Notes under the pieces: generated by a model
Databases searched by the model: none
What the model was told of the DNA's origin: nothing
Seen by the model: the letters and a program-made list of their open reading frames with translations, nothing else
Position numbers and translations under genes: made by a program
Part shown: in pieces, positions 1 to 64,000 of the stretch
Position numbering within the stretch: position 1 is the stretch's first letter
How the letters are laid out: the number at the start of each line of letters is the position of its first letter
Source of the DNA: Stegostoma tigrinum
Lineage: Eukaryota
Length of the DNA: 64,000 bases
Assembly (NCBI RefSeq): GCF_030684315.1
Contig: NC_081377.1
Coordinates: forward strand, 22,630,001 to 22,694,000
Direction: 5' to 3'

Positions 1-698
1 GAAACTACAGCATTGAAATGAGAAAATTTTCTACTAATCATAATTGAAAATTATGAATCAAGAACTTTTGGAGATGCCCAAAGGAAATAACAGCATATAA
101 AAATTTTTGTTTCATTCAATGATCTAATGTACTTAAAATTCTTGAAAATGAAAATTAAGTAGCTTGTCAGGAGATAAAAAGAAAGATCCAATATAGATGT
201 TTTGCTGTACAGCAAACAAATAAACTGCATAGCTGCAAAGCACACGAACACATCTAGCAGAAAGAATTACTGCACACACTTTTCCCATTTCTCGGATAAT
301 CTTATCTGTTTTAGAATGTTGAATTTTTGCAGTGGAATGGGTTAATACACAAAATAGGATTTACTTCAGCACAAATGTCAACCATTTAAATTAAAGCTTG
401 GGAAAGTTCAAAGTGATATAGCCATGGAATTGATAATATTCAGATGTGGATCTTAATGCATTTTTACAATGTAGAGGGCCAAAATGAATGTTTAGGGCAA
501 ATCTTGAGCATCTAAAGTAACTTTGCTCAAAAATTTCTCAAAAAGCACAAGTCTTGATAACACAGCTATGAAATTACTAAAAATAAGATGGTAAATGTGG
601 GGAATTGGACTGTTGCATAAGTGCAAGAGGAGATGTTTCTCATATAGCAGCTTTACTCTTGACTCATACAGGAAAATCTCTCTATAAAGTGCTCTTAC

Positions 699-807
699 TT
701 GATCAATGACATGGCATTTCCTTGGAAAGCTGGTCGTGGACGTTTCATGAAAAAGTCGTGAATGGTTTTCGGCTGTGGCAGATGATATGGTAGCGACAAA
801 CTTGCCT
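699..807 (-). CDS. CLSPN: Claspin coding exon 7 (gene continues beyond window start)
   Basis: cccag| acceptor, 109 nt, EASLSLPYHLPQPKTIHDFFMKRPRPAFQGNAMSLIK (LPYH..KTIHDFF, PIP-like motif), AA|GTAAGA donor. Confidence 0.95.
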
Positions 808-1846
808 CTGGGAAAAGAAATTGACAATATTACTAACAAGGCACAAAGCTTTCAAAAACTGACATATCACATCAAAATCTTAGCTTCTTCTGCATATCAA
901 TGTTCCGCTTGTTCTTCATTTGACATCTAAATTGAAGGTTCCATGACTCATTAAAAAAAACCACTGGTCCCAACTAAGTTTCATTATTTCATCAACTATC
1001 TCCCACCACAATAGTTGAACACCAGCAAGACGACAAAAGGAAAAATTATGGCGGTCTCATACATCAATGAAGAACACAAACATTCTTTCCAACTGCTTAA
1101 AAAGAAATACACATGTTAGACCTTGTAAATGATTACACAGCATGTATGTTACAATGAAAATATCAGAAACAGTATAGTTGCCATTTCAACTAAACCACGG
1201 CGATAACTCTCAGGGAACAATCCTAAACTATCTGGTTTTTGCTCCTTCTTTAATGGCTTGCTTATTGGTTATGGGTCATCTATTTATTATTTCCAAAGCA
1301 CAATACTCAATTTCCCTGCTTTATAAACTCGTTTAACACCTCCCCCGCCAAAATGCTACAAACCTGCCTACGTCTTGAAATTCTCAAAACTCTTCAATCA
1401 ACAACACTCCTTTTTTTGGTTGCCTATGAATTTTGATATGGTATCCCCTTACTGGAGCACAAAACAAGGGAAAAAACAAATTCTAAATTCTGATCATGAT
1501 AATATCACATTTTTAAAAAAAAGGTGTCTTCATTTTTGAGAACATCCATTAATCATTTGTATTTAATATCTCTTAATCATTTTGAATTCAAACTACATCC
1601 AGTTTAACACTGTTCCCTTAAACTTGCAGTGCTTGTCAATCCATGCCTTCTGTAACATTTAAAAGCTAAATCAATTGTATTCTGGTACGAATACAATAGA
1701 CTCTTCAAATCAATTAGTAAAGCTACAGCCATACTACTTAATGGGTTTGGGCATTTCTACGTATATTAAGCAGACACGCAGTCACAAAAACGAAAGCAAC
1801 ACGAGGAATCATACATACAAGCAAGGTCATTGCCTCTAAACCTCAC

Positions 1847-1928
1847 CTCGCATCAATCGTTGAGTTTCACTATGGATCTGACGTATTGCCTCCTTACTCT
1901 GTTTAGCTGCCTTCCTCTCTATACGCAC
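1847..1928 (-). CDS. CLSPN: Claspin coding exon 6
   Basis: VRIERKAAKQSKEAIRQIHSETQRLMR matches claspin ERKAA...HSETQRL; aag| acceptor, G|GTGAGG donor (phase 1). Confidence 0.93.
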
Positions 1929-2174
1929 CTTTAAGGACAGAAAGTGATAAAATCGCTCAGGTAAAGTGGCACATAATCCAAGACAATAAACAAAATGAAA
2001 TATATTCAGAATGAACAATTTCTAAAAAAAATTTTGCATCCTGACTTGTCAGAAGGAGCTTGCATTGGACGTAGCATACTTCTAGTGATGTTTAATCTCA
2101 TTTTCAATAACTGGTTTTATCAATTTTCAACCGACAGTTAACTTAATTTGAGTCAAATAGCATTAAGGCATTTA

Positions 2175-2480
2175 GGGCAGCATGATGGCTCAGGGGTTAA
2201 CACTGCTGCCTCACTGTACCAGGGACTTGAGATTCAATTCCACCATTGGGCAACTGCCCTGTGTGGAGTTTACACATTCTCCCTGTGTGTGCGGGGGTTT
2301 TCTCCAGGCACTCCAGTTTCATCCCACAGTCCAAGCATATGCAGGCTACATGGATTAGCCATGGGAATTGCAGCATTATAGGAGCGGGGCAGCAAGTTTG
2401 AGTGGGATGCTCTTTCAAAGGTCAGTGTGGAGTGATAGGCTGTATGGCCTGCTTCCATACTGTAGGTATTCCATGATTCA
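2175..2480 (+). mobile_element. tRNA-derived V-SINE (HE1-like)
   Basis: A-box-like TGGCTCAGGGGTTAA, B-box-like ATTCAATTCC, V-domain TGTGTGGAGTTT..CATTCTCCCTGTGTGTGCG, CR1-like tail; second copy at 45875. Confidence 0.8.
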
Positions 2481-3856
2481 AAAGAAAAAATCATCTTGAA
2501 AATATAAAACATGTTTAACTCTGTTTGACAGCAACATATAATACTGACCTTTGATCAAAGTTAAGCATTACCTTTGCATCAAATCTCAAAAATGAGACTC
2601 TAGGATTGGTTTAGTAGTAACAGCATCTTAACTCTAGTCAAGCTTCACCAGATCACTGACAAATGAAGTAATGTCAAAATCATCATTACATGTTGAGCAA
2701 TATCCTTGTACATTTTATAAAGGAGCATGTTATTTTCTCAGTATAGGTGTTCACGACAGATGGTGACATGATTACACTGCTCCAGTTGGGTCATGCCTGA
2801 CAATGTAATTTCAGCCTAACTTCACAAGTCACATTCATAAGGAATTAGTATGACGGATATGACATCTCAAATTGTAAGTATACTTCAAATCTATATTCAC
2901 ATGTAACTGGGGATTGCAGCTCCACATTACTGTAGGCTTAGAATTTGGATTGTGCATGCATCCATTTAAAAATAAACAGCGTTTTTTGCTAAGAAACAGA
3001 TAATTTGACCAACTGGTGCAAGTGAACATTTACTACCCACATATATCTCTTAAGAGCACCAGAAACAGGGGTAGACTGCATAGACCGTCATGCCTGTAAC
3101 CTTTAAATTTCTGCATCCACCCTATTAAGCTCATTTAGAATCCTGACTGTTTGAAATGTGATTAGCAATCTGACATTTGATGGCAAACAGATTCAAAACA
3201 ATTTATCAAATTAATCACAAATGCAATGTTCATGTAAAAACAGGAAGTTTCTCCCAGCAGAACAAACTAATAAATCAATTTCAAATGCCTGAATCGAGTA
3301 AATAGCACGAGATGTTGAACTGCAGTTTAACTATGTATTGTACTCATTAATAGTTCACTAAATAACTTTTGTTTATCTATTTTAAGTTGTCAAATATCAA
3401 GTGCTTCAAGCTGTGGGCCATGAGGGGCCACAGGCTTTTATTTTTGTCAAAGAGACCAGTGGCTATATAGCTTGTGGGGCACCATGTTGCATTAAGCATG
3501 GAGCAAGGTAACAAGGCAGTCATCCATGAACCATAAAAGGTGATTATGATCTGCAATTTTTTTTAATGATTCTGCCCTTAAGATTGTTCTGGTTGAAGGT
3601 TATTTGTAGTAGATAATGTACACCTGGTAAAAGTTACTTTTGTTTCTAAAATAAAATTCAGCTTTGTAAGAGAACATATAAGCTTGTAAAAACTTGCCAA
3701 GGACAGACAAACAGGAGAAGGAATTGAGAATATTTAGTCACTGGTAGAATTATGAAGGTTTTGTTTTCATAGAAAATAACACACTGGATATAATACTTCA
3801 TTTTGAACAGTGATGTGGCAAAGGATTGACATTAAGCTATTTTAGCCAAATATCAC

Positions 3857-3934
3857 CTTTTTCTCCTCTACTTGCAAAGCTTCTGCGCAATCATAATCCT
3901 GGAGATTTTCACCAGCTGGCACCAGGTCCATTCT
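3857..3934 (-). CDS. CLSPN: Claspin coding exon 5
   Basis: ttttag| acceptor, 78 nt open frame RMDLVPAGENLQDYDCAEALQVEEKK, AAG|GTGATA donor, phase 0/0 fitting both neighbours. Peptide poorly conserved. Confidence 0.7.
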
Positions 3935-4074
3935 CTAAAATCAGAAGAGCAACTAAGAAATTATTACAGAAACTGTACAAATAAACAAAATACAGTAACA
4001 TGATTCATAGAATACAGGAGTATTCACAAAAAAATGAAATAAAAGTCAACTTAGTCAGTCAATCTTTTCTTTCT

Positions 4075-5275
4075 TCATTCACTACATGTGGCCATTCCAC
4101 AGCTGGCCAACATTTATTTCTTGTCCCTCATTGATCCTTGAAAAGGTGGTGGTGAGCTGTCTTTTTGAACCACTGCAATCCAGGTGCTGCAGCTTGACCC
4201 ACAATGTCCTTAGGGAGGGAATTTCAGGATTCTAACCCAGTGACAGTGAAGGAAAAGCAATACATTTCCATATCAGGATGGTGGGTGGCTTGGAGGGGAA
4301 CTTGCAGGTGGTGGCGTTCCTCTGTACCTGCTGTCCTTGTCTGCCTGGATTGAAGTGGTCATGGGTTAGGAACATGCTGTTAAAGGATCTTTGGTAAATT
4401 TCTGCAGTGCATTGTATAAATGGTACCCTGCTGCTGCTGGGCCTTCGTAGTGGAGAGTGTGGATGTTTGTGGATACTGTGCCAATCAAATGGGCTGCTTT
4501 GACCTGGATGGTGGGAAGCTTCTTTGCAATTGTTGGAGCTGCATTGATCTAACCAAGAGGAAAATATTGCATCACATTCCTGATTTGTGCGTTGTAGACT
4601 ATGGACAGACTTTATGAAGTCAGGAGGAGAGTTACTCACCACAGTATTCCTAGCCTCTGACCTGCTCTTGTAGCTACTGGTTATGTGGCAAGTCCAGTTG
4701 AATTTTCTGGTCAATTTTAACCTCAGGATGTTGATAGTAAGGGATTCAGTGATGGTAACACCATTGAACATCAAGGGGCAGTAATTAGATTGTCTTTTAA
4801 TGGAAATGGTCATTGCCTGGCATTTGTGTGGCGCAAATGTTACTCAACACTTGTCAGTCCAAACCTGGATACTGTCTAGATCTTCTTGCATTTGAAGATG
4901 GACTGATTCAGTATCTGAGGAGTAACGAACAGTGCTGAACATTGCACAATCATCGGCAAACAACCCCACTTCTAACCTCACGATGAGGGGGAAGGTCATT
5001 GATGAAGCAGCTGAAGATGGTTGGGCCTAGATTACTACCCCGAGGAACTAACCTGAAGCTGAGAAGACTGATCTCCAACAACCACAACCATCTTCCTGTG
5101 TGCCAGGAATGACTCCAACCAGTGGAGAATTTTCCCAAATGCCATTGATTCCAGTCTGGCTAGGGTTCCTTTTGCCATAATTGGTCAAACACACAATCTT
5201 GATTTCAAGGGCTGTCACTTGCAGTTGTTCTCTGGGATTCCGCTCCTTTGTCCATGTTTGGACCAAGGCTGTAAC
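4075..5275 (-). mobile_element. CR1/L2-clade LINE 3' fragment (degenerate RT)
   Basis: VPRGSNLGPTIFSCFINDLP RT motif (ORF 4950-5138), frameshifts and stops, 3' tail near 4080. Confidence 0.85.
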
Positions 5276-5374
5276 TCACAATTATACATGCATACCGGTC
5301 CTTGGAACATATTGCGTGGGTAATGACGAAATCAACAGAAGTAAAGCTTCAGTCTAGGTTCCAACATTTGATCT

Positions 5375-5398
5375 ACACACACACACACACACACACAC
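5375..5398. repeat. (AC)12 microsatellite
   Basis: Directly visible. Confidence 0.95.
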
Positions 5399-5411
5399 TT
5401 TTGGAGCAGAT

Positions 5412-5562
5412 ATGTAGCTCGGGTTGTGGATGTTGTGGTCGGTTGGCTCACCAAGCCGGTTCATTGTGCTGCAGACGTTTCATTACCCTGCTGATTTTAC
5501 CCAGCAGGGTAATGAAACGTATGCAGAACAACAAACCAATTCGGCAAGTCAACCAACCACAA
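5412..5562. mobile_element. Fold-back element, probably a second Penelope-like family terminus
   Basis: About 60-bp imperfect inverted arms 5433-5493 and 5502-5562 with near-perfect core TGCAGACGTTTCATTACCCTGCTG / CAGCAGGGTAATGAAACGTATGCA. Confidence 0.6.
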
Positions 5563-6515
5563 AAAAAAGTGTGATTTTTTAACATGAAATTTTCAGTTCA
5601 GATAGCGGTGTTGTTTAAATGACAAAAATAGTTGTCTATATAAGGACAGTTTGACAGTAATAATTTATATTTGGAGGCAGTCATTAACAAAATAAAATTT
5701 CCCAAGACACGTGACAGAACTATTGCAAAATAAATTATGACAATGAGCCACCAAAAAACTATTAATTCATGTAAAGATACAGGACATGACTGAAGGCTTG
5801 GACAACGTGGTAAATGCCTTGTAGTGTAATAAGGAGAAAAAGGACGTAGCAAGGCTGAGGGGGAATTCCAGAGGCTTGGATCAAGTCAATTGAGCTCATC
5901 AATTATGAAGCAATGAAAAGTGAGGCTCCACTTGAAATCAAGTTCAGAATAGGGCACTGATCTCAGTACTGTCGGGTCGAAGGAGATTACAAAGATAGCT
6001 TCATACCTATGAAGCGAATTTGAAACTCACGGATAAAAATTTTAATAATCAAGATATTGTTTCACTGACAGCCAGTCAAGACAGTGAGCATAGGGGTTTT
6101 CAGGCAATCTACGATGCAAATTGTACTGATATTAATGATGGAATGTTTGAATTTGACCAGTTGCAACTGTCACGGATTTGTTGACATTTTGTCATTGTAC
6201 TAATTGCAACTTAAAACTGATGCTCAACATACAAACGTACATTCACAAAACCCCATTTCTGCCCAATGGTTAAATCTCTATTTGTGGAAATTTACAACCA
6301 TCGTCCAGATTCTCATGGAGTTCCCCAGTCTGGTCTCCTCTCTCCCATTTTCACACAAGCCACTAGCTCTAAATTATTTATCAAGGGCAAGGGACTCTGT
6401 TTGCATCTGTTGTATTGTACCGAAAAACATTTGATCACTTTGTGAAACAAAACTTGCAAATGTAGTTCACTTTGTGGAACAAAACCCAATTTCACAAGTT
6501 TCAAATCGGACTCAC

Positions 6516-6680
6516 TTTGGATTGTTTTGCTTTCTTCTTTACAGCTGCTCGTATGGCATCCAATGACAACTCTTCCTCTGCATCAAGTTCATTCACATCA
6601 TCCACTTCTGTTTCAAACAAGTCACTGTTGTTTAGCAGGCAGCCACTGTCATCTGCTGTCTCGTATTCTGCAGACTCTTC
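6516..6680 (-). CDS. CLSPN: Claspin coding exon 4
   Basis: 165 nt, EESAEYETADDSGCLLNNSDLFETE...SLDAIRAAVKKKAKQSK (claspin DSGCLL..DLFE and IRAAVK motifs); cag| acceptor, |GTGAGT donor. Not in the ORF track. Confidence 0.93.
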
Positions 6681-6851
6681 CTGAACAGAGATTAAAGAAA
6701 TGCATTAAAAAATTGAAGTGATTAATGTATTTACTATTTAATACCATCTTCAAAACACAGTTGCAAGTAAGATTGAAAGATCTCAAAAGGTCGAATGGTT
6801 TAACAGTTCAAGCTTAACCTCAGAAGGCACCCTGTTAACTATTTTCCACAC

Positions 6852-7333
6852 CATTTTTTCTTGTTTCTTCTTCTTTCTCTGCAGTTTCTCAACTGCTTCC
6901 AGCTTTTTCAGTGCTTTCTCTCGCTGTCTCTGGGACTTGTCCTTTCGATTTACTCGTTCTTGGTGATGTTTTGAATGTTCAGATATTTCTAAGCTAACTG
7001 AAGAGCTATCTGAATCAGAATTTTCATGTCTGAGTTCTGTTGTGGGCTGTTCCTCATTTTCTCTACCAACACAACTGGATTTTATTATTCTCACTTGACC
7101 TTCACCGTTAATAATATCCAAGTCACTTTCATCACTATCCAACAATACTCTCCGAATACGTCGCAGCCTCTTGCTTTTATCTCCCGCATTGAAATTTCGC
7201 TCTTCATTTTCATTGTCAACATCTGGTTCTGAATTGCTGTTTCTGTGTAGATTGCTTGCCTCCCCATCACTATCACTCTCTTGCAAAGGTTTCCTTCTAA
7301 TTTTCTTGCTGGTAAAAATTTCTTCTTCTGAAT
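6852..7333 (-). CDS. CLSPN: Claspin coding exon 3
   Basis: Polypyrimidine tract + cag| acceptor. DSEEEIFTSKKIRRKPLQESDSD...RRIRRVLLDSDESD...KKKQEKM is claspin-like. Donor ATG|GTGTGG, phase 0. Confidence 0.9.
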
Positions 7334-7519
7334 CTGAAGAAAGACAAAAAAAGAGCAAATTCACATTTTTCCCCCACTTTACACTACATATCAACTTTTT
7401 GGCCCACTTTACACATTATTTGTTAAACAGTTTGGATTCATCTCACATCCCGCCTTTCATGCTATTTCGCAGTCATCTGCAAACTTGGCAACAGTATGAG
7501 CACTTCCTTCCGTAAACTC

Positions 7520-8150
7520 ATTAATGTATACTGTAAAGCAGCTGTGGACATGACTTCCCTTCCATAAAACCATGACCACTCTTGATTCGATTATGAAGTT
7601 TTCCAAATTTGCTGCAATTACTCCTTAATAATTGATTTCAACAATTTTCCAACAATAGATGTTAGACTAATTTGTTTTTAGTTATGTGCTTTTTGCCTCC
7701 CCACTTATTGAATAGGAGTGTCATATTGGCTGTTTTCTAACCCTCCAGTCCTTACCCAGAATCCAAGGAATTTTAGAAAATTAGAACCAAAGCATCCACT
7801 ATCTATGCAAACTCTTAGGATCTTTGGATGCACGGCAACAGGGCCAGGGGACTTGTGCCTTCAGCCCTATTAGCTTGTCGAATACTACGTTGCTGGTGAT
7901 GGTATTTAATTCTTCACCCGAATTCATGGGATGTTTGAAGTATCTTTTATAAAGACTGAGGCAAATTATTTGTTTAACTCTACAGCTATTTGCTTATTCT
8001 GCACAACTATTCCCCCAAATTCATTTCCTAAGGGGCCAAGAATCACTGACGTCTCCTTTTTATATACAAAAGAAACTCTTATTGTCAGTTTTTATGTTCC
8101 TTGCTACCTTACCCTGAAAGTTGATTTTCTCTCAATTTATTCTGTCTAGT
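7520..8150 (-). mobile_element. Old CR1 LINE fragment
   Basis: Reverse strand encodes ANMTLLFNK..GKKHIT / SLTSIVGKLLKS-like CR1 RT region. Confidence 0.6.
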
Positions 8151-8365
8151 TTTGATGGATCCCAAATTTATCCTAGTCTAATTTTAACGTAAAAGCAGAT
8201 AACTTAGATCACTGAAGCATTAACATCTGAAATATTCACATTTGTCACACTTAGAGAAAATGTGTAACAAAGTACTCCACAGAACAAACAATGGATTTGA
8301 TGATAGAGAATTAATAACTAATAACTTTGCAAGCTGAAACAAATTACACATGATAGAACACAAAC

Positions 8366-8474
8366 CTCCACCATCATGGCACATGTCTTTGTTTGAACGT
8401 GGGGAGACCATTCCATAACTTCCCTTGCCACTGTCGTTATCACTGTCATTTGTTTTTTCTTCACCAAATGTTAA
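8366..8474 (-). CDS. CLSPN: Claspin coding exon 2 with DSGKGS phosphodegron
   Basis: tttccag| acceptor, 109 nt, LTFGEEKTNDSDNDSGKGSYGMVSP..., G|GTTTGT donor (phase 1). DSGxxS matches the claspin N-terminal beta-TrCP degron. Confidence 0.9.
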
Positions 8475-9242
8475 CTGGAAATAAAGTACAAAATCAGAGC
8501 CTACTTTGGTCACAGCTCATTCGGTGAAAAATTAGAATACGACAGAAATGGATTACAAAGTGAGCACACAAAGAGAGAAAGTTAGACACAGAACGTGTAA
8601 CAACCGTTGCATTCTTCTTTGAACACAATTTCAAGCAAAAAGACTTCCTCCACCTGAAGATGATCATAAACATTTGAAAAATACAAGGGAGTCTTCAAAC
8701 AGATTAATCAAATAAATCTCACAGGACTTACATGTCAGAAACAACTTTCTTGGCGATACCAGTTCATGTCAAAGTTTACGCTCTACTTGAGCATCCTCCC
8801 ACCCAACTTGATTTATTATTGCTAGCATAGCCTTTGATTTCTTTCTCCCTCATGTGGTTTTTCTTAGCATTCCCTTAAAATGCATATTTATTTGTTTTGA
8901 CTGCTCAACGATGTAGCAAGTTTCACATTCCAAACACACTTTAGGTTAAGAAGTTTGCCGTAAATTTAAGAGATGATCAAGCACTTTGACCCTTTTGAAT
9001 ATCCAAAAACTGGAAAAACATATGCTGCACCCATCTTATCAAACCCCTTTATCATTTTACAGTACTTCATCACTCAGTCTTTCCTCAAAAAGTTCCAGAT
9101 AATTGAGCCTTTGCTAGTTATAAACTCAACACCAGCATTATTGACATACATCTTTGCTACACCATCACCAATGCTCTGGTGTCCTTTTAACAAACTCATT
9201 CAAATACCTTGCTGAATATACAGGTGAAAAAAGTGTTTGAAG

Positions 9243-9590
9243 TGGGAGATAGTGGCAATGTCACTGAACCAGAATCCAGAAGCCTGGCTACTGAGTTAAA
9301 ACCACACCAGGATAGGTTAGGAATTTAAATTCAACAAATGAAATCTAGAACTAAAGCTCCTCTCATGAACCTGTGGTTGTTTTCTGTAAAACCCCTCAGT
9401 TTACTAATATCCTTTTGGGCATTTTCTTGAGGAAGGAAATTTTTCACCCATATCTGGTACTGGCCGTGACAAAAATCCAGAGTGTCTTGGTAGATTCTAA
9501 ATTCCCTTCTGAGATGGCCAAGCAAGCCAGGTGGTGGAACTAGGCAGGCAACAAACATTGGCCTTGACAATGAAACCCATGAAAGAATTA
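9243..9590 (+). mobile_element. Older copy of the same SINE family
   Basis: AGTGGCAATGTCACTG...GAATTTAAATTCAA...TTTACTAATATCCTT...AAACATTGGCCTTG collinear with 62876-63222. Confidence 0.65.
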
Positions 9591-11814
9591 GGTATCAAGG
9601 TAAAACCTGGGTAAATCATACACTCTCTACTTTGATACTACATGAAATCAAAAGAATTAAAGACATGCAAGTATCTCTGAAAGTGAGCACAAACGTTTTC
9701 ACTGCTTTCAACAACCTTCGCAGAAATTCTGATGTACTCGATATTAATTGGACACATTGAATTCACTGAGTTAGAAAGCACAGTCTGCTGACCTCTATGG
9801 CAGAATATTTCAGTGAAGCATTTCGTAATAATTTGATATCTATTGCTTACTTTTCTAAATCGCTCTTCTGGCTTTAGTTCATTTTACAAGCCAAATACTC
9901 GGAAATGCTATGTTAGAACTAAGTTGATTAATATTTTATTTGTATTCAATTACATCTTCATAGCATTTTACAGCAAAAGGGATTCCATTGCCAAACTAAG
10001 ATTTGTGATGGTTTGTGCTTCTTATTTGTGGCAGCCATGACATGAATGAACTTGCTGATACATTTACAATTTGGTCATTTCGAACTGCTTATGTTGCAAT
10101 AACGAACAGTTAAAGTTGATTTTGCACCAACATGCACAGATATAAACTTCATTTTCTACATTTCAGCAAGTAAATGATTCAGAATATGTACAGAACCAAA
10201 TAACCTCAAGTTCATGAAATGTCTTTCGTTCTCTAGGTGCACCCATCACCGTCTAGCAAAGAGACAAATGAGGAAGCAGCTACAACACAGGATGGATTTC
10301 TAGAACATGGAACAAGTACCTCAAAAACTGAATAGCTGCTGAAATGTTAGTATCATACTGGATGTCAAGACACTGCTTTACCATTCAGTCCAATATTTCT
10401 CAGCTAACAAACAGCAAAGCACTTTAATGCTAGCATTGCTGATTTGAATTCAATGATTAATTGCTGTAAACACACTAGTGTGATAAAACTGATATTGATG
10501 ATGCATCTGATACTTGTGTGGGAACTTACAATGCAAATACAATGCTATGTGTGTGTTTCCAAAGTTAAACAAAGCTTTTCATCCTGTTCGCAAAGAACTA
10601 CATTGGGATTGCAAACAGAATTGCAGATGTTGTTTATACATTGGTTTCACTAAATACTTGATCCAAAATCCCTAAAGGCCACCAAAAATTCCAGCTCAAA
10701 ATATTAAGTTAAACTAGACCCCAAATAAGTTTGCCTATCCTCTTACTCAATATTCACGTTACATTGGATCATTGCACGATTTAGCCTAAAAGCTAGCATA
10801 TCATATTCCAGATTCCAATCTAGTGGACCGAAGCTGGAACCCTGAAGATCTGACTCTGAAGATCAAAGCCAAATTATATCAAGTGCTTGGGTTGCGTTTA
10901 TTAGCCCAATGACAAGGAATGACCTGGTTTGATAATTAGCCACACACAGAACTACCAAACAGTTTGGATCATTTCACCTCTCACTGTTCTAAACGGAATA
11001 CACTACGTGCTCATTTAACGAGAAAAATAATGTATGGAACTGCGTGACTGCCCAAAAAGTTAAAAACAAGTAAGCTTAATCCCTTCACAGCCACTACTAT
11101 ATTTCACCTTACTAAGCTTTTCCTTACGTCGCCTCACGACTGCAAAGCAGTCATAAAGGTATATGGCAGTCTTCCACAAGTTGCGAAAAGATGTACAAAA
11201 CAATGAAACTTAAAACTGCAAATTCATAAAAGTTAATTGCTTAAAAGTTGTGCAACAGAAGAACTAGGTAAAAAAAGTGAGCAGCATAAGTAGCGCCTAC
11301 AATTTTGGGCGGTGATTAAACAGGGGAGGGAAAATTTAAGGTAGAAAGTGAATGCATGCTGCACCCAAATTATCAATAGGAAACCGCCAACTACCAACTC
11401 CCATTGTAAGGATCGTCTTAGCGAACCTAAAACAACACCCGCCAAAAAATATAAATTCACAATCTACAACAGACAGCTGGAAAATAAGACAAATCTGCAA
11501 TGATCGAGTACGAAAGACAGGCCGTCATTAAAATATGAAAGGCTTTTAATTATAGAAACTGACATATTTAAACCCAGAGAGATTAAAAAGAACAATCAGC
11601 TGACAAGTCTGAAAGTGCCAACAGTCACAACGCTGTTGTTTTATTTCAGAAGGCACAGGATGATTCGCCAGACAAAAATACCGAGAAGAGTGGACTGCGG
11701 GTACAATCCCCAGTAGGTCTCAGGAGCGGAGACCGACAGCAGAGGGGCCTCCCTTCCAGCCAGCGCGCCAAGCCGGGGCCGGCCCAGCAGACCCTCCCTC
11801 CATTTTGCTCCTAC

Positions 11815-11847
11815 CTCCGTGCACGGCTGTAGTTCGGATACTGACAT
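11815..11847 (-). CDS. CLSPN: Claspin coding exon 1 (MSVSELQPCTE)
   Basis: ATG at 11847 in a CpG-rich island, 33 nt, ending GAG|GTAGGA donor in phase 0, which matches the next exon. The peptide is too short to recognise by itself. Confidence 0.75.
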
Positions 11848-11849
11848 CG

Positions 11850-12320
11850 CGGAGTAATTAACGGAAAACAAAACACTCGAGGAAGAAAAGGCGTCAGGTC
11901 GAAAAGGGCCGTGTGACTTCAGCAGCTCCGAGCGTTCCAATTAAAATAACTTCATCACGACCTTTAAAACCAAACGGCTCCAGCCCGGGAAAGCTCTGCC
12001 TCCGACTAACAAACTCTCACGGTTTCGGCCTTCGCGCCCAGCCGCTCAGCGCATGCTCCATCAGCAGAGTGCCATCCCTCCACTCCCGATTGGTGACGGG
12101 CCCCGCACAATACTCCGCCCTCTCGCTCTGTATTGTTTCCGACTCTGGAGGCGAGCCGGCCCCTTCAGTGTCGAGGCGTATCGAAACCCCGCCCGCTCTT
12201 GTGATGTCACCAGACCCCGCCCGTTCCCACAAATGATTGACATGTCCAGGATGGAACCTGGCGCCCGTCATTGGTGCGTCTTTCTCCTCTTGTGCTGCAG
12301 CGGTAAATTTGAAATAGATT
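11850..12320 (-). promoter_or_regulatory. CLSPN CpG-island promoter / 5' UTR
   Basis: CpG-rich. CCAAT boxes at 11937, 12089 and 12270; CCCCGCCC GC boxes near 12187 and 12215; E2F-like TTCGCGCC at 12031; CHR-like TTTGAA near 12308. Confidence 0.7.
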
Positions 12321-12564
12321 TGTTGATCGACTTGCAGGTAATTCTATTCCCACAAAACCGAAATAGCTTTGCTGTTGTAATGCTGTGACGGTGTCTACAC
12401 CTCTAAGCCAAGAGGCCTAGGTTTAAATCCCACTTCATCCAGAGTTGAGCCAAGATATAGAGATTCTCGAACTCGCAACCATAATGTCAAAATTTGGGCT
12501 GGACCGTTCAAGAGACATGCAGCAAGCACCTACACAGCAGTTCAGAATTCTCTTCCACAAAGAC

Positions 12565-13320
12565 TCAGAGAACACAAACAGACACTTCAGTCTAATACGT
12601 CCTTGCCGACCAGATATCCTAAATAAATCTAGTCCTATTTGCCAGCATTTGGACCATATCCCTCTAAATGCTGCCTAATTATTTACCCATCCAGGTGCCT
12701 TTTAAACATTGTACCAGTCTCCACCACTTCCTCTGGCATTTTGGTCGGCACTCACACCACCCTCTGTGTGAAAAGGTTATCCCGATCCCTTCTAACTCTT
12801 TCTCCTTTCATCTTAAACCTATGCCCTCTAGTTTTGGACTCCCCCATCCTGGAGAAAAGACATTGTCTATTTATCCTATCCATGCCCATCATGATTTTAG
12901 AAACGTTTATAAAGGCCAACACCCCTCTGCCTCTGATGGTCCAGAGAAAATAGTCCCACTCTCCTCAGCCTCAAACCCTCCAACCCCAAACTGTTTCAAA
13001 TTTCACACCATCCTTCCAATGTAGGAAAACCAGAATTGCAAGCAGCATTCCAACAGTGGCGTAACCAATGTCCTGTGCAGTCACAACATGACCTCCCAAC
13101 TCATATTCTCAAAGCACTGACCAATAAAGGCAAGTATACCAAACACCCTCTTCACTAACTTATCTATCTACGATTCCACTTTCAGGGACCTGTTAACCAG
13201 CACTCTAAGGTCCCTTTGTTCAGCAATACATCCCAGGATCTTACCCTTAAGTGTACACACCCTGCCCTGATTTGCCTTTCCAAAATGCACCACCTCACAT
13301 TTATCTAAATTAAACTTCAG
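12565..13320 (-). mobile_element. CR1 (HER1-like) LINE 3' fragment
   Basis: FNLDKCEVVHFGKAN...EQRDL CR1 ORF2 motif; CR1 3' UTR; similar copy at 36375-36890. Confidence 0.85.
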
Positions 13321-14290
13321 TAACTTTTGATCAAGCAAAAGTATTGAGGGATATAGGCCAAAGGCAGGTTTACTGGCTGATCTGTGGCCACAATCAGAAC
13401 AGGCCGGAAGGGCTAAATGACCTCCAGTTTTTATACTCCTATCTCTGAACAGGTAGATTAGAAAACATGTAAAATCAGTGTCTTCCCCCTCACAAAGCAC
13501 AATTATAGGCAGTTCCCCTGTAACACAATAATTGAGTTCTTGTGCACCCACGTGCTATAGGGAAATTACTACAGAAAAATCACTATAGTGTACATTAGAA
13601 AGTTTGCACATCCAAACAGCGTTACACTAATAGTGTAATAGAAACACATTGAAATAGTTACACCAACATTTAACAAATATCTTTGTAAAAATACAAGCAC
13701 CAAGCTTTATCTGAAAACTAAAACTGGCAAGTAACGAAGTTACATAAGCTAAACCTGCACTAGACCACGTTCAGTACTTCAAACATTTCTCCATTTCTAT
13801 GTGGTAACCGGAAACGAGGTCTCTTGTGATGTAGTAGTAGAATTTTTACTTTTGAGCCAGGAGGCACGTGTTCAAGTGCTATCTGCTGCAGAGGTGTGTC
13901 ATGACAGATCAGACACAGATTGATTAAAATTATCTGTTAAAGTGGAAATGCTTTAAGGGCACAAAAAATTCACAAGTATAACACAGGAATTACATAGGTA
14001 CACAATAAAGCAAACTGTCCCCCTCACTTTTTCTGGTACAGCAATAATATTATCAGTTCTGCTTCACCCTCTCTTTCAGGAGGCTGCAGGGCAGAGCATA
14101 ACTACATAGGCCACAAATAGAAGACGGTCACCAAGAAATCCAATGGTGAATTCAGAACAGAAAAAAAGAAATCTTCGCAGCTGAAAAGCCATAAAAAAGA
14201 ACCACTACCACAGTTGGTAGTGAAAGTGCATAGCACGGGTGAAGATAAGGGACAAAACAAGCACGTGAAGAAAACTGGGAGATAGTTCAA

Positions 14291-15918
14291 ATAGAGATAA
14301 TGGGAACTGCAGATGCTGGAGAATCCAAGATAACAAAGTGTGAAGCTGGATGAACACAGCAGGCCAAGCAGCATCTCAGGAGCACAAAAGCTGACATTTC
14401 GGGCCTAGACCCTTCATCAGAGAGGGGGATGGGGAGGGGGTTCTGAAATAAATAGGGAGGGGGAGGCGGACCGAAGATGGATAGAGGATGGATAGGTCAG
14501 TCCGGGGAGGACAGACAGATCAAGGAGGCGGGATGAGGTTAGTAGGTGGGAAATTGAGGTGCGGCTTGAGGTGGGAGGAGGGGATAGGTGAGAGGAAGAA
14601 CAGGTTAGGGAGGCGGGGATGAGCTGGGCTAGTTTTGGGATGCAGTGGGGGGAGGGAGATTTTGAATCTTGTTAAGTCCACATTGATACCATTGGGATGC
14701 AGGGTTCCCAAGCGGAATATGAGTTGCTGTTCCTGCAACCTTCGGGTGGCATCATTGTGGCACTGCAGGAGGCCCAGGATGGACATGTCATCTAAAGAAT
14801 GGGAGGGGGAGTTAAAATGGTTCATGACTAGGAGGTGCAGTTGTTTATTGCGAACCGAGCAGAGGTGTTCTGCAAAGCGGTCCCCAAGCCTCCGCTTGGT
14901 TTCCCCAATGTAGAGGTAGCCACAACGAGTACAGTGGATACAGTATACCACATTGGCAGATGTGCAGGTGAACATCTGCTTGATATGGAAAGTCATCTTG
15001 GGGCCTCGGATGGGGGTGAGGGAGGTGGTGTGGGGGCAAGTGTAGCACTTCCTGCGGTTGCAGGGGAAGGTGCCGAGTGAGTTGGAGGTCAGTGTGGAGC
15101 GGATAAGGGAGTCGCGGAGAGAGTGGTCTCTCCAGAAGGCAGACAAGGGTGGGGATGGAAAAATGTCTTGGGTGGTGGGCTCGGATTGTAGATGGCGGAA
15201 GTGTCGGAGGATGATGCATTGTATCCGGAGGTTGGTGGGGTGGTATGCGAGGATAATGGGGATTCTCTTTAGGCTGTTATTGCGGGGGCGAGGTGTGAGG
15301 GATGTGTTGCGGGAAATGTGGGAGACACGGTCGAGGGTGTTCTCGACAACTGCAGGGGGGATGTTGTGGTCCTTGAAGAACGCGGACATCTGGGATGTGC
15401 GGAAGTGGAATGCCTCATCCTGGGAGCAGATGCGGCGGAGGCAAAGGAATTGGGAATAGGGGATGGAACTTTTGCAGGAGGGTGGGTTGGAGGAGGTGTA
15501 TTCTAGGTAGCTGTGGGAGTCAGTGGGCTTGAAATGGACATCAGTTTCTAGCTGGTTGCCTGAGATGGAGACAGAGAGGTCCAGGAAGGTGAGGGATGTG
15601 TTGGAGATGCAGGTGAACTTGGAGGTTGGGGTGGAAGGTGTTGGTGAAGTGGATGAACTGTTCGAGCTCCTCTTGGGAGCAAGAGGCGGCGCCGATACAG
15701 TTGTCAATGTAACAGAGGAAGAGGTGGGGTTCGGGGCCAGTGTAGGTGCGGAAGAGGGACTGTTCCACGTAACCTACAAAGAGGCAGGCATAGCTCGGGC
15801 CCATGCGGGTACCCATGGCCACCCCCTTTGTCTGTAGGAAGTGGGAGAAATCGGAAGAAGTTACTCATCCTCACCCTCAACAACGTCTCTTTTGATTCCT
15901 CCCACTTCCTACAAACCA
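14291..15918 (-). mobile_element. 5'-truncated Penelope-like retroelement (RT C-terminal half + GIY-YIG endonuclease), frameshifted
   Basis: AMGTRMGPSYACLF and CYIDN (degenerate YxDD) RT motifs; LTFLDL, FKPTDSHSYL; NVVYCIHC..CGYLYIGETKRRLGDRFAEH GIY-YIG; 3' terminal repeat with hammerhead core at 14393-14420. Confidence 0.93.
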
Positions 15919-17854
15919 CCAAGCCACTGTGCCACTGCAGTGGATTATTTCAGACCACAACATGAGAAGCAGCACTGTGCCATTTGGTCCATCAACAGAT
16001 TGTGGCTGATTTGATAAACCTCAACTCCACTTTCCTATCTTTTCCCTTTAACCCTTGATTCCCTCATTTAAAAAAAAACCATCTGCTTCTCTCAGCCAAT
16101 TAACAGATTATAGATTTTATGCCAGCAATAATTTAATTTGTGAAAGCACAAAAATGTAGTAAAATAAGCTGTAACATGAGGAAATTACTTTCAGTTTTGT
16201 TTTTCTCGACAATGTTCTTCAACAGAAGCAGTGTACATGTTCTTTTACTGAACTTTACGTTCAACATTTAAATAATAGTTTCAGACTTATTTTCTGTTTA
16301 GATGAATTAGAAATGACATTTAGACAATTTAGATTGAAAATACTTTACTCAAGTCTTATAATAATGTAAAAGAAAAGACAGATCGACACATATATACTAC
16401 CTAATCACATAAAAAGATTCCAAAATGTTTAAAATAAAGTTCATCAATGGAACACCAGAAATGGACCTAAAGGAATAACACCTTTGCCCCACTACAAACA
16501 CAGAGTGAGGTCAAGTGTGGACGTCAGTGCAACAGAGTCATGACATATGTACACGAAAGACCCTTTAAAATTAAAAAAAAGGGCAAAAACCTACAAATAT
16601 CATATCTGAGTTTCACTGCCACTGATTTCCAGACATCAATTTCCAAATTGAGCAAGCAAATGTTTCAAATCACATATCTAGCCATTTTTGCTCCTTCTGG
16701 AAACATTTTCTCAGTAGCCCAGGAAAGACATACAGCAACGGCATTTCTGCTGCAAACTGTAATATTGCTGCCCTTTACAAATCCATTTTTTCCACCACTG
16801 GATTGGACACTTTGTGCCATTGCAGACTGTTATGCAGGACAGTCAGTGCTCCAAGATGAAGTTGCAAAAGATAATGAAAGGCATAAGCATTAGTTCAAAT
16901 CATTTTTGGGGGTCAGTGGATGGAAAGGATATCTTATCTATGCAGGGAAACAAAAAACAGATCTACCAGCTGTGAAACCGTTGCACAGAAAATGAGATGT
17001 CAAAATGGTACTTTAATGGATCCAATTCTAAATGAAGTTAAAGAGTCTTACTGCCAATTCCAATTTAAGCTTTTTTTAGATTTTTCTATTCTTGTCCAAA
17101 TTCGTCTGATTTTCATTCAGTACGATGTAAAGGTGGTTAGATACTGAAATTCTGCCTTAGCTATGTGGCTTAAAACTGAAACTTGGAAGCCCATCTCCTC
17201 CCCACAGCATCAGCATATAATTTCTTTAAAGTACTGTATTCAAACTGACAATTTTGATCTGGATAAGTTCTACCACATCCTAGGATTTCTATGATGTGGT
17301 CTCTTTCCCATTAAGAACTGGATTAAAATTATATAAACTAATTTTATTTAGAACCAGCTGAGCTAAGACCGGAAGTGGACGTTTTCTTTTCAATAACTTG
17401 GATTATTAGTCAACGACGCAGCTGTACAATTAACCGATAAGCTATTTCTATGTGTAAAAATCATACATTACTTCTTGCATTTCTGATTTAGAACTGTCAA
17501 AACCCTTTTTTAAAAAATTGTACGATACTGATTATGAAATATCTTCTGGAAGTGGGCCGTATTTTAGCACTTCTCAACCAAAGTTGAAAATGCATGAGTG
17601 CAGCAGATAATGAGGGCAGGAGAGGTGCAGTTGCTGCACCTCCTAAATTAAAGCCAGTTTTTAAAAACAACTGGGCAGTCAAATTTAACCAGCTAATGAC
17701 AAACGCTGCAACACCTAAAATTAAATAAAATGTTAATTATTTTTTAAAAATCTTCACCAGCATTTTGCCTGGAAATACAGCCATATGCCAAGCCTCTTCA
17801 AATCACTGCACTGGTGGCTTTCCTCGGCCAGTTTGCATCGAGGTTGGTTTGTCA

Positions 17855-18288
17855 TTAATTTTGAGAAAGACAGTGCTCCAAAGCTGCCATTCCATACAGG
17901 TTGGCTTTATCCTCACCAATATTTAACATAATGTCTTTACATGGTTTGCTGTTCTTGGCCAGTTCTGTTAAAACACTCTGAAAGGCAGCAACGAGGTCAA
18001 ACTCCACGGTCACAGGTGAACTCTTATTTAACAAAACAAAAATGTCTCTCAACCACTCTGATTCAATTACACTTTGTGGTAGCCATGGTAGCAAAGGTAC
18101 ACAACTAACAAAAGCCTGCATTCCCAGAAACCAAAGCTCTGAGATTTGATCCCAAGCTTCTTGGTATCTCTCAGTCACCACAATCTGTGTTTGGTCATCA
18201 ATTCTGTTTAGCTGCGTTGTATGTGCTTTTGACAAAAAGTGAATTGCCCCTCGGAAAAAGCCCTTGGATACTGTAGTTCCCTGTAACA
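17855..18288 (-). CDS. NCDN: Neurochondrin last coding exon
   Basis: T-tract cag| acceptor (phase 1). VLQGTTVSKGFF...YQEAWDQISELWFLGMQAFVSCVPLLPWL...ANLYGMAALEHCLSQN then stop; neurochondrin C-terminus. Confidence 0.95.
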
Positions 18289-18989
18289 CTGAAAAAAAAA
18301 ATGCACAGTTACTCCCAAAAGACAAATCCAGGCTGGTTACAAATTCAACTTCAATGCAAAATTCAAGATTGACAAACTCTTGATCTCCAAAACTAAATAA
18401 TATACATTTACCTGTCTCAGTTTCCTCCTCTTCTCTGATCCTTGGTATTTTTTCTGTCATTTTTAAACCGCTTGTAAATTCAGCCTAGGTTCCAAACTCT
18501 CACTTAATCCATCTCCTCCATGAAACCCATTTCCTTCACAACTGATTCTAGTTACACCATGTATTTTAAATCATTTGCCTTCCACTGTCGCACTATTACT
18601 CTAGCAAAGACCTTCCCTCCTGCCCTTGCACAAGGCCCACTGCTATCACCAGCACAATATGTAAATTTAGATCAACCTGGTTATTCTCTGCTCTAGCACT
18701 GCATTAGTAAAAGAGACACAATGCTTTAATGTTCTACAAGTTTCCCTTTTCTAAGTACTGTAAATAATGCCAGTTGTACATGATAGATATTTTTAAATCA
18801 ATCTGTTCAGAGAGTTATGACATGTACAGTAGAGGTATGTCTTGAACCCAGACCTTATTGCCCAGAGGCAGCAACACTTCAACTGCATCACAAAAGCCCC
18901 TGGTTTTGCATTATATGTAGTGTTTGAGGCTGCTCGACAATGATGAGGTGGGGATTAGGGTGCTGAGTTAATGATTTCCTGTTCCATAC

Positions 18990-19132
18990 CTGGTGTGTCA
19001 GCAAGTATGCGACTCATCATCAGCCCCAAAGCTGTGAAATTAGCAGCAAGAATCAGGTGAAGCTGGTTACAAAGCAAGGACTGCAAGGATTCCATTAACA
19101 AGCTAAGTAAAGATGAGAAACATTCTTCCTGC
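18990..19132 (-). CDS. NCDN: Neurochondrin coding exon 5
   Basis: 143 nt, QEECFSSLLSLLMESLQSLL...LILAANFTALGLMMSRIL; gcag| acceptor, CAG|GTATGG donor, phases 2/1. Confidence 0.92.
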
Positions 19133-19922
19133 CTGCAATGACATTAAAAAAAAGACAAGTGTAAGAAATAATTTTAAGAAGTTGCAATAAAAGCCTTCAA
19201 AAAGAAAATCCGTTTGTCCACAAATATAACAGGTCAGACCAAAATTCACCGTGAAATCCATTCAATGACACAATTGTTTGAATTACCCTTTCAGATTCTT
19301 TAGTTGCAAGAAAAATCAATAAGTTAACAGCCTGTGATCAGCTGGGCAACTGTAAATGCGGACACTGAATATTACATACAGAAAAAGTGTCTGACGCTTG
19401 AGTGAGCTTCAAAATCATTAACTCTTGCCCTCTGGTACCTCAACAGATTGACTGAGGGAGTGGTCAAATCATACAGCCAAGGAACGACTAAGGATTGGTC
19501 CTTAATCTCAAGCTCCGACAGCAATAGGGATATTATAACTGACCAAATTGGAAACAGTAAGACAAAAAAATTGCAGTCCTAGTGTTGTTACTGCTATAAT
19601 AACTTCTGCTGGAAATGCACAGGGGGTAAGATCAGGGTAACTCAATTACTAAGTAGTTATGGTAAAAGACCAGTAACATTATCATTCCACCATAGCAAAG
19701 AAGTTAACTCAACAAAATCTCTTCTGAGTAAGTACCAGACAAAAACAAACTGTTCATCATAAAGGCTGTCAGCTTCTGGCAGGAATCTGCTAGTCTTAAC
19801 TGCTCGGACCTACACATGGATGCAGTCCAATACTAATAATTGCTTTTGAGAGGAATCCGGCCATCTCACTGATTCTCCATATTATACTGTGAACCTCATA
19901 ACTGAGATAAGGTATTGTATAC

Positions 19923-20147
19923 CTGATCAGTGCAGGCTCTGTTACCACAAGGTTTAGAAAAATTCCACAAGCTGTTCGAAGACTCATCTCTGCATTATCT
20001 GGCAAAACTGATGCATTTTTGGAAGAACTGAAGACTTCCCACTGTTGTGTGAAATAACGAAGAAGCAAAACATGAAATCCATCCGAAATTAAGATGGTCC
20101 TAGGTACATCCTCAGCTGAAAGGTGACAAAATCCAGGCAACAGAAAT
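19923..20147 (-). CDS. NCDN: Neurochondrin coding exon 4
   Basis: 225 nt, FLLPGFCHLSAEDVPRTILI...SLRTACGIFLNLVVTEPALI; phases 2/2. Confidence 0.95.
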
Positions 20148-20539
20148 CTATAAGCAAATACATATAATTACCAAAACACTGAGTGCACACAAGTGATAAG
20201 AGACAAGTTGTTTCCTATAAATCCTAACCAACTAAGGAAGGTGTTTGTACTCACTAATGATTAAAGTGTACAGCTGCACCTCTCAGTTAAATTTTCATCC
20301 TGGTTAATTTGTCAGCCAGAATATCATGAACATAAGAAATAAACATTAACAATGACTGAAAGCCAAAAAATGAGATCATTCCTTAGTCTGGAAAGCACAT
20401 TTGGCAACATAATTTTTGACAATATTTTTCTGAGCTCCATACCAGCTTGCATGACCAAAAAGCACACCTCCAAAATAAAGAAATGTGGAATGGAAAGTAC
20501 CGAGGAGGCACAGTAAGCCAGCAGCTATTAAATAAAAAC

Positions 20540-20830
20540 ACCGAATGCGGGCATCACTGGACAGGCCAGCATTTATTATGCATCCTTTATTAAGCATCCT
20601 TTATTGCCCAGAGAGGAGTTAAGTGTCAACCACATTGCTTTACGTCTGGAGAAATGGTAGGCCAGACCAGGTCAAGATTGCAGTCTCCTTCCCTAAAATA
20701 CTTCAGTGATAATTTAATAGGTTTGTCTGTGAGAATCAAGGACAGTTTAACCAATTGCAACTGTAATTTATCTCAATGGTAAAGAATTTCATATCTTCTG
20801 ACCAATTTAGTGTTTGACCACGGTGAAATA
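20540..20830 (-). mobile_element. Older copy of the same SINE family
   Basis: GGCCAGCATTTATT...GTCAACCACATTGC...GTAGGCCAGACCAGG. Confidence 0.65.
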
Positions 20831-20952
20831 CGAGTACAACACTGACCAAAGACAAGCTCTGTCTCACCTGGTGAGATATGACTAAAATATTGCACAAGGT
20901 TAGTGATCATTAGATGGACTACATTCAATGCTGCATCATATTTTCCTCTTAC

Positions 20953-21194
20953 CTCAAGGCATCTTTAGGCCACATTGTTACCTCAGGGCTGTCAGCCAAT
21001 GATAGCCCTTTTACTTGATTGTTTAGGTCATCAGATTTTATTGGACATTCAAACAGCTTCCGAGCATAACAAATCAGAAAAGGCAGCACGTCACAGATTT
21101 CCTGTCTGAGTGCGTGAGTTTCTTCAGCTATCCAAGCACCCAGGATTCGGACTGATGCATACAGAAATGGATCCCATAGCTGTTCCTCTGTAAC
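20953..21194 (-). CDS. NCDN: Neurochondrin coding exon 3
   Basis: 242 nt, VTEEQLWDPFLYASVRILGAWIAEETHALRQEICDVLPFL...KDALR; tag| acceptor, AG|GTAAGA donor. Not in the ORF track. Confidence 0.95.
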
Positions 21195-22465
21195 CTATAG
21201 CAGAGGAAGTAAACAAGTGTAAACTGAAGCAAATAAATTTATTTTGTATATGGCATAAATATCTTTAAGAATGCCATGGTGAAAGGACCAGAGGGCACAC
21301 TAATTTTTTTTCCATGTTACAGCTGAGGTACAAAGTTTCAAAGTATAATATTGCAAGAGAGGGGGTCTGGTTGACGCCAACAGTGCTGAATTTTTGAAAA
21401 AAAAATGTCTGAATCCTTGTTTCTCAAAAGCATGGATAAACAGACTCACGTAACGAAGCACCGCTGAATCTTGAATCCTAAAAGAAATATATTTTTTCTT
21501 GTTCTAAGGGAATGAATTTGGGGAGAATATTCAAATACAATTACAAGGTCTGCATTTCGATATAAAAATTGGCAGCAAACCACTGTCTGTCCGCACCACC
21601 ATACTCATCTGATGGAAATTCTGTTTCCCACCGGCACTTACTACGTACTGTTCTCGGTTATCGTCTTTCGACCAATTCAAGAGTTTGACTGCAAGTCAAC
21701 TGGACTGTCCCAAATGAATTTGTGGCAACCATTTCTGCACTCCAACAGGAAGTTACTAAATACAATAGTGTGGCTGCTAAGAAGCTTCCTCACCCATTCC
21801 AATCTTGCTGAGGTCAAGAACTTAAAAGCTGGACAGTATGTGCAATCACAGTCGCAGTGTGCGACAGCCTGATAGCACATTAATTCTTACCAATTCGAAC
21901 AGCAGGAAAAATTTATACAATACAACATACATCTATAGATTGAGAAAAAAAATACCTAAAGGGCTCTTGTGAAGTGGTAGTGCACTCATCTCTGAACCAG
22001 AAGGTCAGCGTTCAAGTCCCACCAGCTCGAGAGGTGTGTAATTAACAATGCTTTAACAGATTGTGAATATTTTGTAAACAGTCTTCTGAACCATTGGTTA
22101 TTTTCACAAACATATATGATTACTTTCATCCCTTCTATCAGCTCTAAGCTTTTCATTGTGAACAACATTTAACAAGCTGGTTTCATTATTGTTTTGCCTT
22201 CAACAATATTTCCAGAACATCGGGACTGCAGCATTATCCAAAAAGCCATAACCTGCAGGACTATGAATCAAATTTTAAAAAGGAAGATTAGTTGGTCTTT
22301 CACCTGGAGCACACATGATGGGTGAGGAGCCTCTTTCTGTTCTGGAAAACTCCTACGATTCAATGTCTACAGTAGAAGTTTCACAGAAAATTCAGACAGA
22401 AATGGAGTTACAAGAAATTACAGTTAGGCAAATTACTCTAAAGGTAAACATATTTCCATAATTAC

Positions 22466-23473
22466 CTGCTTAAAATAGCCAATAACTGCTCTGAAAGCCT
22501 CAACCATTATTTGTACCAACTGGCTACTTTGAGTTTCTGTAAGGCAAACGTTTTCCCCAAGCACACAAACCATCATTCCGAACTCGATGATACTGTAACA
22601 TGCTGTGATAACATCTGGTTTAAAGTGAGGTGCATTCAGATTTGGGTCCTCCAAACAAATTCGAACTTCCACACAGGCGAGATTCACCATTAATGCTAAG
22701 AATTTACGGTTTGCTTCCGAATTTTCTGCCAAGATCCAGTCTGAGCCATAAACAGTTACTAACAAGCCAGCAAGTTTCAGGGCAGGGTCTCGTTGTGAGC
22801 TATTCAGTTTACTGCAGAGTATGCTGAACAGACCAGTATGAAGATTCTTCAAGCACTCAGTGAGAGATGGGTCCTCAGTTAGGATATGTCTAGCAGGTAG
22901 AAAATGCTGCAATATACTACACAATTCAAATTTCTGGTGATCTTCTTCTGCAGCAAACCTTTCACTAAGTTTGTTCAGTACTTTCAAGAGGTCTGGTTTG
23001 CAAGATTTCCAACATTTGTTTTCCATGGTGTTCAGCAGACTAATAAGAAGATGTAAAGCTTGCACATGGCCATGACTTTGATTCAGGTAAACCTGACATA
23101 ATGCAGATACTGTTCCTTCAGCTACTAGATGTTGCTGGCCCTGAGGGTGGGCAGAAATTGCTTGGAGACACTGGAAGGAGTCATCAATCATTGATGTAAA
23201 TGTGGCAATATCTGTTTCTGCATCGACGTCTGAACAAATAATTTCATTGAAAATAGATATTTTGTTGAGGATTTGTGGGTGAATAACCAAATCTAGATTT
23301 GTGGAAAAACAAGCAAGCAGGGTCATACCAAGAGCTCGGAAAATTTGACTGGGGCAACCATGCGGAGATTCTTTAGTAAGAAGTAGTCGATTTGGGAAAG
23401 AGAATCCAATTGCATCAAAGATCCGTCGACGGGTTGCAGCATCTATTTCACCAGCCTTCACCACCTTGGTCAC
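22466..23473 (-). CDS. NCDN: Neurochondrin coding exon 2 (large)
   Basis: 1008 nt, VTKVVKAGEIDAATRRRIFDAIGFSFPNRLL...QRDPALKLA...KFLALMVNLACVEVR...GYFKQ; CAG|GTAATT donor, phase 0/0. Confidence 0.97.
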
Positions 23474-25005
23474 CTAAAATAAACACACTTTATTCAATGT
23501 ATTGTCAAATGTTTTGTAATGTTCTTGTACAAACTGTCAGGAAGGGTTTTTAAGCTATCTTAACTGTTCAGTGATTATATTTTATTTTTCCATTTTTGTT
23601 TTAAATGGAATAAAGATAATCAAATCTTAAGAGACAGGCTGAATGGTCTACTCTACTATACAACAAAATCACAATTAAACTGACTGTGGCTTTAATTTAA
23701 TTTTCCTGCCATCTCTTCGTGATCCTGAGCTCCCCTGTTGATCAAAACTCTAACTATGTCTTGACGATATTCAGTGATACAGTTTATACTGCACTGTGCC
23801 TTTAACGTAGCGTCATTTACAAACTTGCACTGTCTATTCCTTCATTCATGTCACTGATTTTTATGGGGAAAATGTGGAGCCTCCAAAGCTGATTCTCATT
23901 GTCCATACTTTTGGTTTTCCATTTCCAAACAATTGCCAATCCATGTAAGAAAGTTCATTCATACTGTTTGATTTTACTTTTGCCAACAACCTGTGGATAA
24001 ATACATGTTCCTTGATGGTTATGCAACTCAAAGTGAAATTAAGTTTACTTCTGTACATTCAAAGTTGAGAGCAAAGAATTCAATATTTTTTAATTTTACA
24101 TGCTCATCTGTAAAACCAGGTGTAGAGGAAAGCTCTAATCATTGCACGTAAAAATTTAATTTTTCAACTTAAAACCTCAGGAACACTTCAAATTATAACA
24201 TTTTCTGCCTGCACATGCTGCACAAGGTTTCACCGAGTAAATCCGCCAGATAACCATACATAGAACTGTACAGCACTTTCGGCCCCCGATTTGGGACCAA
24301 ACGTGAAGCCAAATTAAACTAACTGCTTCTGCCTGCCCTTGGTCCATAACCCTCTGTTCCTTGCACGTTCATGTGAGTACTTCATTTACTCACACAAGGT
24401 AATTGTGGATATCCAGAGCTTCCAGCAGAAAGCTGAAATCAAGTCAATCAAAAAATTGCAGAATTGAAATGACAGATTTTTGTTAGATAAGGATATTAAA
24501 GGTTATGTAACCAAATAAGATTGAAAGAATTAAGGTATGGATCAAGCAGAGTAAGTTCGATGGTAGAACGCCTTGCTTCTTCTCCTACGTTCTCGGTTTT
24601 TACAGGTGATGAACACCAAGCTATAATATATTCACATTTATAAATAAATGATTGATTATTTTCTGCCTGTACTTTGATTACGATCGCTCAAAGTTGACTC
24701 AGCTGTGTACTACATCCTTTACAGCTGTCAACAACATTCACTTCAGATTGAATTTTTTTTTGAAAACCACAGGCTAATTTTAGATATTCTTTCCTCAGCC
24801 ATGACCACTTGATTAAAGTTATCAAATAAATTGCAAATATGGAAAATTAACTGCTTGATGAGTGGCAATTCACAGCAGAAAAACACTAATTTAGTTAGAT
24901 GAAAATTACAAGTCATAAATGGTCAAGTGATGGTGTAATCTAGAGACTGTTAATTCGGTCAAAAAAATGTACAGTATATTTGTACTTAGCAGAAAAACCT
25001 CTTAC

Positions 25006-25131
25006 CAGTAGAAGAGCTGCAAACTGCTCGCTATCATTTTTTGCATCTTGTAGGACCTGAAGACATCGACCCAATGTCTTGTTCCTAGCCAAATCTTTAG
25101 TTCCACATTGATTTTCTGAATTTGATGCCAT
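25006..25131 (-). CDS. NCDN: Neurochondrin first coding exon (exon starts 25145, ATG 25131)
   Basis: MASNSENQCG...LQDAKNDSEQFAALLL, the NCDN N-terminal signature; CTG|GTAAGA donor, phase 0. Confidence 0.95.
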
Positions 25132-25659
25132 GAGAGTAATTGTAACTGCAACAAAATATTTAACAAACTCTGAACAAAATGATTTCACTGAAATGACAAT
25201 CTTCTATGAAAAAAGTCCTGACTTTGCTCATGGAGACAGTTTTCACAGCTTGACAAAAGCACTTAAGTACTTGGGTAAGTGAAAAATGCGACTTCAACTG
25301 AAACTAGGCCTGCACTAAAAGCAAAATACTGTGGATGCTTTAGTACATTCTTATCTAGACACATTTTAATTCAAAATATTGCTGGTTCCTGGGCAGGAGA
25401 AAAGACATTACAGAAACCTTTAAGCGATGTGGCAGCATTTATAAACATCTCAATAGATTACTTGAATATTAGTCTAATAGCTGTTAAAAAGGTACAAAAT
25501 TAATTCGTTTGGAGAAGGATTATTTAAGAGTGGGTTGAGTGAAGATCAAATATTTAAACTCTAAAGAAACGTTCTATTACAGAACACAATTTTGCATGGT
25601 AACAAAACTAACTTCCACTCCTATGTCTTATGGTCTTAAAACCAAACTGAACCATGCAA

Positions 25660-26830
25660 AGTCAGCATTCAATGCCCCATCCATAACTGCCCTGGAGAAG
25701 GTGATGCTGAGCTGCCTTCATGAACTGCTATAGCCCATGGGTGTAGGGCAACCACAGTGCTGTTGAAGGAAGGGAATTTAGGATTTTGACCTAGCAACAG
25801 TAAAGTGATATAGTTAAAAGTCAGGATGGTGTACAGCTTGGAAAGAATTGCTGATGCTCACTTTTGTCTGCTGCCTATGTCCTTCTGAATGGCTGTCATC
25901 ATGGGTTTAGAAGGTGTTAGTGCAGGAGTATATCAAGTTAGTGGATAAGCTGTCAATCACGCTGACTGTTGGTATTGAGCTTCTCAAATGTTATTGGACC
26001 TACTATCATCCAGGCAAGCATACTGTAGTCCATTAAATTCCTAATTTGCACCTTGTAGACAGAGGACAGATTTTGGAGAGCCAGGTTGTTGTTATATGCC
26101 AGAGTTCTGAACTTCCAATTTGCCTTAATAGTCAAAGTATTTATATAGGTCTGATACAATTCAGTTCCTGGTTAATGGTAAGCCCAGAACTGCTGACAGT
26201 GGGGGATTCTGGAATTACATTGCCATTAAAAATCAAGGAAACAGTCAGATTTCCTCACGGCAGTATCAATTTCTGAGGACTTGTGATCAAAGTCTTCAAG
26301 ATATAAACAGGAAAAGACAGGGTCAATGAAACTGTTTCCATGGAGTAGGAATTCTGAAACAAAGGGGCATTTTGGGAATTAAGCACAGACCATTCAGAGT
26401 TGTTAGAAGGCAATACTATACAAAGATTAGATGTTTTGAACTGTTGTGGTCTTCTGGCTCTCTCCGTCTGTCCCTCTCACACTGTCCTGCTCTCTCTGTC
26501 CTGCGATCCATCACAAATAGATCAGTTGTTAATTTTAAACCTGAGATAGTTTTTTTTAATTAAGTGAAGGTATTAAGGGATATGAGCCAAAGTCAGGTAT
26601 ATCAAGTTGAATCACAGACCAGCCAAGATATCACTGCATGACAGAATAGGCTTGAGAAGGTGTATGGCCTACTCCCATTCCTATGGATCATGAATGGCAC
26701 TGAACGTTGTGCAATCATCAGCAAATATGTCCGAACTTATGATGGAAGGAAGATACTGATGAAACAGTTGACGATTGTTGTGGCAAGGGCACTATCTAGA
26801 GGAAGCTGTGCAGAGATGTCCTGAGCCTGA
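25660..26830 (-). mobile_element. Older copy of the 4075-5275 LINE, interrupted at about 26275-26690 by a plus-strand CR1 3' fragment
   Basis: Collinear similarity with 4130-5050 on both sides of the insert. Confidence 0.7.
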
Positions 26831-27029
26831 GAGATTTCTAATTATGTTACTTTTTAAAAAAAAGTGAAGGAGGAGAAAAAAAATCTTCCTGTGTTAACAG
26901 TTCTACAAGTATTATTAGTGTTTGGCACTTGAGACTTTTCAGCTCATGAAAGCAAGGGATGCTCACGCCATCGATCTCCACTGGCAAACTATTTCCTAAA
27001 CACTGACTCCATCCAACTCCATTAAAACT

Positions 27030-27500
27030 ACCTGAAACTGAAAAACACCATCTTGTAATCTAAACTGACATCAAGACGAGCTTCCGACCACATATCCTTT
27101 CCATCAACAAAACTAACTCTTCCACCTTGCATAAAATAAAATCTCTACTGTATTCTAGTCTGAACCAACTCATTTCCATCCATCAAATTGCACTTAGTGA
27201 CCTACCTTGGCATCTGATCCAACTATGTTTTGTTTTAACGTTCACATCCTTGTTTTCAAATCCGTCATGGCCTCTCCCCCTGCATATCTCGAATCTCCTC
27301 CAAACCTGCAAGAATTCTATATGCAAATCTGGGCTGTTGTGCATCTCAGCTTTTAGTCACACCATCACTGGTGTTGTGCCTACATCTGCCTCAGTCTCAG
27401 CTCTGGAATTCCCTACCTAAGCTTTTCTCCCTCTCTCCCATTAATGATGCCAATTAAATTCTTCCTTTTTGAACAAACTTTTGATTATTTGCCCAAAAAG
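27030..27500 (+). mobile_element. L2-like LINE 3' remnant
   Basis: CTCTGGAATTCCCTACCT...TTTGAACAAACTTTTG L2-type 3' motifs. Confidence 0.5.
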
Positions 27501-27516
27501 CATCTTGTGACTGTGT

Positions 27517-27679
27517 AAAAACTGAAAGAACTGCAGATGCTGTAAATCAGTAACAAAAACACAGTTGCTTGAAAAGCTCAGCAGGTCAGAGAAAGGGTCA
27601 CTGGACCTGAAACATTAAATCTTTTTTCCTTCACAGATATGCCTTACCTGCTGAGCTTTTCCAGCAACTTTGTATTTGT
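27517..27679. mobile_element. Palindromic short Penelope-terminus element (related subfamily)
   Basis: AGTTGCTTGAAAAGCTCAGCAGGT ... ACCTGCTGAGCTTTTCCAGCAACT arms; GAACTGCAGATGCTG family motif; TCTTRTGACTGTGT direct repeats. Confidence 0.75.
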
Positions 27680-28910
27680 TCTTATGACTGTGTGTCTATC
27701 TTTGTTTGGCAAAACTGCTGCGAAAGACACTGTTATTTGTGGTTCTAGATAATTGCAATATATTGATGCTGCTCAAGAATGAAATGCTTTCCATTTCAGA
27801 TACAAGCTCAGAAGAGGAGTGAAGCTTTTCCTACCCAATTCCAGCAGATAACGGTTTCAGCTTGATATAAAATACCTGTATTCAAATAAATTCACTTTTC
27901 CTCAACATGGCAGTTTGCAAAAAAAAAATCTGCCAAGCAGGAGGCAAAGTGTGTTAGAAATTCCAAAGCATCTTGTTTACTGCCAAGTACCTAAGACTTT
28001 GGAGTCTTCCAATTTGTTCACAAGGATACTAGTGATTTACATATTTTCAAGATTGTATACTGCTGAAAGGTTCTCCTTGATCAAAGTTGTAAGATATATC
28101 ACACAATGGATGCAAAGTTCAATTACAGTGAACTTCCATATGCCAGAACTGGAGGATTTGATTGAATATTAAAGGAAATAACAACGTATTATTTTAAAAA
28201 AAATTAACATAAACAATCCACATATCAAAATGACGTACAAATTTTATGAAGACTTACGATTTTATTTCTCAAATTGAAGTGGTTAAATTTATGGATAACT
28301 CTCACATGACACATTCTTGTCAGAAAAACATACGCAGGATACGTTTCCCGTGTGTTAGCAGGCTTCCATTAATTTGCATTTGAGCCTTGCTATTAATACC
28401 AAGTTCCTGAAAAGGTGTCGTGGTGGTGGTGGTAAAGGGTGAGGACAGGTATAGGATGTGGAAGGCGCCACAAAAAAATTCAATAAAAGGACAACCTGCT
28501 TTTTAAAAACCGACCTTAAGAGTTGCCAGACGACGTTAGTTAACGTAGGAACACGCAGCAGTAAACTGATACACAACATGATCCCACAACCAGGAGAAGG
28601 AAGGAGCAGCTAACTAATGATGTCCGGGTCGGGAGAATTCAATGCGGTTTGAACACTGAATATTTCGCTTTCCACCGACCACCCCCCAGAAACAGCCAAA
28701 CGAGGCCTGAATTCAACAAGGCACCAGACTGTAAGCAAAAGCAAGCTCAAGACCCAAGGCAGTACACGTGATGGCAAAATCGGCGCTAGGCCAGACATTT
28801 AATGCGAGCTCTTCAATCATCAGAACAACTTTCGTTTGGAGGTGGGTACCGATCGATGAAGCGCTGTGCCATGAGCCAACATACACAACCTTCACCATGT
28901 TTTCACTCAC

Positions 28911-28995
28911 CTGCAACCCCCACCTCCCCCAAACGACAGCCGGGTTACAATGACCTCTCACCCCGACCCTCGCCACGCCCTCTCTGCGTTTGCCG
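28911..28995 (-). other. NCDN: Probable non-coding first exon of NCDN (5' end uncertain)
   Basis: Perfect donor CAG|GTGAGT at 28911/28910 on the minus strand inside the CpG island, just downstream of a CCAAT box near 29005. Confidence 0.55.
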
Positions 28996-29040
28996 CGGTC
29001 CCGACCAATACAAACACAACGCATCCCCGAGCAACTGTCG

Positions 29041-29175
29041 ATAGATAACAAGGTGAAGAGCTGGCTGAGCACGGCAGGCCAAGCAAGGTCTAGGCCCCTC
29101 TGATGCTGCTTGTGTTCATCCAGCTCTACACCTTGTTATCTCAGATTCTCCAACATCGGCAGTTCCTCTCTCCCA
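29041..29175. mobile_element. Palindromic short Penelope-terminus element in the promoter
   Basis: GATAACAAGGTGAAGAGCTGG ... CCAGCTCTACACCTTGTTATC inverted arms; flanked by AGCAACTGTCG direct repeat. Confidence 0.8.
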
Positions 29176-32159
29176 AGCAACTGTCGCTAGGCGCCTGGAG
29201 GACCAATCAGGAGCGAGGCCCCGCCTCCATCCTGTCGGAGTGTCACGTGGGTTTCCCTCCATCCTGACATTGCTGTCGGAGTTCCCAAATCGAACGCACT
29301 GCGGCGCTGGAGATTCTGATTATCCACGGCGTCTGCAACTGAAATATTGTCTCTTTGCACCTGGAAATGCAAATTCTTCGCTCCTGAAGTAGTCAAATGG
29401 TTCGTTTTGTATCAGCTGCCATAATTCCTGACATCGGGTTGGTTCGGAACCAGAGTTCTCGGTTTTTGTTTCCGCGGGACCGCTTCCCCCGGACACCTGT
29501 TTATGTGCGGACGCATCTCGTCCTCTCACGGGGTTTCTGTGTGTGAAGAAGGGATTGATCGCACGTCAGCGGCTGTTTTCCTGGCTGTCTGTTAACTGCG
29601 GGATTGTCGATTTGGGCCACTGATGGGCGGAAATGATTTATTGTTTAAAAAATTGTGATGGGGGAGTGAAAATGTCGATCAGCGGAAGTGACGAAAGGTG
29701 TGTTTGAGAAGCTCGAGTGTAGGAGACACTGTCACAGGGAACCGGGATAGAAGTAGGGGGAAGACCCGGGGAAAGAGAAAAGGAGAGCCGTGGCGGGGGA
29801 GAGAGAGAGAGAGAGGAGACCGAGACCCGGGGGTTGAGGGAGACCCTAGGGAAAAAGAAGACAGACCGGTGGAGAGCGAGAGGAGAGAGACCTGGGGGGA
29901 GAGGGAAGGAAAGAGCAGCTGGGGCAGAGGTTGGTAGTGGTGCTAGAGGGTAGATACACTTGGGGGGAGGGAGGTGGAAGGCTGGGAGACCTGGTCGAGG
30001 ATCAGAGGACACTGGAGAGGGGAGGACTGTAGTGAGCGAAAAGTCTGGGGACAGAAGTGTGCAAGAATCCCTGAACTGTGAGCTCAGGGTCGGGATCCAG
30101 GTTAGGACCACTTCCCAGGTCGTAAACCGCATAAATGTGCCGACCTGACTGGGATGGATATCGTTCTGGCAAGGCAGAAGCTGAAACAGTGTTTGTGGAG
30201 CCCGAACAGCAGGTGCCCCAACTCATACCGACGCGTCTTGTTTGTTTTAAAGATATTCTTTTCATACACATCAGAAGCACCAGGCTGAAGGTCTCTCACT
30301 TTACTGACGAATTGATAAACTCGCCCTCCTTTAGTTGGAATTGGCCATATGGTAAATGGGGATTTCTTCCGATTTCAGCTGGAAGTTGATAGCGACCAAA
30401 TAAGACTTGCAGTTGCAAAGTGTCAAGATAATTTACTGGGTTTGTTTGCGTTGTGACAATAGAATCAGATAGTTGTAACTTAAATCCTGAAATATTTGAG
30501 AAGCGTTGGGCGCTTTTAAGTTTGCCCGGTATTGTAGGGTGTATGCAATTACCAGGTGACGAAATATCTTGTATAAACTACATGCGATGACACATGGTTT
30601 TTATCTTTTGAAAATGTACCGCGTTTCATTTCCACATAAATTCCATTGATATTTGCTATGGTGAATGTTGGCCGACCCGATCTACAAGCAGTTCTCGTGT
30701 TTTTGAGTGGCGTTGTTTGTTAAACAGCCGCATCTTTTGTATGAAATAGGCAGCAGTTATGACAAAGTAATACTCTTTCTAATGGATTAGAAGATGAGGA
30801 TGAATGAATTACTGATATTCTGAAGTGACATATAAATTTGCAGCGTCTGACAGAGGCGAGATGACATGAGGCAATGTCATCATATATGTATGACAATATA
30901 AGGTTTTTAAAATTAAACCTGATTACATTGTGGTTCTTGCATAAGCGTTGTCAAGTTATTTTCAAACAGTTGATGGCCAAGATTTATTTGAAAGAGGCTT
31001 AGGTGATTTCCTCAGTTTATCTATAGTTTGAATGGATGAAAAATGTAAAGTAGCAGTTTGATGTAGATGTTTTGTATGAGGTCATGTTTAACTACTCAAT
31101 CAACAGAAAATGAGCTATCAACATGAATGTGAGTATCAATTCCTTTAGCAATTCTGCAAAGGATTACAGACGGAAGGCAAAGAGCACTTTGCGTCATAGT
31201 TAACTACTTTAAATTGTTTTGATATACAACATTTTACAATGTCTCAAAGTAGGTGATACAAACCACTTAAAATTATTGATGACATTATTATACTTTGTTG
31301 ACTTTTTGTGAAGCAAACCAGTAACAGAGGGCTTGATCAATGATGAGGTTCAGTCATGAACAGAAAGTCTTTAATAGTTATGTTTGGTAGTTAATTGGAA
31401 GTACCATGTGTGTACGCTTGGCAAGTTTTAACAGTATTGTATATAAATAAATATCGAATAAATGTTTAACTTGAATGCTAATTTGTACACTGAGTGGTTA
31501 GCATTTATTTTTCTGTTGACCTCTAATTCCATGTAAACAGCATTGGGAAATTCACTATGTCAGTGATCTAAGTGCAGTTTACTGCATTAATAAAATTTTT
31601 TAATCTTTAAATTGTAAAGATTGAAACTCTGAGCTTTTTGCATCATGTTTGTTTTCCTCTATGTGTTCATTGCTGCCGTAGGGTTGCATGTTATCCACAT
31701 AATGCACATATGAAAAAACGTATAAACCTGGCATATTAAAGTTTGAAACTTAAAATATATTGTAGATTGTCTGCAGCCCTAACTCTTTCTGATTTGGTAA
31801 CAGGTTAAGTTTCACTACTTTTCACTAAATTTCAGTGCAAGTGTAAAAGTGGCTGAAGTTTAACTCAGTTCGGCTAATTTTGAGTAGTCTGATGAAAGAG
31901 GATTTGGTATAGTACTTCCCGTGGCATTTGCAGTGTGAATTACAGTGAGGATTATAAGATTGTAGTGTTTTAAAACTGTAAGATACCCGAAAGGCATAAT
32001 ACTTTTGTAGCACAGCGCATTAACTCTTAATGCCTACAAAAATATGATCTATTTCAGCCTGTCAAACCCTCCAGTAAGATATACCAAATGAATGTTAGAT
32101 GCTTCCTTCTGAACTGCTGCTTTGTCAGAGAAATAAAAAGCAATTTTTAAAAATTATTA

Positions 32160-32490
32160 TTATAGGATGAGGGTGTCGCTGCCTAAGCCAGCACTTATTG
32201 CCACCCCTAATTACCCAGAGGACAGTTGAGAGTCGGCCACATTGCCGTGGGTCTGGAGTCACATATAGGACAGAACAGACAGTTTCCTTCCCTCAAGTAC
32301 ATTAGGTAATCAGATGGGTTTTTCTGACAATTGACAATGGAACAGCGGTCATCATTAGACTCTTCAATAGAAAAAGAAATCTAAAACTAATATGAATTCT
32401 GCCATCTGTCATGTTGGGATTCAGACTTGGGTCCCCTCGGGTCTCTGCATTAATTGCCGCACAATAACACCAGTAGGCCACCACCTCCAC
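32160..32490 (-). mobile_element. Same SINE family as 62876-63222
   Basis: Reverse-complement similarity (GTGGGTCTGGAGTCACAT, TTCTGCCATCTGTCATG). Confidence 0.8.
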
Positions 32491-33394
32491 GATATGTCAT
32501 GTTAATTACGTGTCATTTTCTCGTAATCACTTCCAGCAAAATTAAAACTAAATGGAGAGCAAGATGTTTAAGGTAGGAACTGGCTTTTTGATTGGAATCT
32601 CCTGGTGTGAAAGAAAGAGTTCTCAACATGGATTCAATGAACATCTCTTGAAATAATGAACCAAATTTGAGTACATTGAAGTATATTGGCATATATTTTA
32701 AGATTTTTTTGTTTCTCAATTCCAGTACACTATTTCCATGGTAAATTCAAAACAGTAGGTGGTTCAATTAATAATTGTATCACAAGACAGAAACATATAT
32801 GGTGCATTTAGAATTGTTGGGAGTGAACGCATTGTACTGTAGTTTTGTCATTCATCTTCAAGTACAAAACTCGTGAGTCAGACCCCTAAGGTTAAGCCTG
32901 CATCATTTGACCTTTTATAAATAAATTAACATTTTCAGTACTTAATAATTGGAAAAAATTACGTTGGCATTATTCGATGAGTCATAGAATATATCATTGG
33001 TACACTTTGTCATCATTGGTTTATTAGTTAACTAATAATGCTGAAATTACAGATGTTAAAGACTGAGAGGATGCACTGATGCTAAGATTATGCAGAAGCA
33101 CTGTTAGGTGAAGTAAAATGAGGCAAAATAGAGCTTCAGTGGTAATCATGTAATCCATTTGACGGATCTGGTCATGCATTGCTCTCCATCCTGATCTTAG
33201 CTGCAGGCAAAATACATTTACCAAAAAGATGAATAAGGCCACTTCATGAATTTCATTTGTTCATTATGTTCTGAATAATATTGTTCTGGTAACTCTGTTT
33301 CAAGAATGGAGGCATGTTGGAATTAATACATGTAGGTTAATAAACTGAGTTTGAACTGCTGGTAGTTATGTGAATAGAAGGGGGGAGAAAAAAA

Positions 33395-33730
33395 GCAAAA
33401 ATTGCACCTTTTTGCATGACAACAGAATTTCCCAAAGAGCATTTGCCATCTGTCAAATACTTTTTAAAGTACCAATCCTCATTACAATATAGGAGATATA
33501 GCAGCCAATTTGCACATACTAAGCTCCCCAACCAGCAATATCATAACTGGGAAATTTGTTTTAATGATGATGATTAAAAAAATAGGCAGAACATTTTGGA
33601 TATGTTTTCAACATTCTCTTTATGGGACAAATGCTTTCTTGGTTTATCATTTTGTCTAAAAGATGGCATCTTCACCAGTCCAGCACTCCACCCCCAGCCT
33701 TGTGACATGATTCAGCCACAGCTGACACAC
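33395..33730 (-). mobile_element. Ancient DeuSINE-like (SacSINE1-like) SINE remnant; similar copy about 44090-44440
   Basis: GCAGCCAATTTGCACATACTAAGCTCCCCAACCAGCAAT resembles the reverse complement of the Deu domain; assignment from recall. Confidence 0.5.
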
Positions 33731-34602
33731 ATTCTTAATATGTTTTAATTAACTGTGAGGCTTTCAAGTGGAGTTGTTTTTTTTATTGTCCAAGATATCA
33801 TGACTCAAACTACATCTGCAACAGTTGTTCTCTCATAATGAATAGAATATTCTCGCACTGAATGCAGCTTCTTTATTATCTATTTTTGTGACTGAAATTT
33901 ATAATATTCAAACTAAGGGTGTAGAATTTATAGTAAAAGGATTTTGTTTGCCTGGAGCTGTATTTCAATGAACTAAAGTGAGATTGTGTAGCCTGTGCAG
34001 AGGGTCCAGTTACTGCTGATGGTTGTTTTACACTGAATGGTTGTTATCAAACTGAACCTCAGGAAAGAAACTTCAATGTCCCTTACTCACCAACAGGTAG
34101 CGGAACGATGAAAGCTGTAATGTAATGGAAAAATTAGAAATCACTTTCTTTCTTTTATTTAATAATTTCTGTTGTGGAGACAATTAGGGAAAATGCAGCC
34201 ATATGATCATTCCAAAGTAATTAGAGCTGGACAGTGAACGACTTCTAATCAAAAAATGTGAATGCAAAAAAGTGTTGTTTCATGATAATCTTTACAGATT
34301 TTTTTTTGCAAATATAGAAAGGTTTCCTGAAAAAAAAGGAATTTTAAAAAGGATTGGAAGGTTTTAATTGTTTACTGTCAACTTTACTCATTCAGTGAAA
34401 TGGTGTTACTTCTTTTTGAAGGATTTTTTTGAAAAAAAAAACAAGAAGTAAAACCTCGATAGGGATTCCTCAATTTTGGGATGCCCCATAGTGCTTGAGA
34501 GCCATTAAAATGCTTGGAACTGTCATCAAAATTATAAGAAGCAGAACAACCAAGCTGGACAGAGCAAAGTTTACAAATGGCACACAGGTAAATGGCTTTT
34601 GC

Positions 34603-34747
34603 AGAGATAATGGGAACTGCAGATGCTGAAGAATCCAAGATAACAAAATGTGGGGCTGGATGAACACAGCAGGCCAAGCAGCATCTTTGGAGCACAAAAG
34701 CTGATGTTTCAGGCCTAGACCGTTCATCAGAAAAATTCTTTTTCTGA
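34603..34747 (-). mobile_element. Short Penelope-terminus element with hammerhead core and fold-back stub
   Basis: Near-identical to 14293-14420; ends CATCAGAAAAA-TTC-TTTTTCTGATG. Confidence 0.85.
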
Positions 34748-34909
34748 TGCAAGAGTTCCAACTGCCAGTCTGTTACCTTTCATTTGCACTGTAAATGTAT
34801 TCAGATTCTTTATGATCAGAGCCAATTTTAAACATTGTTCATTTGCGCAGCTGATTTCCAAGCTTTGTCAATCGTCATACATTGCAGAGACTGCACATAT
34901 GAAGTGTAG

Positions 34910-36890
34910 AGTCATTGCCATGAGGTACCGAACAGGCCCTTCAGCCCATCGAGGCTGCACTGATTCTTAAAAACAAGATCACCTGTCTTCAATAATTCCA
35001 CTTTCCCGCATTTGACCCATAGTCTTGAATGTTATGAAATTAAATGCTCATCCACGTATCTTTTTAAAGCCTGATGTTTTGTGCCTTCACTGATCTCACA
35101 TGCAGTGTATTCCAAATTGCAACCATTCACTGGGTGTAAATGTTTTCCTCAAATCCCCTCTATTCCTCATGCCCTTCACCTAAAAGTATGCCTCCTCATT
35201 GTTGACACATCAACGAAAGGGTTCAGCTGGTTTCATCCATTCTGTCCATGTCCATCACAATCTTATACATGTCATCAGGTCACATCTCAACCTTCTTTCC
35301 TTTTAAAGAAAACAACCTGAATCTATTCAGCCTCACTTCATTGCTAAACGAGCCCAACATCGGCAAAGCCCTGGTGAATCGCCTCTGCATTCTCTTTAGT
35401 GGAATCATTTTCTTTCTTGGCAGTGGTGACCGGATCTGTCCGGAGGACTGCAGCTGTATCCTAAGCCATGTTTTATTTAGCTTGATCAGTCATGGCGTAG
35501 ATTATAAGAACACAGGGTTTATATTAGAGCTAAATGTCCCACATAGCTTCTTAATCACCCTATTAATCTGCCTTGCTGCCTTCAGGGATCTGTGGATGAC
35601 CACCCTAAGACCGTCATAGTACCCTGCCGTTCATTGAATACTCTCTTGTCCTGTTACTTTCAAAGTACATCATCTCACACTTAAACTGCCATTAATCTAC
35701 CAATCTGAATAATCCATCTCTATCTTCCTGTCACCCAAGATCTCCTTCCTCAACTTGAAAGAGGGAAGAGTGGTCTTAGACCGTTATTTCAAACATTTAA
35801 AAAAAAATTATGATAGTAGAAATGCATTACTAGTTGAAGTGAATTTACAAATGAGAATAAATCTGAGAAATCAAAGAGATCTGAGATGCAAAAGGGATTT
35901 TGGTAGCCTAGTATATAAATTTCAAAGGATTATTCAAGTACAGTGAGTAATTAAGAACATTTAAGAATGTTGTGGTTTATTATGACGGTAATTGAAGAGC
36001 AAATTGGGCAGGTGATACTTCAGTTATACAGGGCTTTGATGAGAACATATCTGGAGTACAATGTACACGATTGGCCTCCTTTATTAAGGAAGAATAGAGA
36101 TATGATGGAAGCACTTCAGAGAAAAGTTCACTAAACTAATATCTAGAGTGGGTGAGTTGTCTTGAGGAAAACTTTGAAAGACTCGTGTGTGGCTGCTGGA
36201 GTAAGAGGTGATGATTGAAACAGGCAAAATCCTGAGGATATGTTGATAGGGATTAACGTGCAAAGGATGTTTCCTCTTGTGGGACAATATAGAACTAAGG
36301 GACACCGTTTTAAACGTTAGGGGTTGCCCCTTTTAAGGCAGAGATGAGGAAGCTTATTTTTGGGAGTCACAAGTCCTGGATTCATTCAGCATGGATACAG
36401 ACCCTTCAGTTCAACTTGTCCACGCTGACAAGACATGCCAATATAGCCTAATTCCATTTGCTAGCATTTGGCTGTATCCTGTTAAACTCTTCATGTTCAT
36501 ATACCCATCCAAATGCTTTTTAAACATTGTAATTGTACCCACCTCCAACATTTCCTCGGGCAGCTTCTTCCACATATATTCCCTGTGTGAAAATGTTGCC
36601 CCCCTGTCCCTTTTAAATCTTTCCCCTCTCACTTTCACCCTATGCCGTCTAGTTTCGGACTCCACCACCCTTGGAACAAGACCTTTACTATTAACCTAAC
36701 CTGTGCTCTTCATGACCTTTATAAACCTCTATAAGGTCACTTCTCAGCTTTCAATGTCCCAGGCAGTTCAGCCTGTCCTGGCAACATGCTTGTAAATCTT
36801 TTCTGCACCCTCTCAAGTTTCACAACATCCTTCCGATACAAGGACCAGAACTGCACACAGTATTCTAATAGAGGCCTGACCAATGGAGAC
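34910..36890. mobile_element. Cluster of three CR1 LINE fragments (about 34910-35750 minus, 35820-36370 plus, 36375-36890 minus)
   Basis: TRRHRVKVRGERFKRD, LPEEMLEVGTITMFKKHLDGYM and CTGGAGTAC..TGT CR1 ORF2 C-terminal motifs. Confidence 0.8.
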
Positions 36891-38199
36891 AAGCATGACT
36901 AATACTTTCTTCACCTCCCTCTCTATTTGTGACTACTTTCAAAGAACCATGTGCAGAGGACACCACTTTAAGGTGATGGCAGAATAACTAATGGAAATGT
37001 TCATGCAGTTTGCAGTTTAAAAACGGAATTTTTTGCCTAGGAATGTGGTCGAGGCAGTTTCAAACATCCCAGCTAAAGAGAAAATTTGCAGGCTTCAGAA
37101 TGAAGAGTGGAACTCGCCAAGTTAATCTTGTGTTGGACATTGGGTAAATTATTAAACATCACGAGCATTACCTTAGTAAAACTTTTGAAAATGGCCTTTT
37201 CTCCTTTCAAATATTTAACTGCTAACAGCAGAAAGGTAGAAGAAAAACCTTCCTTTAAAGCTACTGGGTATTGATGCATCACACAAAGTTCAGATACACT
37301 GTAGCCCAAGCAAGAACAATCAAAATTCAACCTACAACACCATTCCAACAAACAACAATGATACACCTGTAGGCAGTACTTTGGGAGAAGCTGAGACCTT
37401 CGAGTAAAGCTATAATGCAGAAGAGATAACTCGAGTAATTTATGCGTTTAACTATACATTTTTTTCTCAATTGCTTTGGACATTGGAAAGTCAAAAAAAA
37501 AAATTCATGTCATTTGTCGGCAACCAGTGGTAAGGTTGTGCAAGCATGGGGCTAGATTGGGCAATTTGTCAGCTGTTCCTGTGGGTGTTTTCCATTTATA
37601 AATAAAGCTATGATAAATGAGAATTAGCAGTTTTCTGATTTGGAACAGTTTTCGAGAAACCATTTTTGGTTTATCCACACTGCTTGAGTTGATTTGTTCT
37701 AATGTGCAATTATACATGGCATTTACACGAGGAAATAAGAATCTAAAAGGCTAAAGGAATCTAACATTTAATCTTGCTTTTCTCAGTGGGTAGTAGATTT
37801 CCTTCAGGTTATCCAACAGAAAGAGATGACTTTCCTCCAAGTTTAACTGTGACCCCTTGGATATAGCTGTAAACACAGTTTCTGAAGACCCAACTGATGC
37901 TTTTCTTCTGATGTGGTTCTGACATTATTTCCACCATTCTATGATGGCTTTATAATCCTACTGCACCATTGAACTAAAAGTTCTTGTGTAATATTTGTGC
38001 AATCTTTCTCGTTATGCGAATTATTTTACTTTGTAGTTCCTCAAAAATTGTATACAATCAGTTAGTCTTAATGAGATTTTTGTTGTGAAATTAAATATTG
38101 TATCACCAAGATTTGCCAAACATAGTATAAAACTATTGCTACATTCACATTTGACTTTTTTTTTCTCTACAGGTGATTTTCTTCAATAATATTGTAGCC

Positions 38200-38341
38200 A
38201 TGGATAGGAGGTTGGAAAGTTTCCTTGTTCCTGTGACGTCTTCTGTAAAAATTGGAGTTTTGCTTCAGTGGACGTGCGTTTCAAATCTCAAGTTCCTGTT
38301 GTATGGCTGCTTTTGTCTGACCACATTGAATTCACTTACTA
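38200..38341 (+). CDS. KIAA0319L: KIAA0319-like protein (AAV receptor), first coding exon (exon starts 38173)
   Basis: Long T-tract ctacag| acceptor, GCCATGG Kozak, MDRRLESFLVP...FLLYGCFCLTTLNSLT (compare human MEKRL...CFC), A|GTAAGT donor phase 1. Confidence 0.85.
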
Positions 38342-38879
38342 GTAAGTTACATCATTCAATCAAATTGTCAGATTTAATTGCAATAGGGACACATTTCTAC
38401 AGAATTTAATTCAGTCTAGTTTGTACTGCATGAATTATTACACTTGGTAGCATTCAGTTATTTCCTTGCAGCTTTTATGTTCTTCAACCTGTGGTACCTA
38501 CTTTAATTATTTATACAGCCGGTTGCAGGATATTTGAAGAAAAAAATGCTATTGTGTTTGTAAGGAAAGGCTATGGAAAACAGTTGATAATAACGCCTAG
38601 GTGTCTTCATACTGGTCTTTATATTCAGTGCATCTGCTAGTTTCGTGCATATATTCATAATGAGCTGTTGATATCTTTCAGCATTTTTAATTGCTCAGAT
38701 ATTTGTGTTTATTCCTCATGTCTCAGCATTCCTTGAATTAAGGCAGTGCATTGTTGAACTGCTTCCAGCATTCTACCACTGCTGTTATGCTGCCCCACAG
38801 CTCTGTGAGCCAGTAAAGAAACTTGTTCAATGAAAGCACATTTGTAGTATACTGCACATGAAAAATTTAAAATGATTTT

Positions 38880-39026
38880 TAAGCGGCTATTAGATAGGCA
38901 GATGGATGATAGGATAAGGTAGAGGTGGAGGTTAGACAGACCTTAGGTTAAGGGTAAAAGTTGGGCACAACATCATGGGCCGAAGGGCCTGTACTGTGCT
39001 GTACTGTTCTGTGTTCTGTGTCCTAT
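38880..39026 (+). mobile_element. CR1 3' tail
   Basis: TGGGCCGAAGGGCCTGTACTGTGCTGTACTGTTCTGTGTTCT hairpin plus terminal microrepeat. Confidence 0.7.
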
Positions 39027-41659
39027 AACTAGTAGACACGTCTGATAAAATGAGTGATAAAGCTACATTTGTGTAATGTTCATTTGGATCCAGGAGTTCT
39101 TTAACAATGTAACATTGGAAGCCATTTGATTCATTGATGCATTAGCTTGAAGCAGTGAAACTTTTAAACAGGAATCTTAAAAATCAAAGTAATTTTTATT
39201 TTATCTGTGTGGCATTATGGAGGGGAACTGCAATGATACGGAAAAATTGGTTTGAAGATACTGGAAGGCCTTCAAAAATAATCAAGTCTTGTCTACTTTT
39301 GAGTCTTAGTTTTAGATTTGTGAGGGCCAGAAACGTGCTGTGTGATTGACATATCCTATGTACAGTATTCTTTTATTATTGGTTTGTGTCATTTCAATAT
39401 TATTATTTGTCAGTGTGTTTCTGCTTGAATTTATTCAAAAGCGCATCTGTTTCCCAGGGGGAGAGACAGTTGGGTGTAATTTCTTCATGCAGTTCAACTG
39501 AAATGATGAGAGTGGATACTGTTCTAAATATCACACTAGCTCATTGGGAAGTGTGCAAGCTGTTTAACCTCCATGTTCCTGATTACTCAACTTGAGATTG
39601 TAAACATGATACAAACCAAAGATGAAGTGTCAGGTCCTACCAAATTGAATATGTTGTGTTCATAATTCATTTAGTTCTGAGTTTCAAATATGTTGTCAAA
39701 AATATTTTGCCTCGGAGTTAAATGAAAGAAAGTTATGAAAGGAATCATTTTGAATTGTAGTTTATATTAATGTTAGCGATGTTTGCCGTTTTGAACTAAA
39801 TTATCAATTGCTAAAAACTTTGTTTTATTCTTGGATGTGCCGTATGTATTTCTCAAACAAAAACGTATCCATCCCTGTAGGCAAGTGTTTTTAAACCTAT
39901 TTTATTGCATAAAAAGAAACTCATTTGACACTTGTCTAATTATTCTTCGTATGAAAATTGATCAATTTTTGTTAAACCCTAGCAATTGCACATATATAAT
40001 CAGTCTACTTAAGTATGTGAATTCCGTTGTTGAATTAAACGTCAGTTTGTCAATTTAATAACTGAGGGATATTAAATTTATGTCTTTGGGTATTTGGCAG
40101 GTGTGCATGAAAGCTAAATTTGTATTATTTGAGCTTGTAACATAAACTTCACTCAAACAAAGGAGTGTTAATGCTCTATGTTAGCCTCTCATTGTGAGGA
40201 ACTATATTTCACTTTAATTTTATGTCTCTGATCTATTCACAGAGATTATTCTTGACCTTTTTGCCTGCCAATTTCACTCAGCCCACTTAATTAAGAAGAA
40301 AACTTTATAGATAATAAAAGGAACACACTCTTTTTGGAGGTTTTACATTTGTACAATTTTACATTTGAAGTACCCTTCCCAAGTGACCATTTTTCATACG
40401 TGCAACGAGATGATGAATATTGGTAGGCTGTTTACCTTGACCACAGTCGTATTTTAATGCGAATGCACCGGTGATTGTACAGACTCACTGCTACTCTTCT
40501 CTCCTTTCTCCCCCCCCCCCCCCAAAAGCCCTGCTGTCTCCCTGGAACTTTGGACTTGAACATTGATATTTGTTGCTAAGCATTTTGGTGCAAGTATCTG
40601 TTGCCTTTTGTTTTATTCCAGTGTCAACAGTAGCAATATCTAATCAACTGATTGAATCATGTATATAATGTTTGAGGATTGGTGTTGACACATTTACTAT
40701 CACTTGGTGGTTGCCAGCTGTCAGTACGTGGCTCAGAAAATTATACTGGATTAACTGTTTGAATACTATATCTCCAAAAGCCCATATTTCAAATGTATAA
40801 GCTGTAACTACTGGAATTTATGCATTTCAGAAATAAATTAATGTAACTGGAGTTTGTTGAAGTGTCATAGAGAGCCTTCAAGGTACAATGTCTATTGAAT
40901 GACTAATGCTATTTTTCAGTGGTACATTTTAAGTCCAAGTGAATTATAACTTGTCGGTTTCAAGCAATATAGTCCTTTGTAGCAAGAAATTGATTTTGTG
41001 GTTTAAATTATGGAAAAAAAAAAGTCAAGCACATTTTTCTTTATAATAAAAGTGTACTGGTGACCCAATGAATAATTTGCTGTGTTTAGTCTTTGTGAAT
41101 TAACGGCAAGAAATGAAAAGAGGAGTTATTTTGCTGTGTGTTGAGTGTCCCAATTTTATTTGCCTTGTTCGAAACCAATTTGTGTTTACTAGAAATATTT
41201 ATCTACTCAGGAGCAAAACAAACATCACGTGCACATATATTTTTCATCATGTTTTCTGCCCCACATTAATGACAGTGAACAAAACGGAAAATACAATTGT
41301 CTCGGGTTTGTCGAGTCTCATCTCCAAACACAAGCATTGAATGTTGTATCTGAGTTGAAATGTCAGTCAGTCAGTTTAAATGAACAATAATAATCTTCCA
41401 CATTTGTTTTGTAGTATTACTTTTGCTGTGAATGTATTTTATTGTTTTTTTTCCCAAGTTTAACATTTCACAGTACAATTGCACATTGATTTATACACAA
41501 AGCTGTAGCTTGATGAAATCTTTTCAGGTCAGCCTGTACCCTGAGGCAATTTACTGAGCTGACTGCGTGCACTAGGAGGCTAGTTACACTGAATGTAACT
41601 GGCATGGTTTTTATTGGCTGTTTTAAAGAATACATTGCAGAAATGTTAATGTATTGCAG

Positions 41660-42812
41660 ATACATGCCTGATCAACACTTGAAATAACTGAAAAAGTACG
41701 AGTGGGGAGATGTGTTGTATTTAGATTTCCAGAAGGCATTCAATAAGGTACCATGCAAATAATTTGGGAAAAGAGCCCAGGGTGTTGGGGGTAGTATTTT
41801 GAGGTGGTTAGAGAGTTGGTTAATGGGCAGGAGACAGTGATTAAGGATAAGAGGTTTTTTCAGGTTAGCAACCTGTAGCCAGTAGGGTGCCACTGAAGTC
41901 AGTGCTGGGACCACAACTGTTTACAATATATCGTTATGATTTGAAGGAACAAAGTCAATGTAGCCAGACCTACAGTCAACACAAAAATGTGCGGAAAGGC
42001 AAGTTTTAGGAGAGGTGCAGGCAGTTTTCAGAGAGAAGTTTGAAAAGTGAAGTGGGCAGCAAGTTGACAAATAGAGTATAATGTCAAAAAATATGCAGTT
42101 TGTTTTGGAATGGAGAACTAACGAACACTTTTATTTAGATGAAAAATTTCAGAAAGCTGCAACACAAAGGTACTTGCGACAACTTGTGCACAAAACATAG
42201 AAAGCTAGTACACAGGTGCAGTAGCTAATGGGGAAAGGTAATGGAATGTTGACTCTTAATTCAAGAGGGTTGGAGTATAAGAGTAGGGATGTCTTAATGC
42301 AATGTACAAGATGCTGGTGACACCACAGCTAGAGTACTGTGAACAATTTTGGTCACCTTATTGAAGAAACTATAATATTTCATTGGAGGCTGTTCCAAGA
42401 ATGTTCGCAAGGATGATCTCCAGAATGGAGGAATAAGGTTGAGACTCTACTCATTGGAATTTGGATGAGAGGTGATCTCATTGAACCATATAGAATTCTT
42501 TAGGAGCTTGACAAGGTAAGTGCTGAAATATTGTTTCCCCTGATGGGAAAGCGGAGAGGGCATAATCTCAGAATGAAGGAGACCACTTTAGGCGTAACAT
42601 GAGGAATTTTCTTTGAAACTCTCCCACAGTGAGCTGTGGGGGCGAACTGTATATTTAAAGCAGTGATAGATGGATTCTTGATCAGGAGGGAGATCAAGGG
42701 GGAAAATGCAGGAAAATAAATATGAGGAGTGTCAGATGAGCCACGATCTAATTGAATGGTGGAGCAGTCTCAAGGGCCAAATAGCCTATTCGGTTCCTGT
42801 TTCTTATGGTGT
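41660..42812 (+). mobile_element. CR1 LINE RT and 3' fragment, degenerate
   Basis: TATTTAGATTTCCAGAAGGCATTCAATAAGGTACCA (YLDFQKAFNKVP), GGTGCCACTGAAGTCAGTGCTGGGACC (QGSVLGP-like), CR1 tail ending TCTTATG. Confidence 0.85.
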
Positions 42813-44997
42813 TGTGCTCCTGAATATTGCTGAGCCTCTGGCAGAAGCTGTTTCATGCAGATTTAAATATCATTGGGGATTCCATAGAGAGGGGTTTTTT
42901 TTTCAACAAAAAAGGCTTCTAATAGTTGTTACATAATATGTCGATCTGATAGAACAATGTGAATAAAACTCTTTACGTTCCTTTGTTTAGAATACTTGAT
43001 TTCACCACCTAACGCCAAAAAAAGTGCTTCAATGATTTGTCTGTACCTGTCTTGTGTCTTCAGTACAGAGAAAGCAGGGCAATAAATGAGAGTGCACAAA
43101 GCTGTACAATGTTGGAGAGAAATTGAAGAGAATTGTAAACTGTGAGGATTTAAATTATATTCTGTTCGATGATAAGGAGCTAATACAGGTCAGTGAGGCA
43201 ATAAGTCACCTCTAGGCAGTTGACCAGCGTTCCCTGTGCAGTGGAATTTTGAAGAATTTCTAGTTCCTAGAGCGTGGAGGTTTAAAGGCTAGCAAGGAAG
43301 GCATCTGGGAAATGACAAAAAATGAATTTTAAAGATGGTTCAACCTCCAGCAAAATTGGTGATTGGTATTATAACACTTACATTTCTCAAATCTATAACC
43401 TCAAAAGTTGAAGTCTAGACTTTGCATCACTGATAAGCTTGCACAGAGGATTAATTTGACCAGAATATTGTCATCTGAGATGGTGTGAGGCACTCATTGC
43501 ATATAATTTAAGATGTAGGAATACAATATTTTGCACTTCAAGAAAAATCGTACTGAATATAGTAGTTTTTTTTTTAATTATTAAAAGTGGTGGTGATTGG
43601 GAGAGGGGGTTAGGGGAAGCTTAACCATAGGTAGGTCTCCATAGGAGTACTTGTGCATTGAATTTGAATTGGTAGTGGCAGGCAAATAATGCTGATGCTG
43701 GAAATGAGAAACAAACTAAAAATATTGCAAATATAACAGTGAAACAGTGAAAGACAAACTGGCAATTGAAGTGGGTACTCTTGAGAACTTCAGATGTTCT
43801 CCTCTTGTATGACAAGATATCAAAGTCATTGCCATCTATTTTAATATTATATGAAACAGTTAGAATGGAACACGTCACACTTGGAAGATAATCAACAGGA
43901 TTATCATGCTGCTGTGAAAACTGGTCAGGGTGCCGAAGCTTGATTTTAAAAGCAGGTTAAATTGTACATGGTTGAAGCATTTGAAACTTCGAAGGTATGC
44001 AAGGCTGTTCAATAGAAGTTTGTGATAGATAAAAAGAAAAACTTGCCTTTTACATAGTGTCTTGCCCAAACACTGAAAATCTGAAGTCAGTGAAGTAATT
44101 TTATGGCATTGTCATTGTTATACTGTATAAAAAACAGCCAGTCTGCAGTAGTGGGAGCGTATGCAGCCACTGTTCCACCCACATAGAAATATGATTATGA
44201 TCAATGAGTCCATTATTTTCTGATGTTCATTGAGAGATAAGACCAGGCCACTGGGGATAACTAATACATTGGTTTTGGGATCTCTTACAACTAAGAAGTC
44301 AGAAGGAATCTTCTTTTCAGAATTCTTCGAAAGATAGCACATCAGTTCCACATGACTTTTATCCAAACGCTGGATTAGGACTTGAACTCTCAACTTTCTG
44401 ACCCAAAGATGAGCCTTCTACTAACTAAGCCATAGCTGATGCGTGCTGTAATTGCCAGAGCTGCCCTCATTTCATCTGTTTAGTTTGTATTAGATTTGGA
44501 GATCTCTTGTTGTTTTTAATCCTGGCAGGAAAATGTATTTTATAAGGGGAAAGCTGAACCTGTCATTTTTTTTGTAATTAGTTATCAGATTGCAGAAATG
44601 TGCTTATTAAAAAGGTGTTTCAGTTAGACAAGATTAATTGCATGGCTGTGTTAGTAGTGCCCCTTCAAAACCACCGAATGTTTTCAAGAAGGAAGTAGAT
44701 GTAGTTCTTGTGGCCAAAGGGAATGGGGACAAAGCAGGAGTTGGATGATCAGCTTGAGATCATATTGAATGGCAGAGCAGACTGAAAGGACCAAATGGCT
44801 TACTCCTCTTGACTGTTTCTTTTTGACCATCTAAATGTTGCATTGTTGCAGTATTTAGTATACACGTTCGGATTTGGTCTGCTTGTATGATATTTTCCAC
44901 CTTTCAGGACCAGCAAGAAGGAATTTTCATTGACTCTGAAATGATATCACTGCAATACATTTGAATTTGAGATGCAACTGTGCAGGTTTAACATTAT

Positions 44998-45320
44998 AGG
45001 GTGTGGCAGCACTGTGAATATGCTGTTGTCTTGAATAATCTGTGGCCTAAACACATGATTGAAGGGCATGAGTCAGATCCTACCATGGAACGGGGGAAAT
45101 TAAATTCAATTAATTCTTAAAATCCACAGTGAAAGAGCAACCTCTGTATTGCTGCTTGCAAAACTTTAGTTTTATTGTAGAACCCATCAAATTTGTCTTC
45201 CATGTCTGAAGGTATTCTACACTTCTGAGCCAGCCTGGCCTTGTACTCCACAGCCACACTAATATGGTGGCCCTTAGCTGTCCTCCTAAAATGGTACAGA
45301 CAAGCCACTCAGTCGTTTAT
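44998..45320 (+). mobile_element. Older copy of the same SINE family
   Basis: AGATCCTACCATGG...AAATTCAATTAA...CCTGGCCTTGTACTCCAC. Confidence 0.55.
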
Positions 45321-45874
45321 AGGAAGTTTCCTCAGATACACGAGGTCTTTCATGTCTGCTTGACCAATGTACCAAGCACTCCTGTTATAGTGTTTAGTGC
45401 CATCACTAGATTTTTCCAAATCTGGTGCCAAGAAACAATGCCTGGTGAGTTCCCAAACCAGCCTACCCAATAACCAGGCACTGTTAATTCAAAACCCAAT
45501 TCTGCTAGATCGGACTCTTCAATCACAAGCCCCCAGACTCCTAAAGCAACTCACTCTGAATGTGGTTATAGGAAACTTGCTGACAGGACATTGAAATTCT
45601 TTTGTGAACAATGAATCATCCCCGAAAAGGCCAAAAGTATCTGCTAACAAAGCAGAGGAGACACTAATCGACCAACACTGAAAACTCCTTCAAGAAAGGC
45701 ACCACAGAATGAGGTATGAAAATGCAAAGCTAAGACAGGGAAAGGAGCATATAAACCTACAACTAATCCTCCAAGCATCATGGCCTGTGTGCATGCATTC
45801 TACTCTTATGCATGGAACTGGAAGAATTCTCTTGCTCATTATTTTGACTCTATTTTAACAATCCAAGCATGTAG

Positions 45875-46210
45875 GGAGGCACGGTGGCTCAGCGTTTAGC
45901 ACTGTTTCCTTACAGCGCCAGTGACCCGGGTTTGATTCCAGCCTCGGGTGACTGTGCAAACTCTGCACTGACATTCTTCCTGTGTCTGTGTGGGTTTCCT
46001 CTGGGTGCTCTGGTTTCCTCCTACATTCCAAACATGTGCCTGCTATGTGGATTGGCCTTGCTAAATTGCCCGTAGTGTTCAGGGATGTGTAGATTAGGTG
46101 GGTTATAGCGGGGTGGGTCTGGGTGGGATGCACTGAGGTTCGGTGTGAGCTTGTTGGGCTGAGGGGCCAGTTTCCATGCCGTAGGGATTCTATGATCTAT
46201 TCTATGATCC
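45875..46210 (+). mobile_element. tRNA-derived V-SINE (HE1-like)
   Basis: GGCACGGTGGCTCAGCGTTTAGC...GGTTTGATTCC, V-domain, tail ending in (ATTCTATGAT)-like repeats. Confidence 0.85.
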
Positions 46211-47717
46211 AGTTGTAAGTCATTAACACAATGTCGCGCTGCATTGAAATGCATCCTACTGCATTGAACTGTGAATAGAATCCCTGGAATGGGGTACATG
46301 TTCTTCTGTTACCAAGGTGGTAATGTTACTTTGTTAAAATGAGACATGTTCTGGGTGGCCTGAATGATCTCTGAAACATAACCTGCTAGTTAAGTCTACA
46401 ATAGTTAATCCAAAACATCCCAACATGTATTATGTGAAAACATGAGTTAGAATGCACTCTAAGGAGTAACCAGGAGAAGATCTCATGGGGCGGGGGGAGA
46501 GGAGAGGAATGAAATTGGACAGTTCAGGTATTAATCTGTAGGAATTGACAGGTGACTGCTCCAATTTGAATGTGTACCTTCTTTGTGAATCTCTATTTTT
46601 AGGTGATGTCCTTCTGTGAATTTTCTTAGACATTGACATCAGTAGAAATTCTGTCCAGACTAATTCACATTACTACCACTTTGCACAAACCATTCATGCA
46701 TACCAGATGTTAGTAATTTGCAGGGTATTCATAAAAATATCCAAATTCCATCCCTCATGCCATAAAACCCCAGATGCTGTCAAGTCTGAGAACTGAATCA
46801 TTCCACCTTAATCTCCTCCATGATCTTGTTGCTTTACATTTATATTTAAACCACACAATTCCTTCCTATGTTTCAACAATTCAAGTATCAGCTACCATAT
46901 TATACCTTTTTGTGTTTTCCTTCCTGTCCTATTCTTGTGTCTTCTTCTAAACATACTTGCTTGACACTGAAATACATTTGAAAAAGCATTGGCTGCCTTC
47001 TGGCTGCTTCACCTAAGTGCCTGTTCTCAATTTGTAAACCCAGGTGGAGTGCTGAGTGAGCCAGTTAATCAGAATGGACAGTCTAGAAGAGCACAAAGTG
47101 ACTAACTTCACACTTGCAATCCATCAACCGTTGTTTCCCATTCGTGCACCCTATCCAACTCTCTTGAAAACTCCTTGTATCCACTTCACAAAATGTGTTC
47201 CCACCCTATTAGATGTCATCATCATCAACAAAATTGGGAACATTACAGTTGGTCCCCAAATCCAGATTTTTGTAGGATGAAGCTCATGTGGCTCCCTCAA
47301 TCTGACTACTACTACTTCACAAAGACTAATTTATTTGAGCTTTTCAGTAACAGAAGTCTATTGGTTATATAATGCTTCTCTATCTTCTTTGAAACCAGGC
47401 ACATAGTATCTGTGTAGTTTACTTGCCAATTCCGTTTTCCACTATAAATTCTCCTCCTGTATTTTATTTAAATTCTTTCCACCTGTAATGGGCACATGTT
47501 TATCCTTGCTTATGCTTTTCTTTTCATAAATTAACAGAAGCTGTTACAGTCTACCTTCATATTTCTTTTTAAATTGTATTTCCTGTCCATATCAAGTTCT
47601 TGGTTCTACTTTGTTGGATCCTAGACCACGTGCTTCAAATTTGTTCAATAACTTTCTGTGTGGCACTTTATCAAATGCTTTTGGGATATCTAAGTACAGT
47701 ATGTGTGCATGTGGAGA

Positions 47718-47800
47718 CAGCAAGAACTGCAGATGCTGGAGTCAGAGTTAACACGGTGTGGAGCTGGAGGAACACAGGTTAGGCAGCATCCGAGCAGTAG
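47718..47800 (-). mobile_element. Penelope-terminus fragment
   Basis: CAAGAACTGCAGATGCTGGAG...GGAGCTGGAGGAACACAG, similar to 60751-60810. Confidence 0.65.
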
Positions 47801-50800
47801 GGAATTTCTGCCTGTTTGTACTGCTTCCCTAGAGATTGTAACTTCGCAAAATTCCTCCCTCTGTCCACCTGCTAGTTCACAGCTTGTACTGGAATGTTTT
47901 TTTCTGATTAACCTATTCGATCATTCTCCTCTTTTTTTTATTTTCTGACATCGTCTGATTTATGTTTACACGATTAAATGCTTTTTGTTTAAGTTTCATG
48001 TTTTCGTTTTTGGACAATCATGGATGATGGGCCATCTGTTGAATGTGAATGTTTTCTTTATAATGGGAATGTACTCACTTTTCTTTTGATCCAACTTCTA
48101 AACTTCTCACTTAAGCTACCTCAGCTTCCATGCCCACATCATTGCCCTTACTTAAGTGGAAGGTTGTAGTCTTAGAGCTGCTCTTCTCCTGCTTTTGCCT
48201 CGAGGTGCCTTTACTCTGAGTTCACTAACTTCATGGTGACCATGTGCAAGGCAGGTGAGGCTTAAATTCTGTTTGAATTTTGAGGGAGCAGGATCTGAAA
48301 AGTTGCCTGGTTTCAAGCTTGTTGTGGAGTCCACAGGGAGATTCAGTGTTTTATTGCAAAATAATCATCTGAATTTAATTGAATGTGTTGAAGATCTGAA
48401 TAAAGAGCTGGGCATCCACAGTCAATTAATGGTAAATGCAAGATTTACCTTTGAATTGCTGGTTAGTGTAGCAAATAAGTCGCCTGTGATCTCAGTTCGA
48501 TCGATATCATAGTTTTGTAATTTCATGCTTTTCACAACATTGCTACAATTCTGCCTGTCCTTGCAACTTTGGTAAATTTGGCTATGTGGTTTTATGCCAA
48601 ATGGTAGTCCATCGTTCTGGACCCACTTATTGTGTGTAACTGTGATTGTGATGGTACAATGAAGTTATTGCCACTGTAGCCCAAAAGCAAAGAACTGATG
48701 TCTACTCATGTCTGGTGTTTATGTCTTAGGAATGGCTGTGAGTCAGGACTAATGGGCTCAATCAGGTTGAGTAAAGAGTTGAAATTTACGTCAGTTCCAG
48801 GAGCCTGAAAATATATCCGCATTTGTCTTTCCTGATTTCCACTCTCCACTTGTCCTGCTTGCCACCCCTTTATCTTATTGCCTCACTCCTTTGCCATTTT
48901 GCCTGACCCCTTCTTCGCCAGTCCTCTCATGGACAGAGTCGGTGAGAGGAAAGTGTGAATAGAAGAGGTAGTAGCAAGCAGGAGGGCCAAATAGCAAGCA
49001 ATGAGCAGGAATGTTGAGGGAGGAAATCAGCATATGGAAGGCTTGGGAAAGAATTTTAAAAAGAAACAGCAAGCAGGATGGAGCACTGTTAGGGGAGAGA
49101 ACTAGCAAGCAGGAATGAGGTGATGAGGTCAGGGATGGAAGGGGCACATCATGAAGTGGCATTTGAGAGGTTCAAAGAAGGAAGTGACGAGTCAGATAGC
49201 GAACAGGAGTCAAAATTAAAGAATTGATGTTGCTGAGTTAGTAAGAGAGATTCTGGTCTGTTTATTACTGCTGATTTAGTCATTCAGCAACCAGTTAGTA
49301 GAATTATTGAAGAAAAATTGATCTCAAAGACTTTGGACACATTAGAAACAAAAGACTTGGTAAGGGGATTATGAAAAGTTTTGGAGTTCTCGTCCAGATC
49401 TCCAAAGAGCCTCAGAAACCTATTTTGTTTTCTTGTGCAACATTTTAAACTGTGGATATTTCAAAATCAAGGGTCAGAATAATTTATTTTTGAGGGCTTC
49501 TTTTTGGTTTTAAGAGGCTCCATTTTCATTCTCACTGACTTTTTAAAATTAAATTATCAAATAGTATCACTTGCTGTATTAGGGTTGAACTTTTTGTTTT
49601 CGGTTTTCTTCTTCAAGTTAGGAGAGCACAATTATCAAATATTCTAGCGTACAGCCATCTTTATGGATTCCAAGTTAAAAGATTTACTTGTTATAAATCA
49701 CCCAGTCTCTCATCCCCAACCCTTTACCACAACTACAGCACAGATTCTGACATGTCCCTGTTCCCAAACCCCAAAGAAACGTGAGAGAAGGAGGTTTATT
49801 GCAATGAGAATAACTGTGGTTAGGAAAGGTAGTTGTTGTGTGATGAAATCCTGCATGCAGTTTTCAAGCTCACTAGCCTTTATGTGCCAAAAACACGAGA
49901 CACAACAAATGCTGGTTTCAACTGGGTCTGCTGACGTGGCAAAAATCAAAGTAACATTCGATGGAATTGCATGAGATGACTTCACTTGACCAACCAGCAT
50001 AACTATTCATGACATGAATAAATTGCTGAGCTGTTTTCCTCTTGACTCGTAACAGCTTTATGTAAAGAAAGCATTAAATTGATTGACAAGCATAGAAGTT
50101 GCAATTTCCGCATTTTCCAGCAATTAAAAACGCAAACCTCCTTGGCTATTTCTATTTTGAATCTGTCAAATTGAAACAAAAGTTGTTTTGACTTTAACCA
50201 TCGCCACCAATTTAAGTTTACTGTGGAATACTTAATGCAAGACAAAATCAAAATAATGTTTTTTTTAAAATTATTTTAATGAAGCGGTTTCAGGACTGCA
50301 CACGAAGCTAGAAGTCCACTTCAAATGCCGCCATAGTAACTTTAAAATTGAATTCTGGTGATTTGTGGTTTAGCCTATTACCATGTCAATGGTTAGGGAT
50401 AGTGTTCTCGCTCTTTTTACAAATCTATGATAAGTTTTTAAAATATCTGTTTTTATTTTTCGACTTGTGGTACAGATCTGCACATTGCCTTGATATTGAT
50501 GCAGACAAGACACAGGATTCTGTGTATGGATGGAAAACATGGAGAAAATGTAAATCTCTCCCAGATTTAGTTGGGTGCTGCTGTTCTTTGTACATCAGAT
50601 TTTGCATAATTCCTTCCTGTGTTTGCTAACTATGTTCCCATCCCATCTGGTTAGCTTCTGGTGTTTATCTCACTGTCTGCATCGAACGTTAAAAGTAATT
50701 GGAATACTGTCCAGTCAAAGTAAATATTTCTAAAACATAGAGAGCCCAACTTAAATTTTGAAGAGGCATTGTTTCAACCCTTCTCCAATTGGCAATGAAT

Positions 50801-51115
50801 TAACATTCAAATTGACATTCTAATCTTTTGCAAAAAAAAAGGAAGCTGACGTATTAACTCTCAAACTCGTTGAACAGGATATTGTGTTTAATTTTGCTCA
50901 GGTAATTCATGCAGCCGGAGAGAAACTTTGGGCAGTCCTAAGCCAGTTTTTAATGGGTATCAGTGTGTCTGCGATATTGCAAAGTGGCAATTAGGTCAGA
51001 AGTTTTGGCCTGGTGCAGTATGGAAAGCTGTAGTGCTTGGAACAGACTCTGAAAATTCAGACAAATTGTGTTGTGCATGATCTTGAATTTCTGATAAGTA
51101 CAATTTAAATTGCTG

Positions 51116-51241
51116 TCTGATGGGTCTAGGTCCGAAACGTCAGCTTTTGTGTTCCTGAGATGCTGCTTGGCCTGCTGTGTTCATCCAGCCTCACATTTTA
51201 TTATCTTGGATTCTCCAGCATCTGCAGTTCCCATTATCTCT
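51116..51241 (+). mobile_element. Short Penelope-terminus element (hammerhead box damaged)
   Basis: Reverse complement of the 14293-14420 / 52729-52819 terminus; CTGATG-GGTCTAGGTCC-GAAACGTC lacks 2 nt after CTGATG. Confidence 0.85.
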
Positions 51242-51879
51242 TAAATTTGAATTTGTTGTTTTTGGTTATTATTGGTTGAGTACTTGTGGATTTAAACTTG
51301 AGATATGATGGATTGGTTTCATAGTGCAGCAGTGCTATTCTTGAGGAGAAAAATACTTCTAAATTCATGCTGAAAACCAGGTAAAGAACTTTAATTTGGG
51401 AGTGCACGATGTCCGTACTGATTGCCCGAACTCTTATGCCTTGCACGCAAATATTCTTGTCGGTAAAACACGGTTATTTTTTGTTTAAAGAGAAGGTAGG
51501 CTACTTACTTGATTTGCAAAAGGAAATTGGAAATATTATAATGATAAGTTGTGCATGTTGCTGCCAGCTGGGTTGCTGAACCGCTATGAATGTTTCACAT
51601 AAATGATCTTGCAGCCAGATAACTTGCGTCTGAATGAGGGGAATAATTTTTTAAAATTCTAGTGGACACTAGGAAAAGATAAACATTCCTTCTGTTTTTG
51701 AAGTATTCGCAGCAATGGACCATGAATTTGTCTTCCAGTATAATAAAGCTAAATGTTTTAAAGATAAAATAATGGAGCATTTAGATCCAAACTAAATAAT
51801 ATAGGATGTCCATTTTAACTAGAGTCTGCTTTTCAGTGTGTGGCACTAAATCTTGCCAGGAGTGAGGCCGTAAAAATGG

Positions 51880-52728
51880 CGTATTTGGATTTAAAGAAGG
51901 CGTTTCATACAATTCATCATGAAAGGTAGAAATAAACATCAGTCCAAATATTCTTATAAATAAAAGAAATTAATTGACCAGTAGAATCCAGAGGGTTGTA
52001 ATGTGGAGGTTTCTAATTTGCTTTGAGATAAGATTGGCAAGGGAGGAAGTGAGGGAGAAGAATGGTCACGGTCAGTTTTACGACTTCACACATGAATAAC
52101 CTGGCTCGAGCAAAATGGCTTAGTTTGCAGACGATGCCAGGCTCTCAAAGGTAATAGCCTGCAATGCTGAAGAGAATCAATTACACAGACTTCAGAACAC
52201 ACTTGGATATCGGTCAGATTGAATTGCCACCTATGAGGAGAAGTGCACAACTTTAAACGTGGAATAAAAATAAGTCATAAGTGTTTCTCAAATGGATAGA
52301 AACAATGTGTACAGTGAATGAAGGAGATCCACAAACTTTGGTAATTGAAGCTATTGCAATCTTTGTTTTGACAGTGAGTGAAGCAAATCAGATTTTGCGG
52401 TGTCTTGAAAGGATGGTATTAAGCTGAAATAGTCAGTTAATCCGTTGAGTCCAAAAATGGTTGGTGTATATATAGTTACAACATTATGCCGGGTTCTGGT
52501 CACCATTGCCTGTAGAAGGGTATTGCAATGTTGGAAGGATACAAGAGAGGATAACCAGAATAACAATGGATTAGAATGTGAGGAAAGATGATATAAATTG
52601 ACCAGAGAGTCCCTGGAAAAGGGAAGTTTAAAAGGTGGAGCAAAAGTTGTTACTATCAGGATTCTGAAGGGACTAAATAATGTAGTCTGTGGCAAACCTT
52701 GTTTAGACCTGTAAAACTAGAGGGCATG
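51880..52728 (+). mobile_element. Old CR1 LINE fragment, host of the Penelope insertion
   Basis: YLDLKKAF and FADD-like codons; ACTAGAGGGCAT (TRGH) at the insertion site. Confidence 0.6.
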
Positions 52729-53745
52729 ATAATAAAATGTGAGGCTGGATGAACACAGCAGGCCAAGCAGCATCTCAGGAGCACAAAAGCTGACGTTTCG
52801 GGCCTAGACCCTTCATCAGAGAGGGGGATGGGGGGAGGGAACTGGAATAAATAGGGAGAGAGGGGGAGGCGGACCGAAGATGGAGAGTAAAGAAGATAGG
52901 TGGAGAGGGTGTAGGTGGGGAGGTAGGGAGGGGATAGGTCAGTCCAGGGAAGACGGACAGGTCAAGGAGGTGGGATGAGGTTAGTAGGTAGCGGGGGGTG
53001 CGGCTTGGGGTGGGAGGAAGGGATGGGTGAGAGGAAGAACCGGTTAGGGAGGCAGAGACAGGTTGGACTGGTTTTGGGATGCAGTGGGTGGGGGGGAAGA
53101 GCTGGGCTGGTTGTGTGGTGCAGTGGGGGGAGGGGATGAACTGGGCTGGTTTAGGGATGCAGTAGGGGAAGGGGAGATTTTGAAACTGGTGAAGTCCACA
53201 TTGATACCATATGGCTGCAGGGTTCCCAGGCGGAATATGAGTTGCTGTTCCTGCAACCTTCGGGTGGCATCATTGTGGCAGTGCAGGAGGCCCATGATGG
53301 ACATGTCATCAAGAGAATGGGAGGGGGAGTGGAAATGGTTTGCGACTGGGAGGTGCAGTTGTTTGTTGCGAACTGAGCGGAGGTGTTCTGCAAAGCGGTC
53401 CCCAAGCCTCCGCTTGGTTTCCCCAATGTAGAGGAAGCCGCACCGGGTACAGTGGATGCAGTATACCACATTGGCAGATGTGCAGGTGAACCTCTGCTTA
53501 ATGTGGAATGTCATCTTGGGGCCTGGGATGGGGGTGAGGGAGGAGGTGTGGGGACAAGTGTAGCATTTCCTGCGGTTGCAGGGGAAGGTGCCGGGTGTGG
53601 TGGGGTTGGAGGGCAGTGTGGAGCGAACAAGGGAATCACGGAGAGAGTGGTCTCTCCGGAAAGCAGACAGGGGAGGGGATGGAAAAATGTCTTGGGTGGT
53701 GGGGTCGGATTGTAAATGGCGGAAGTGTCGGAGGATAATGCGTTG
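52729..53745 (-). mobile_element. 5'-truncated Penelope-like element (GIY-YIG part + 3' terminus) with 11-bp TSD
   Basis: Same family as 14291-15918; GFLYIGETKRRLGDRFAEH; flanked by TAGAGGGCATG at 52718-52728 and 53746-53756. Confidence 0.93.
52792..52819 (-). ncRNA. Minimal type I hammerhead ribozyme motif in Penelope terminus
   Basis: Minus strand reads CTGATGA-A-GGG-TCTAGG-CCC-GAAAC-GTC: both conserved boxes, stem II, palindromic ACGT in place of stem III, GUC cleavage triplet. Stem I is only about 2 bp. Activity untested. Confidence 0.65.
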
Positions 53746-54399
53746 TAGAGGGCATGTTCTGTGCTTGAAGAGCTAAATTAAAACTAACCTCTGAAAATGT
53801 GATTACATTGAGCTAGCAGTCAGCTATTGGCCGCCTTTTACCCAAGACAAGGGTCATCAATAAGATTTATTAGGCCATCTTTTTATTAAAAACAAATTCC
53901 CCAAAACACACTATTGAGAGTTGCAAGGCACAAATGATTAGAGACAAAAACGTCCACGTGGTCATTGAGAATCTAAAGGCGATGCAGCAGTTTTGCTTTA
54001 TTTGCTTTAAAACTGTCTTTGTGTTTTTATGACGGAACTATGGAGAAAAAGCAGAAAATGTGAAATACTCAGGAAACAGCTATGGAATTGTAGAGTTAAT
54101 GATCAGAATTTTACAGGGGCAGGGGATGGCAGACTGCTCACAGGCCCAGAAGGACACCGAACAGCAGCTAATCGAGTGAAAAGCAAGTACAGACCTGCAA
54201 TGTGTTGTGGGTGGCTGGCTTAACTGGTAAAGAATGGAACTTGTGTCACTCGGAGAAGAAGTCCTACTCTCAGATTGGCTGGAAGTCCCAGCAGAGCCAA
54301 GACCGTGGTAGTGGTGGGTGCAGCTGGACTTTCAAGAAGTAGCACTAAGAAAGCTCAATGGATCCTTGGAGTGAGCTAAGTTCAGGGCATAGAGTCTGG

Positions 54400-54770
54400 T
54401 CGGGTGAGTGTTTGAGGGGGATGGTGTCGAAGGGGCCTTTACTTTGAGCTCAAAGGAATGAAGGGACCATTGCTCTGTATTCTAACCCCTTGTCATCCCT
54501 GTCCCAGGAGTGTTTTATAGAGGCAGTGTTATGGGAACTTAACTAAAAGTAAACCGAAAGTATAGAGAGTTGGGAGAGTTTTTTTCTCTGTACTCAACCC
54601 TGTGCTGTCCTTGTCCTGGTTGGATGCCGTGTTGTGGGAACTTTACATTCAGTTCATTTTCAGTCCAAAAGAGCAGACTGAGCTTTTTTCTGCATTTAAC
54701 CCCAGACTGTCTCTGTCCCAGGAATGCTTTGTGGGGATGGTGTCCAGGGGACTTTGCATTTTCTACTTGT
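54400..54770 (+). repeat. Degenerate minisatellite-like repeat, about 70-bp core in 3-4 copies
   Basis: CTCTGTA.TCTAACCC..G...TCCCTGTCC..GGAGTG...GGGAACTT recurs near 54473, 54586 and 54688, with a partial copy near 54405. Confidence 0.6.
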
Positions 54771-55167
54771 TAAAATGAGTAGACCCCAGAGGGTTTGACT
54801 ATCTTGCAGAAAGGGGCAAGGGGGTTAGGCAGTGGGTTTCTGAGAGCAGGCAGAGAGGAAGGACGTATGCATTTCTTTGGGTGAGGGTGTTGATGCGCCT
54901 CTGCTGTGCAAAGGGCTCCTTCCCAGTCCTTCCTGCCATGCAAACTGTATTTTGTCATCAATGTCATATTACCCGGGTTAATTGAAATGGCAACAAGCTC
55001 AGTGAGCCTTTAGTTATTTCCATGCTCACCCACCTGCCATGTTATGGGATGGGCTTGGGGTAGTTAAAAGTTTGGGCTGGGCACTTGCCCCATGTGATAT
55101 TACCCCCTTCCCCTATTGTTTAAACCGTGCCCAGTAGGGACAGTAAAATCCAACTCAATATTTTAGG

Positions 55168-55270
55168 TCTGATGAAAGGTCATCAATGAGAAATGTTAAC
55201 TCTCTTTCTCTCCACATATTTGTGCATGACCTGTTTGAGCATTTCCAAAATGTTTAATCTTTCAGATTTA
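55168..55270 (+). mobile_element. Old Penelope-terminus element with decayed hammerhead
   Basis: CTGATGA-AAGGTCATCAATGA-GAAATGTTAAC followed by sequence resembling the right arm of 27517-27679. Confidence 0.55.
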
Positions 55271-56414
55271 TATTGAATGTATTGCTCAATAAAGCATCTT
55301 TAAAACCAACTTTTAAGAAACTTAAGAGTTATGACTGTTAATTCCGTTGATAAAACACTGCTTCCAACTGCTCATTTGGAATAATTTATCTCAACTAAAA
55401 TCAAAACAATAATGATCACCACCATAAAATGTGTTTTTCATGCTAACAGGGTTATGTATGACACTTGTTACCATTATGAGCAACGTGAGGAATTTTCCAG
55501 TAAAGCTTGATGATTAAACTTGTTTAATTTTACTGTGATGCAGAACAATTGCTGTTGTAGAATGAGATTTTGATTCTATCTCCGAACATTCTGTTTTATC
55601 TTTCGTTGTAAATCTCAGTGGGTGCAGTGCCTGAGGCAGATTACTCTCTGCAATGATTTTTGGAGGAAAGCAGGGTGACTGCCTAGCCCACGGTGGGCAG
55701 GGGAGGGGATTGATGAAAGTTAGCGTGGTGCCATGAGACTTCCCATTTAGTTTCCAGTGAGCTCACTTCAGGGATCCATTGAGCCGCCTTAGTGCTGCTT
55801 CTTGCAGGTCCAGCTGCAGGTCTTGGCTACTAAGGTCTTGGCTCTGCTGGGACTGCCACTGTCTCATCCAGAGCCAATCATATTATGCAGCCCCTTCACC
55901 CTGTAGCCTTTCAATTCTTCCTTTGATTCTGTAAACAAAGGCCTGAGTCTTTAATTTTACCTTTGCTATGGTTACCATTCACCACTGTCTCTTGTGTAGT
56001 CCCCTCTGACCTGTATGTAATTATTCCAAGTTAAAATATTTTTAATGCTGATCAACCATGATCAGTGCCGTATTGCCAATATTTTGAAGTCCACCTTCCC
56101 GACTTCAAAGCAAACTGGAAACTAAATGGGAAGCCTCATGGCAGCATGATAACTTCCATCACTCCCCTCCCCTGCCCACTATGTGCTAGGCAGTAACCCT
56201 GTTTCCCTCCAAAAATCATTGTGGCAGATGTGGAGAAGACATGTTTTAAAGCAACCTGAATTATTGTTCATAGTATTTACTAAAAAAAACTTGAGAATCT
56301 CTAGAAATGCATGAACTTTATATAAAATGGAACAGAAATATAACTGAGTTTACAGAAAATTGGGATATTTCACTTTTCACTAATAATGTGTTTCTCCCTG
56401 TGTTGTCTAACTAG

Positions 56415-57118
56415 GTGCAAGCATGGACAACTGCAAGACAGTAGGAAGCCATAGTGGGGTGTTTGTGCAAGTTGGACTGGAAAGCCCATTTTTGGAACAA
56501 GTGGGGAAAGCGGATTCCATTCACACTTGTAGAAATGCCTGCTGTCAGAAATGCCACTGCAATGCTGCATGGCTGTTGGAGGGGAAATGTCATCTTTTAG
56601 ACTGTAGGCTGCAAGAAAACTGTCAGCTAAACCAAACAGGCAGATCAAACTCCATTCTAATATTTATTGATAGACTTTCCCCTTGTGGGGATATGCACAG
56701 TCTTATGCACAGAATTTTAAAAGAAGATTTTCATTACAAAATTGAGGCTAGGACTTCAGATCAGACCACAATTGATAGAACATCAACTAAAGGCACGTTG
56801 TCTGGATATTCATTGGTAGCAAAGCAAAATAAAATATTGTCCAGAATAAGACGTGAGGTATCTAAACCATTTAGTAATCCTGCAAAGTTGCTGCAAAGTA
56901 ATGGTGGTACTCCCTATGATGGCAACAAGGATTTAAATCCATCCGGGCACACAGAACAGAAAAACAAGAAGCATTTAAAACAGCGTTCATACCAAGATCT
57001 GCAGACCCCTCAAAACAGCCTTAAGGAAAATGATACTGTGAATGATCAGTTTCCGAAATATTCAGCACCTACTTCAAATGGGAGAAACTTAAAGGAGATA
57101 CAGACTCTACCTCCTGAG
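56415..57118 (+). CDS. KIAA0319L: KIAA0319L second coding exon, MANEC/MANSC cysteine-rich domain plus linker
   Basis: ctag| acceptor phase 1. CRNACCQKCHCNAAWLLEGKCHLLDC...C...SNSILIFI fits the MANEC pattern; GAG|GTAACA donor phase 0. Confidence 0.92.
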
Positions 57119-57309
57119 GTAACACTTCATTTTCTTTTTTCTTTACAAACATTTCTTGCTGAACTGATACTTAAATAAATGTGATACCAGCAGAAATCTT
57201 TTCCTCCCAATCTTGATAAGTCAATGTATGCTTGATTCCAATGTGTGGTTTACTTTGGAAAGCTGTTCGTGTTCAGCAAGTTGGTGGCACTCCATCTTGA
57301 TGCATCCGT

Positions 57310-58335
57310 GAATGAAACAAAAAATGGAAGTAGACCATTCAGCCCATGAGACTGCTCCAGCCATTCAACATGATCATATCTGTTGTTCTATCTCAATACC
57401 ATATGGCCACACTCTCCCTATATTCCTAGCAGCTGTACCTCTAGAACTCTTTTTTTTCTTCAAAGTTTTCAGTGATTTGACCTCCACAGCCTTGTATGGT
57501 AGTGAATTCCGTCAGTCTTCACTCAGGTAGTGGTGAAGTTTATATTCATCCCAGTCCGAAATGGCCCACCTCTTATCCTGAGATCATAACTCCTTGTTCT
57601 GGGTGTCCTGGCCAGGAGAAACATCACCCCTGTATCTAGTCTGCGTCACCCTTTCAGAATATGTTGAATATATTGCCCTTATCTATGCACCTGGTTACTT
57701 CTTTGAAAAATTCCATCAAGTTAGTCGGACACAACCTTCCCTTAACAGACCCATGCTAACTTCTCTAATCTCTGCCTGTCAGTGCAGTTAATTTGGTCCG
57801 TTAGAGTTGCTTCCAATAGTTTTCTCACCACTGAGATGAAACTGAGTGACTTGTAGTTTTGTGATTTAACTCTCGTCCCCTTCTTGAAAATGGTACAGCA
57901 TTGGCTGTCATCCAGTCCTCTGTCACCACTCCTGTGGCCAGGGAGGAATTGAAAATGATTACGAGCACCTTTGCTATTTCCTCCTTGCCTCACTCAATAA
58001 CTTGGGATGCATTTCATCTGGCCTGGAAACTTAACAACTTCGAAGTTTGCTAGACTACTTGAAACCTCCCCTCTGTCATGCTGACTCCCTTCAGCGAATG
58101 CAACAAACCTGTGATCCCAGGAATCAGTCTGTTGAACCTTTGCTGCATTCCCTCTATGGAAACTATCTCTTCTCTTGGGTAAAGAGGCCACATCTGCACA
58201 CACTGCTCCAGGTATAGTCTCACCAAGGCCCAGTATCATTGCAGTAAAACTTGCCGCAGCGCCCAATCTCTCCTACAATGAAGGCCAATATCCAGATTGC
58301 CGCCTTAATTGCTTGCTGCACCTGCATATGCCTTA
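57310..58335 (-). mobile_element. CR1 LINE fragments
   Basis: IFKKG...NYKSLSFISVVRKLLE CR1 RT motif; CR1 tail near 57320. Confidence 0.75.
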
Positions 58336-59167
58336 GAGAATCATTGATTTTTGTTTTAAACATAGCATATTCTCACTGAACACATTGGAATTAATGGAGC
58401 TTCGTTCATTCGCCATAATGGGGTAGCTCACTGTCAGTCGCCTTGGACCTATATATTTCTTTAGAACCAGTGTCGTGTTGGAAGAGGTTTTGGAGGCTGC
58501 TTTAATGAGTAGTAGTAATAATTTGGTATAATTATCAAAGTGTACAATACCATTTCCCATTAATCTTCCCATTAATCTGAACTTCTGATCAAAAATCAGA
58601 GTCATGATCTGTGCATTTCTCTTGCATTTTGGAAAAATGCAAAACCTCCAAGAAGTGCCGTATCTTCAGTTGGTTAAATTATTTACTGCTGTGTTGAAGT
58701 TACCATTGTAAATGCTAGAAACTGAGGCAAGTGTAATTATCATCTGGTCTTGGTGTTCAGTACCAAATTTTGAATGTATGCCGTGACATGGTCTTCAACC
58801 ACCCGGTCAAGTTAAACATTCTTTCATACCACGCCAATATATTTGAAGCTAATAAAGTAAAGTTTTCAGAGGACATTTTAAAAATCTCTAATAGATTTTT
58901 TTTCTCCCTGATTGAGTACCAACTATGTGCCTAGAGTAGAAGCGTTGAGACAATCCTGGATGGTTGACAATCTTATAATGAATATGTGGCCCATACACAC
59001 TGGCATTACTGCTGTACTGGCCACTTAATCTTGTCACTTAGATATAAGATGGAGAGAGGAGGTGAGTTGTAGTTAGACTATTCCGCTTTTTATCACTTTT
59101 TAAGCCCTTTTTTAAACTTCAGTTTCAAGCATGTAAGGTGACACAGCAAATTAAAATACACAAGAAT

Positions 59168-59260
59168 CTGAAGAAGGGTCCCAACCTGAAACGTCAAGCT
59201 TTCCTGCTCTTCTGATGCTGCTTGGCCTGCTGTGTTCATCCAGCTTCACACCGTGTTATC
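59168..59260 (+). mobile_element. Short Penelope-terminus element with hammerhead core
   Basis: CTGAAGA-AGGGTCCCAACCT-GAAACGTC followed by family sequence GATGCTGCTTGGCCTGCTGTGTTCATCCAGC; AAGAAT on both flanks. Confidence 0.8.
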
Positions 59261-60314
59261 TAAGAATTTTTTTTTTGGCACGTTCTCCAAGTGCAGTTAT
59301 TCTTCAAATTTAGTGGCAACATATGCTACATTCTGAATAAATTTTCAATGTTTTTAGCATCAAGTGGTGTGGCTACACTAAGCATACTTTAGTGTTGGAC
59401 TTTTTCAAAAGCTATTAAACCTCCTCATAAAGGAAGATGAAGTTCCACTCGTGTTATTCTCTTATTTTGTTGCTTAATGCTTTGTGGTTGGAGTATTATT
59501 CAGGCTTTTTTTTCTAACTTGCAAAATAAATCCTTTTGAAGTTACAAGGTAAATTGGTAAATTTGTTTCTTAAGCTATCCTGCATAAAATGTGCTGAATA
59601 TAACATTGAATTCATGGAGAAATTATTTGAAATAACTGCATAGTGTGGTACTTCCATTAGCAGGGCTTGGATAGGGATGATGTAGTCAGTGGACTAAGTA
59701 ATACCTAGCTCATCCGTATGAGACTGTAATCCACCCTGGTTGTTTCAGTCATCTTTAAAGCCATAAAGGAATGCTTCATGAACAACAGCAAAGTACCAAG
59801 ATGGAATTATAGCCTTGAAGGGAACAAGTAATGTAGGGGTTAGGAGGGGTTCTCGGACAGTTTTTGGTTTGTAAGGCACCGCCACTGACTAGCAATGCAG
59901 TGGCTATATGTGGCTAGCACTGTGGATATTGTGCTGTAATGTGTTCCAGGAATTACATGAATTCTGCCTGGAAACCATCAGACAATAACTGTCCTTTGTG
60001 TTGTTGTGACCTGGGGCCTGGGGTGGGTAAGGTACATCAGGGCCTAATAACCTCGGGCTCTGTGGGCTTACTGTGCTTGGGTAAGGGATCAAGCAGAGAC
60101 CTGTACCAAGATTAGCATGAGGGCTTATGATTTCTGACCTTGCCCCTGGTGGTTACAATATAGTGAGTTGCAAATGATTCATAGTGCTGAGCAGAGGATT
60201 CATTTTTGTGAACTAGTTATTGACACTTTATCTTAAATTACATAAAGGTTTGCTGTTTGGAGTTATTGAGTATTAGTGATAAAATAAAACTACTGAATGG
60301 AAACTGAAATAATC

Positions 60315-61540
60315 TGTTATGAGATTGTATACAGTATTCATGACTTGGAGGGCAGGAAGTAAGAATTTGTTGGTTAAAAATGATAGTGGGGAAAAATGTG
60401 TATCGTCCCTTTAAAAGGTGATGTTTTCTCTGTGATCAGGAATTTTTAACAAGTATGTCTGTGAGCAGCAGCTGGAGGGTGCCATTACAGAAAGTACCCA
60501 AAATTGAAACATTTATATAAAAGGTCAAGCACCGTCTTTTTTGGCCAGGACAACTGTTCTAAATGTTAACCAATCGATTTGAACCAAGCTCTCTGCTACA
60601 AAAAACCAATTGAATTTAAAGCTGATGGTTTTGGCAGCCTGCAACAAATTGTATTGGAAGAAATGGATGTGTCATCAGTGGGGGAGGGAATCATATATAA
60701 AGATGAGGGCATTTGGAAAATCAGGGAGAGCTAGCTGTCGTCTGAGGGGACAAGAACTGCAGATGCTAGAGTCCAAGAAACACAGTTTGGAGCTGGAGGA
60801 ACACAGCGGGCCAGGCAGCATCAGAGGAGCAAGAAAACTGACGTTTCAGGTCGGGGCCCTTCTTCAGAAAATGTTCTTCTGAAGCTGCTGGGACTGCTGT
60901 GTTCCACCAGCTCCAAACTATGTTGCCATCTGAGGAGAGAGCTTGCCCACCATTTGAGAAATAAGCCCGAGCGCGCTCAGGAAATCGGTAAGCTCTTTAA
61001 AAATGTACCGTCTTAATAAAAAGTACCTTGGTACTTTTCGCTTAGGGTCCTCATAGAAGAAATTACGGAGAAGACATCCCTGACAGCAAAATCAGCAGAG
61101 GAACGTGTTTGTGGAGTAATAGAAAAGCCAGAGCGTTCCTGAAGACCATCTGTGTGGACTTGGAGAGATTACATTTTAATTTATTGTAGTCTTATTAATT
61201 GGGTTTATTTAAGTGGGACTTGTGTTTATTTGAACAATATCGCAGTAGAATTTAGTTCAGTTAGTGGGTGGTTAATAGCCTAAGGGGGAATTGTTCGGTT
61301 TGTTAGTAATTCTGTTAATTTGTTAATTGTTAGAGTTAAATAAATAAATTGTTCCTTGTTATGTATAAAGTGAATCAGGGATTTTCTTTCTTTGGACTAT
61401 TCTTTTAACAGATTACGAGGGGAAAGGCAAGCTTTTCGGGGGTAATTCTTTGAAGGTAACCCCTAGCTCCATCATAGCAGATATGGTGTTGTTTTTTGGT
61501 TTAATTATCGGGAGGGTTTGGCCATTCCCCCTCCTTAACA
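60315..61540 (+). mobile_element. Possible solo LTR
   Basis: TGTTA...TAACA termini, CCAAT motifs near 60570 and 60606, TATATAA near 60694, AATAAA near 61339. No clear TSD and left boundary uncertain. Confidence 0.35.
60751..60921. mobile_element. Palindromic short Penelope-terminus element
   Basis: AGTTTGGAGCTGGAGGAACACAGC ... GCTGTGTTCCACCAGCTCCAAACT inverted arms; hammerhead core on minus strand 60840-60867; degenerate 17-bp direct repeats on the flanks. Confidence 0.8.
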
Positions 61541-62406
61541 TTTGGAAGAAAAATGTATTTCAATCAGTGAAAAATTGTGAGAAAATATTTCTGTTAAACG
61601 GTCAAACTTCAAGTTTGTATTTAAACATTCGTGATGGCTTGTATTTTGTTATTTAACCTAGATAGAGCTAATAAATGTGAGAAGTTTTAATTTAATGCAT
61701 ATTGTTTATTTGCCATGTTGATTCAGTCGATTTACCTAGTGAGTATTGAGACAGAGCAGATGGCTGACGTGGTCACACTATAACTTTTATGCCAATTTTA
61801 GCGTAATTCACTTTGATTATTGCAGTGCTTTGGTTTAGCTTCTCCAGTCCTGAGTTCGGAGGATGAAAATCAGCCAGCTTTCTTGTTCTTGCTTTCCATC
61901 CAGCCTACATAAATTTGCTTAGTTTGAGGTAGGGGGCCGAATGTTCTTTGTTCTGACTGTGGTGTCCTTTTGTATTTCAAGCCAATGTACACGAAACTGC
62001 ACTCTAAATTGCCTGGTGTCTCAAATGTTTTTCAATTTGTAATCTATTTGATTTCCTCCTTTATATGGAATATTTGACCGTGTTCAAATGGTTGTATAAA
62101 TTAGACTTATAACCATGAGACTATTATATTACATATTAAATCTGATATTACTGATTAATATGCCACATGTTACTTCTGTTTAAAAGCAAGGTAGACTCAT
62201 GTTTGTATATCTATTAATCTTTTTCAACACTAATGTTCCTGAAGCTGTATTTTTGTATGAATAGTTTCAAAGCTTAATTTTATAAATCGGTATTAAGTAT
62301 GTTTCCATTATTTGAAAGTTCACCTAAAAAGCATGAGAAAAATCAGATTTTAGTTTTGCCAAAAGATGTCTAATTGAAGTGTTAATTTTCTCACCAATTT
62401 GTTCAG

Positions 62407-62671
62407 GTCCCTGAAGGAACCTCTTTGCCAAACACTGCCTCTTTAGTTGTTCCTCCTAATTCCAATGTGTCAAGTCCATCAGTCAGTCAGAAATGGATGC
62501 AGGTGAATGCAACAAACATCAGTATAGCTGAGACACTGCTCGTTACCACTCTTCCAACTCCGCTCCTGAGCATGTTACCAGCACAAGTGAAAACTACAGC
62601 AATGGAACAAGATGTAACTCCTCCTCCTACATCCAACACTACAAGTGCAACTAGTGTCGCAGGAAAACCAG
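62407..62671 (+). CDS. KIAA0319L: KIAA0319L third coding exon, Ser/Thr/Pro-rich stalk (gene continues beyond window)
   Basis: ttcag| acceptor phase 0, 265 nt open S/T/P-rich frame VPEGTSLPNT...TSVAGKP, CAG|GTGAGC donor phase 1. Confidence 0.8.
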
Positions 62672-62875
62672 GTGAGCTAATTCAGTGCTTGAGTTCCCCT
62701 GGCTTAACAGTCATATCAATATTCATTATTTCATTTCAGTGATAGATGAGCCCAACAGAAATAAATATCACACAACATTGATTCCTCCTCAATTAATGAG
62801 TCAGAAGGCTGAGTGCAAAGTTCAAAATCAAACCTTTGTCTTTCTGCTGAGGTAACAGAAGTTACTCTGATACAG

Positions 62876-63222
62876 GGAGGCGATGGCCTAGTGGTATTAT
62901 TGCTGGACTGTTAATCTGGAGGTCCAGACAATGTTCTGGAGACCTGGGTTCAAATCCCGTCATGGCAGATGGTGGAACTTGAATTCAATAAATAGCTGGA
63001 ATTAAGAGACTAATGATGACTGTGAATCCATTGTTGATTGTTGGAAAAACCCGTCTGGTTCACTAATGCCCTTAAGGGAAGAAAACTGCCAACCTTACCT
63101 GGTCTGGCCTACATGTGACTCCAGACCCACAGCAATGTGGTTGACTCTGAACTACCTACTGGGCAATTAGGGATGGGCAATAAATGCTGCCGCGCCAGCA
63201 ACACCCTCATCCCGTGAATGAG
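62876..63222 (+). mobile_element. tRNA-derived SINE with LINE-derived tail
   Basis: TGGCCTAGTGG A box, GGTTCAAATCC B box; tail GGGCAATAAATGCTG similar to the 3' end of the LINE at 4075-5275. Confidence 0.85.
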
Positions 63223-63593
63223 TAAGGGATACTTGTACCATCCCCGAATGCATGTGCCACCTTGTAGTTTTTGCCCTCTAGATTTTAAACAGGCAAGAAT
63301 TGGGTACATCCTGCTCTGCTGGAGTTATCTGCTCAAGAAAATTATTGTCGTGATTTGAAGGTGAAAATAAACTTTTCTGCATCCCTCATGTTGAAGCTAT
63401 GATCTTATGAATTAGGAGCAGAAGAAGGTCTTTTGAGTCTGCTCCACCATTTAATAAGATCATAGATGATTGATTTGTGTTTTGAATTCCGCTTTCCTAT
63501 CTGTCCCCAATTTCCTTTGACTCCTTTTGAGACAAGCTTTTTTCATCATCTTTTCTAGGGAAGAAGGAAAAGATTAGTTTATCAGAGAGAAAG

Positions 63594-63680
63594 AAAGGGT
63601 CTAGGCCCGAAACGTCAGCTTTTGTGCTCCTGAGATGCTGCTTGGCCTGCTGTGTTCATCCAGCTTCACACTTTGTTATC
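63594..63680 (+). mobile_element. Short Penelope-terminus element truncated inside the hammerhead
   Basis: AAGGGTCTAGGCCCGAAACGTCAGC...TTTGTTATC, near-identical to the reverse complement of 14328-14414; CTGATGA box missing. Confidence 0.85.
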
Positions 63681-64000
63681 TGAGAGTAAACTAGACTTGG
63701 GTTTAAGGTCACATTAAAAATTAATATATGCAATATCACGCTGCTCCTTCAGTAACACATTTAATTGATCCTCCAATTAGAACTGCAGAAACGAATGACC
63801 TTCTAATTGAGGCAGAAATGCAACTACTGAACAGAGGCCTGAAATGAGTTTTACAGCCTGTTGTTTCTCTGAAATACATCTTGATAATTTAAGCATTAGG
63901 ATTAAGGGGGAAGGAATAAAATTAAGACAATGTCAATATTGAGCTACTTTTGAAAAATATTATTCTTGCAGCTGCTAAGTTTTAATGTAATTGGAAGTGT

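Follow-up and report, generated by a model that had tools for sequence, protein, structure and literature searches.

Short Penelope-derived insertions, many of them sharing an edge at a minimal hammerhead motif in a 64-kb window of the zebra shark genome

The window analyzed here, a 64,000-nucleotide stretch of the Stegostoma tigrinum genome, contains a repeat whose copies, roughly 90-180 bases long, are remnants of Penelope-type elements (PLE); all counts below refer to this single 64-kb window and are small numbers. The repeat is present at all eleven starts listed in the first-pass annotation (14293, 27517, 29041, 34603, 47718, 51116, 52729, 55168, 59168, 60751 and 63594), and the PLE origin proposed there is upheld by the copies that form the ends of RT/GIY-YIG ORFs and by the hallmarks of PLE insertion. 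An nhmmer model made from 7 copies recovered 13 arms at the acceptance threshold of E<1e-3 and no further locus in the window; five weak matches (E>1.8) were discarded. The weakest copy, at 55168 (E=0.84 with this model, 0.009-0.03 with the 27590 copy as query), retains the CUGAUGA start and the GAAA-N-GUU end. The copies are 62-99% identical and comprise three sub-lineages, A, B and C (Table 1). As annotated, two copies are the 3' ends of 5'-truncated Neptune-type RT/GIY-YIG elements, and the density, about one insertion per 5-6 kb, agrees with the earlier estimate of roughly one copy per 6 kb. The remaining 9 were said to stand alone, which is correct in that none is linked to an ORF, but three or four of them are head-to-head doubles rather than single units. 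A further probable double at 5400-5562, overlooked in the first pass, shows no similarity to sub-lineages A-C and, judging from its sequence, probably derives from another PLE family (D). No full-length PLE copy was seen in the window, nothing elsewhere in it matches the PLE 3' UTR or the body upstream of +1, and lineages B, C and D are without an ORF-linked copy in it.

Table 1. Penelope-type insertions and ORF-linked hammerhead cores in the window. Position +1 is the U before CUGA; the predicted hammerhead cut is after +29.
Feature	Coordinates	Strand	Extent and remarks
Probable head-to-head double, putative PLE family D	5400..5562		stem-II-like hairpin and then GAAACGU(C/A) in both arms (5433-5493, 5502-5562), which meet within the hammerhead
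PLE1, 5'-truncated, Neptune-type	14293..15916	-	RT end, thumb, CX4CxxC linker, GIY-YIG; frameshifted; 3' end of long class (+129)
PLE1 hammerhead core, sub-lineage A	14393..14420	-	C15.2U (CpG decay) breaks stem III palindrome; stem I 2 bp
Head-to-head double, sub-lineage C	27517..27679		long tail on minus arm; plus arm starts at about +1, has a degenerate core and stops at the short end; 14-bp target duplication (1 mismatch)
Head-to-head double, A/B-like	29041..29171		minus arm with short end; plus arm from +8, long tail, internal deletions; no core; 15-bp target duplication (1 mismatch)
Stand-alone copy, sub-lineage A	34603..34749	-	+1 to +129; three changes in core; short palindromic fold-back at 5' junction
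Copy, sub-lineage B-like	47718..47803	-	about +34 to long end; without hammerhead core
Stand-alone copy, sub-lineage A	51113..51241	+	-3/+1 to +129; G8/A9 lost to 3-nt deletion; 10-bp flanking repeat (1 mismatch)
PLE2, 5'-truncated, Neptune-type	52729..53745	-	encodes linker and GIY-YIG; 3' end of short class (about +93); target duplication of 11 bp without mismatch (52718-52728 / 53746-53756)
PLE2 hammerhead core	52792..52819	-	stem I 2 bp; preceded by C-rich tract
Old copy, sub-lineage C	55168..55262	+	from +1; stem II and palindrome decayed; target duplication looked for, not found
Stand-alone copy, sub-lineage B	59167..59261	+	+1 to +94; intact strict core with a G10.1-U11.1 wobble and 1 bp of stem I; abutting repeat of 6 bp (P=0.08)
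Head-to-head double, sub-lineage B	60751..60928		minus arm runs from +1 to the long end and carries core 60840-60867 (stem I 2 bp, G10.1-U11.1); plus arm spans about +36 to the short end; target duplication of 10 bp with 1 mismatch
Young stand-alone copy, sub-lineage A	63594..63681	+	+7/8 to +94; without CUGAUG; 3' end overlapped by an 11-bp target duplication with 1 mismatch

The two ORF-bearing elements, PLE1 and PLE2, are classified by sequence as EN+ PLEs of the Neptune/Nematis type, the name Neptune being used here on the basis of the linker. Both ORFs contain a CX4CxxC linker, which conforms to the CX2-5CxxC motif upstream of GIY-YIG that defines this type and is absent in Poseidon (PMC8557442), and the window ORFs show the PLE arrangement of an RT followed by a C-terminal GIY-YIG with an internal CxxC. 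The Pfam GIY-YIG matches (E of 3e-4 and 5e-4) fall just under the curated cut-off; 31 full-length RT/GIY-YIG relatives were found at E<=1e-20, and the RT motif region shares 82% identity with a Chiloscyllium protein across 76 aa. Both copies are 5'-truncated and lack a 5' pLTR. The 5' junction of PLE1 bears a short inverted arm (15830-15858 with 15888-15916), and no target duplication was found where one was looked for at this element. Comparison of the short element with 180 fetched PLE proteins, as a candidate ORF N-terminus, gave no match, a weak null given that shark full-length ORFs are scarce among these proteins.

Element ends were read from a multiple alignment of 14 arms. The 3' ends form two classes about 30 nt apart, at about +90-97 (7 arms) or at +118-129 (7 arms, with a 'tail'), and none of the 14 lies between +98 and +117. 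Most 5' ends are at -3 to +8, and the starts of 5-6 of the 9 short copies lie no more than about 4 nt from the hammerhead base; the second arms of doubles and the copy at 47718 start at +34 to +55. The lengths of the short copies thus proved non-random, as the first-pass reading implied: the clustering of at least 5 of 11 ends within 5 nt has P=0.001-0.008 in a post hoc test, weakening to 0.02-0.07 when just 4 copies are counted. The 5' edge is, moreover, independently fixed by the abutting repeat at 59167 or by inverted junctions (34731, 60868). No element end, 5' or 3', lies at the hammerhead cleavage site, and no copy of between 131 and 1000 nt is present in the window. In all three scorable head-to-head doubles the tail is carried on one arm, and the arms of doubles differ by about 10-20%. 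Target duplications of 10-15 bp (P<0.01, with element edges placed partly after inspection of the flanks) accompany 6 of the 12 insertions, and a convincing one is missing in the other 6. The optional 30-40-bp tail, the inverted 5' copies and the target duplications are all features expected of PLEs. What is notable here is that many short copies stop at one place, the edge of the hammerhead motif. This shared start suggests either the true 5' end of the RNA or a fixed reverse-transcription stop; the C-rich tract contributes five G runs on the cDNA strand, and a 3' splice site or a G-quadruplex at this tract was considered.

Judged by their pattern, the cores are of the minimal type I hammerhead type of PLEs, as had been proposed. 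The window contains 4 instances of the pattern in which stem II can pair, compared with a mean of 0.105 (maximum 2) in 200 first-order resamples, and the cores quoted in the first pass at 52792-52819(-), 59168-59195(+) and 60840-60867(-) read as claimed. These three are the only ones among the 9 core-bearing arms in which the CUGANGA/GAAA core with NUH and the palindromic 15.2-16.2 is intact, the other 6 being decayed or cut; with G10.1-C11.1 included, the ORF-linked core of PLE2 alone (1 of 9) is fully intact. The core at 34703, described as having a single change, has three core/stem changes (G16.2A, G10.1C and C11.1U). The statement that stem II stays paired is correct for 39 of the 45 cells in 9 cores, but none of the 5 pairs shows a two-sided change, the covariation score is below the shuffle mean and only 4 of the 9 cores have G-C at the closing pair G10.1-C11.1. 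Stand-alone copies start at stem I and therefore retain only 0-2 bp of it; this is the range in all 8 window cores scored, below the 4-5 bp expected of the type. For comparison, a scan of prokaryotic genomes yielded 4 loci, none of which resembles the window DNA: an ORF-linked related PLE end (L003) with a stem I of 4 bp, a well-formed minimal hammerhead (L001) with 5 bp, and two loci (L002 and L004) without stem I. Conservation of the core above its flanks, which a selected ribozyme had been taken to imply, is not found within sub-lineage A (mismatches at 6/75 core positions vs 13/388 elsewhere) or for lineage C (10/32 vs 56/156), and is seen only between A and B (2/32 vs 33/156, p=0.049). 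CpG transitions are present at 8 of 18 core CpG sites, and the cores decay neutrally after insertion, by CpG loss.

An Rfam scan of the window gave no hammerhead family match at E<=5, and the Rfam miRNA matches correspond to inverted doubles. In folding models, pairing of CUGAUG with CGUCAG favours an off-state hairpin (-11.4 kcal/mol), and a hand-built half-dimer reaches -9.4 vs -22.8 for two monomers. Whole-element folding revealed no conserved stable fold (z of -0.2 to 0.9 in 8 of 9 folds, the exception being 55168 with z = -2.8). The hammerhead in inserted stubs would be unlikely to fold or cut. A kissing-loop reading was rejected because the predicted -38 kcal/mol homodimer is a trivial extended duplex of the hairpin and the palindromic stem II loop is not retained in B or C.

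Within sub-lineage A, the short copies are intermixed with the ORF-bearing ones: 63594 is closest to the PLE1 end (85/86 identical) and 51116 to the PLE2 end (82/84), and a short-only clade is weakly rejected by the AU test (p=0.036, resting on 2-3 diagnostic sites). In our estimation, with a probability of about 0.6, autonomous Neptune-type PLEs generate the short copies as by-products that are dead on arrival, their RT/GIY-YIG protein using uncleaved RNA of the element as template. If the enzyme works like the Poseidon protein of the anole, it would make a staggered nick in the target and begin reverse transcription at one of two internal RNA sites separated by about 30 nt. A cDNA end at +1 would result if synthesis began at the start site's 5' copy and continued to run-off at the RNA 5' end or, alternatively, if the C-rich tract just upstream blocked synthesis. 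Doubles would most likely form by priming of a second cDNA at the opposite-strand nick, followed by head-to-head joining of both cDNAs. The hammerhead would be maintained in the source elements and passively carried in the stubs, the only reason proposed being its location between the RNA end and the reverse-transcription start sites. Consistent with this origin, PLE1 itself has an inverted 5' junction, and the two end classes match both the published 30-40-bp tail at one end only of PLE insertions (PMC8557442) and the two internal reverse-transcription start sites of the anole element, in which, furthermore, the template is mainly unprocessed RNA, insertion is normal with a mutated hammerhead, and both strands of the target undergo nicking and extension (PMC11167929). 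This biochemistry comes from a Poseidon-clade element, whereas those in the window are Neptune-type. A more specific version, which we regard as tentative and rather doubtful, equates the +1 edge with the genuine 5' terminus of the RNA that serves as template, so that fixed-length mini-elements would be copied from the transcript's own 5' start site, per transcript and without a master; doubles would then come from a protein dimer holding two RNAs, with both strands primed at two start sites, and the stubs would be a genome-wide fossil record of the Penelope reaction. If the dimer reading is true, the same complex would let two minimal hammerheads pair via their ACGU palindromes.

The first-pass annotation had described a non-autonomous, ribozyme-bearing family moved by the PLE enzyme; mobilisation by the PLE enzyme stands, whereas a family of its own that bears working ribozymes is not supported. 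A SINE-like family with its own short masters and independent transcription, mobilised in trans, is unlikely, even though both ends are fixed, target duplications are present and 9 short insertions face 2 ORF-bearing ones. Lineages B, C and D have no ORF-linked copy in the window, so non-autonomous masters could be their source; non-autonomous PLEs are known in Chlamydomonas (PMC8557442) and pLTRs suffice in trans in a rotifer (PMC3846280). However, a clade of the short A copies is weakly rejected, and the short copies, being a plain PLE terminus, have no sequence private to them. A search with A- and B-box patterns found a B box in none of 10 elements and loose A-box matches in 5; the window contains no tRNA gene and no Rfam 5S/7SL match. 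A separate ribozyme-bearing SINE is, thus, poorly supported.

Two further explanations appear slightly less probable still. Under plain random 5' truncation, the common start would be an effect of small samples or alignment; heavy 5' truncation of PLE insertions is known, the later starts at +34 to +55 would fit, and the window offers no upstream sequence of lineages B and C, but the clustered starts, their independently set edges and the lack of intermediate lengths all argue against it. Solo pLTRs, left when direct-repeat recombination deleted the ORF of full-length pLTR-ORF-pLTR elements (an inverted 5' pLTR being optional), would account exactly for a single unit or a one-tailed head-to-head double inside one target duplication, and are mentioned for a rotifer, where recombination or deletion was proposed (PMC3846280). 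Such a process would, however, require many full-length precursors where the window has none and both ORF-bearing copies lack a 5' pLTR, it would have just about 95 bp of homology on offer, and 63594, nearly identical to the PLE1 end, is young. Least plausible by far are non-LTR retrozyme monomers, that is, unit-length RNAs cut by two hammerheads, circularised and re-inserted: pLTR-related, dispersed 'solo' monomers have been reported in vertebrates including one chondrichthyan (10.64898/2026.07.22.740005), but none of the 14 tandem-repeat rows in the window is a head-to-tail array of the unit, the doubles being head-to-head, there is no circular permutation, the ends avoid the cut site, and the copies lack both stem I and loop-loop contacts.

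Single minimal hammerheads that are dispersed and stem from truncated PLEs have been known since 2014, when Cervera and de la Pena (PMC4209133) reported thousands per metazoan genome and called them 'probably related to truncated PLEs'. The window cores share with them the same core, the bulged base after A9, G10.1-C11.1 (in 4 of the 9 window cores), the palindromic 15.2-16.2 and the lack of stem III, close opposite-strand pairs occur in both, and fish Neptune elements are among the carriers; their stem I has 4-5 bp, or 2 bp in D. virilis, compared with at most 2 bp in the window, and that paper does not map the ends of single copies and, in the parts consulted, names no cartilaginous fish. 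The C-terminal GIY-YIG, the CX2-5CxxC linker, 5' truncation, inverted head-to-head pLTRs, the optional one-end tail and solo pLTRs are all shared with EN+ Neptune-clade PLEs (Craig 2021, PMC8557442; Arkhipova 2013, PMC3846280), for which target duplications of 8-10 bp are reported; in contrast to these, most window insertions are just the last 90-130 nt with a common 5' edge. In Poseidon_Ac of Anolis (Frangieh 2024, PMC11167929), likewise, the hammerhead precedes two 3' ends by about 100 nt, the template is uncleaved RNA and both strands are primed in vitro, but this element belongs to another clade and its ORF begins at stem II, whereas the short element matched none of the 180 PLE proteins compared. 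Non-LTR retrozymes (Cervera 2020, PMC7229834; Li 2026, bioRxiv 10.64898/2026.07.22.740005) are similarly short, non-coding, pLTR-related dispersed monomers with a type I hammerhead; they are, however, defined by head-to-tail repeats, at least two intact ribozymes and circular RNA, and the window has no such repeats. The schistosome SINE-like elements Sm-alpha/Sj-alpha (PMC6765202, PMC6155905) are also short dispersed repeats with a type I hammerhead but have a promoter followed by a canonical active ribozyme, whereas the window copies lack a B box or tRNA head.

A new class of ribozyme-bearing SINE is not supported. The formation of pLTRs, tails and inverted ends in PLEs is described as unresolved (PMC8557442, PMC11167929), and dense, sharp-ended minimal insertions would make steps of this process readable statistically from one genome, namely, the RNA start site, any copying of cleaved RNA, and whether every double combines one long and one short end. 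Counts of 'ribozyme' motifs in such genomes would mostly tally truncated, decaying stubs. If the local density holds, the shark genome would contain on the order of 10^5 copies (an extrapolation from one window), which, under the tentative reading above, would be a SINE-scale repeat made without a SINE. No orientation bias against sense cores was detected in the host gene (4 sense, 3 antisense). The window also contains exons identical to a zebra-shark protein, and the double at 29041..29171 is located inside a CpG island.

The repeat was recovered at all eleven positions (11/11) where the first-pass annotation had placed it, the three hammerhead cores quoted there (52792, 59168 and 60840) were exact in sequence, and the proposed connection with Penelope-like elements (PLEs) was correct. 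Two copies terminate ORF-bearing PLEs (PLE1 and PLE2), which carry the end of the reverse transcriptase (RT), the thumb and the GIY-YIG domain. A profile search of the window with seven copies yielded 13 arms at E<1e-3 and zero additional loci; the copy starting at 55168 was weak in this search and was linked to the others via the 27590 copy. Hammerhead motifs with a pairing stem II occur four times in the window vs 0.105 expected, and five of the window's six longest short-range inverted repeats belong, or probably belong, to the set of PLE ends. Given the exons of the KIAA0319-like and neurochondrin genes in the window, most copies are intronic; expansion of PLEs within introns is described in the available text of a whale-shark preprint (10.1101/443036).

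Coordinates of PLE-related and other features in the window
Feature	Position	Strand	Remarks
PLE1	14293-15916	-	5'-truncated; 5' junction inverted
PLE2	52729-53745	-	5'-truncated; perfect 11-bp target duplication
C-rich tracts of PLE1, PLE2	14421-14470, 52820-52870		directly upstream of hammerhead; five G runs on cDNA strand; sense strand similar to a 3' splice site (polypyrimidine tract and CAG)
Tandem repeat in PLE2	53064-53175		39 nt, 2.9 copies; lengthens ORF C-terminus relative to PLE1
Palindromic 5' junctions	34727-34749, 60861-60883		3-4 extra T ahead of +1; extra T absent from ORF-linked copies
PLE double in CpG island	29041-29171		flanked by the 5' ends of neurochondrin and the KIAA0319-like gene, which run in opposite directions; might influence a promoter shared by the two
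Inverted repeat, candidate family D	5433-5562 (hairpin 5400-5562)		adjoins (AC)12 microsatellite at 5375-5398; arm junction within hammerhead
KIAA0319-like exons (three)	38200-38343, 56417-57121, 62404-62670		99-100% to named Stegostoma tigrinum protein
Neurochondrin exons	17855-23473	-	
CpG island	near 28.5-31 kb		
Another repeat	54280-54377, 55651-55858, 56109-56221		113-nt inverted pair, 345 nt between; third copy partial
Dispersed repeat	12578-13070 with 36397-36885		among others at 70-78% identity; not related to PLE ends
Dispersed repeat	20580-20697, 32165-32364 with 63004-63212		70-78% identity range; not related to PLE ends
Rfam SNORD36 match	7890-7965	+	31.9 vs gathering score 30 bits; E 0.38

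The inverted repeat assigned to D was absent from the first-pass list. Each of its arms comprises a stem-II-like hairpin and GAAACGU(C/A), and no similarity to the other copies in the window was detected; it is a head-to-head hairpin of a probable fourth PLE family.

PLE1 and PLE2 are 90% identical over 623 nt, and the CX4CxxC linker is found in both; in the available text of PMC8557442, a linker of this type marks Neptune/Nematis and is lacking in Poseidon. No further pieces of PLE body or 3' UTR were found across the window. On the basis of pairwise identity between +8 and +93 (numbering in which +1 is the U preceding CUGA and the hammerhead cut is expected after +29), the copies fall into three sub-lineages: A has five copies at 89-99%, B has two that were scored, and C has two, which share 62-73% identity with the remaining copies.

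The 3' ends of 14 arms form two classes, 7/14 at about +90-97 and 7/14 at +118-129, which is the optional 30-40-bp tail described for PLEs (PMC8557442; PMC3846280); in Poseidon_Ac, the anole element, the tail is reported to correspond to two internal reverse transcription start sites (PMC11167929). All three scorable head-to-head doubles (27517, 29041 and 60751) pair a long arm with a short one, a pattern that chance would give once in eight and that is therefore no more than suggestive. In 6 of 12 insertions, flanking duplications of 10-15 bp are significant at P<0.01; one further insertion is borderline and five have no duplication, the insertion edges having been fixed partly after the flanks had been viewed. 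The main arm starts at +1 in 34603, 55168, 59167 and 60751, at -3/+1 in 51116, probably at +1 in 27590, at +7/8 in 63594 and 29086, and at about +34 in 47718.

The most probable reading (about 0.6) is that the short copies, whose ends, duplications, relationships and decay are directly observed, are by-products of autonomous PLEs. Under this scenario, the PLE enzyme would nick the target DNA, reverse transcription would begin inside uncleaved RNA at either of two sites, and cDNA synthesis would halt at +1, either by run-off at the RNA 5' end or by a block at the C-rich tract; doubles would result from a second priming event on the opposite strand. The extra T at the two palindromic junctions could reflect untemplated A added to the cDNA, followed by fold-back.

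Non-autonomous PLEs are known in Chlamydomonas (PMC8557442), and separate masters of this kind could have produced the short copies. Within A, the short copy 63594 is closest to the PLE1 end (85/86 identical) and 51116 to the PLE2 end (82/84), and a tree forcing the three short A copies together was rejected (p-AU 0.036), the free tree being without a strongly supported branch; such masters appear an unlikely source, with some room left for B-D. Given this rejection and the lack of a tRNA head or B box in the short elements, the separate SINE-scale, ribozyme-bearing family postulated initially is not borne out. Random 5' truncation would scatter the 5' ends; for 5 or more of 11 ends to lie within 5 nt, a post hoc test gives P=0.001-0.008 with geometric models and P=0.003 with a uniform one (P=0.02-0.07, also post hoc, with only four copies counted), and we regard this explanation as quite unlikely. 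The same doubtful standing is assigned to solo pLTRs produced by recombination. An internal promoter, with transcripts starting within the upstream pLTR, is reported in PMC2377424. Li et al. trace vertebrate retrozymes, one chondrichthyan included, and their solo monomers back to pLTRs (10.64898/2026.07.22.740005). Retrozyme monomers are highly improbable here, with no tandem array of the short unit in the window and no insertion end at the hammerhead cleavage site among all window copies.

The strict core is intact in 3 of 9 core-bearing arms and is combined with G10.1-C11.1 in one (1/9), the ORF-linked 52792; core CpG sites carry transitions in 8/18 cases. Core mismatches indicate no protection within A (6/75 vs 13/388 elsewhere) or in the old C copies (10/32 vs 56/156), and protection between A and B (2/32, both CpG, vs 33/156; p=0.049), a pattern that, judged from sequence comparison, fits selection in the source elements and drift once inserted. 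In stem II, 39/45 cells pair, with zero two-sided changes. Stem I is 0-2 bp in 8/8 window cores scored, because the first base of stem I is where the stubs start, and even ORF-linked members of lineage A have just 2 bp. On contig L003, a related PLE end linked to an ORF has 4 bp, and L001 has 5 bp. The intact core in isolation is predicted to fold into an off-state hairpin, and the stand-alone copies would be expected to be inactive. The anole hammerhead reportedly needs protein to cleave, and insertion in vitro can proceed without it (PMC11167929).

Cervera and de la Pena reported that each genome holds thousands of dispersed single copies of the same motif, 'probably related to truncated PLEs' and including close opposite-strand pairs (PMC4209133). 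The PLE-end stubs are a fresh instance of a known phenomenon and not a new ribozyme SINE class. Other related literature includes PMC6765202, PMC8969392, PMC7229834 and PMC6155905. A search mostly outside subscription papers found nothing on this shark PLE-end family or on a common 5' edge at the hammerhead, and the family may already be catalogued (e.g. in Repbase or Dfam). Two features deserve genome-wide study, namely the 5' edge common to many copies and the way doubles join a long arm to a short one; the evidence for both here comes from one window.

Two bacterial MAG contigs also carry minimal hammerheads, L003 (CBDDTI010000588.1, 1501-2453) within a eukaryotic-type Neptune-like PLE end and L001 (CBDDTI010000263.1) at 1501-1528; both probably represent eukaryotic contamination of the bacterial assembly. 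No Pfam family was assigned to the coding region near or overlapping the SNORD36 match on the opposite strand, which we take to be claspin-like; the match itself probably arose by chance.

Follow-up and report, generated by a model that had tools for sequence, protein, structure and literature searches.

The palindromic mini-elements in the window, i.e., the whole 64,000-nucleotide stretch of Stegostoma tigrinum DNA analysed here, are almost certainly stubs of a Penelope-like retrotransposon (PLE), as judged from their sequence. They probably consist of 5'-truncated PLE ends joined head-to-head within a single TSD, likely through two-nick priming at positions +128 and +92 followed by joining of the cDNA ends. 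The structure is already known for PLEs. The relevant features of the window are listed below; in the numbering used for the ends, which bear a predicted hammerhead, the C of CUGAUGA is +1.

14293..15916, minus strand: older tailed copy of 1.6 kb, of the same family as the copy at 52725..53772, carrying at its 5' end a short inverted segment (15863-15916)
27503..27516, no strand: left TSD of a family-B fold-back (right copy 27680-27693, 13/14 identical)
27517..27586, minus strand: tailed family-B arm, a hammerhead-bearing PLE-type end with its 5' start at about +64
27582..27679, plus strand: tail-less family-B arm with stem II and the GAAA box, without the CUGA box
29030..29040, no strand: left TSD of the 29041 fold-back (right copy 29176-29186, 11/11 identical)
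29043..29086, minus strand: tail-less arm of the 29041 fold-back, an older family-A copy, spanning about +93 to +50
29087..29175, plus strand: short stem-II fragment and then the tailed arm of the 29041 fold-back, about +40 to +128, without the hammerhead core
34603..34735, minus strand: tailed family-A arm, -4 to +128, with the minimal hammerhead (CUGAUGA from 34730)
34739..34749, plus strand: inverted stub of 11 nt, -4 to +6; second 3' end and TSD not found
52725..53772, minus strand: young, 5'-truncated copy of the parent PLE with the EN ORF end, the 3' region, the hammerhead at 52819 and a tail-less end
60734..60750, no strand: left TSD of the 60751 fold-back (right copy 60922-60938, 13/17 identical)
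60751..60872, minus strand: tailed arm of the 60751 fold-back, an older family-A copy with the hammerhead present (CUGAAGA from 60867)
60873..60921, plus strand: tail-less arm of the 60751 fold-back, starting near -3, with an internal deletion

The first-pass annotation had described the copies at 27517, 29041 and 60751 as imperfect palindromes flanked by direct repeats. Both observations hold, with inverted arms at 27552-27680, 29043-29141 and 60779-60924 and with the flanking repeats given in the list; the junctions quoted for the 34603 and 60751 copies are also present, at 34725-34749 and 60861-60883. Its placement of the symmetry axis at the ribozyme applies to two of the four cited copies (34603 and 60751), which turn at the CUGANGA box, and fails for the other two. 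The 29041 copy lacks the CUGA box and its arms begin near +50 and +40; in the 27517 copy, which belongs to a different family (B) from the other cited copies, the arms begin at about +64 and near +4. The 34603 copy consists of one full arm and the 11-nt inverted stub, and no TSD was found adjacent to it.

The suspected derivation from a retroelement was borne out, the fold-back arms being 5'-truncated PLE ends. The parent element contains an 878-aa frame with an RT (YIDD) followed by a C-terminal GIY-YIG domain, and its 3' end is the same as that of the arms in the window; the Pfam scores of this frame (RVT_1, E=4e-5; GIY-YIG, E=0.003) are both below the curated cut-offs. In the window the same end is immediately preceded by an EN ORF. 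It is the ORF end of the copy at 52725..53772 (53044-53772), carrying a CxxxxCxxC linker and GIY-YIG, and this copy is 99% identical to an RT-bearing genomic copy. The linker that connects RT with EN, CNRRKCYTC, fits the CX2-5CxxC pattern by which the Neptune and Nematis clades are defined in the accessible text of PMC8557442, and does not separate Neptune from Nematis. At one genomic locus, L229, a hammerhead and a tail are followed by an ATG frame that continues into the RT region; both there and at L231 the 3' terminal sequence is repeated ahead of the ORF, as in a pLTR. Families B and C were assigned to PLEs only by the hammerhead, the tail-like ends and the head-to-head pairs. Family B gave 24 head-to-head and 0 tail-to-tail pairs; a TSD of at least 8 bp was scored in 2/24 of them, a scoring that mostly failed owing to the age of the copies and to a reference that is short of the full tail, and that was not used as evidence.

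Motif scans recovered these features of the minimal type I hammerhead of PLEs, as taken from PMC4209133: CUGANGA, one unpaired base, a helix II closed by G-C, GAAA, the palindromic CG and UH, with the cut predicted after +28. The sequence of helix II differs among families A, B and C with the pairing kept, and helix I, for which 4-5 bp would be expected, shows only 2 bp in family A and 4 bp in family B. The monomer folds did not contain the full hammerhead fold, and the z-scores of families A and B were not significant. Rfam returned no hammerhead match up to E=1, sub-threshold matches to miRNA families on three window hairpins and one weak snoRNA match.

Pairs were counted in 1.43 Mb of unselected genome, in which the PLE stub family makes up about 8% of the DNA; 18 head-to-head neighbours with only one terminal arm and the near-identical repeated-block loci among L010-L030 were left out of the counts. 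The arms had been called tail-to-tail. By the sense of the hammerhead and the ORF they meet at their 5' ends, and the sample holds 68 head-to-head pairs vs 0 tail-to-tail. The 3' ends cluster at +90-95 (tail-less) and at +128 (tailed), a difference of about 36 nt, and 55 of the 68 pairs combine a short and a tailed outer end (1 tail and tail, 1 short and short, 11 not classed), so that the optional one-sided tail of 30-40 bp is present in family A. The proposal that each hairpin arrived as a single insertion, flanked by a TSD of its own, is upheld by TSDs of at least 8 bp in 45/66 scorable genomic pairs vs 9/2000 mismatched flank pairs used as a control. TSDs were also found in solo copies, 16/33 of those ending at the tail and 13/24 of those ending at the short site, so that either end can be used singly, and 17/18 scored long fold-backs have TSDs of 11-16 bp.

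The likeness to MITEs that the annotation had seen does not extend to equal terminal inverted repeats or to a TSD of fixed length, as the outer ends differ and the TSDs range from 8 to 18 bp (median 14 bp). The fold-backs form a continuous size series from about 150 bp to 5 kb, the 5-kb forms having ORF-bearing arms, and the mini-elements are therefore the short end of this series and not a MITE-like family. By extrapolation, roughly 150,000 family-A pairs, mostly ORF-less, are present genome-wide. The tail-less arm is longer in 14, the tailed arm in 9 and neither in 12 of 35 short pairs (35/55 kept after those below 88% identity were dropped); the corresponding numbers for 19 long fold-backs are 11, 5 and 3. 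One arm had been said to be usually longer and the centre often deleted; the inequality of the arms stands, and it is mostly due to the PLE tail (+92 vs +128) and to separate 5' truncation, not only to later loss of the centre. A later one-sided deletion could mimic free arm-length polarity.

The turn points, plotted relative to the hammerhead, are not random. They pile up just upstream of the hammerhead core at 6,191 loci, vs 303 at the +29 anchor and 31 at the -39 anchor, which served as controls. The hot spot lies 4 nt upstream of CUGAUGA (-3), at -4 in the TTTT subfamily and 16 nt upstream in family C (-15). The cut is predicted about 30 nt downstream of the main peak, which has no UH site. 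Ends at -3 number 2,471 vs 192 at +40, and the 5'-end hazard is 0.003 per nt at -30 to -7 vs 0.037 at -6 to +5 in a profile from which arms below 92% identity were dropped (117/314 kept); an exact upstream walk for mapping the 5' ends stopped at point mutations, was too noisy and was not used. An untemplated-looking G precedes the end in 80/100 of the matches listed at -3, 32/100 at +40 and 16/100 at +29, with a background of 28% (-3 vs +40, Fisher P=8e-12); these counts were made by hand on the first 100 matches listed, without flanks and with solo and asymmetric fold-back copies mixed. From a further 100 matches listed, 75 rows starting with AA were dropped, as symmetric fold-backs confound them, and 15 of the remaining 25 had the G. 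Because this G precedes the hot spot, unlike the cut site, the hot spot is likely the capped RNA start of the PLE, as far as sequence can indicate. An untemplated G marks the capped starts of L1 and SVA in the part of PMC4859970 available, and the Penelope TSS is placed within the pLTR in that of PMC8557442. A 3' splice site at -3, comparable to the end of a D. virilis intron at helix I (PMC4209133), was rejected, since -3 is not preceded by AG and upstream exon sequence is missing from the junctions. Identical junctions, whose recurrence at many loci the annotation had thought worth checking, do recur in family C (233 loci), where 30/50 of those listed are exact joins of -15 to -15 and another 14 end at -15 but contain additional bases; family-A junctions are diverse. 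Such recurrence is expected from a fixed RNA start.

Reverse transcription was likely primed from both target nicks. Each nick of the cut target would prime RT, the tailed site (+128) serving for one nick and the tail-less site (+92) for the other, and the resulting cDNA ends would then be joined; in vitro, according to the accessible part of PMC11167929, the tail is flanked by two RT start sites, and cutting and extension occur on both strands. The recognition sequence would lie near both ends of the transcript, and priming on its 5' copy would yield a run-off cDNA of 95-130 nt ending at a capped start just upstream of the hammerhead. The cap would template an extra C, and two such cDNA ends might anneal through their terminal GC or be linked by end-joining. 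The closeness of the ribozyme to the axis would reflect its place at the very start of the RNA and not cutting at that point. Each fold-back probably arises de novo when it inserts, as a rule from a single source RNA or locus. A broader proposition has about an even chance of being right, namely that PLE integration is intrinsically two-ended, with a protein dimer that uses both nicks as primers on a single capped RNA, at two sites separated by 36 nt, and with priming on the 5' copy producing retrovirus-like strong-stop cDNAs whose cap-templated C ends anneal. If so, the palindromes would be a fossil map of PLE transcription starts, these starts would be pyrimidine-type initiators directly ahead of a hammerhead able to remove the cap, and inverted pLTRs and tails would be explained by one mechanism.

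The arms of one locus mostly have the same haplotype (17/222 diagnostic comparisons discordant vs 42% between loci), and 16 private variants are common to both arms in 18 long copies. This similarity, the near symmetry of 7/19 long copies (within 25 nt) and the overlaps of 1-5 nt at many long fold-back junctions speak for snap-back, in which the 3' end of a cDNA primed at +128 turns round to use its own strand as template, and the endonuclease then cuts the product at +92 to resolve it; the tail is ascribed to endonuclease resolution in the available text of PMC8557442, and a variant, self-priming on an antisense template, is proposed in that of PMC3846280. The shared haplotypes and symmetric long copies fit snap-back or gene conversion as well as they fit priming from both nicks. 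Single snap-back priming, which the first-pass annotation had suggested as a possibility, is hard to reconcile with the tail-less arm, which in many cases reaches further 5' than the tailed one, as counted above. It is further opposed by the solo tail-less copies with their own TSD, by the L201 locus, whose arms differ at 4/5 subfamily sites and belong to two subfamilies, and by the start of RT at both sites on both strands in vitro (PMC11167929, in part), and is on balance unlikely. It is more doubtful still that the -3 peak reflects an RT pause at the first C-run or the helix I edge and not an RNA end. The peak does fall on the last C of the C-run, also in the TTTT subfamily, and in family B it coincides with the start of the 4-bp helix I; however, a longer C-run at -15 to -10 gives no peak, the family-C peak lies 7 nt upstream of the predicted helix I, and the frequent G is left unexplained.

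The annotation had the ribozyme cut set the RNA end and the RNA end set the axis, which is very improbable as the general explanation. The pile-up adjoins the hammerhead, but its distance from the cut, its family-dependent offset and the absence of the cap-type G at the cut all argue otherwise. Near-symmetric axes around the cut are 20-fold rarer, with an exact join of +29 to +29 in 1/50 of those listed. Ends are also in excess at +29, to a smaller degree (440 with a four-letter filter, or about 770 when scaled, vs 192 at +40), in a listing that includes short tandem arrays starting there; AGCT at +29 is, however, itself a microhomology, and two sample loci have the same AGC junction. The accessible text of PMC11167929 describes cleavage as dispensable in vitro and no Anolis reads starting at the cut. 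A minority class may have a ribozyme-cut axis. A self-propagating, non-autonomous palindromic family copied as a unit, to which the recurrent family-C junctions would correspond, is the least credible reading given the diverse family-A junctions, the variable TSDs, the continuous size series and the several subfamily haplotypes of the fold-backs, one of them also found in long ORF-bearing copies.

The origin of the inverted ends and tails of PLEs is stated as open in the available parts of PMC3846280, PMC8557442 and PMC11167929, and the literature search found no report of a capped-start hot spot or of two-nick priming for PLE palindromes. The genome offers thousands of young events with base-level junctions, and the two-nick reading makes sharp predictions: the RNA should have capped starts at -3 and -15, opposite nicks should prime at +92 and +128, and the main class should not need ribozyme cutting. 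It is also worth mentioning that PLE stubs are prone to mis-annotation as MITEs or miRNA hairpins. MITEs are short, non-coding elements with inverted ends, TSDs and high copy number, and the fold-backs resemble them in all these respects; they differ in their unequal ends, variable TSD length and arms that are retroelement termini. In L1 twin priming the second primer anneals further upstream on the RNA, and the sequence that becomes inverted is not a duplicated one. The fold-backs would share with it a second nick that primes RT and the joining of the products (PMC4859970 and PMC11702581, as far as accessible); unlike in L1, both primers here would start at fixed sites 36 nt apart, which would duplicate one sequence in palindromic form.

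Animal non-LTR retrozymes, in the part of bioRxiv 10.64898/2026.07.22.740005 available, are likewise non-coding, derived from PLE pLTRs and equipped with a type I hammerhead; they are head-to-tail tandem units, whereas the elements cited here are inverted pairs and cannot be considered retrozymes. Head-to-tail tandem arrays exist elsewhere in the genome, at L101 and L121. Poseidon_Ac of Anolis, as presented in the accessible sections of PMC11167929, has two internal RT start sites, one on either side of the tail, that lie behind the hammerhead at about 120 nt into the RNA, with both strands cut and extended and a dimer predicted; it belongs to the Poseidon clade, unlike the present element with its Neptune/Nematis-type Cys linker, and inverted insertions are not modelled in those sections. 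An inverted pLTR with a one-sided tail is a published hallmark of PLEs (PMC3846280 and PMC8557442, in part). The closest likeness in the same sources is to the Adineta EN+ PLEs Pen2a, Pen2 and Pen3a, which have a 30-40 bp tail at one end only, an inverted 5'-truncated copy at the 5' end in head-to-head orientation, a palindrome at the junction, a hammerhead in the pLTR and reported TSDs of 8-10 bp. The accessible text of these reports contains neither an axis hot spot at a capped start nor a near-obligate pairing of tailed and tail-less ends, and, unlike in Adineta, the form is extremely abundant here and mostly ORF-less.

The three TSD-flanked hairpins proposed in the first-pass annotation are confirmed, with inverted arms at 27552-27680, 29043-29141 and 60779-60924; the direct repeats round them (copies at 27517, 29041 and 60751) agree at 13/14, 11/11 and 13/17 positions, respectively. 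In the copy at 34603 a full arm faces an inverted stub of 11 nt, and no TSD was found next to it. Positions are numbered from the C of CUGAUGA as +1, which puts the predicted hammerhead cut after +28. The turn lies beside the CUGANGA box in the 34603 and 60751 copies, the two for which this was noted, but not in those at 29041 (near +50/+40) and 27517 (about +64/+4), the latter being a member of a second family, B. The window also holds a fold-back of a family-C-like hammerhead element (5433-5562) with its axis within helix II, no CUGA box in either arm and sub-threshold miRNA-family matches; a degenerate family-B-type hammerhead motif (55169-55200, plus strand); and a SNORD36 match (7890-7965, plus strand) of 31.9 bits, against an Rfam gathering score of 30 but with E=0.38. 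Two inverted arms of 113 nt (55651-55763 and 56109-56221; 88% complementary, spacing 345 nt), with a related piece at 54280-54377, show no match to PLE termini and are possibly a DNA-transposon-type element.

The terminus forming the hairpin arms is also present elsewhere in the window, both in solo copies and at the end of a young 1-kb copy (52725-53772). In the latter, the frame lying upstream codes for a linker of the type CxxxxCxxC and for a GIY-YIG domain. Searching the 3.2-Gb genome for this protein gave 271,907 first-look candidates. An 878-aa frame contains an RT (YIDD; RVT_1 E=4e-5) and a GIY-YIG domain (E=0.003), whose scores fall short of the Pfam cut-offs. At a locus sampled elsewhere, L229, the terminus precedes an ATG frame that continues into the RT region, and it is therefore a pLTR. 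The Cys linker is described as a mark of the Neptune and Nematis clades (PMC8557442), a mark that the predicted family-A protein shares. The ribozyme motif shows the features that PMC4209133 lists for PLE minimal hammerheads, but helix I of family A has 2 bp only, folding did not recover the hammerhead in monomers, and there was no match to the Rfam hammerhead. One PLE locus (L010-L022, L027-L030) lies inside a block repeated, with near-identical flanks, across many contigs and C13, and at the 5' end of a copy at L089 (5119-5547) the segment directly upstream of the hammerhead is repeated in tandem about ten times, with a unit of 39 nt.

The geometry was established in 143 stretches of 10 kb from 24 large contigs, placed at round coordinates, in which family A makes up 8.3% of bases. 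There, 136 of 314 terminal arms form 68 head-to-head pairs (by extrapolation, roughly 150,000 genome-wide) and none forms a tail-to-tail pair, the arrangement originally supposed. The 3' ends fall into two groups, at +90-95 and at +128, and 55 pairs combine a tailed arm with a tail-less one, one being tail+tail, one short+short and 11 without assignment. The hexamer TTATCT, perhaps a priming signal, precedes both end sites (reference +88-93 and +121-126; 6071-6111 of sampled locus L169). Of the 66 pairs that could be scored, 45 are flanked by TSDs of at least 8 bp (median 14); among 2000 pairings of mismatched flanks, 9 reach that length. Among 20 long loci chosen from the protein match list, 18 of them taken as opposite-strand pairs, 19 are fold-backs of 2-5 kb with 97.5-100% arm identity, and 17 of 18 scored have TSDs of 11-16 bp. 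As these share the form of the minis, the latter are the smallest members of a single range of sizes. The fold-backs fail the tests for a MITE.

The data are best explained if both nicks prime reverse transcription, in most cases on a single RNA or source locus, and the cDNAs run off at a shared 5' end. Solo copies with a TSD terminate at either site (tailed 16/33, tail-less 13/24), so both behave as priming sites. The arm reaching further 5' is the short one in 14 sampled pairs, the tailed one in 9 and neither in 12 (11, 5 and 3 in long copies, 7/19 of which are symmetric within 25 nt). Snap-back of a single cDNA is the main rival; tail-first, it does not predict this free choice of longer arm unless centres were deleted later, and short-first it is unable to produce the tail. 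A freely mixed two-RNA model is opposed by the arms being usually of the same haplotype, with 17/222 diagnostic comparisons discordant within loci versus 42% between loci. Eighteen long copies have 16 private variants common to both arms and 28 on a single arm, and at one locus, L201, the arms derive from two subfamilies.

The axis had been placed at the ribozyme. When near-symmetric centres (<=20 nt) are sought by exact patterns across the whole genome, a hot spot does appear there, the +1 anchor giving 6,191 loci, the +29 anchor 303 and the -39 anchor 31, but the hot spot is not the cut site and its distance to the ribozyme is family-specific. Young fold-back arms in the sample (n=64) start at -6 to +5 in 25 cases, further upstream in 11 and further downstream in 28. 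Most of the junctions listed end close to -3 in the CTCT subfamily or to -4 in the TTTT subfamily. This position is the final C of a C-run, and a TATTTAT box lies about 30 nt upstream of it. Recurrence of identical junctions at many loci is borne out by family C (233 loci), where the 50 listed comprise 30 exact -15|-15 joins, 14 that stop at -15 but have additional bases, and 6 that are shorter.

By its sequence, the hot spot is likely a capped RNA start. Counted by hand with flanks left out, G directly precedes -3 in 80 of the 100 matches listed (2,471 in total; element-templated upstream bases excluded). The corresponding figure at +40, a control with 192 matches, is 32 of 100 listed (Fisher P=8e-12), and at +29 it is 16 of 100 listed, the background being 28%. 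In a separate listing, 14 of 24 rows with unrelated-looking flanks have the G. The hot-spot C and the pyrimidines after it resemble a TCT/5'-TOP initiator. Initiators of this kind are reported in PMC6954239, PMC8557442 locates the Penelope start site in the pLTR, and PMC4859970 attributes the untemplated G found at the 5' ends of full-length L1 and SVA copies to reverse transcription of the cap. Annealing of two cDNA ends terminating in GC would give the commonest junctions, AGAG|CTCT and AAG|CTT; a blunt join yields identical sequence.

A minor class of ends set by the ribozyme cut is possible: 440 ends lie at +29 under a stricter pattern, about 4x the +40 control after scaling, but some 30 of 100 rows listed open with an A-run, potentially the fold-back partner arm, and AGCT at +29 is a microhomology common to two sample junctions. 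The +29 listing also contains short tandem arrays whose units start at the predicted cut, which could record repeated copying of cleaved RNA. Those in the genome (G000), with units of 61-62 or 106-107 nt, are:
C4:123608257-123608464, tandem array
C2:105869430-105869665, tandem array
C1:144587918-144588045, tandem array
C4:48537197-48537279, tandem array

The fold-backs fail the tests for retrozymes, as defined in bioRxiv 10.64898/2026.07.22.740005. Retrozyme-like head-to-tail arrays of pLTR units (300-440 nt, a hammerhead in each) adjoin an inverted copy at two sampled loci, L101 (6765-8434) and L121 (4982-6183). In the openly accessible main texts searched, no paper was found that describes, for PLE palindromes, a hot spot at a capped start or priming from two nicks. 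In vitro, according to PMC11167929, both strands are cut and extended by Poseidon_Ac, whose two priming sites the two end sites here resemble in their behaviour. For PLEs, inverted 5'-truncated copies placed head-to-head, with one-sided tails and TSDs, are on record in PMC3846280, PMC8557442 and PMC8969392, and these fold-backs share all of these features. They are a new, very abundant example of an already described PLE structure, and their junctions offer a useful lead on its mechanism.
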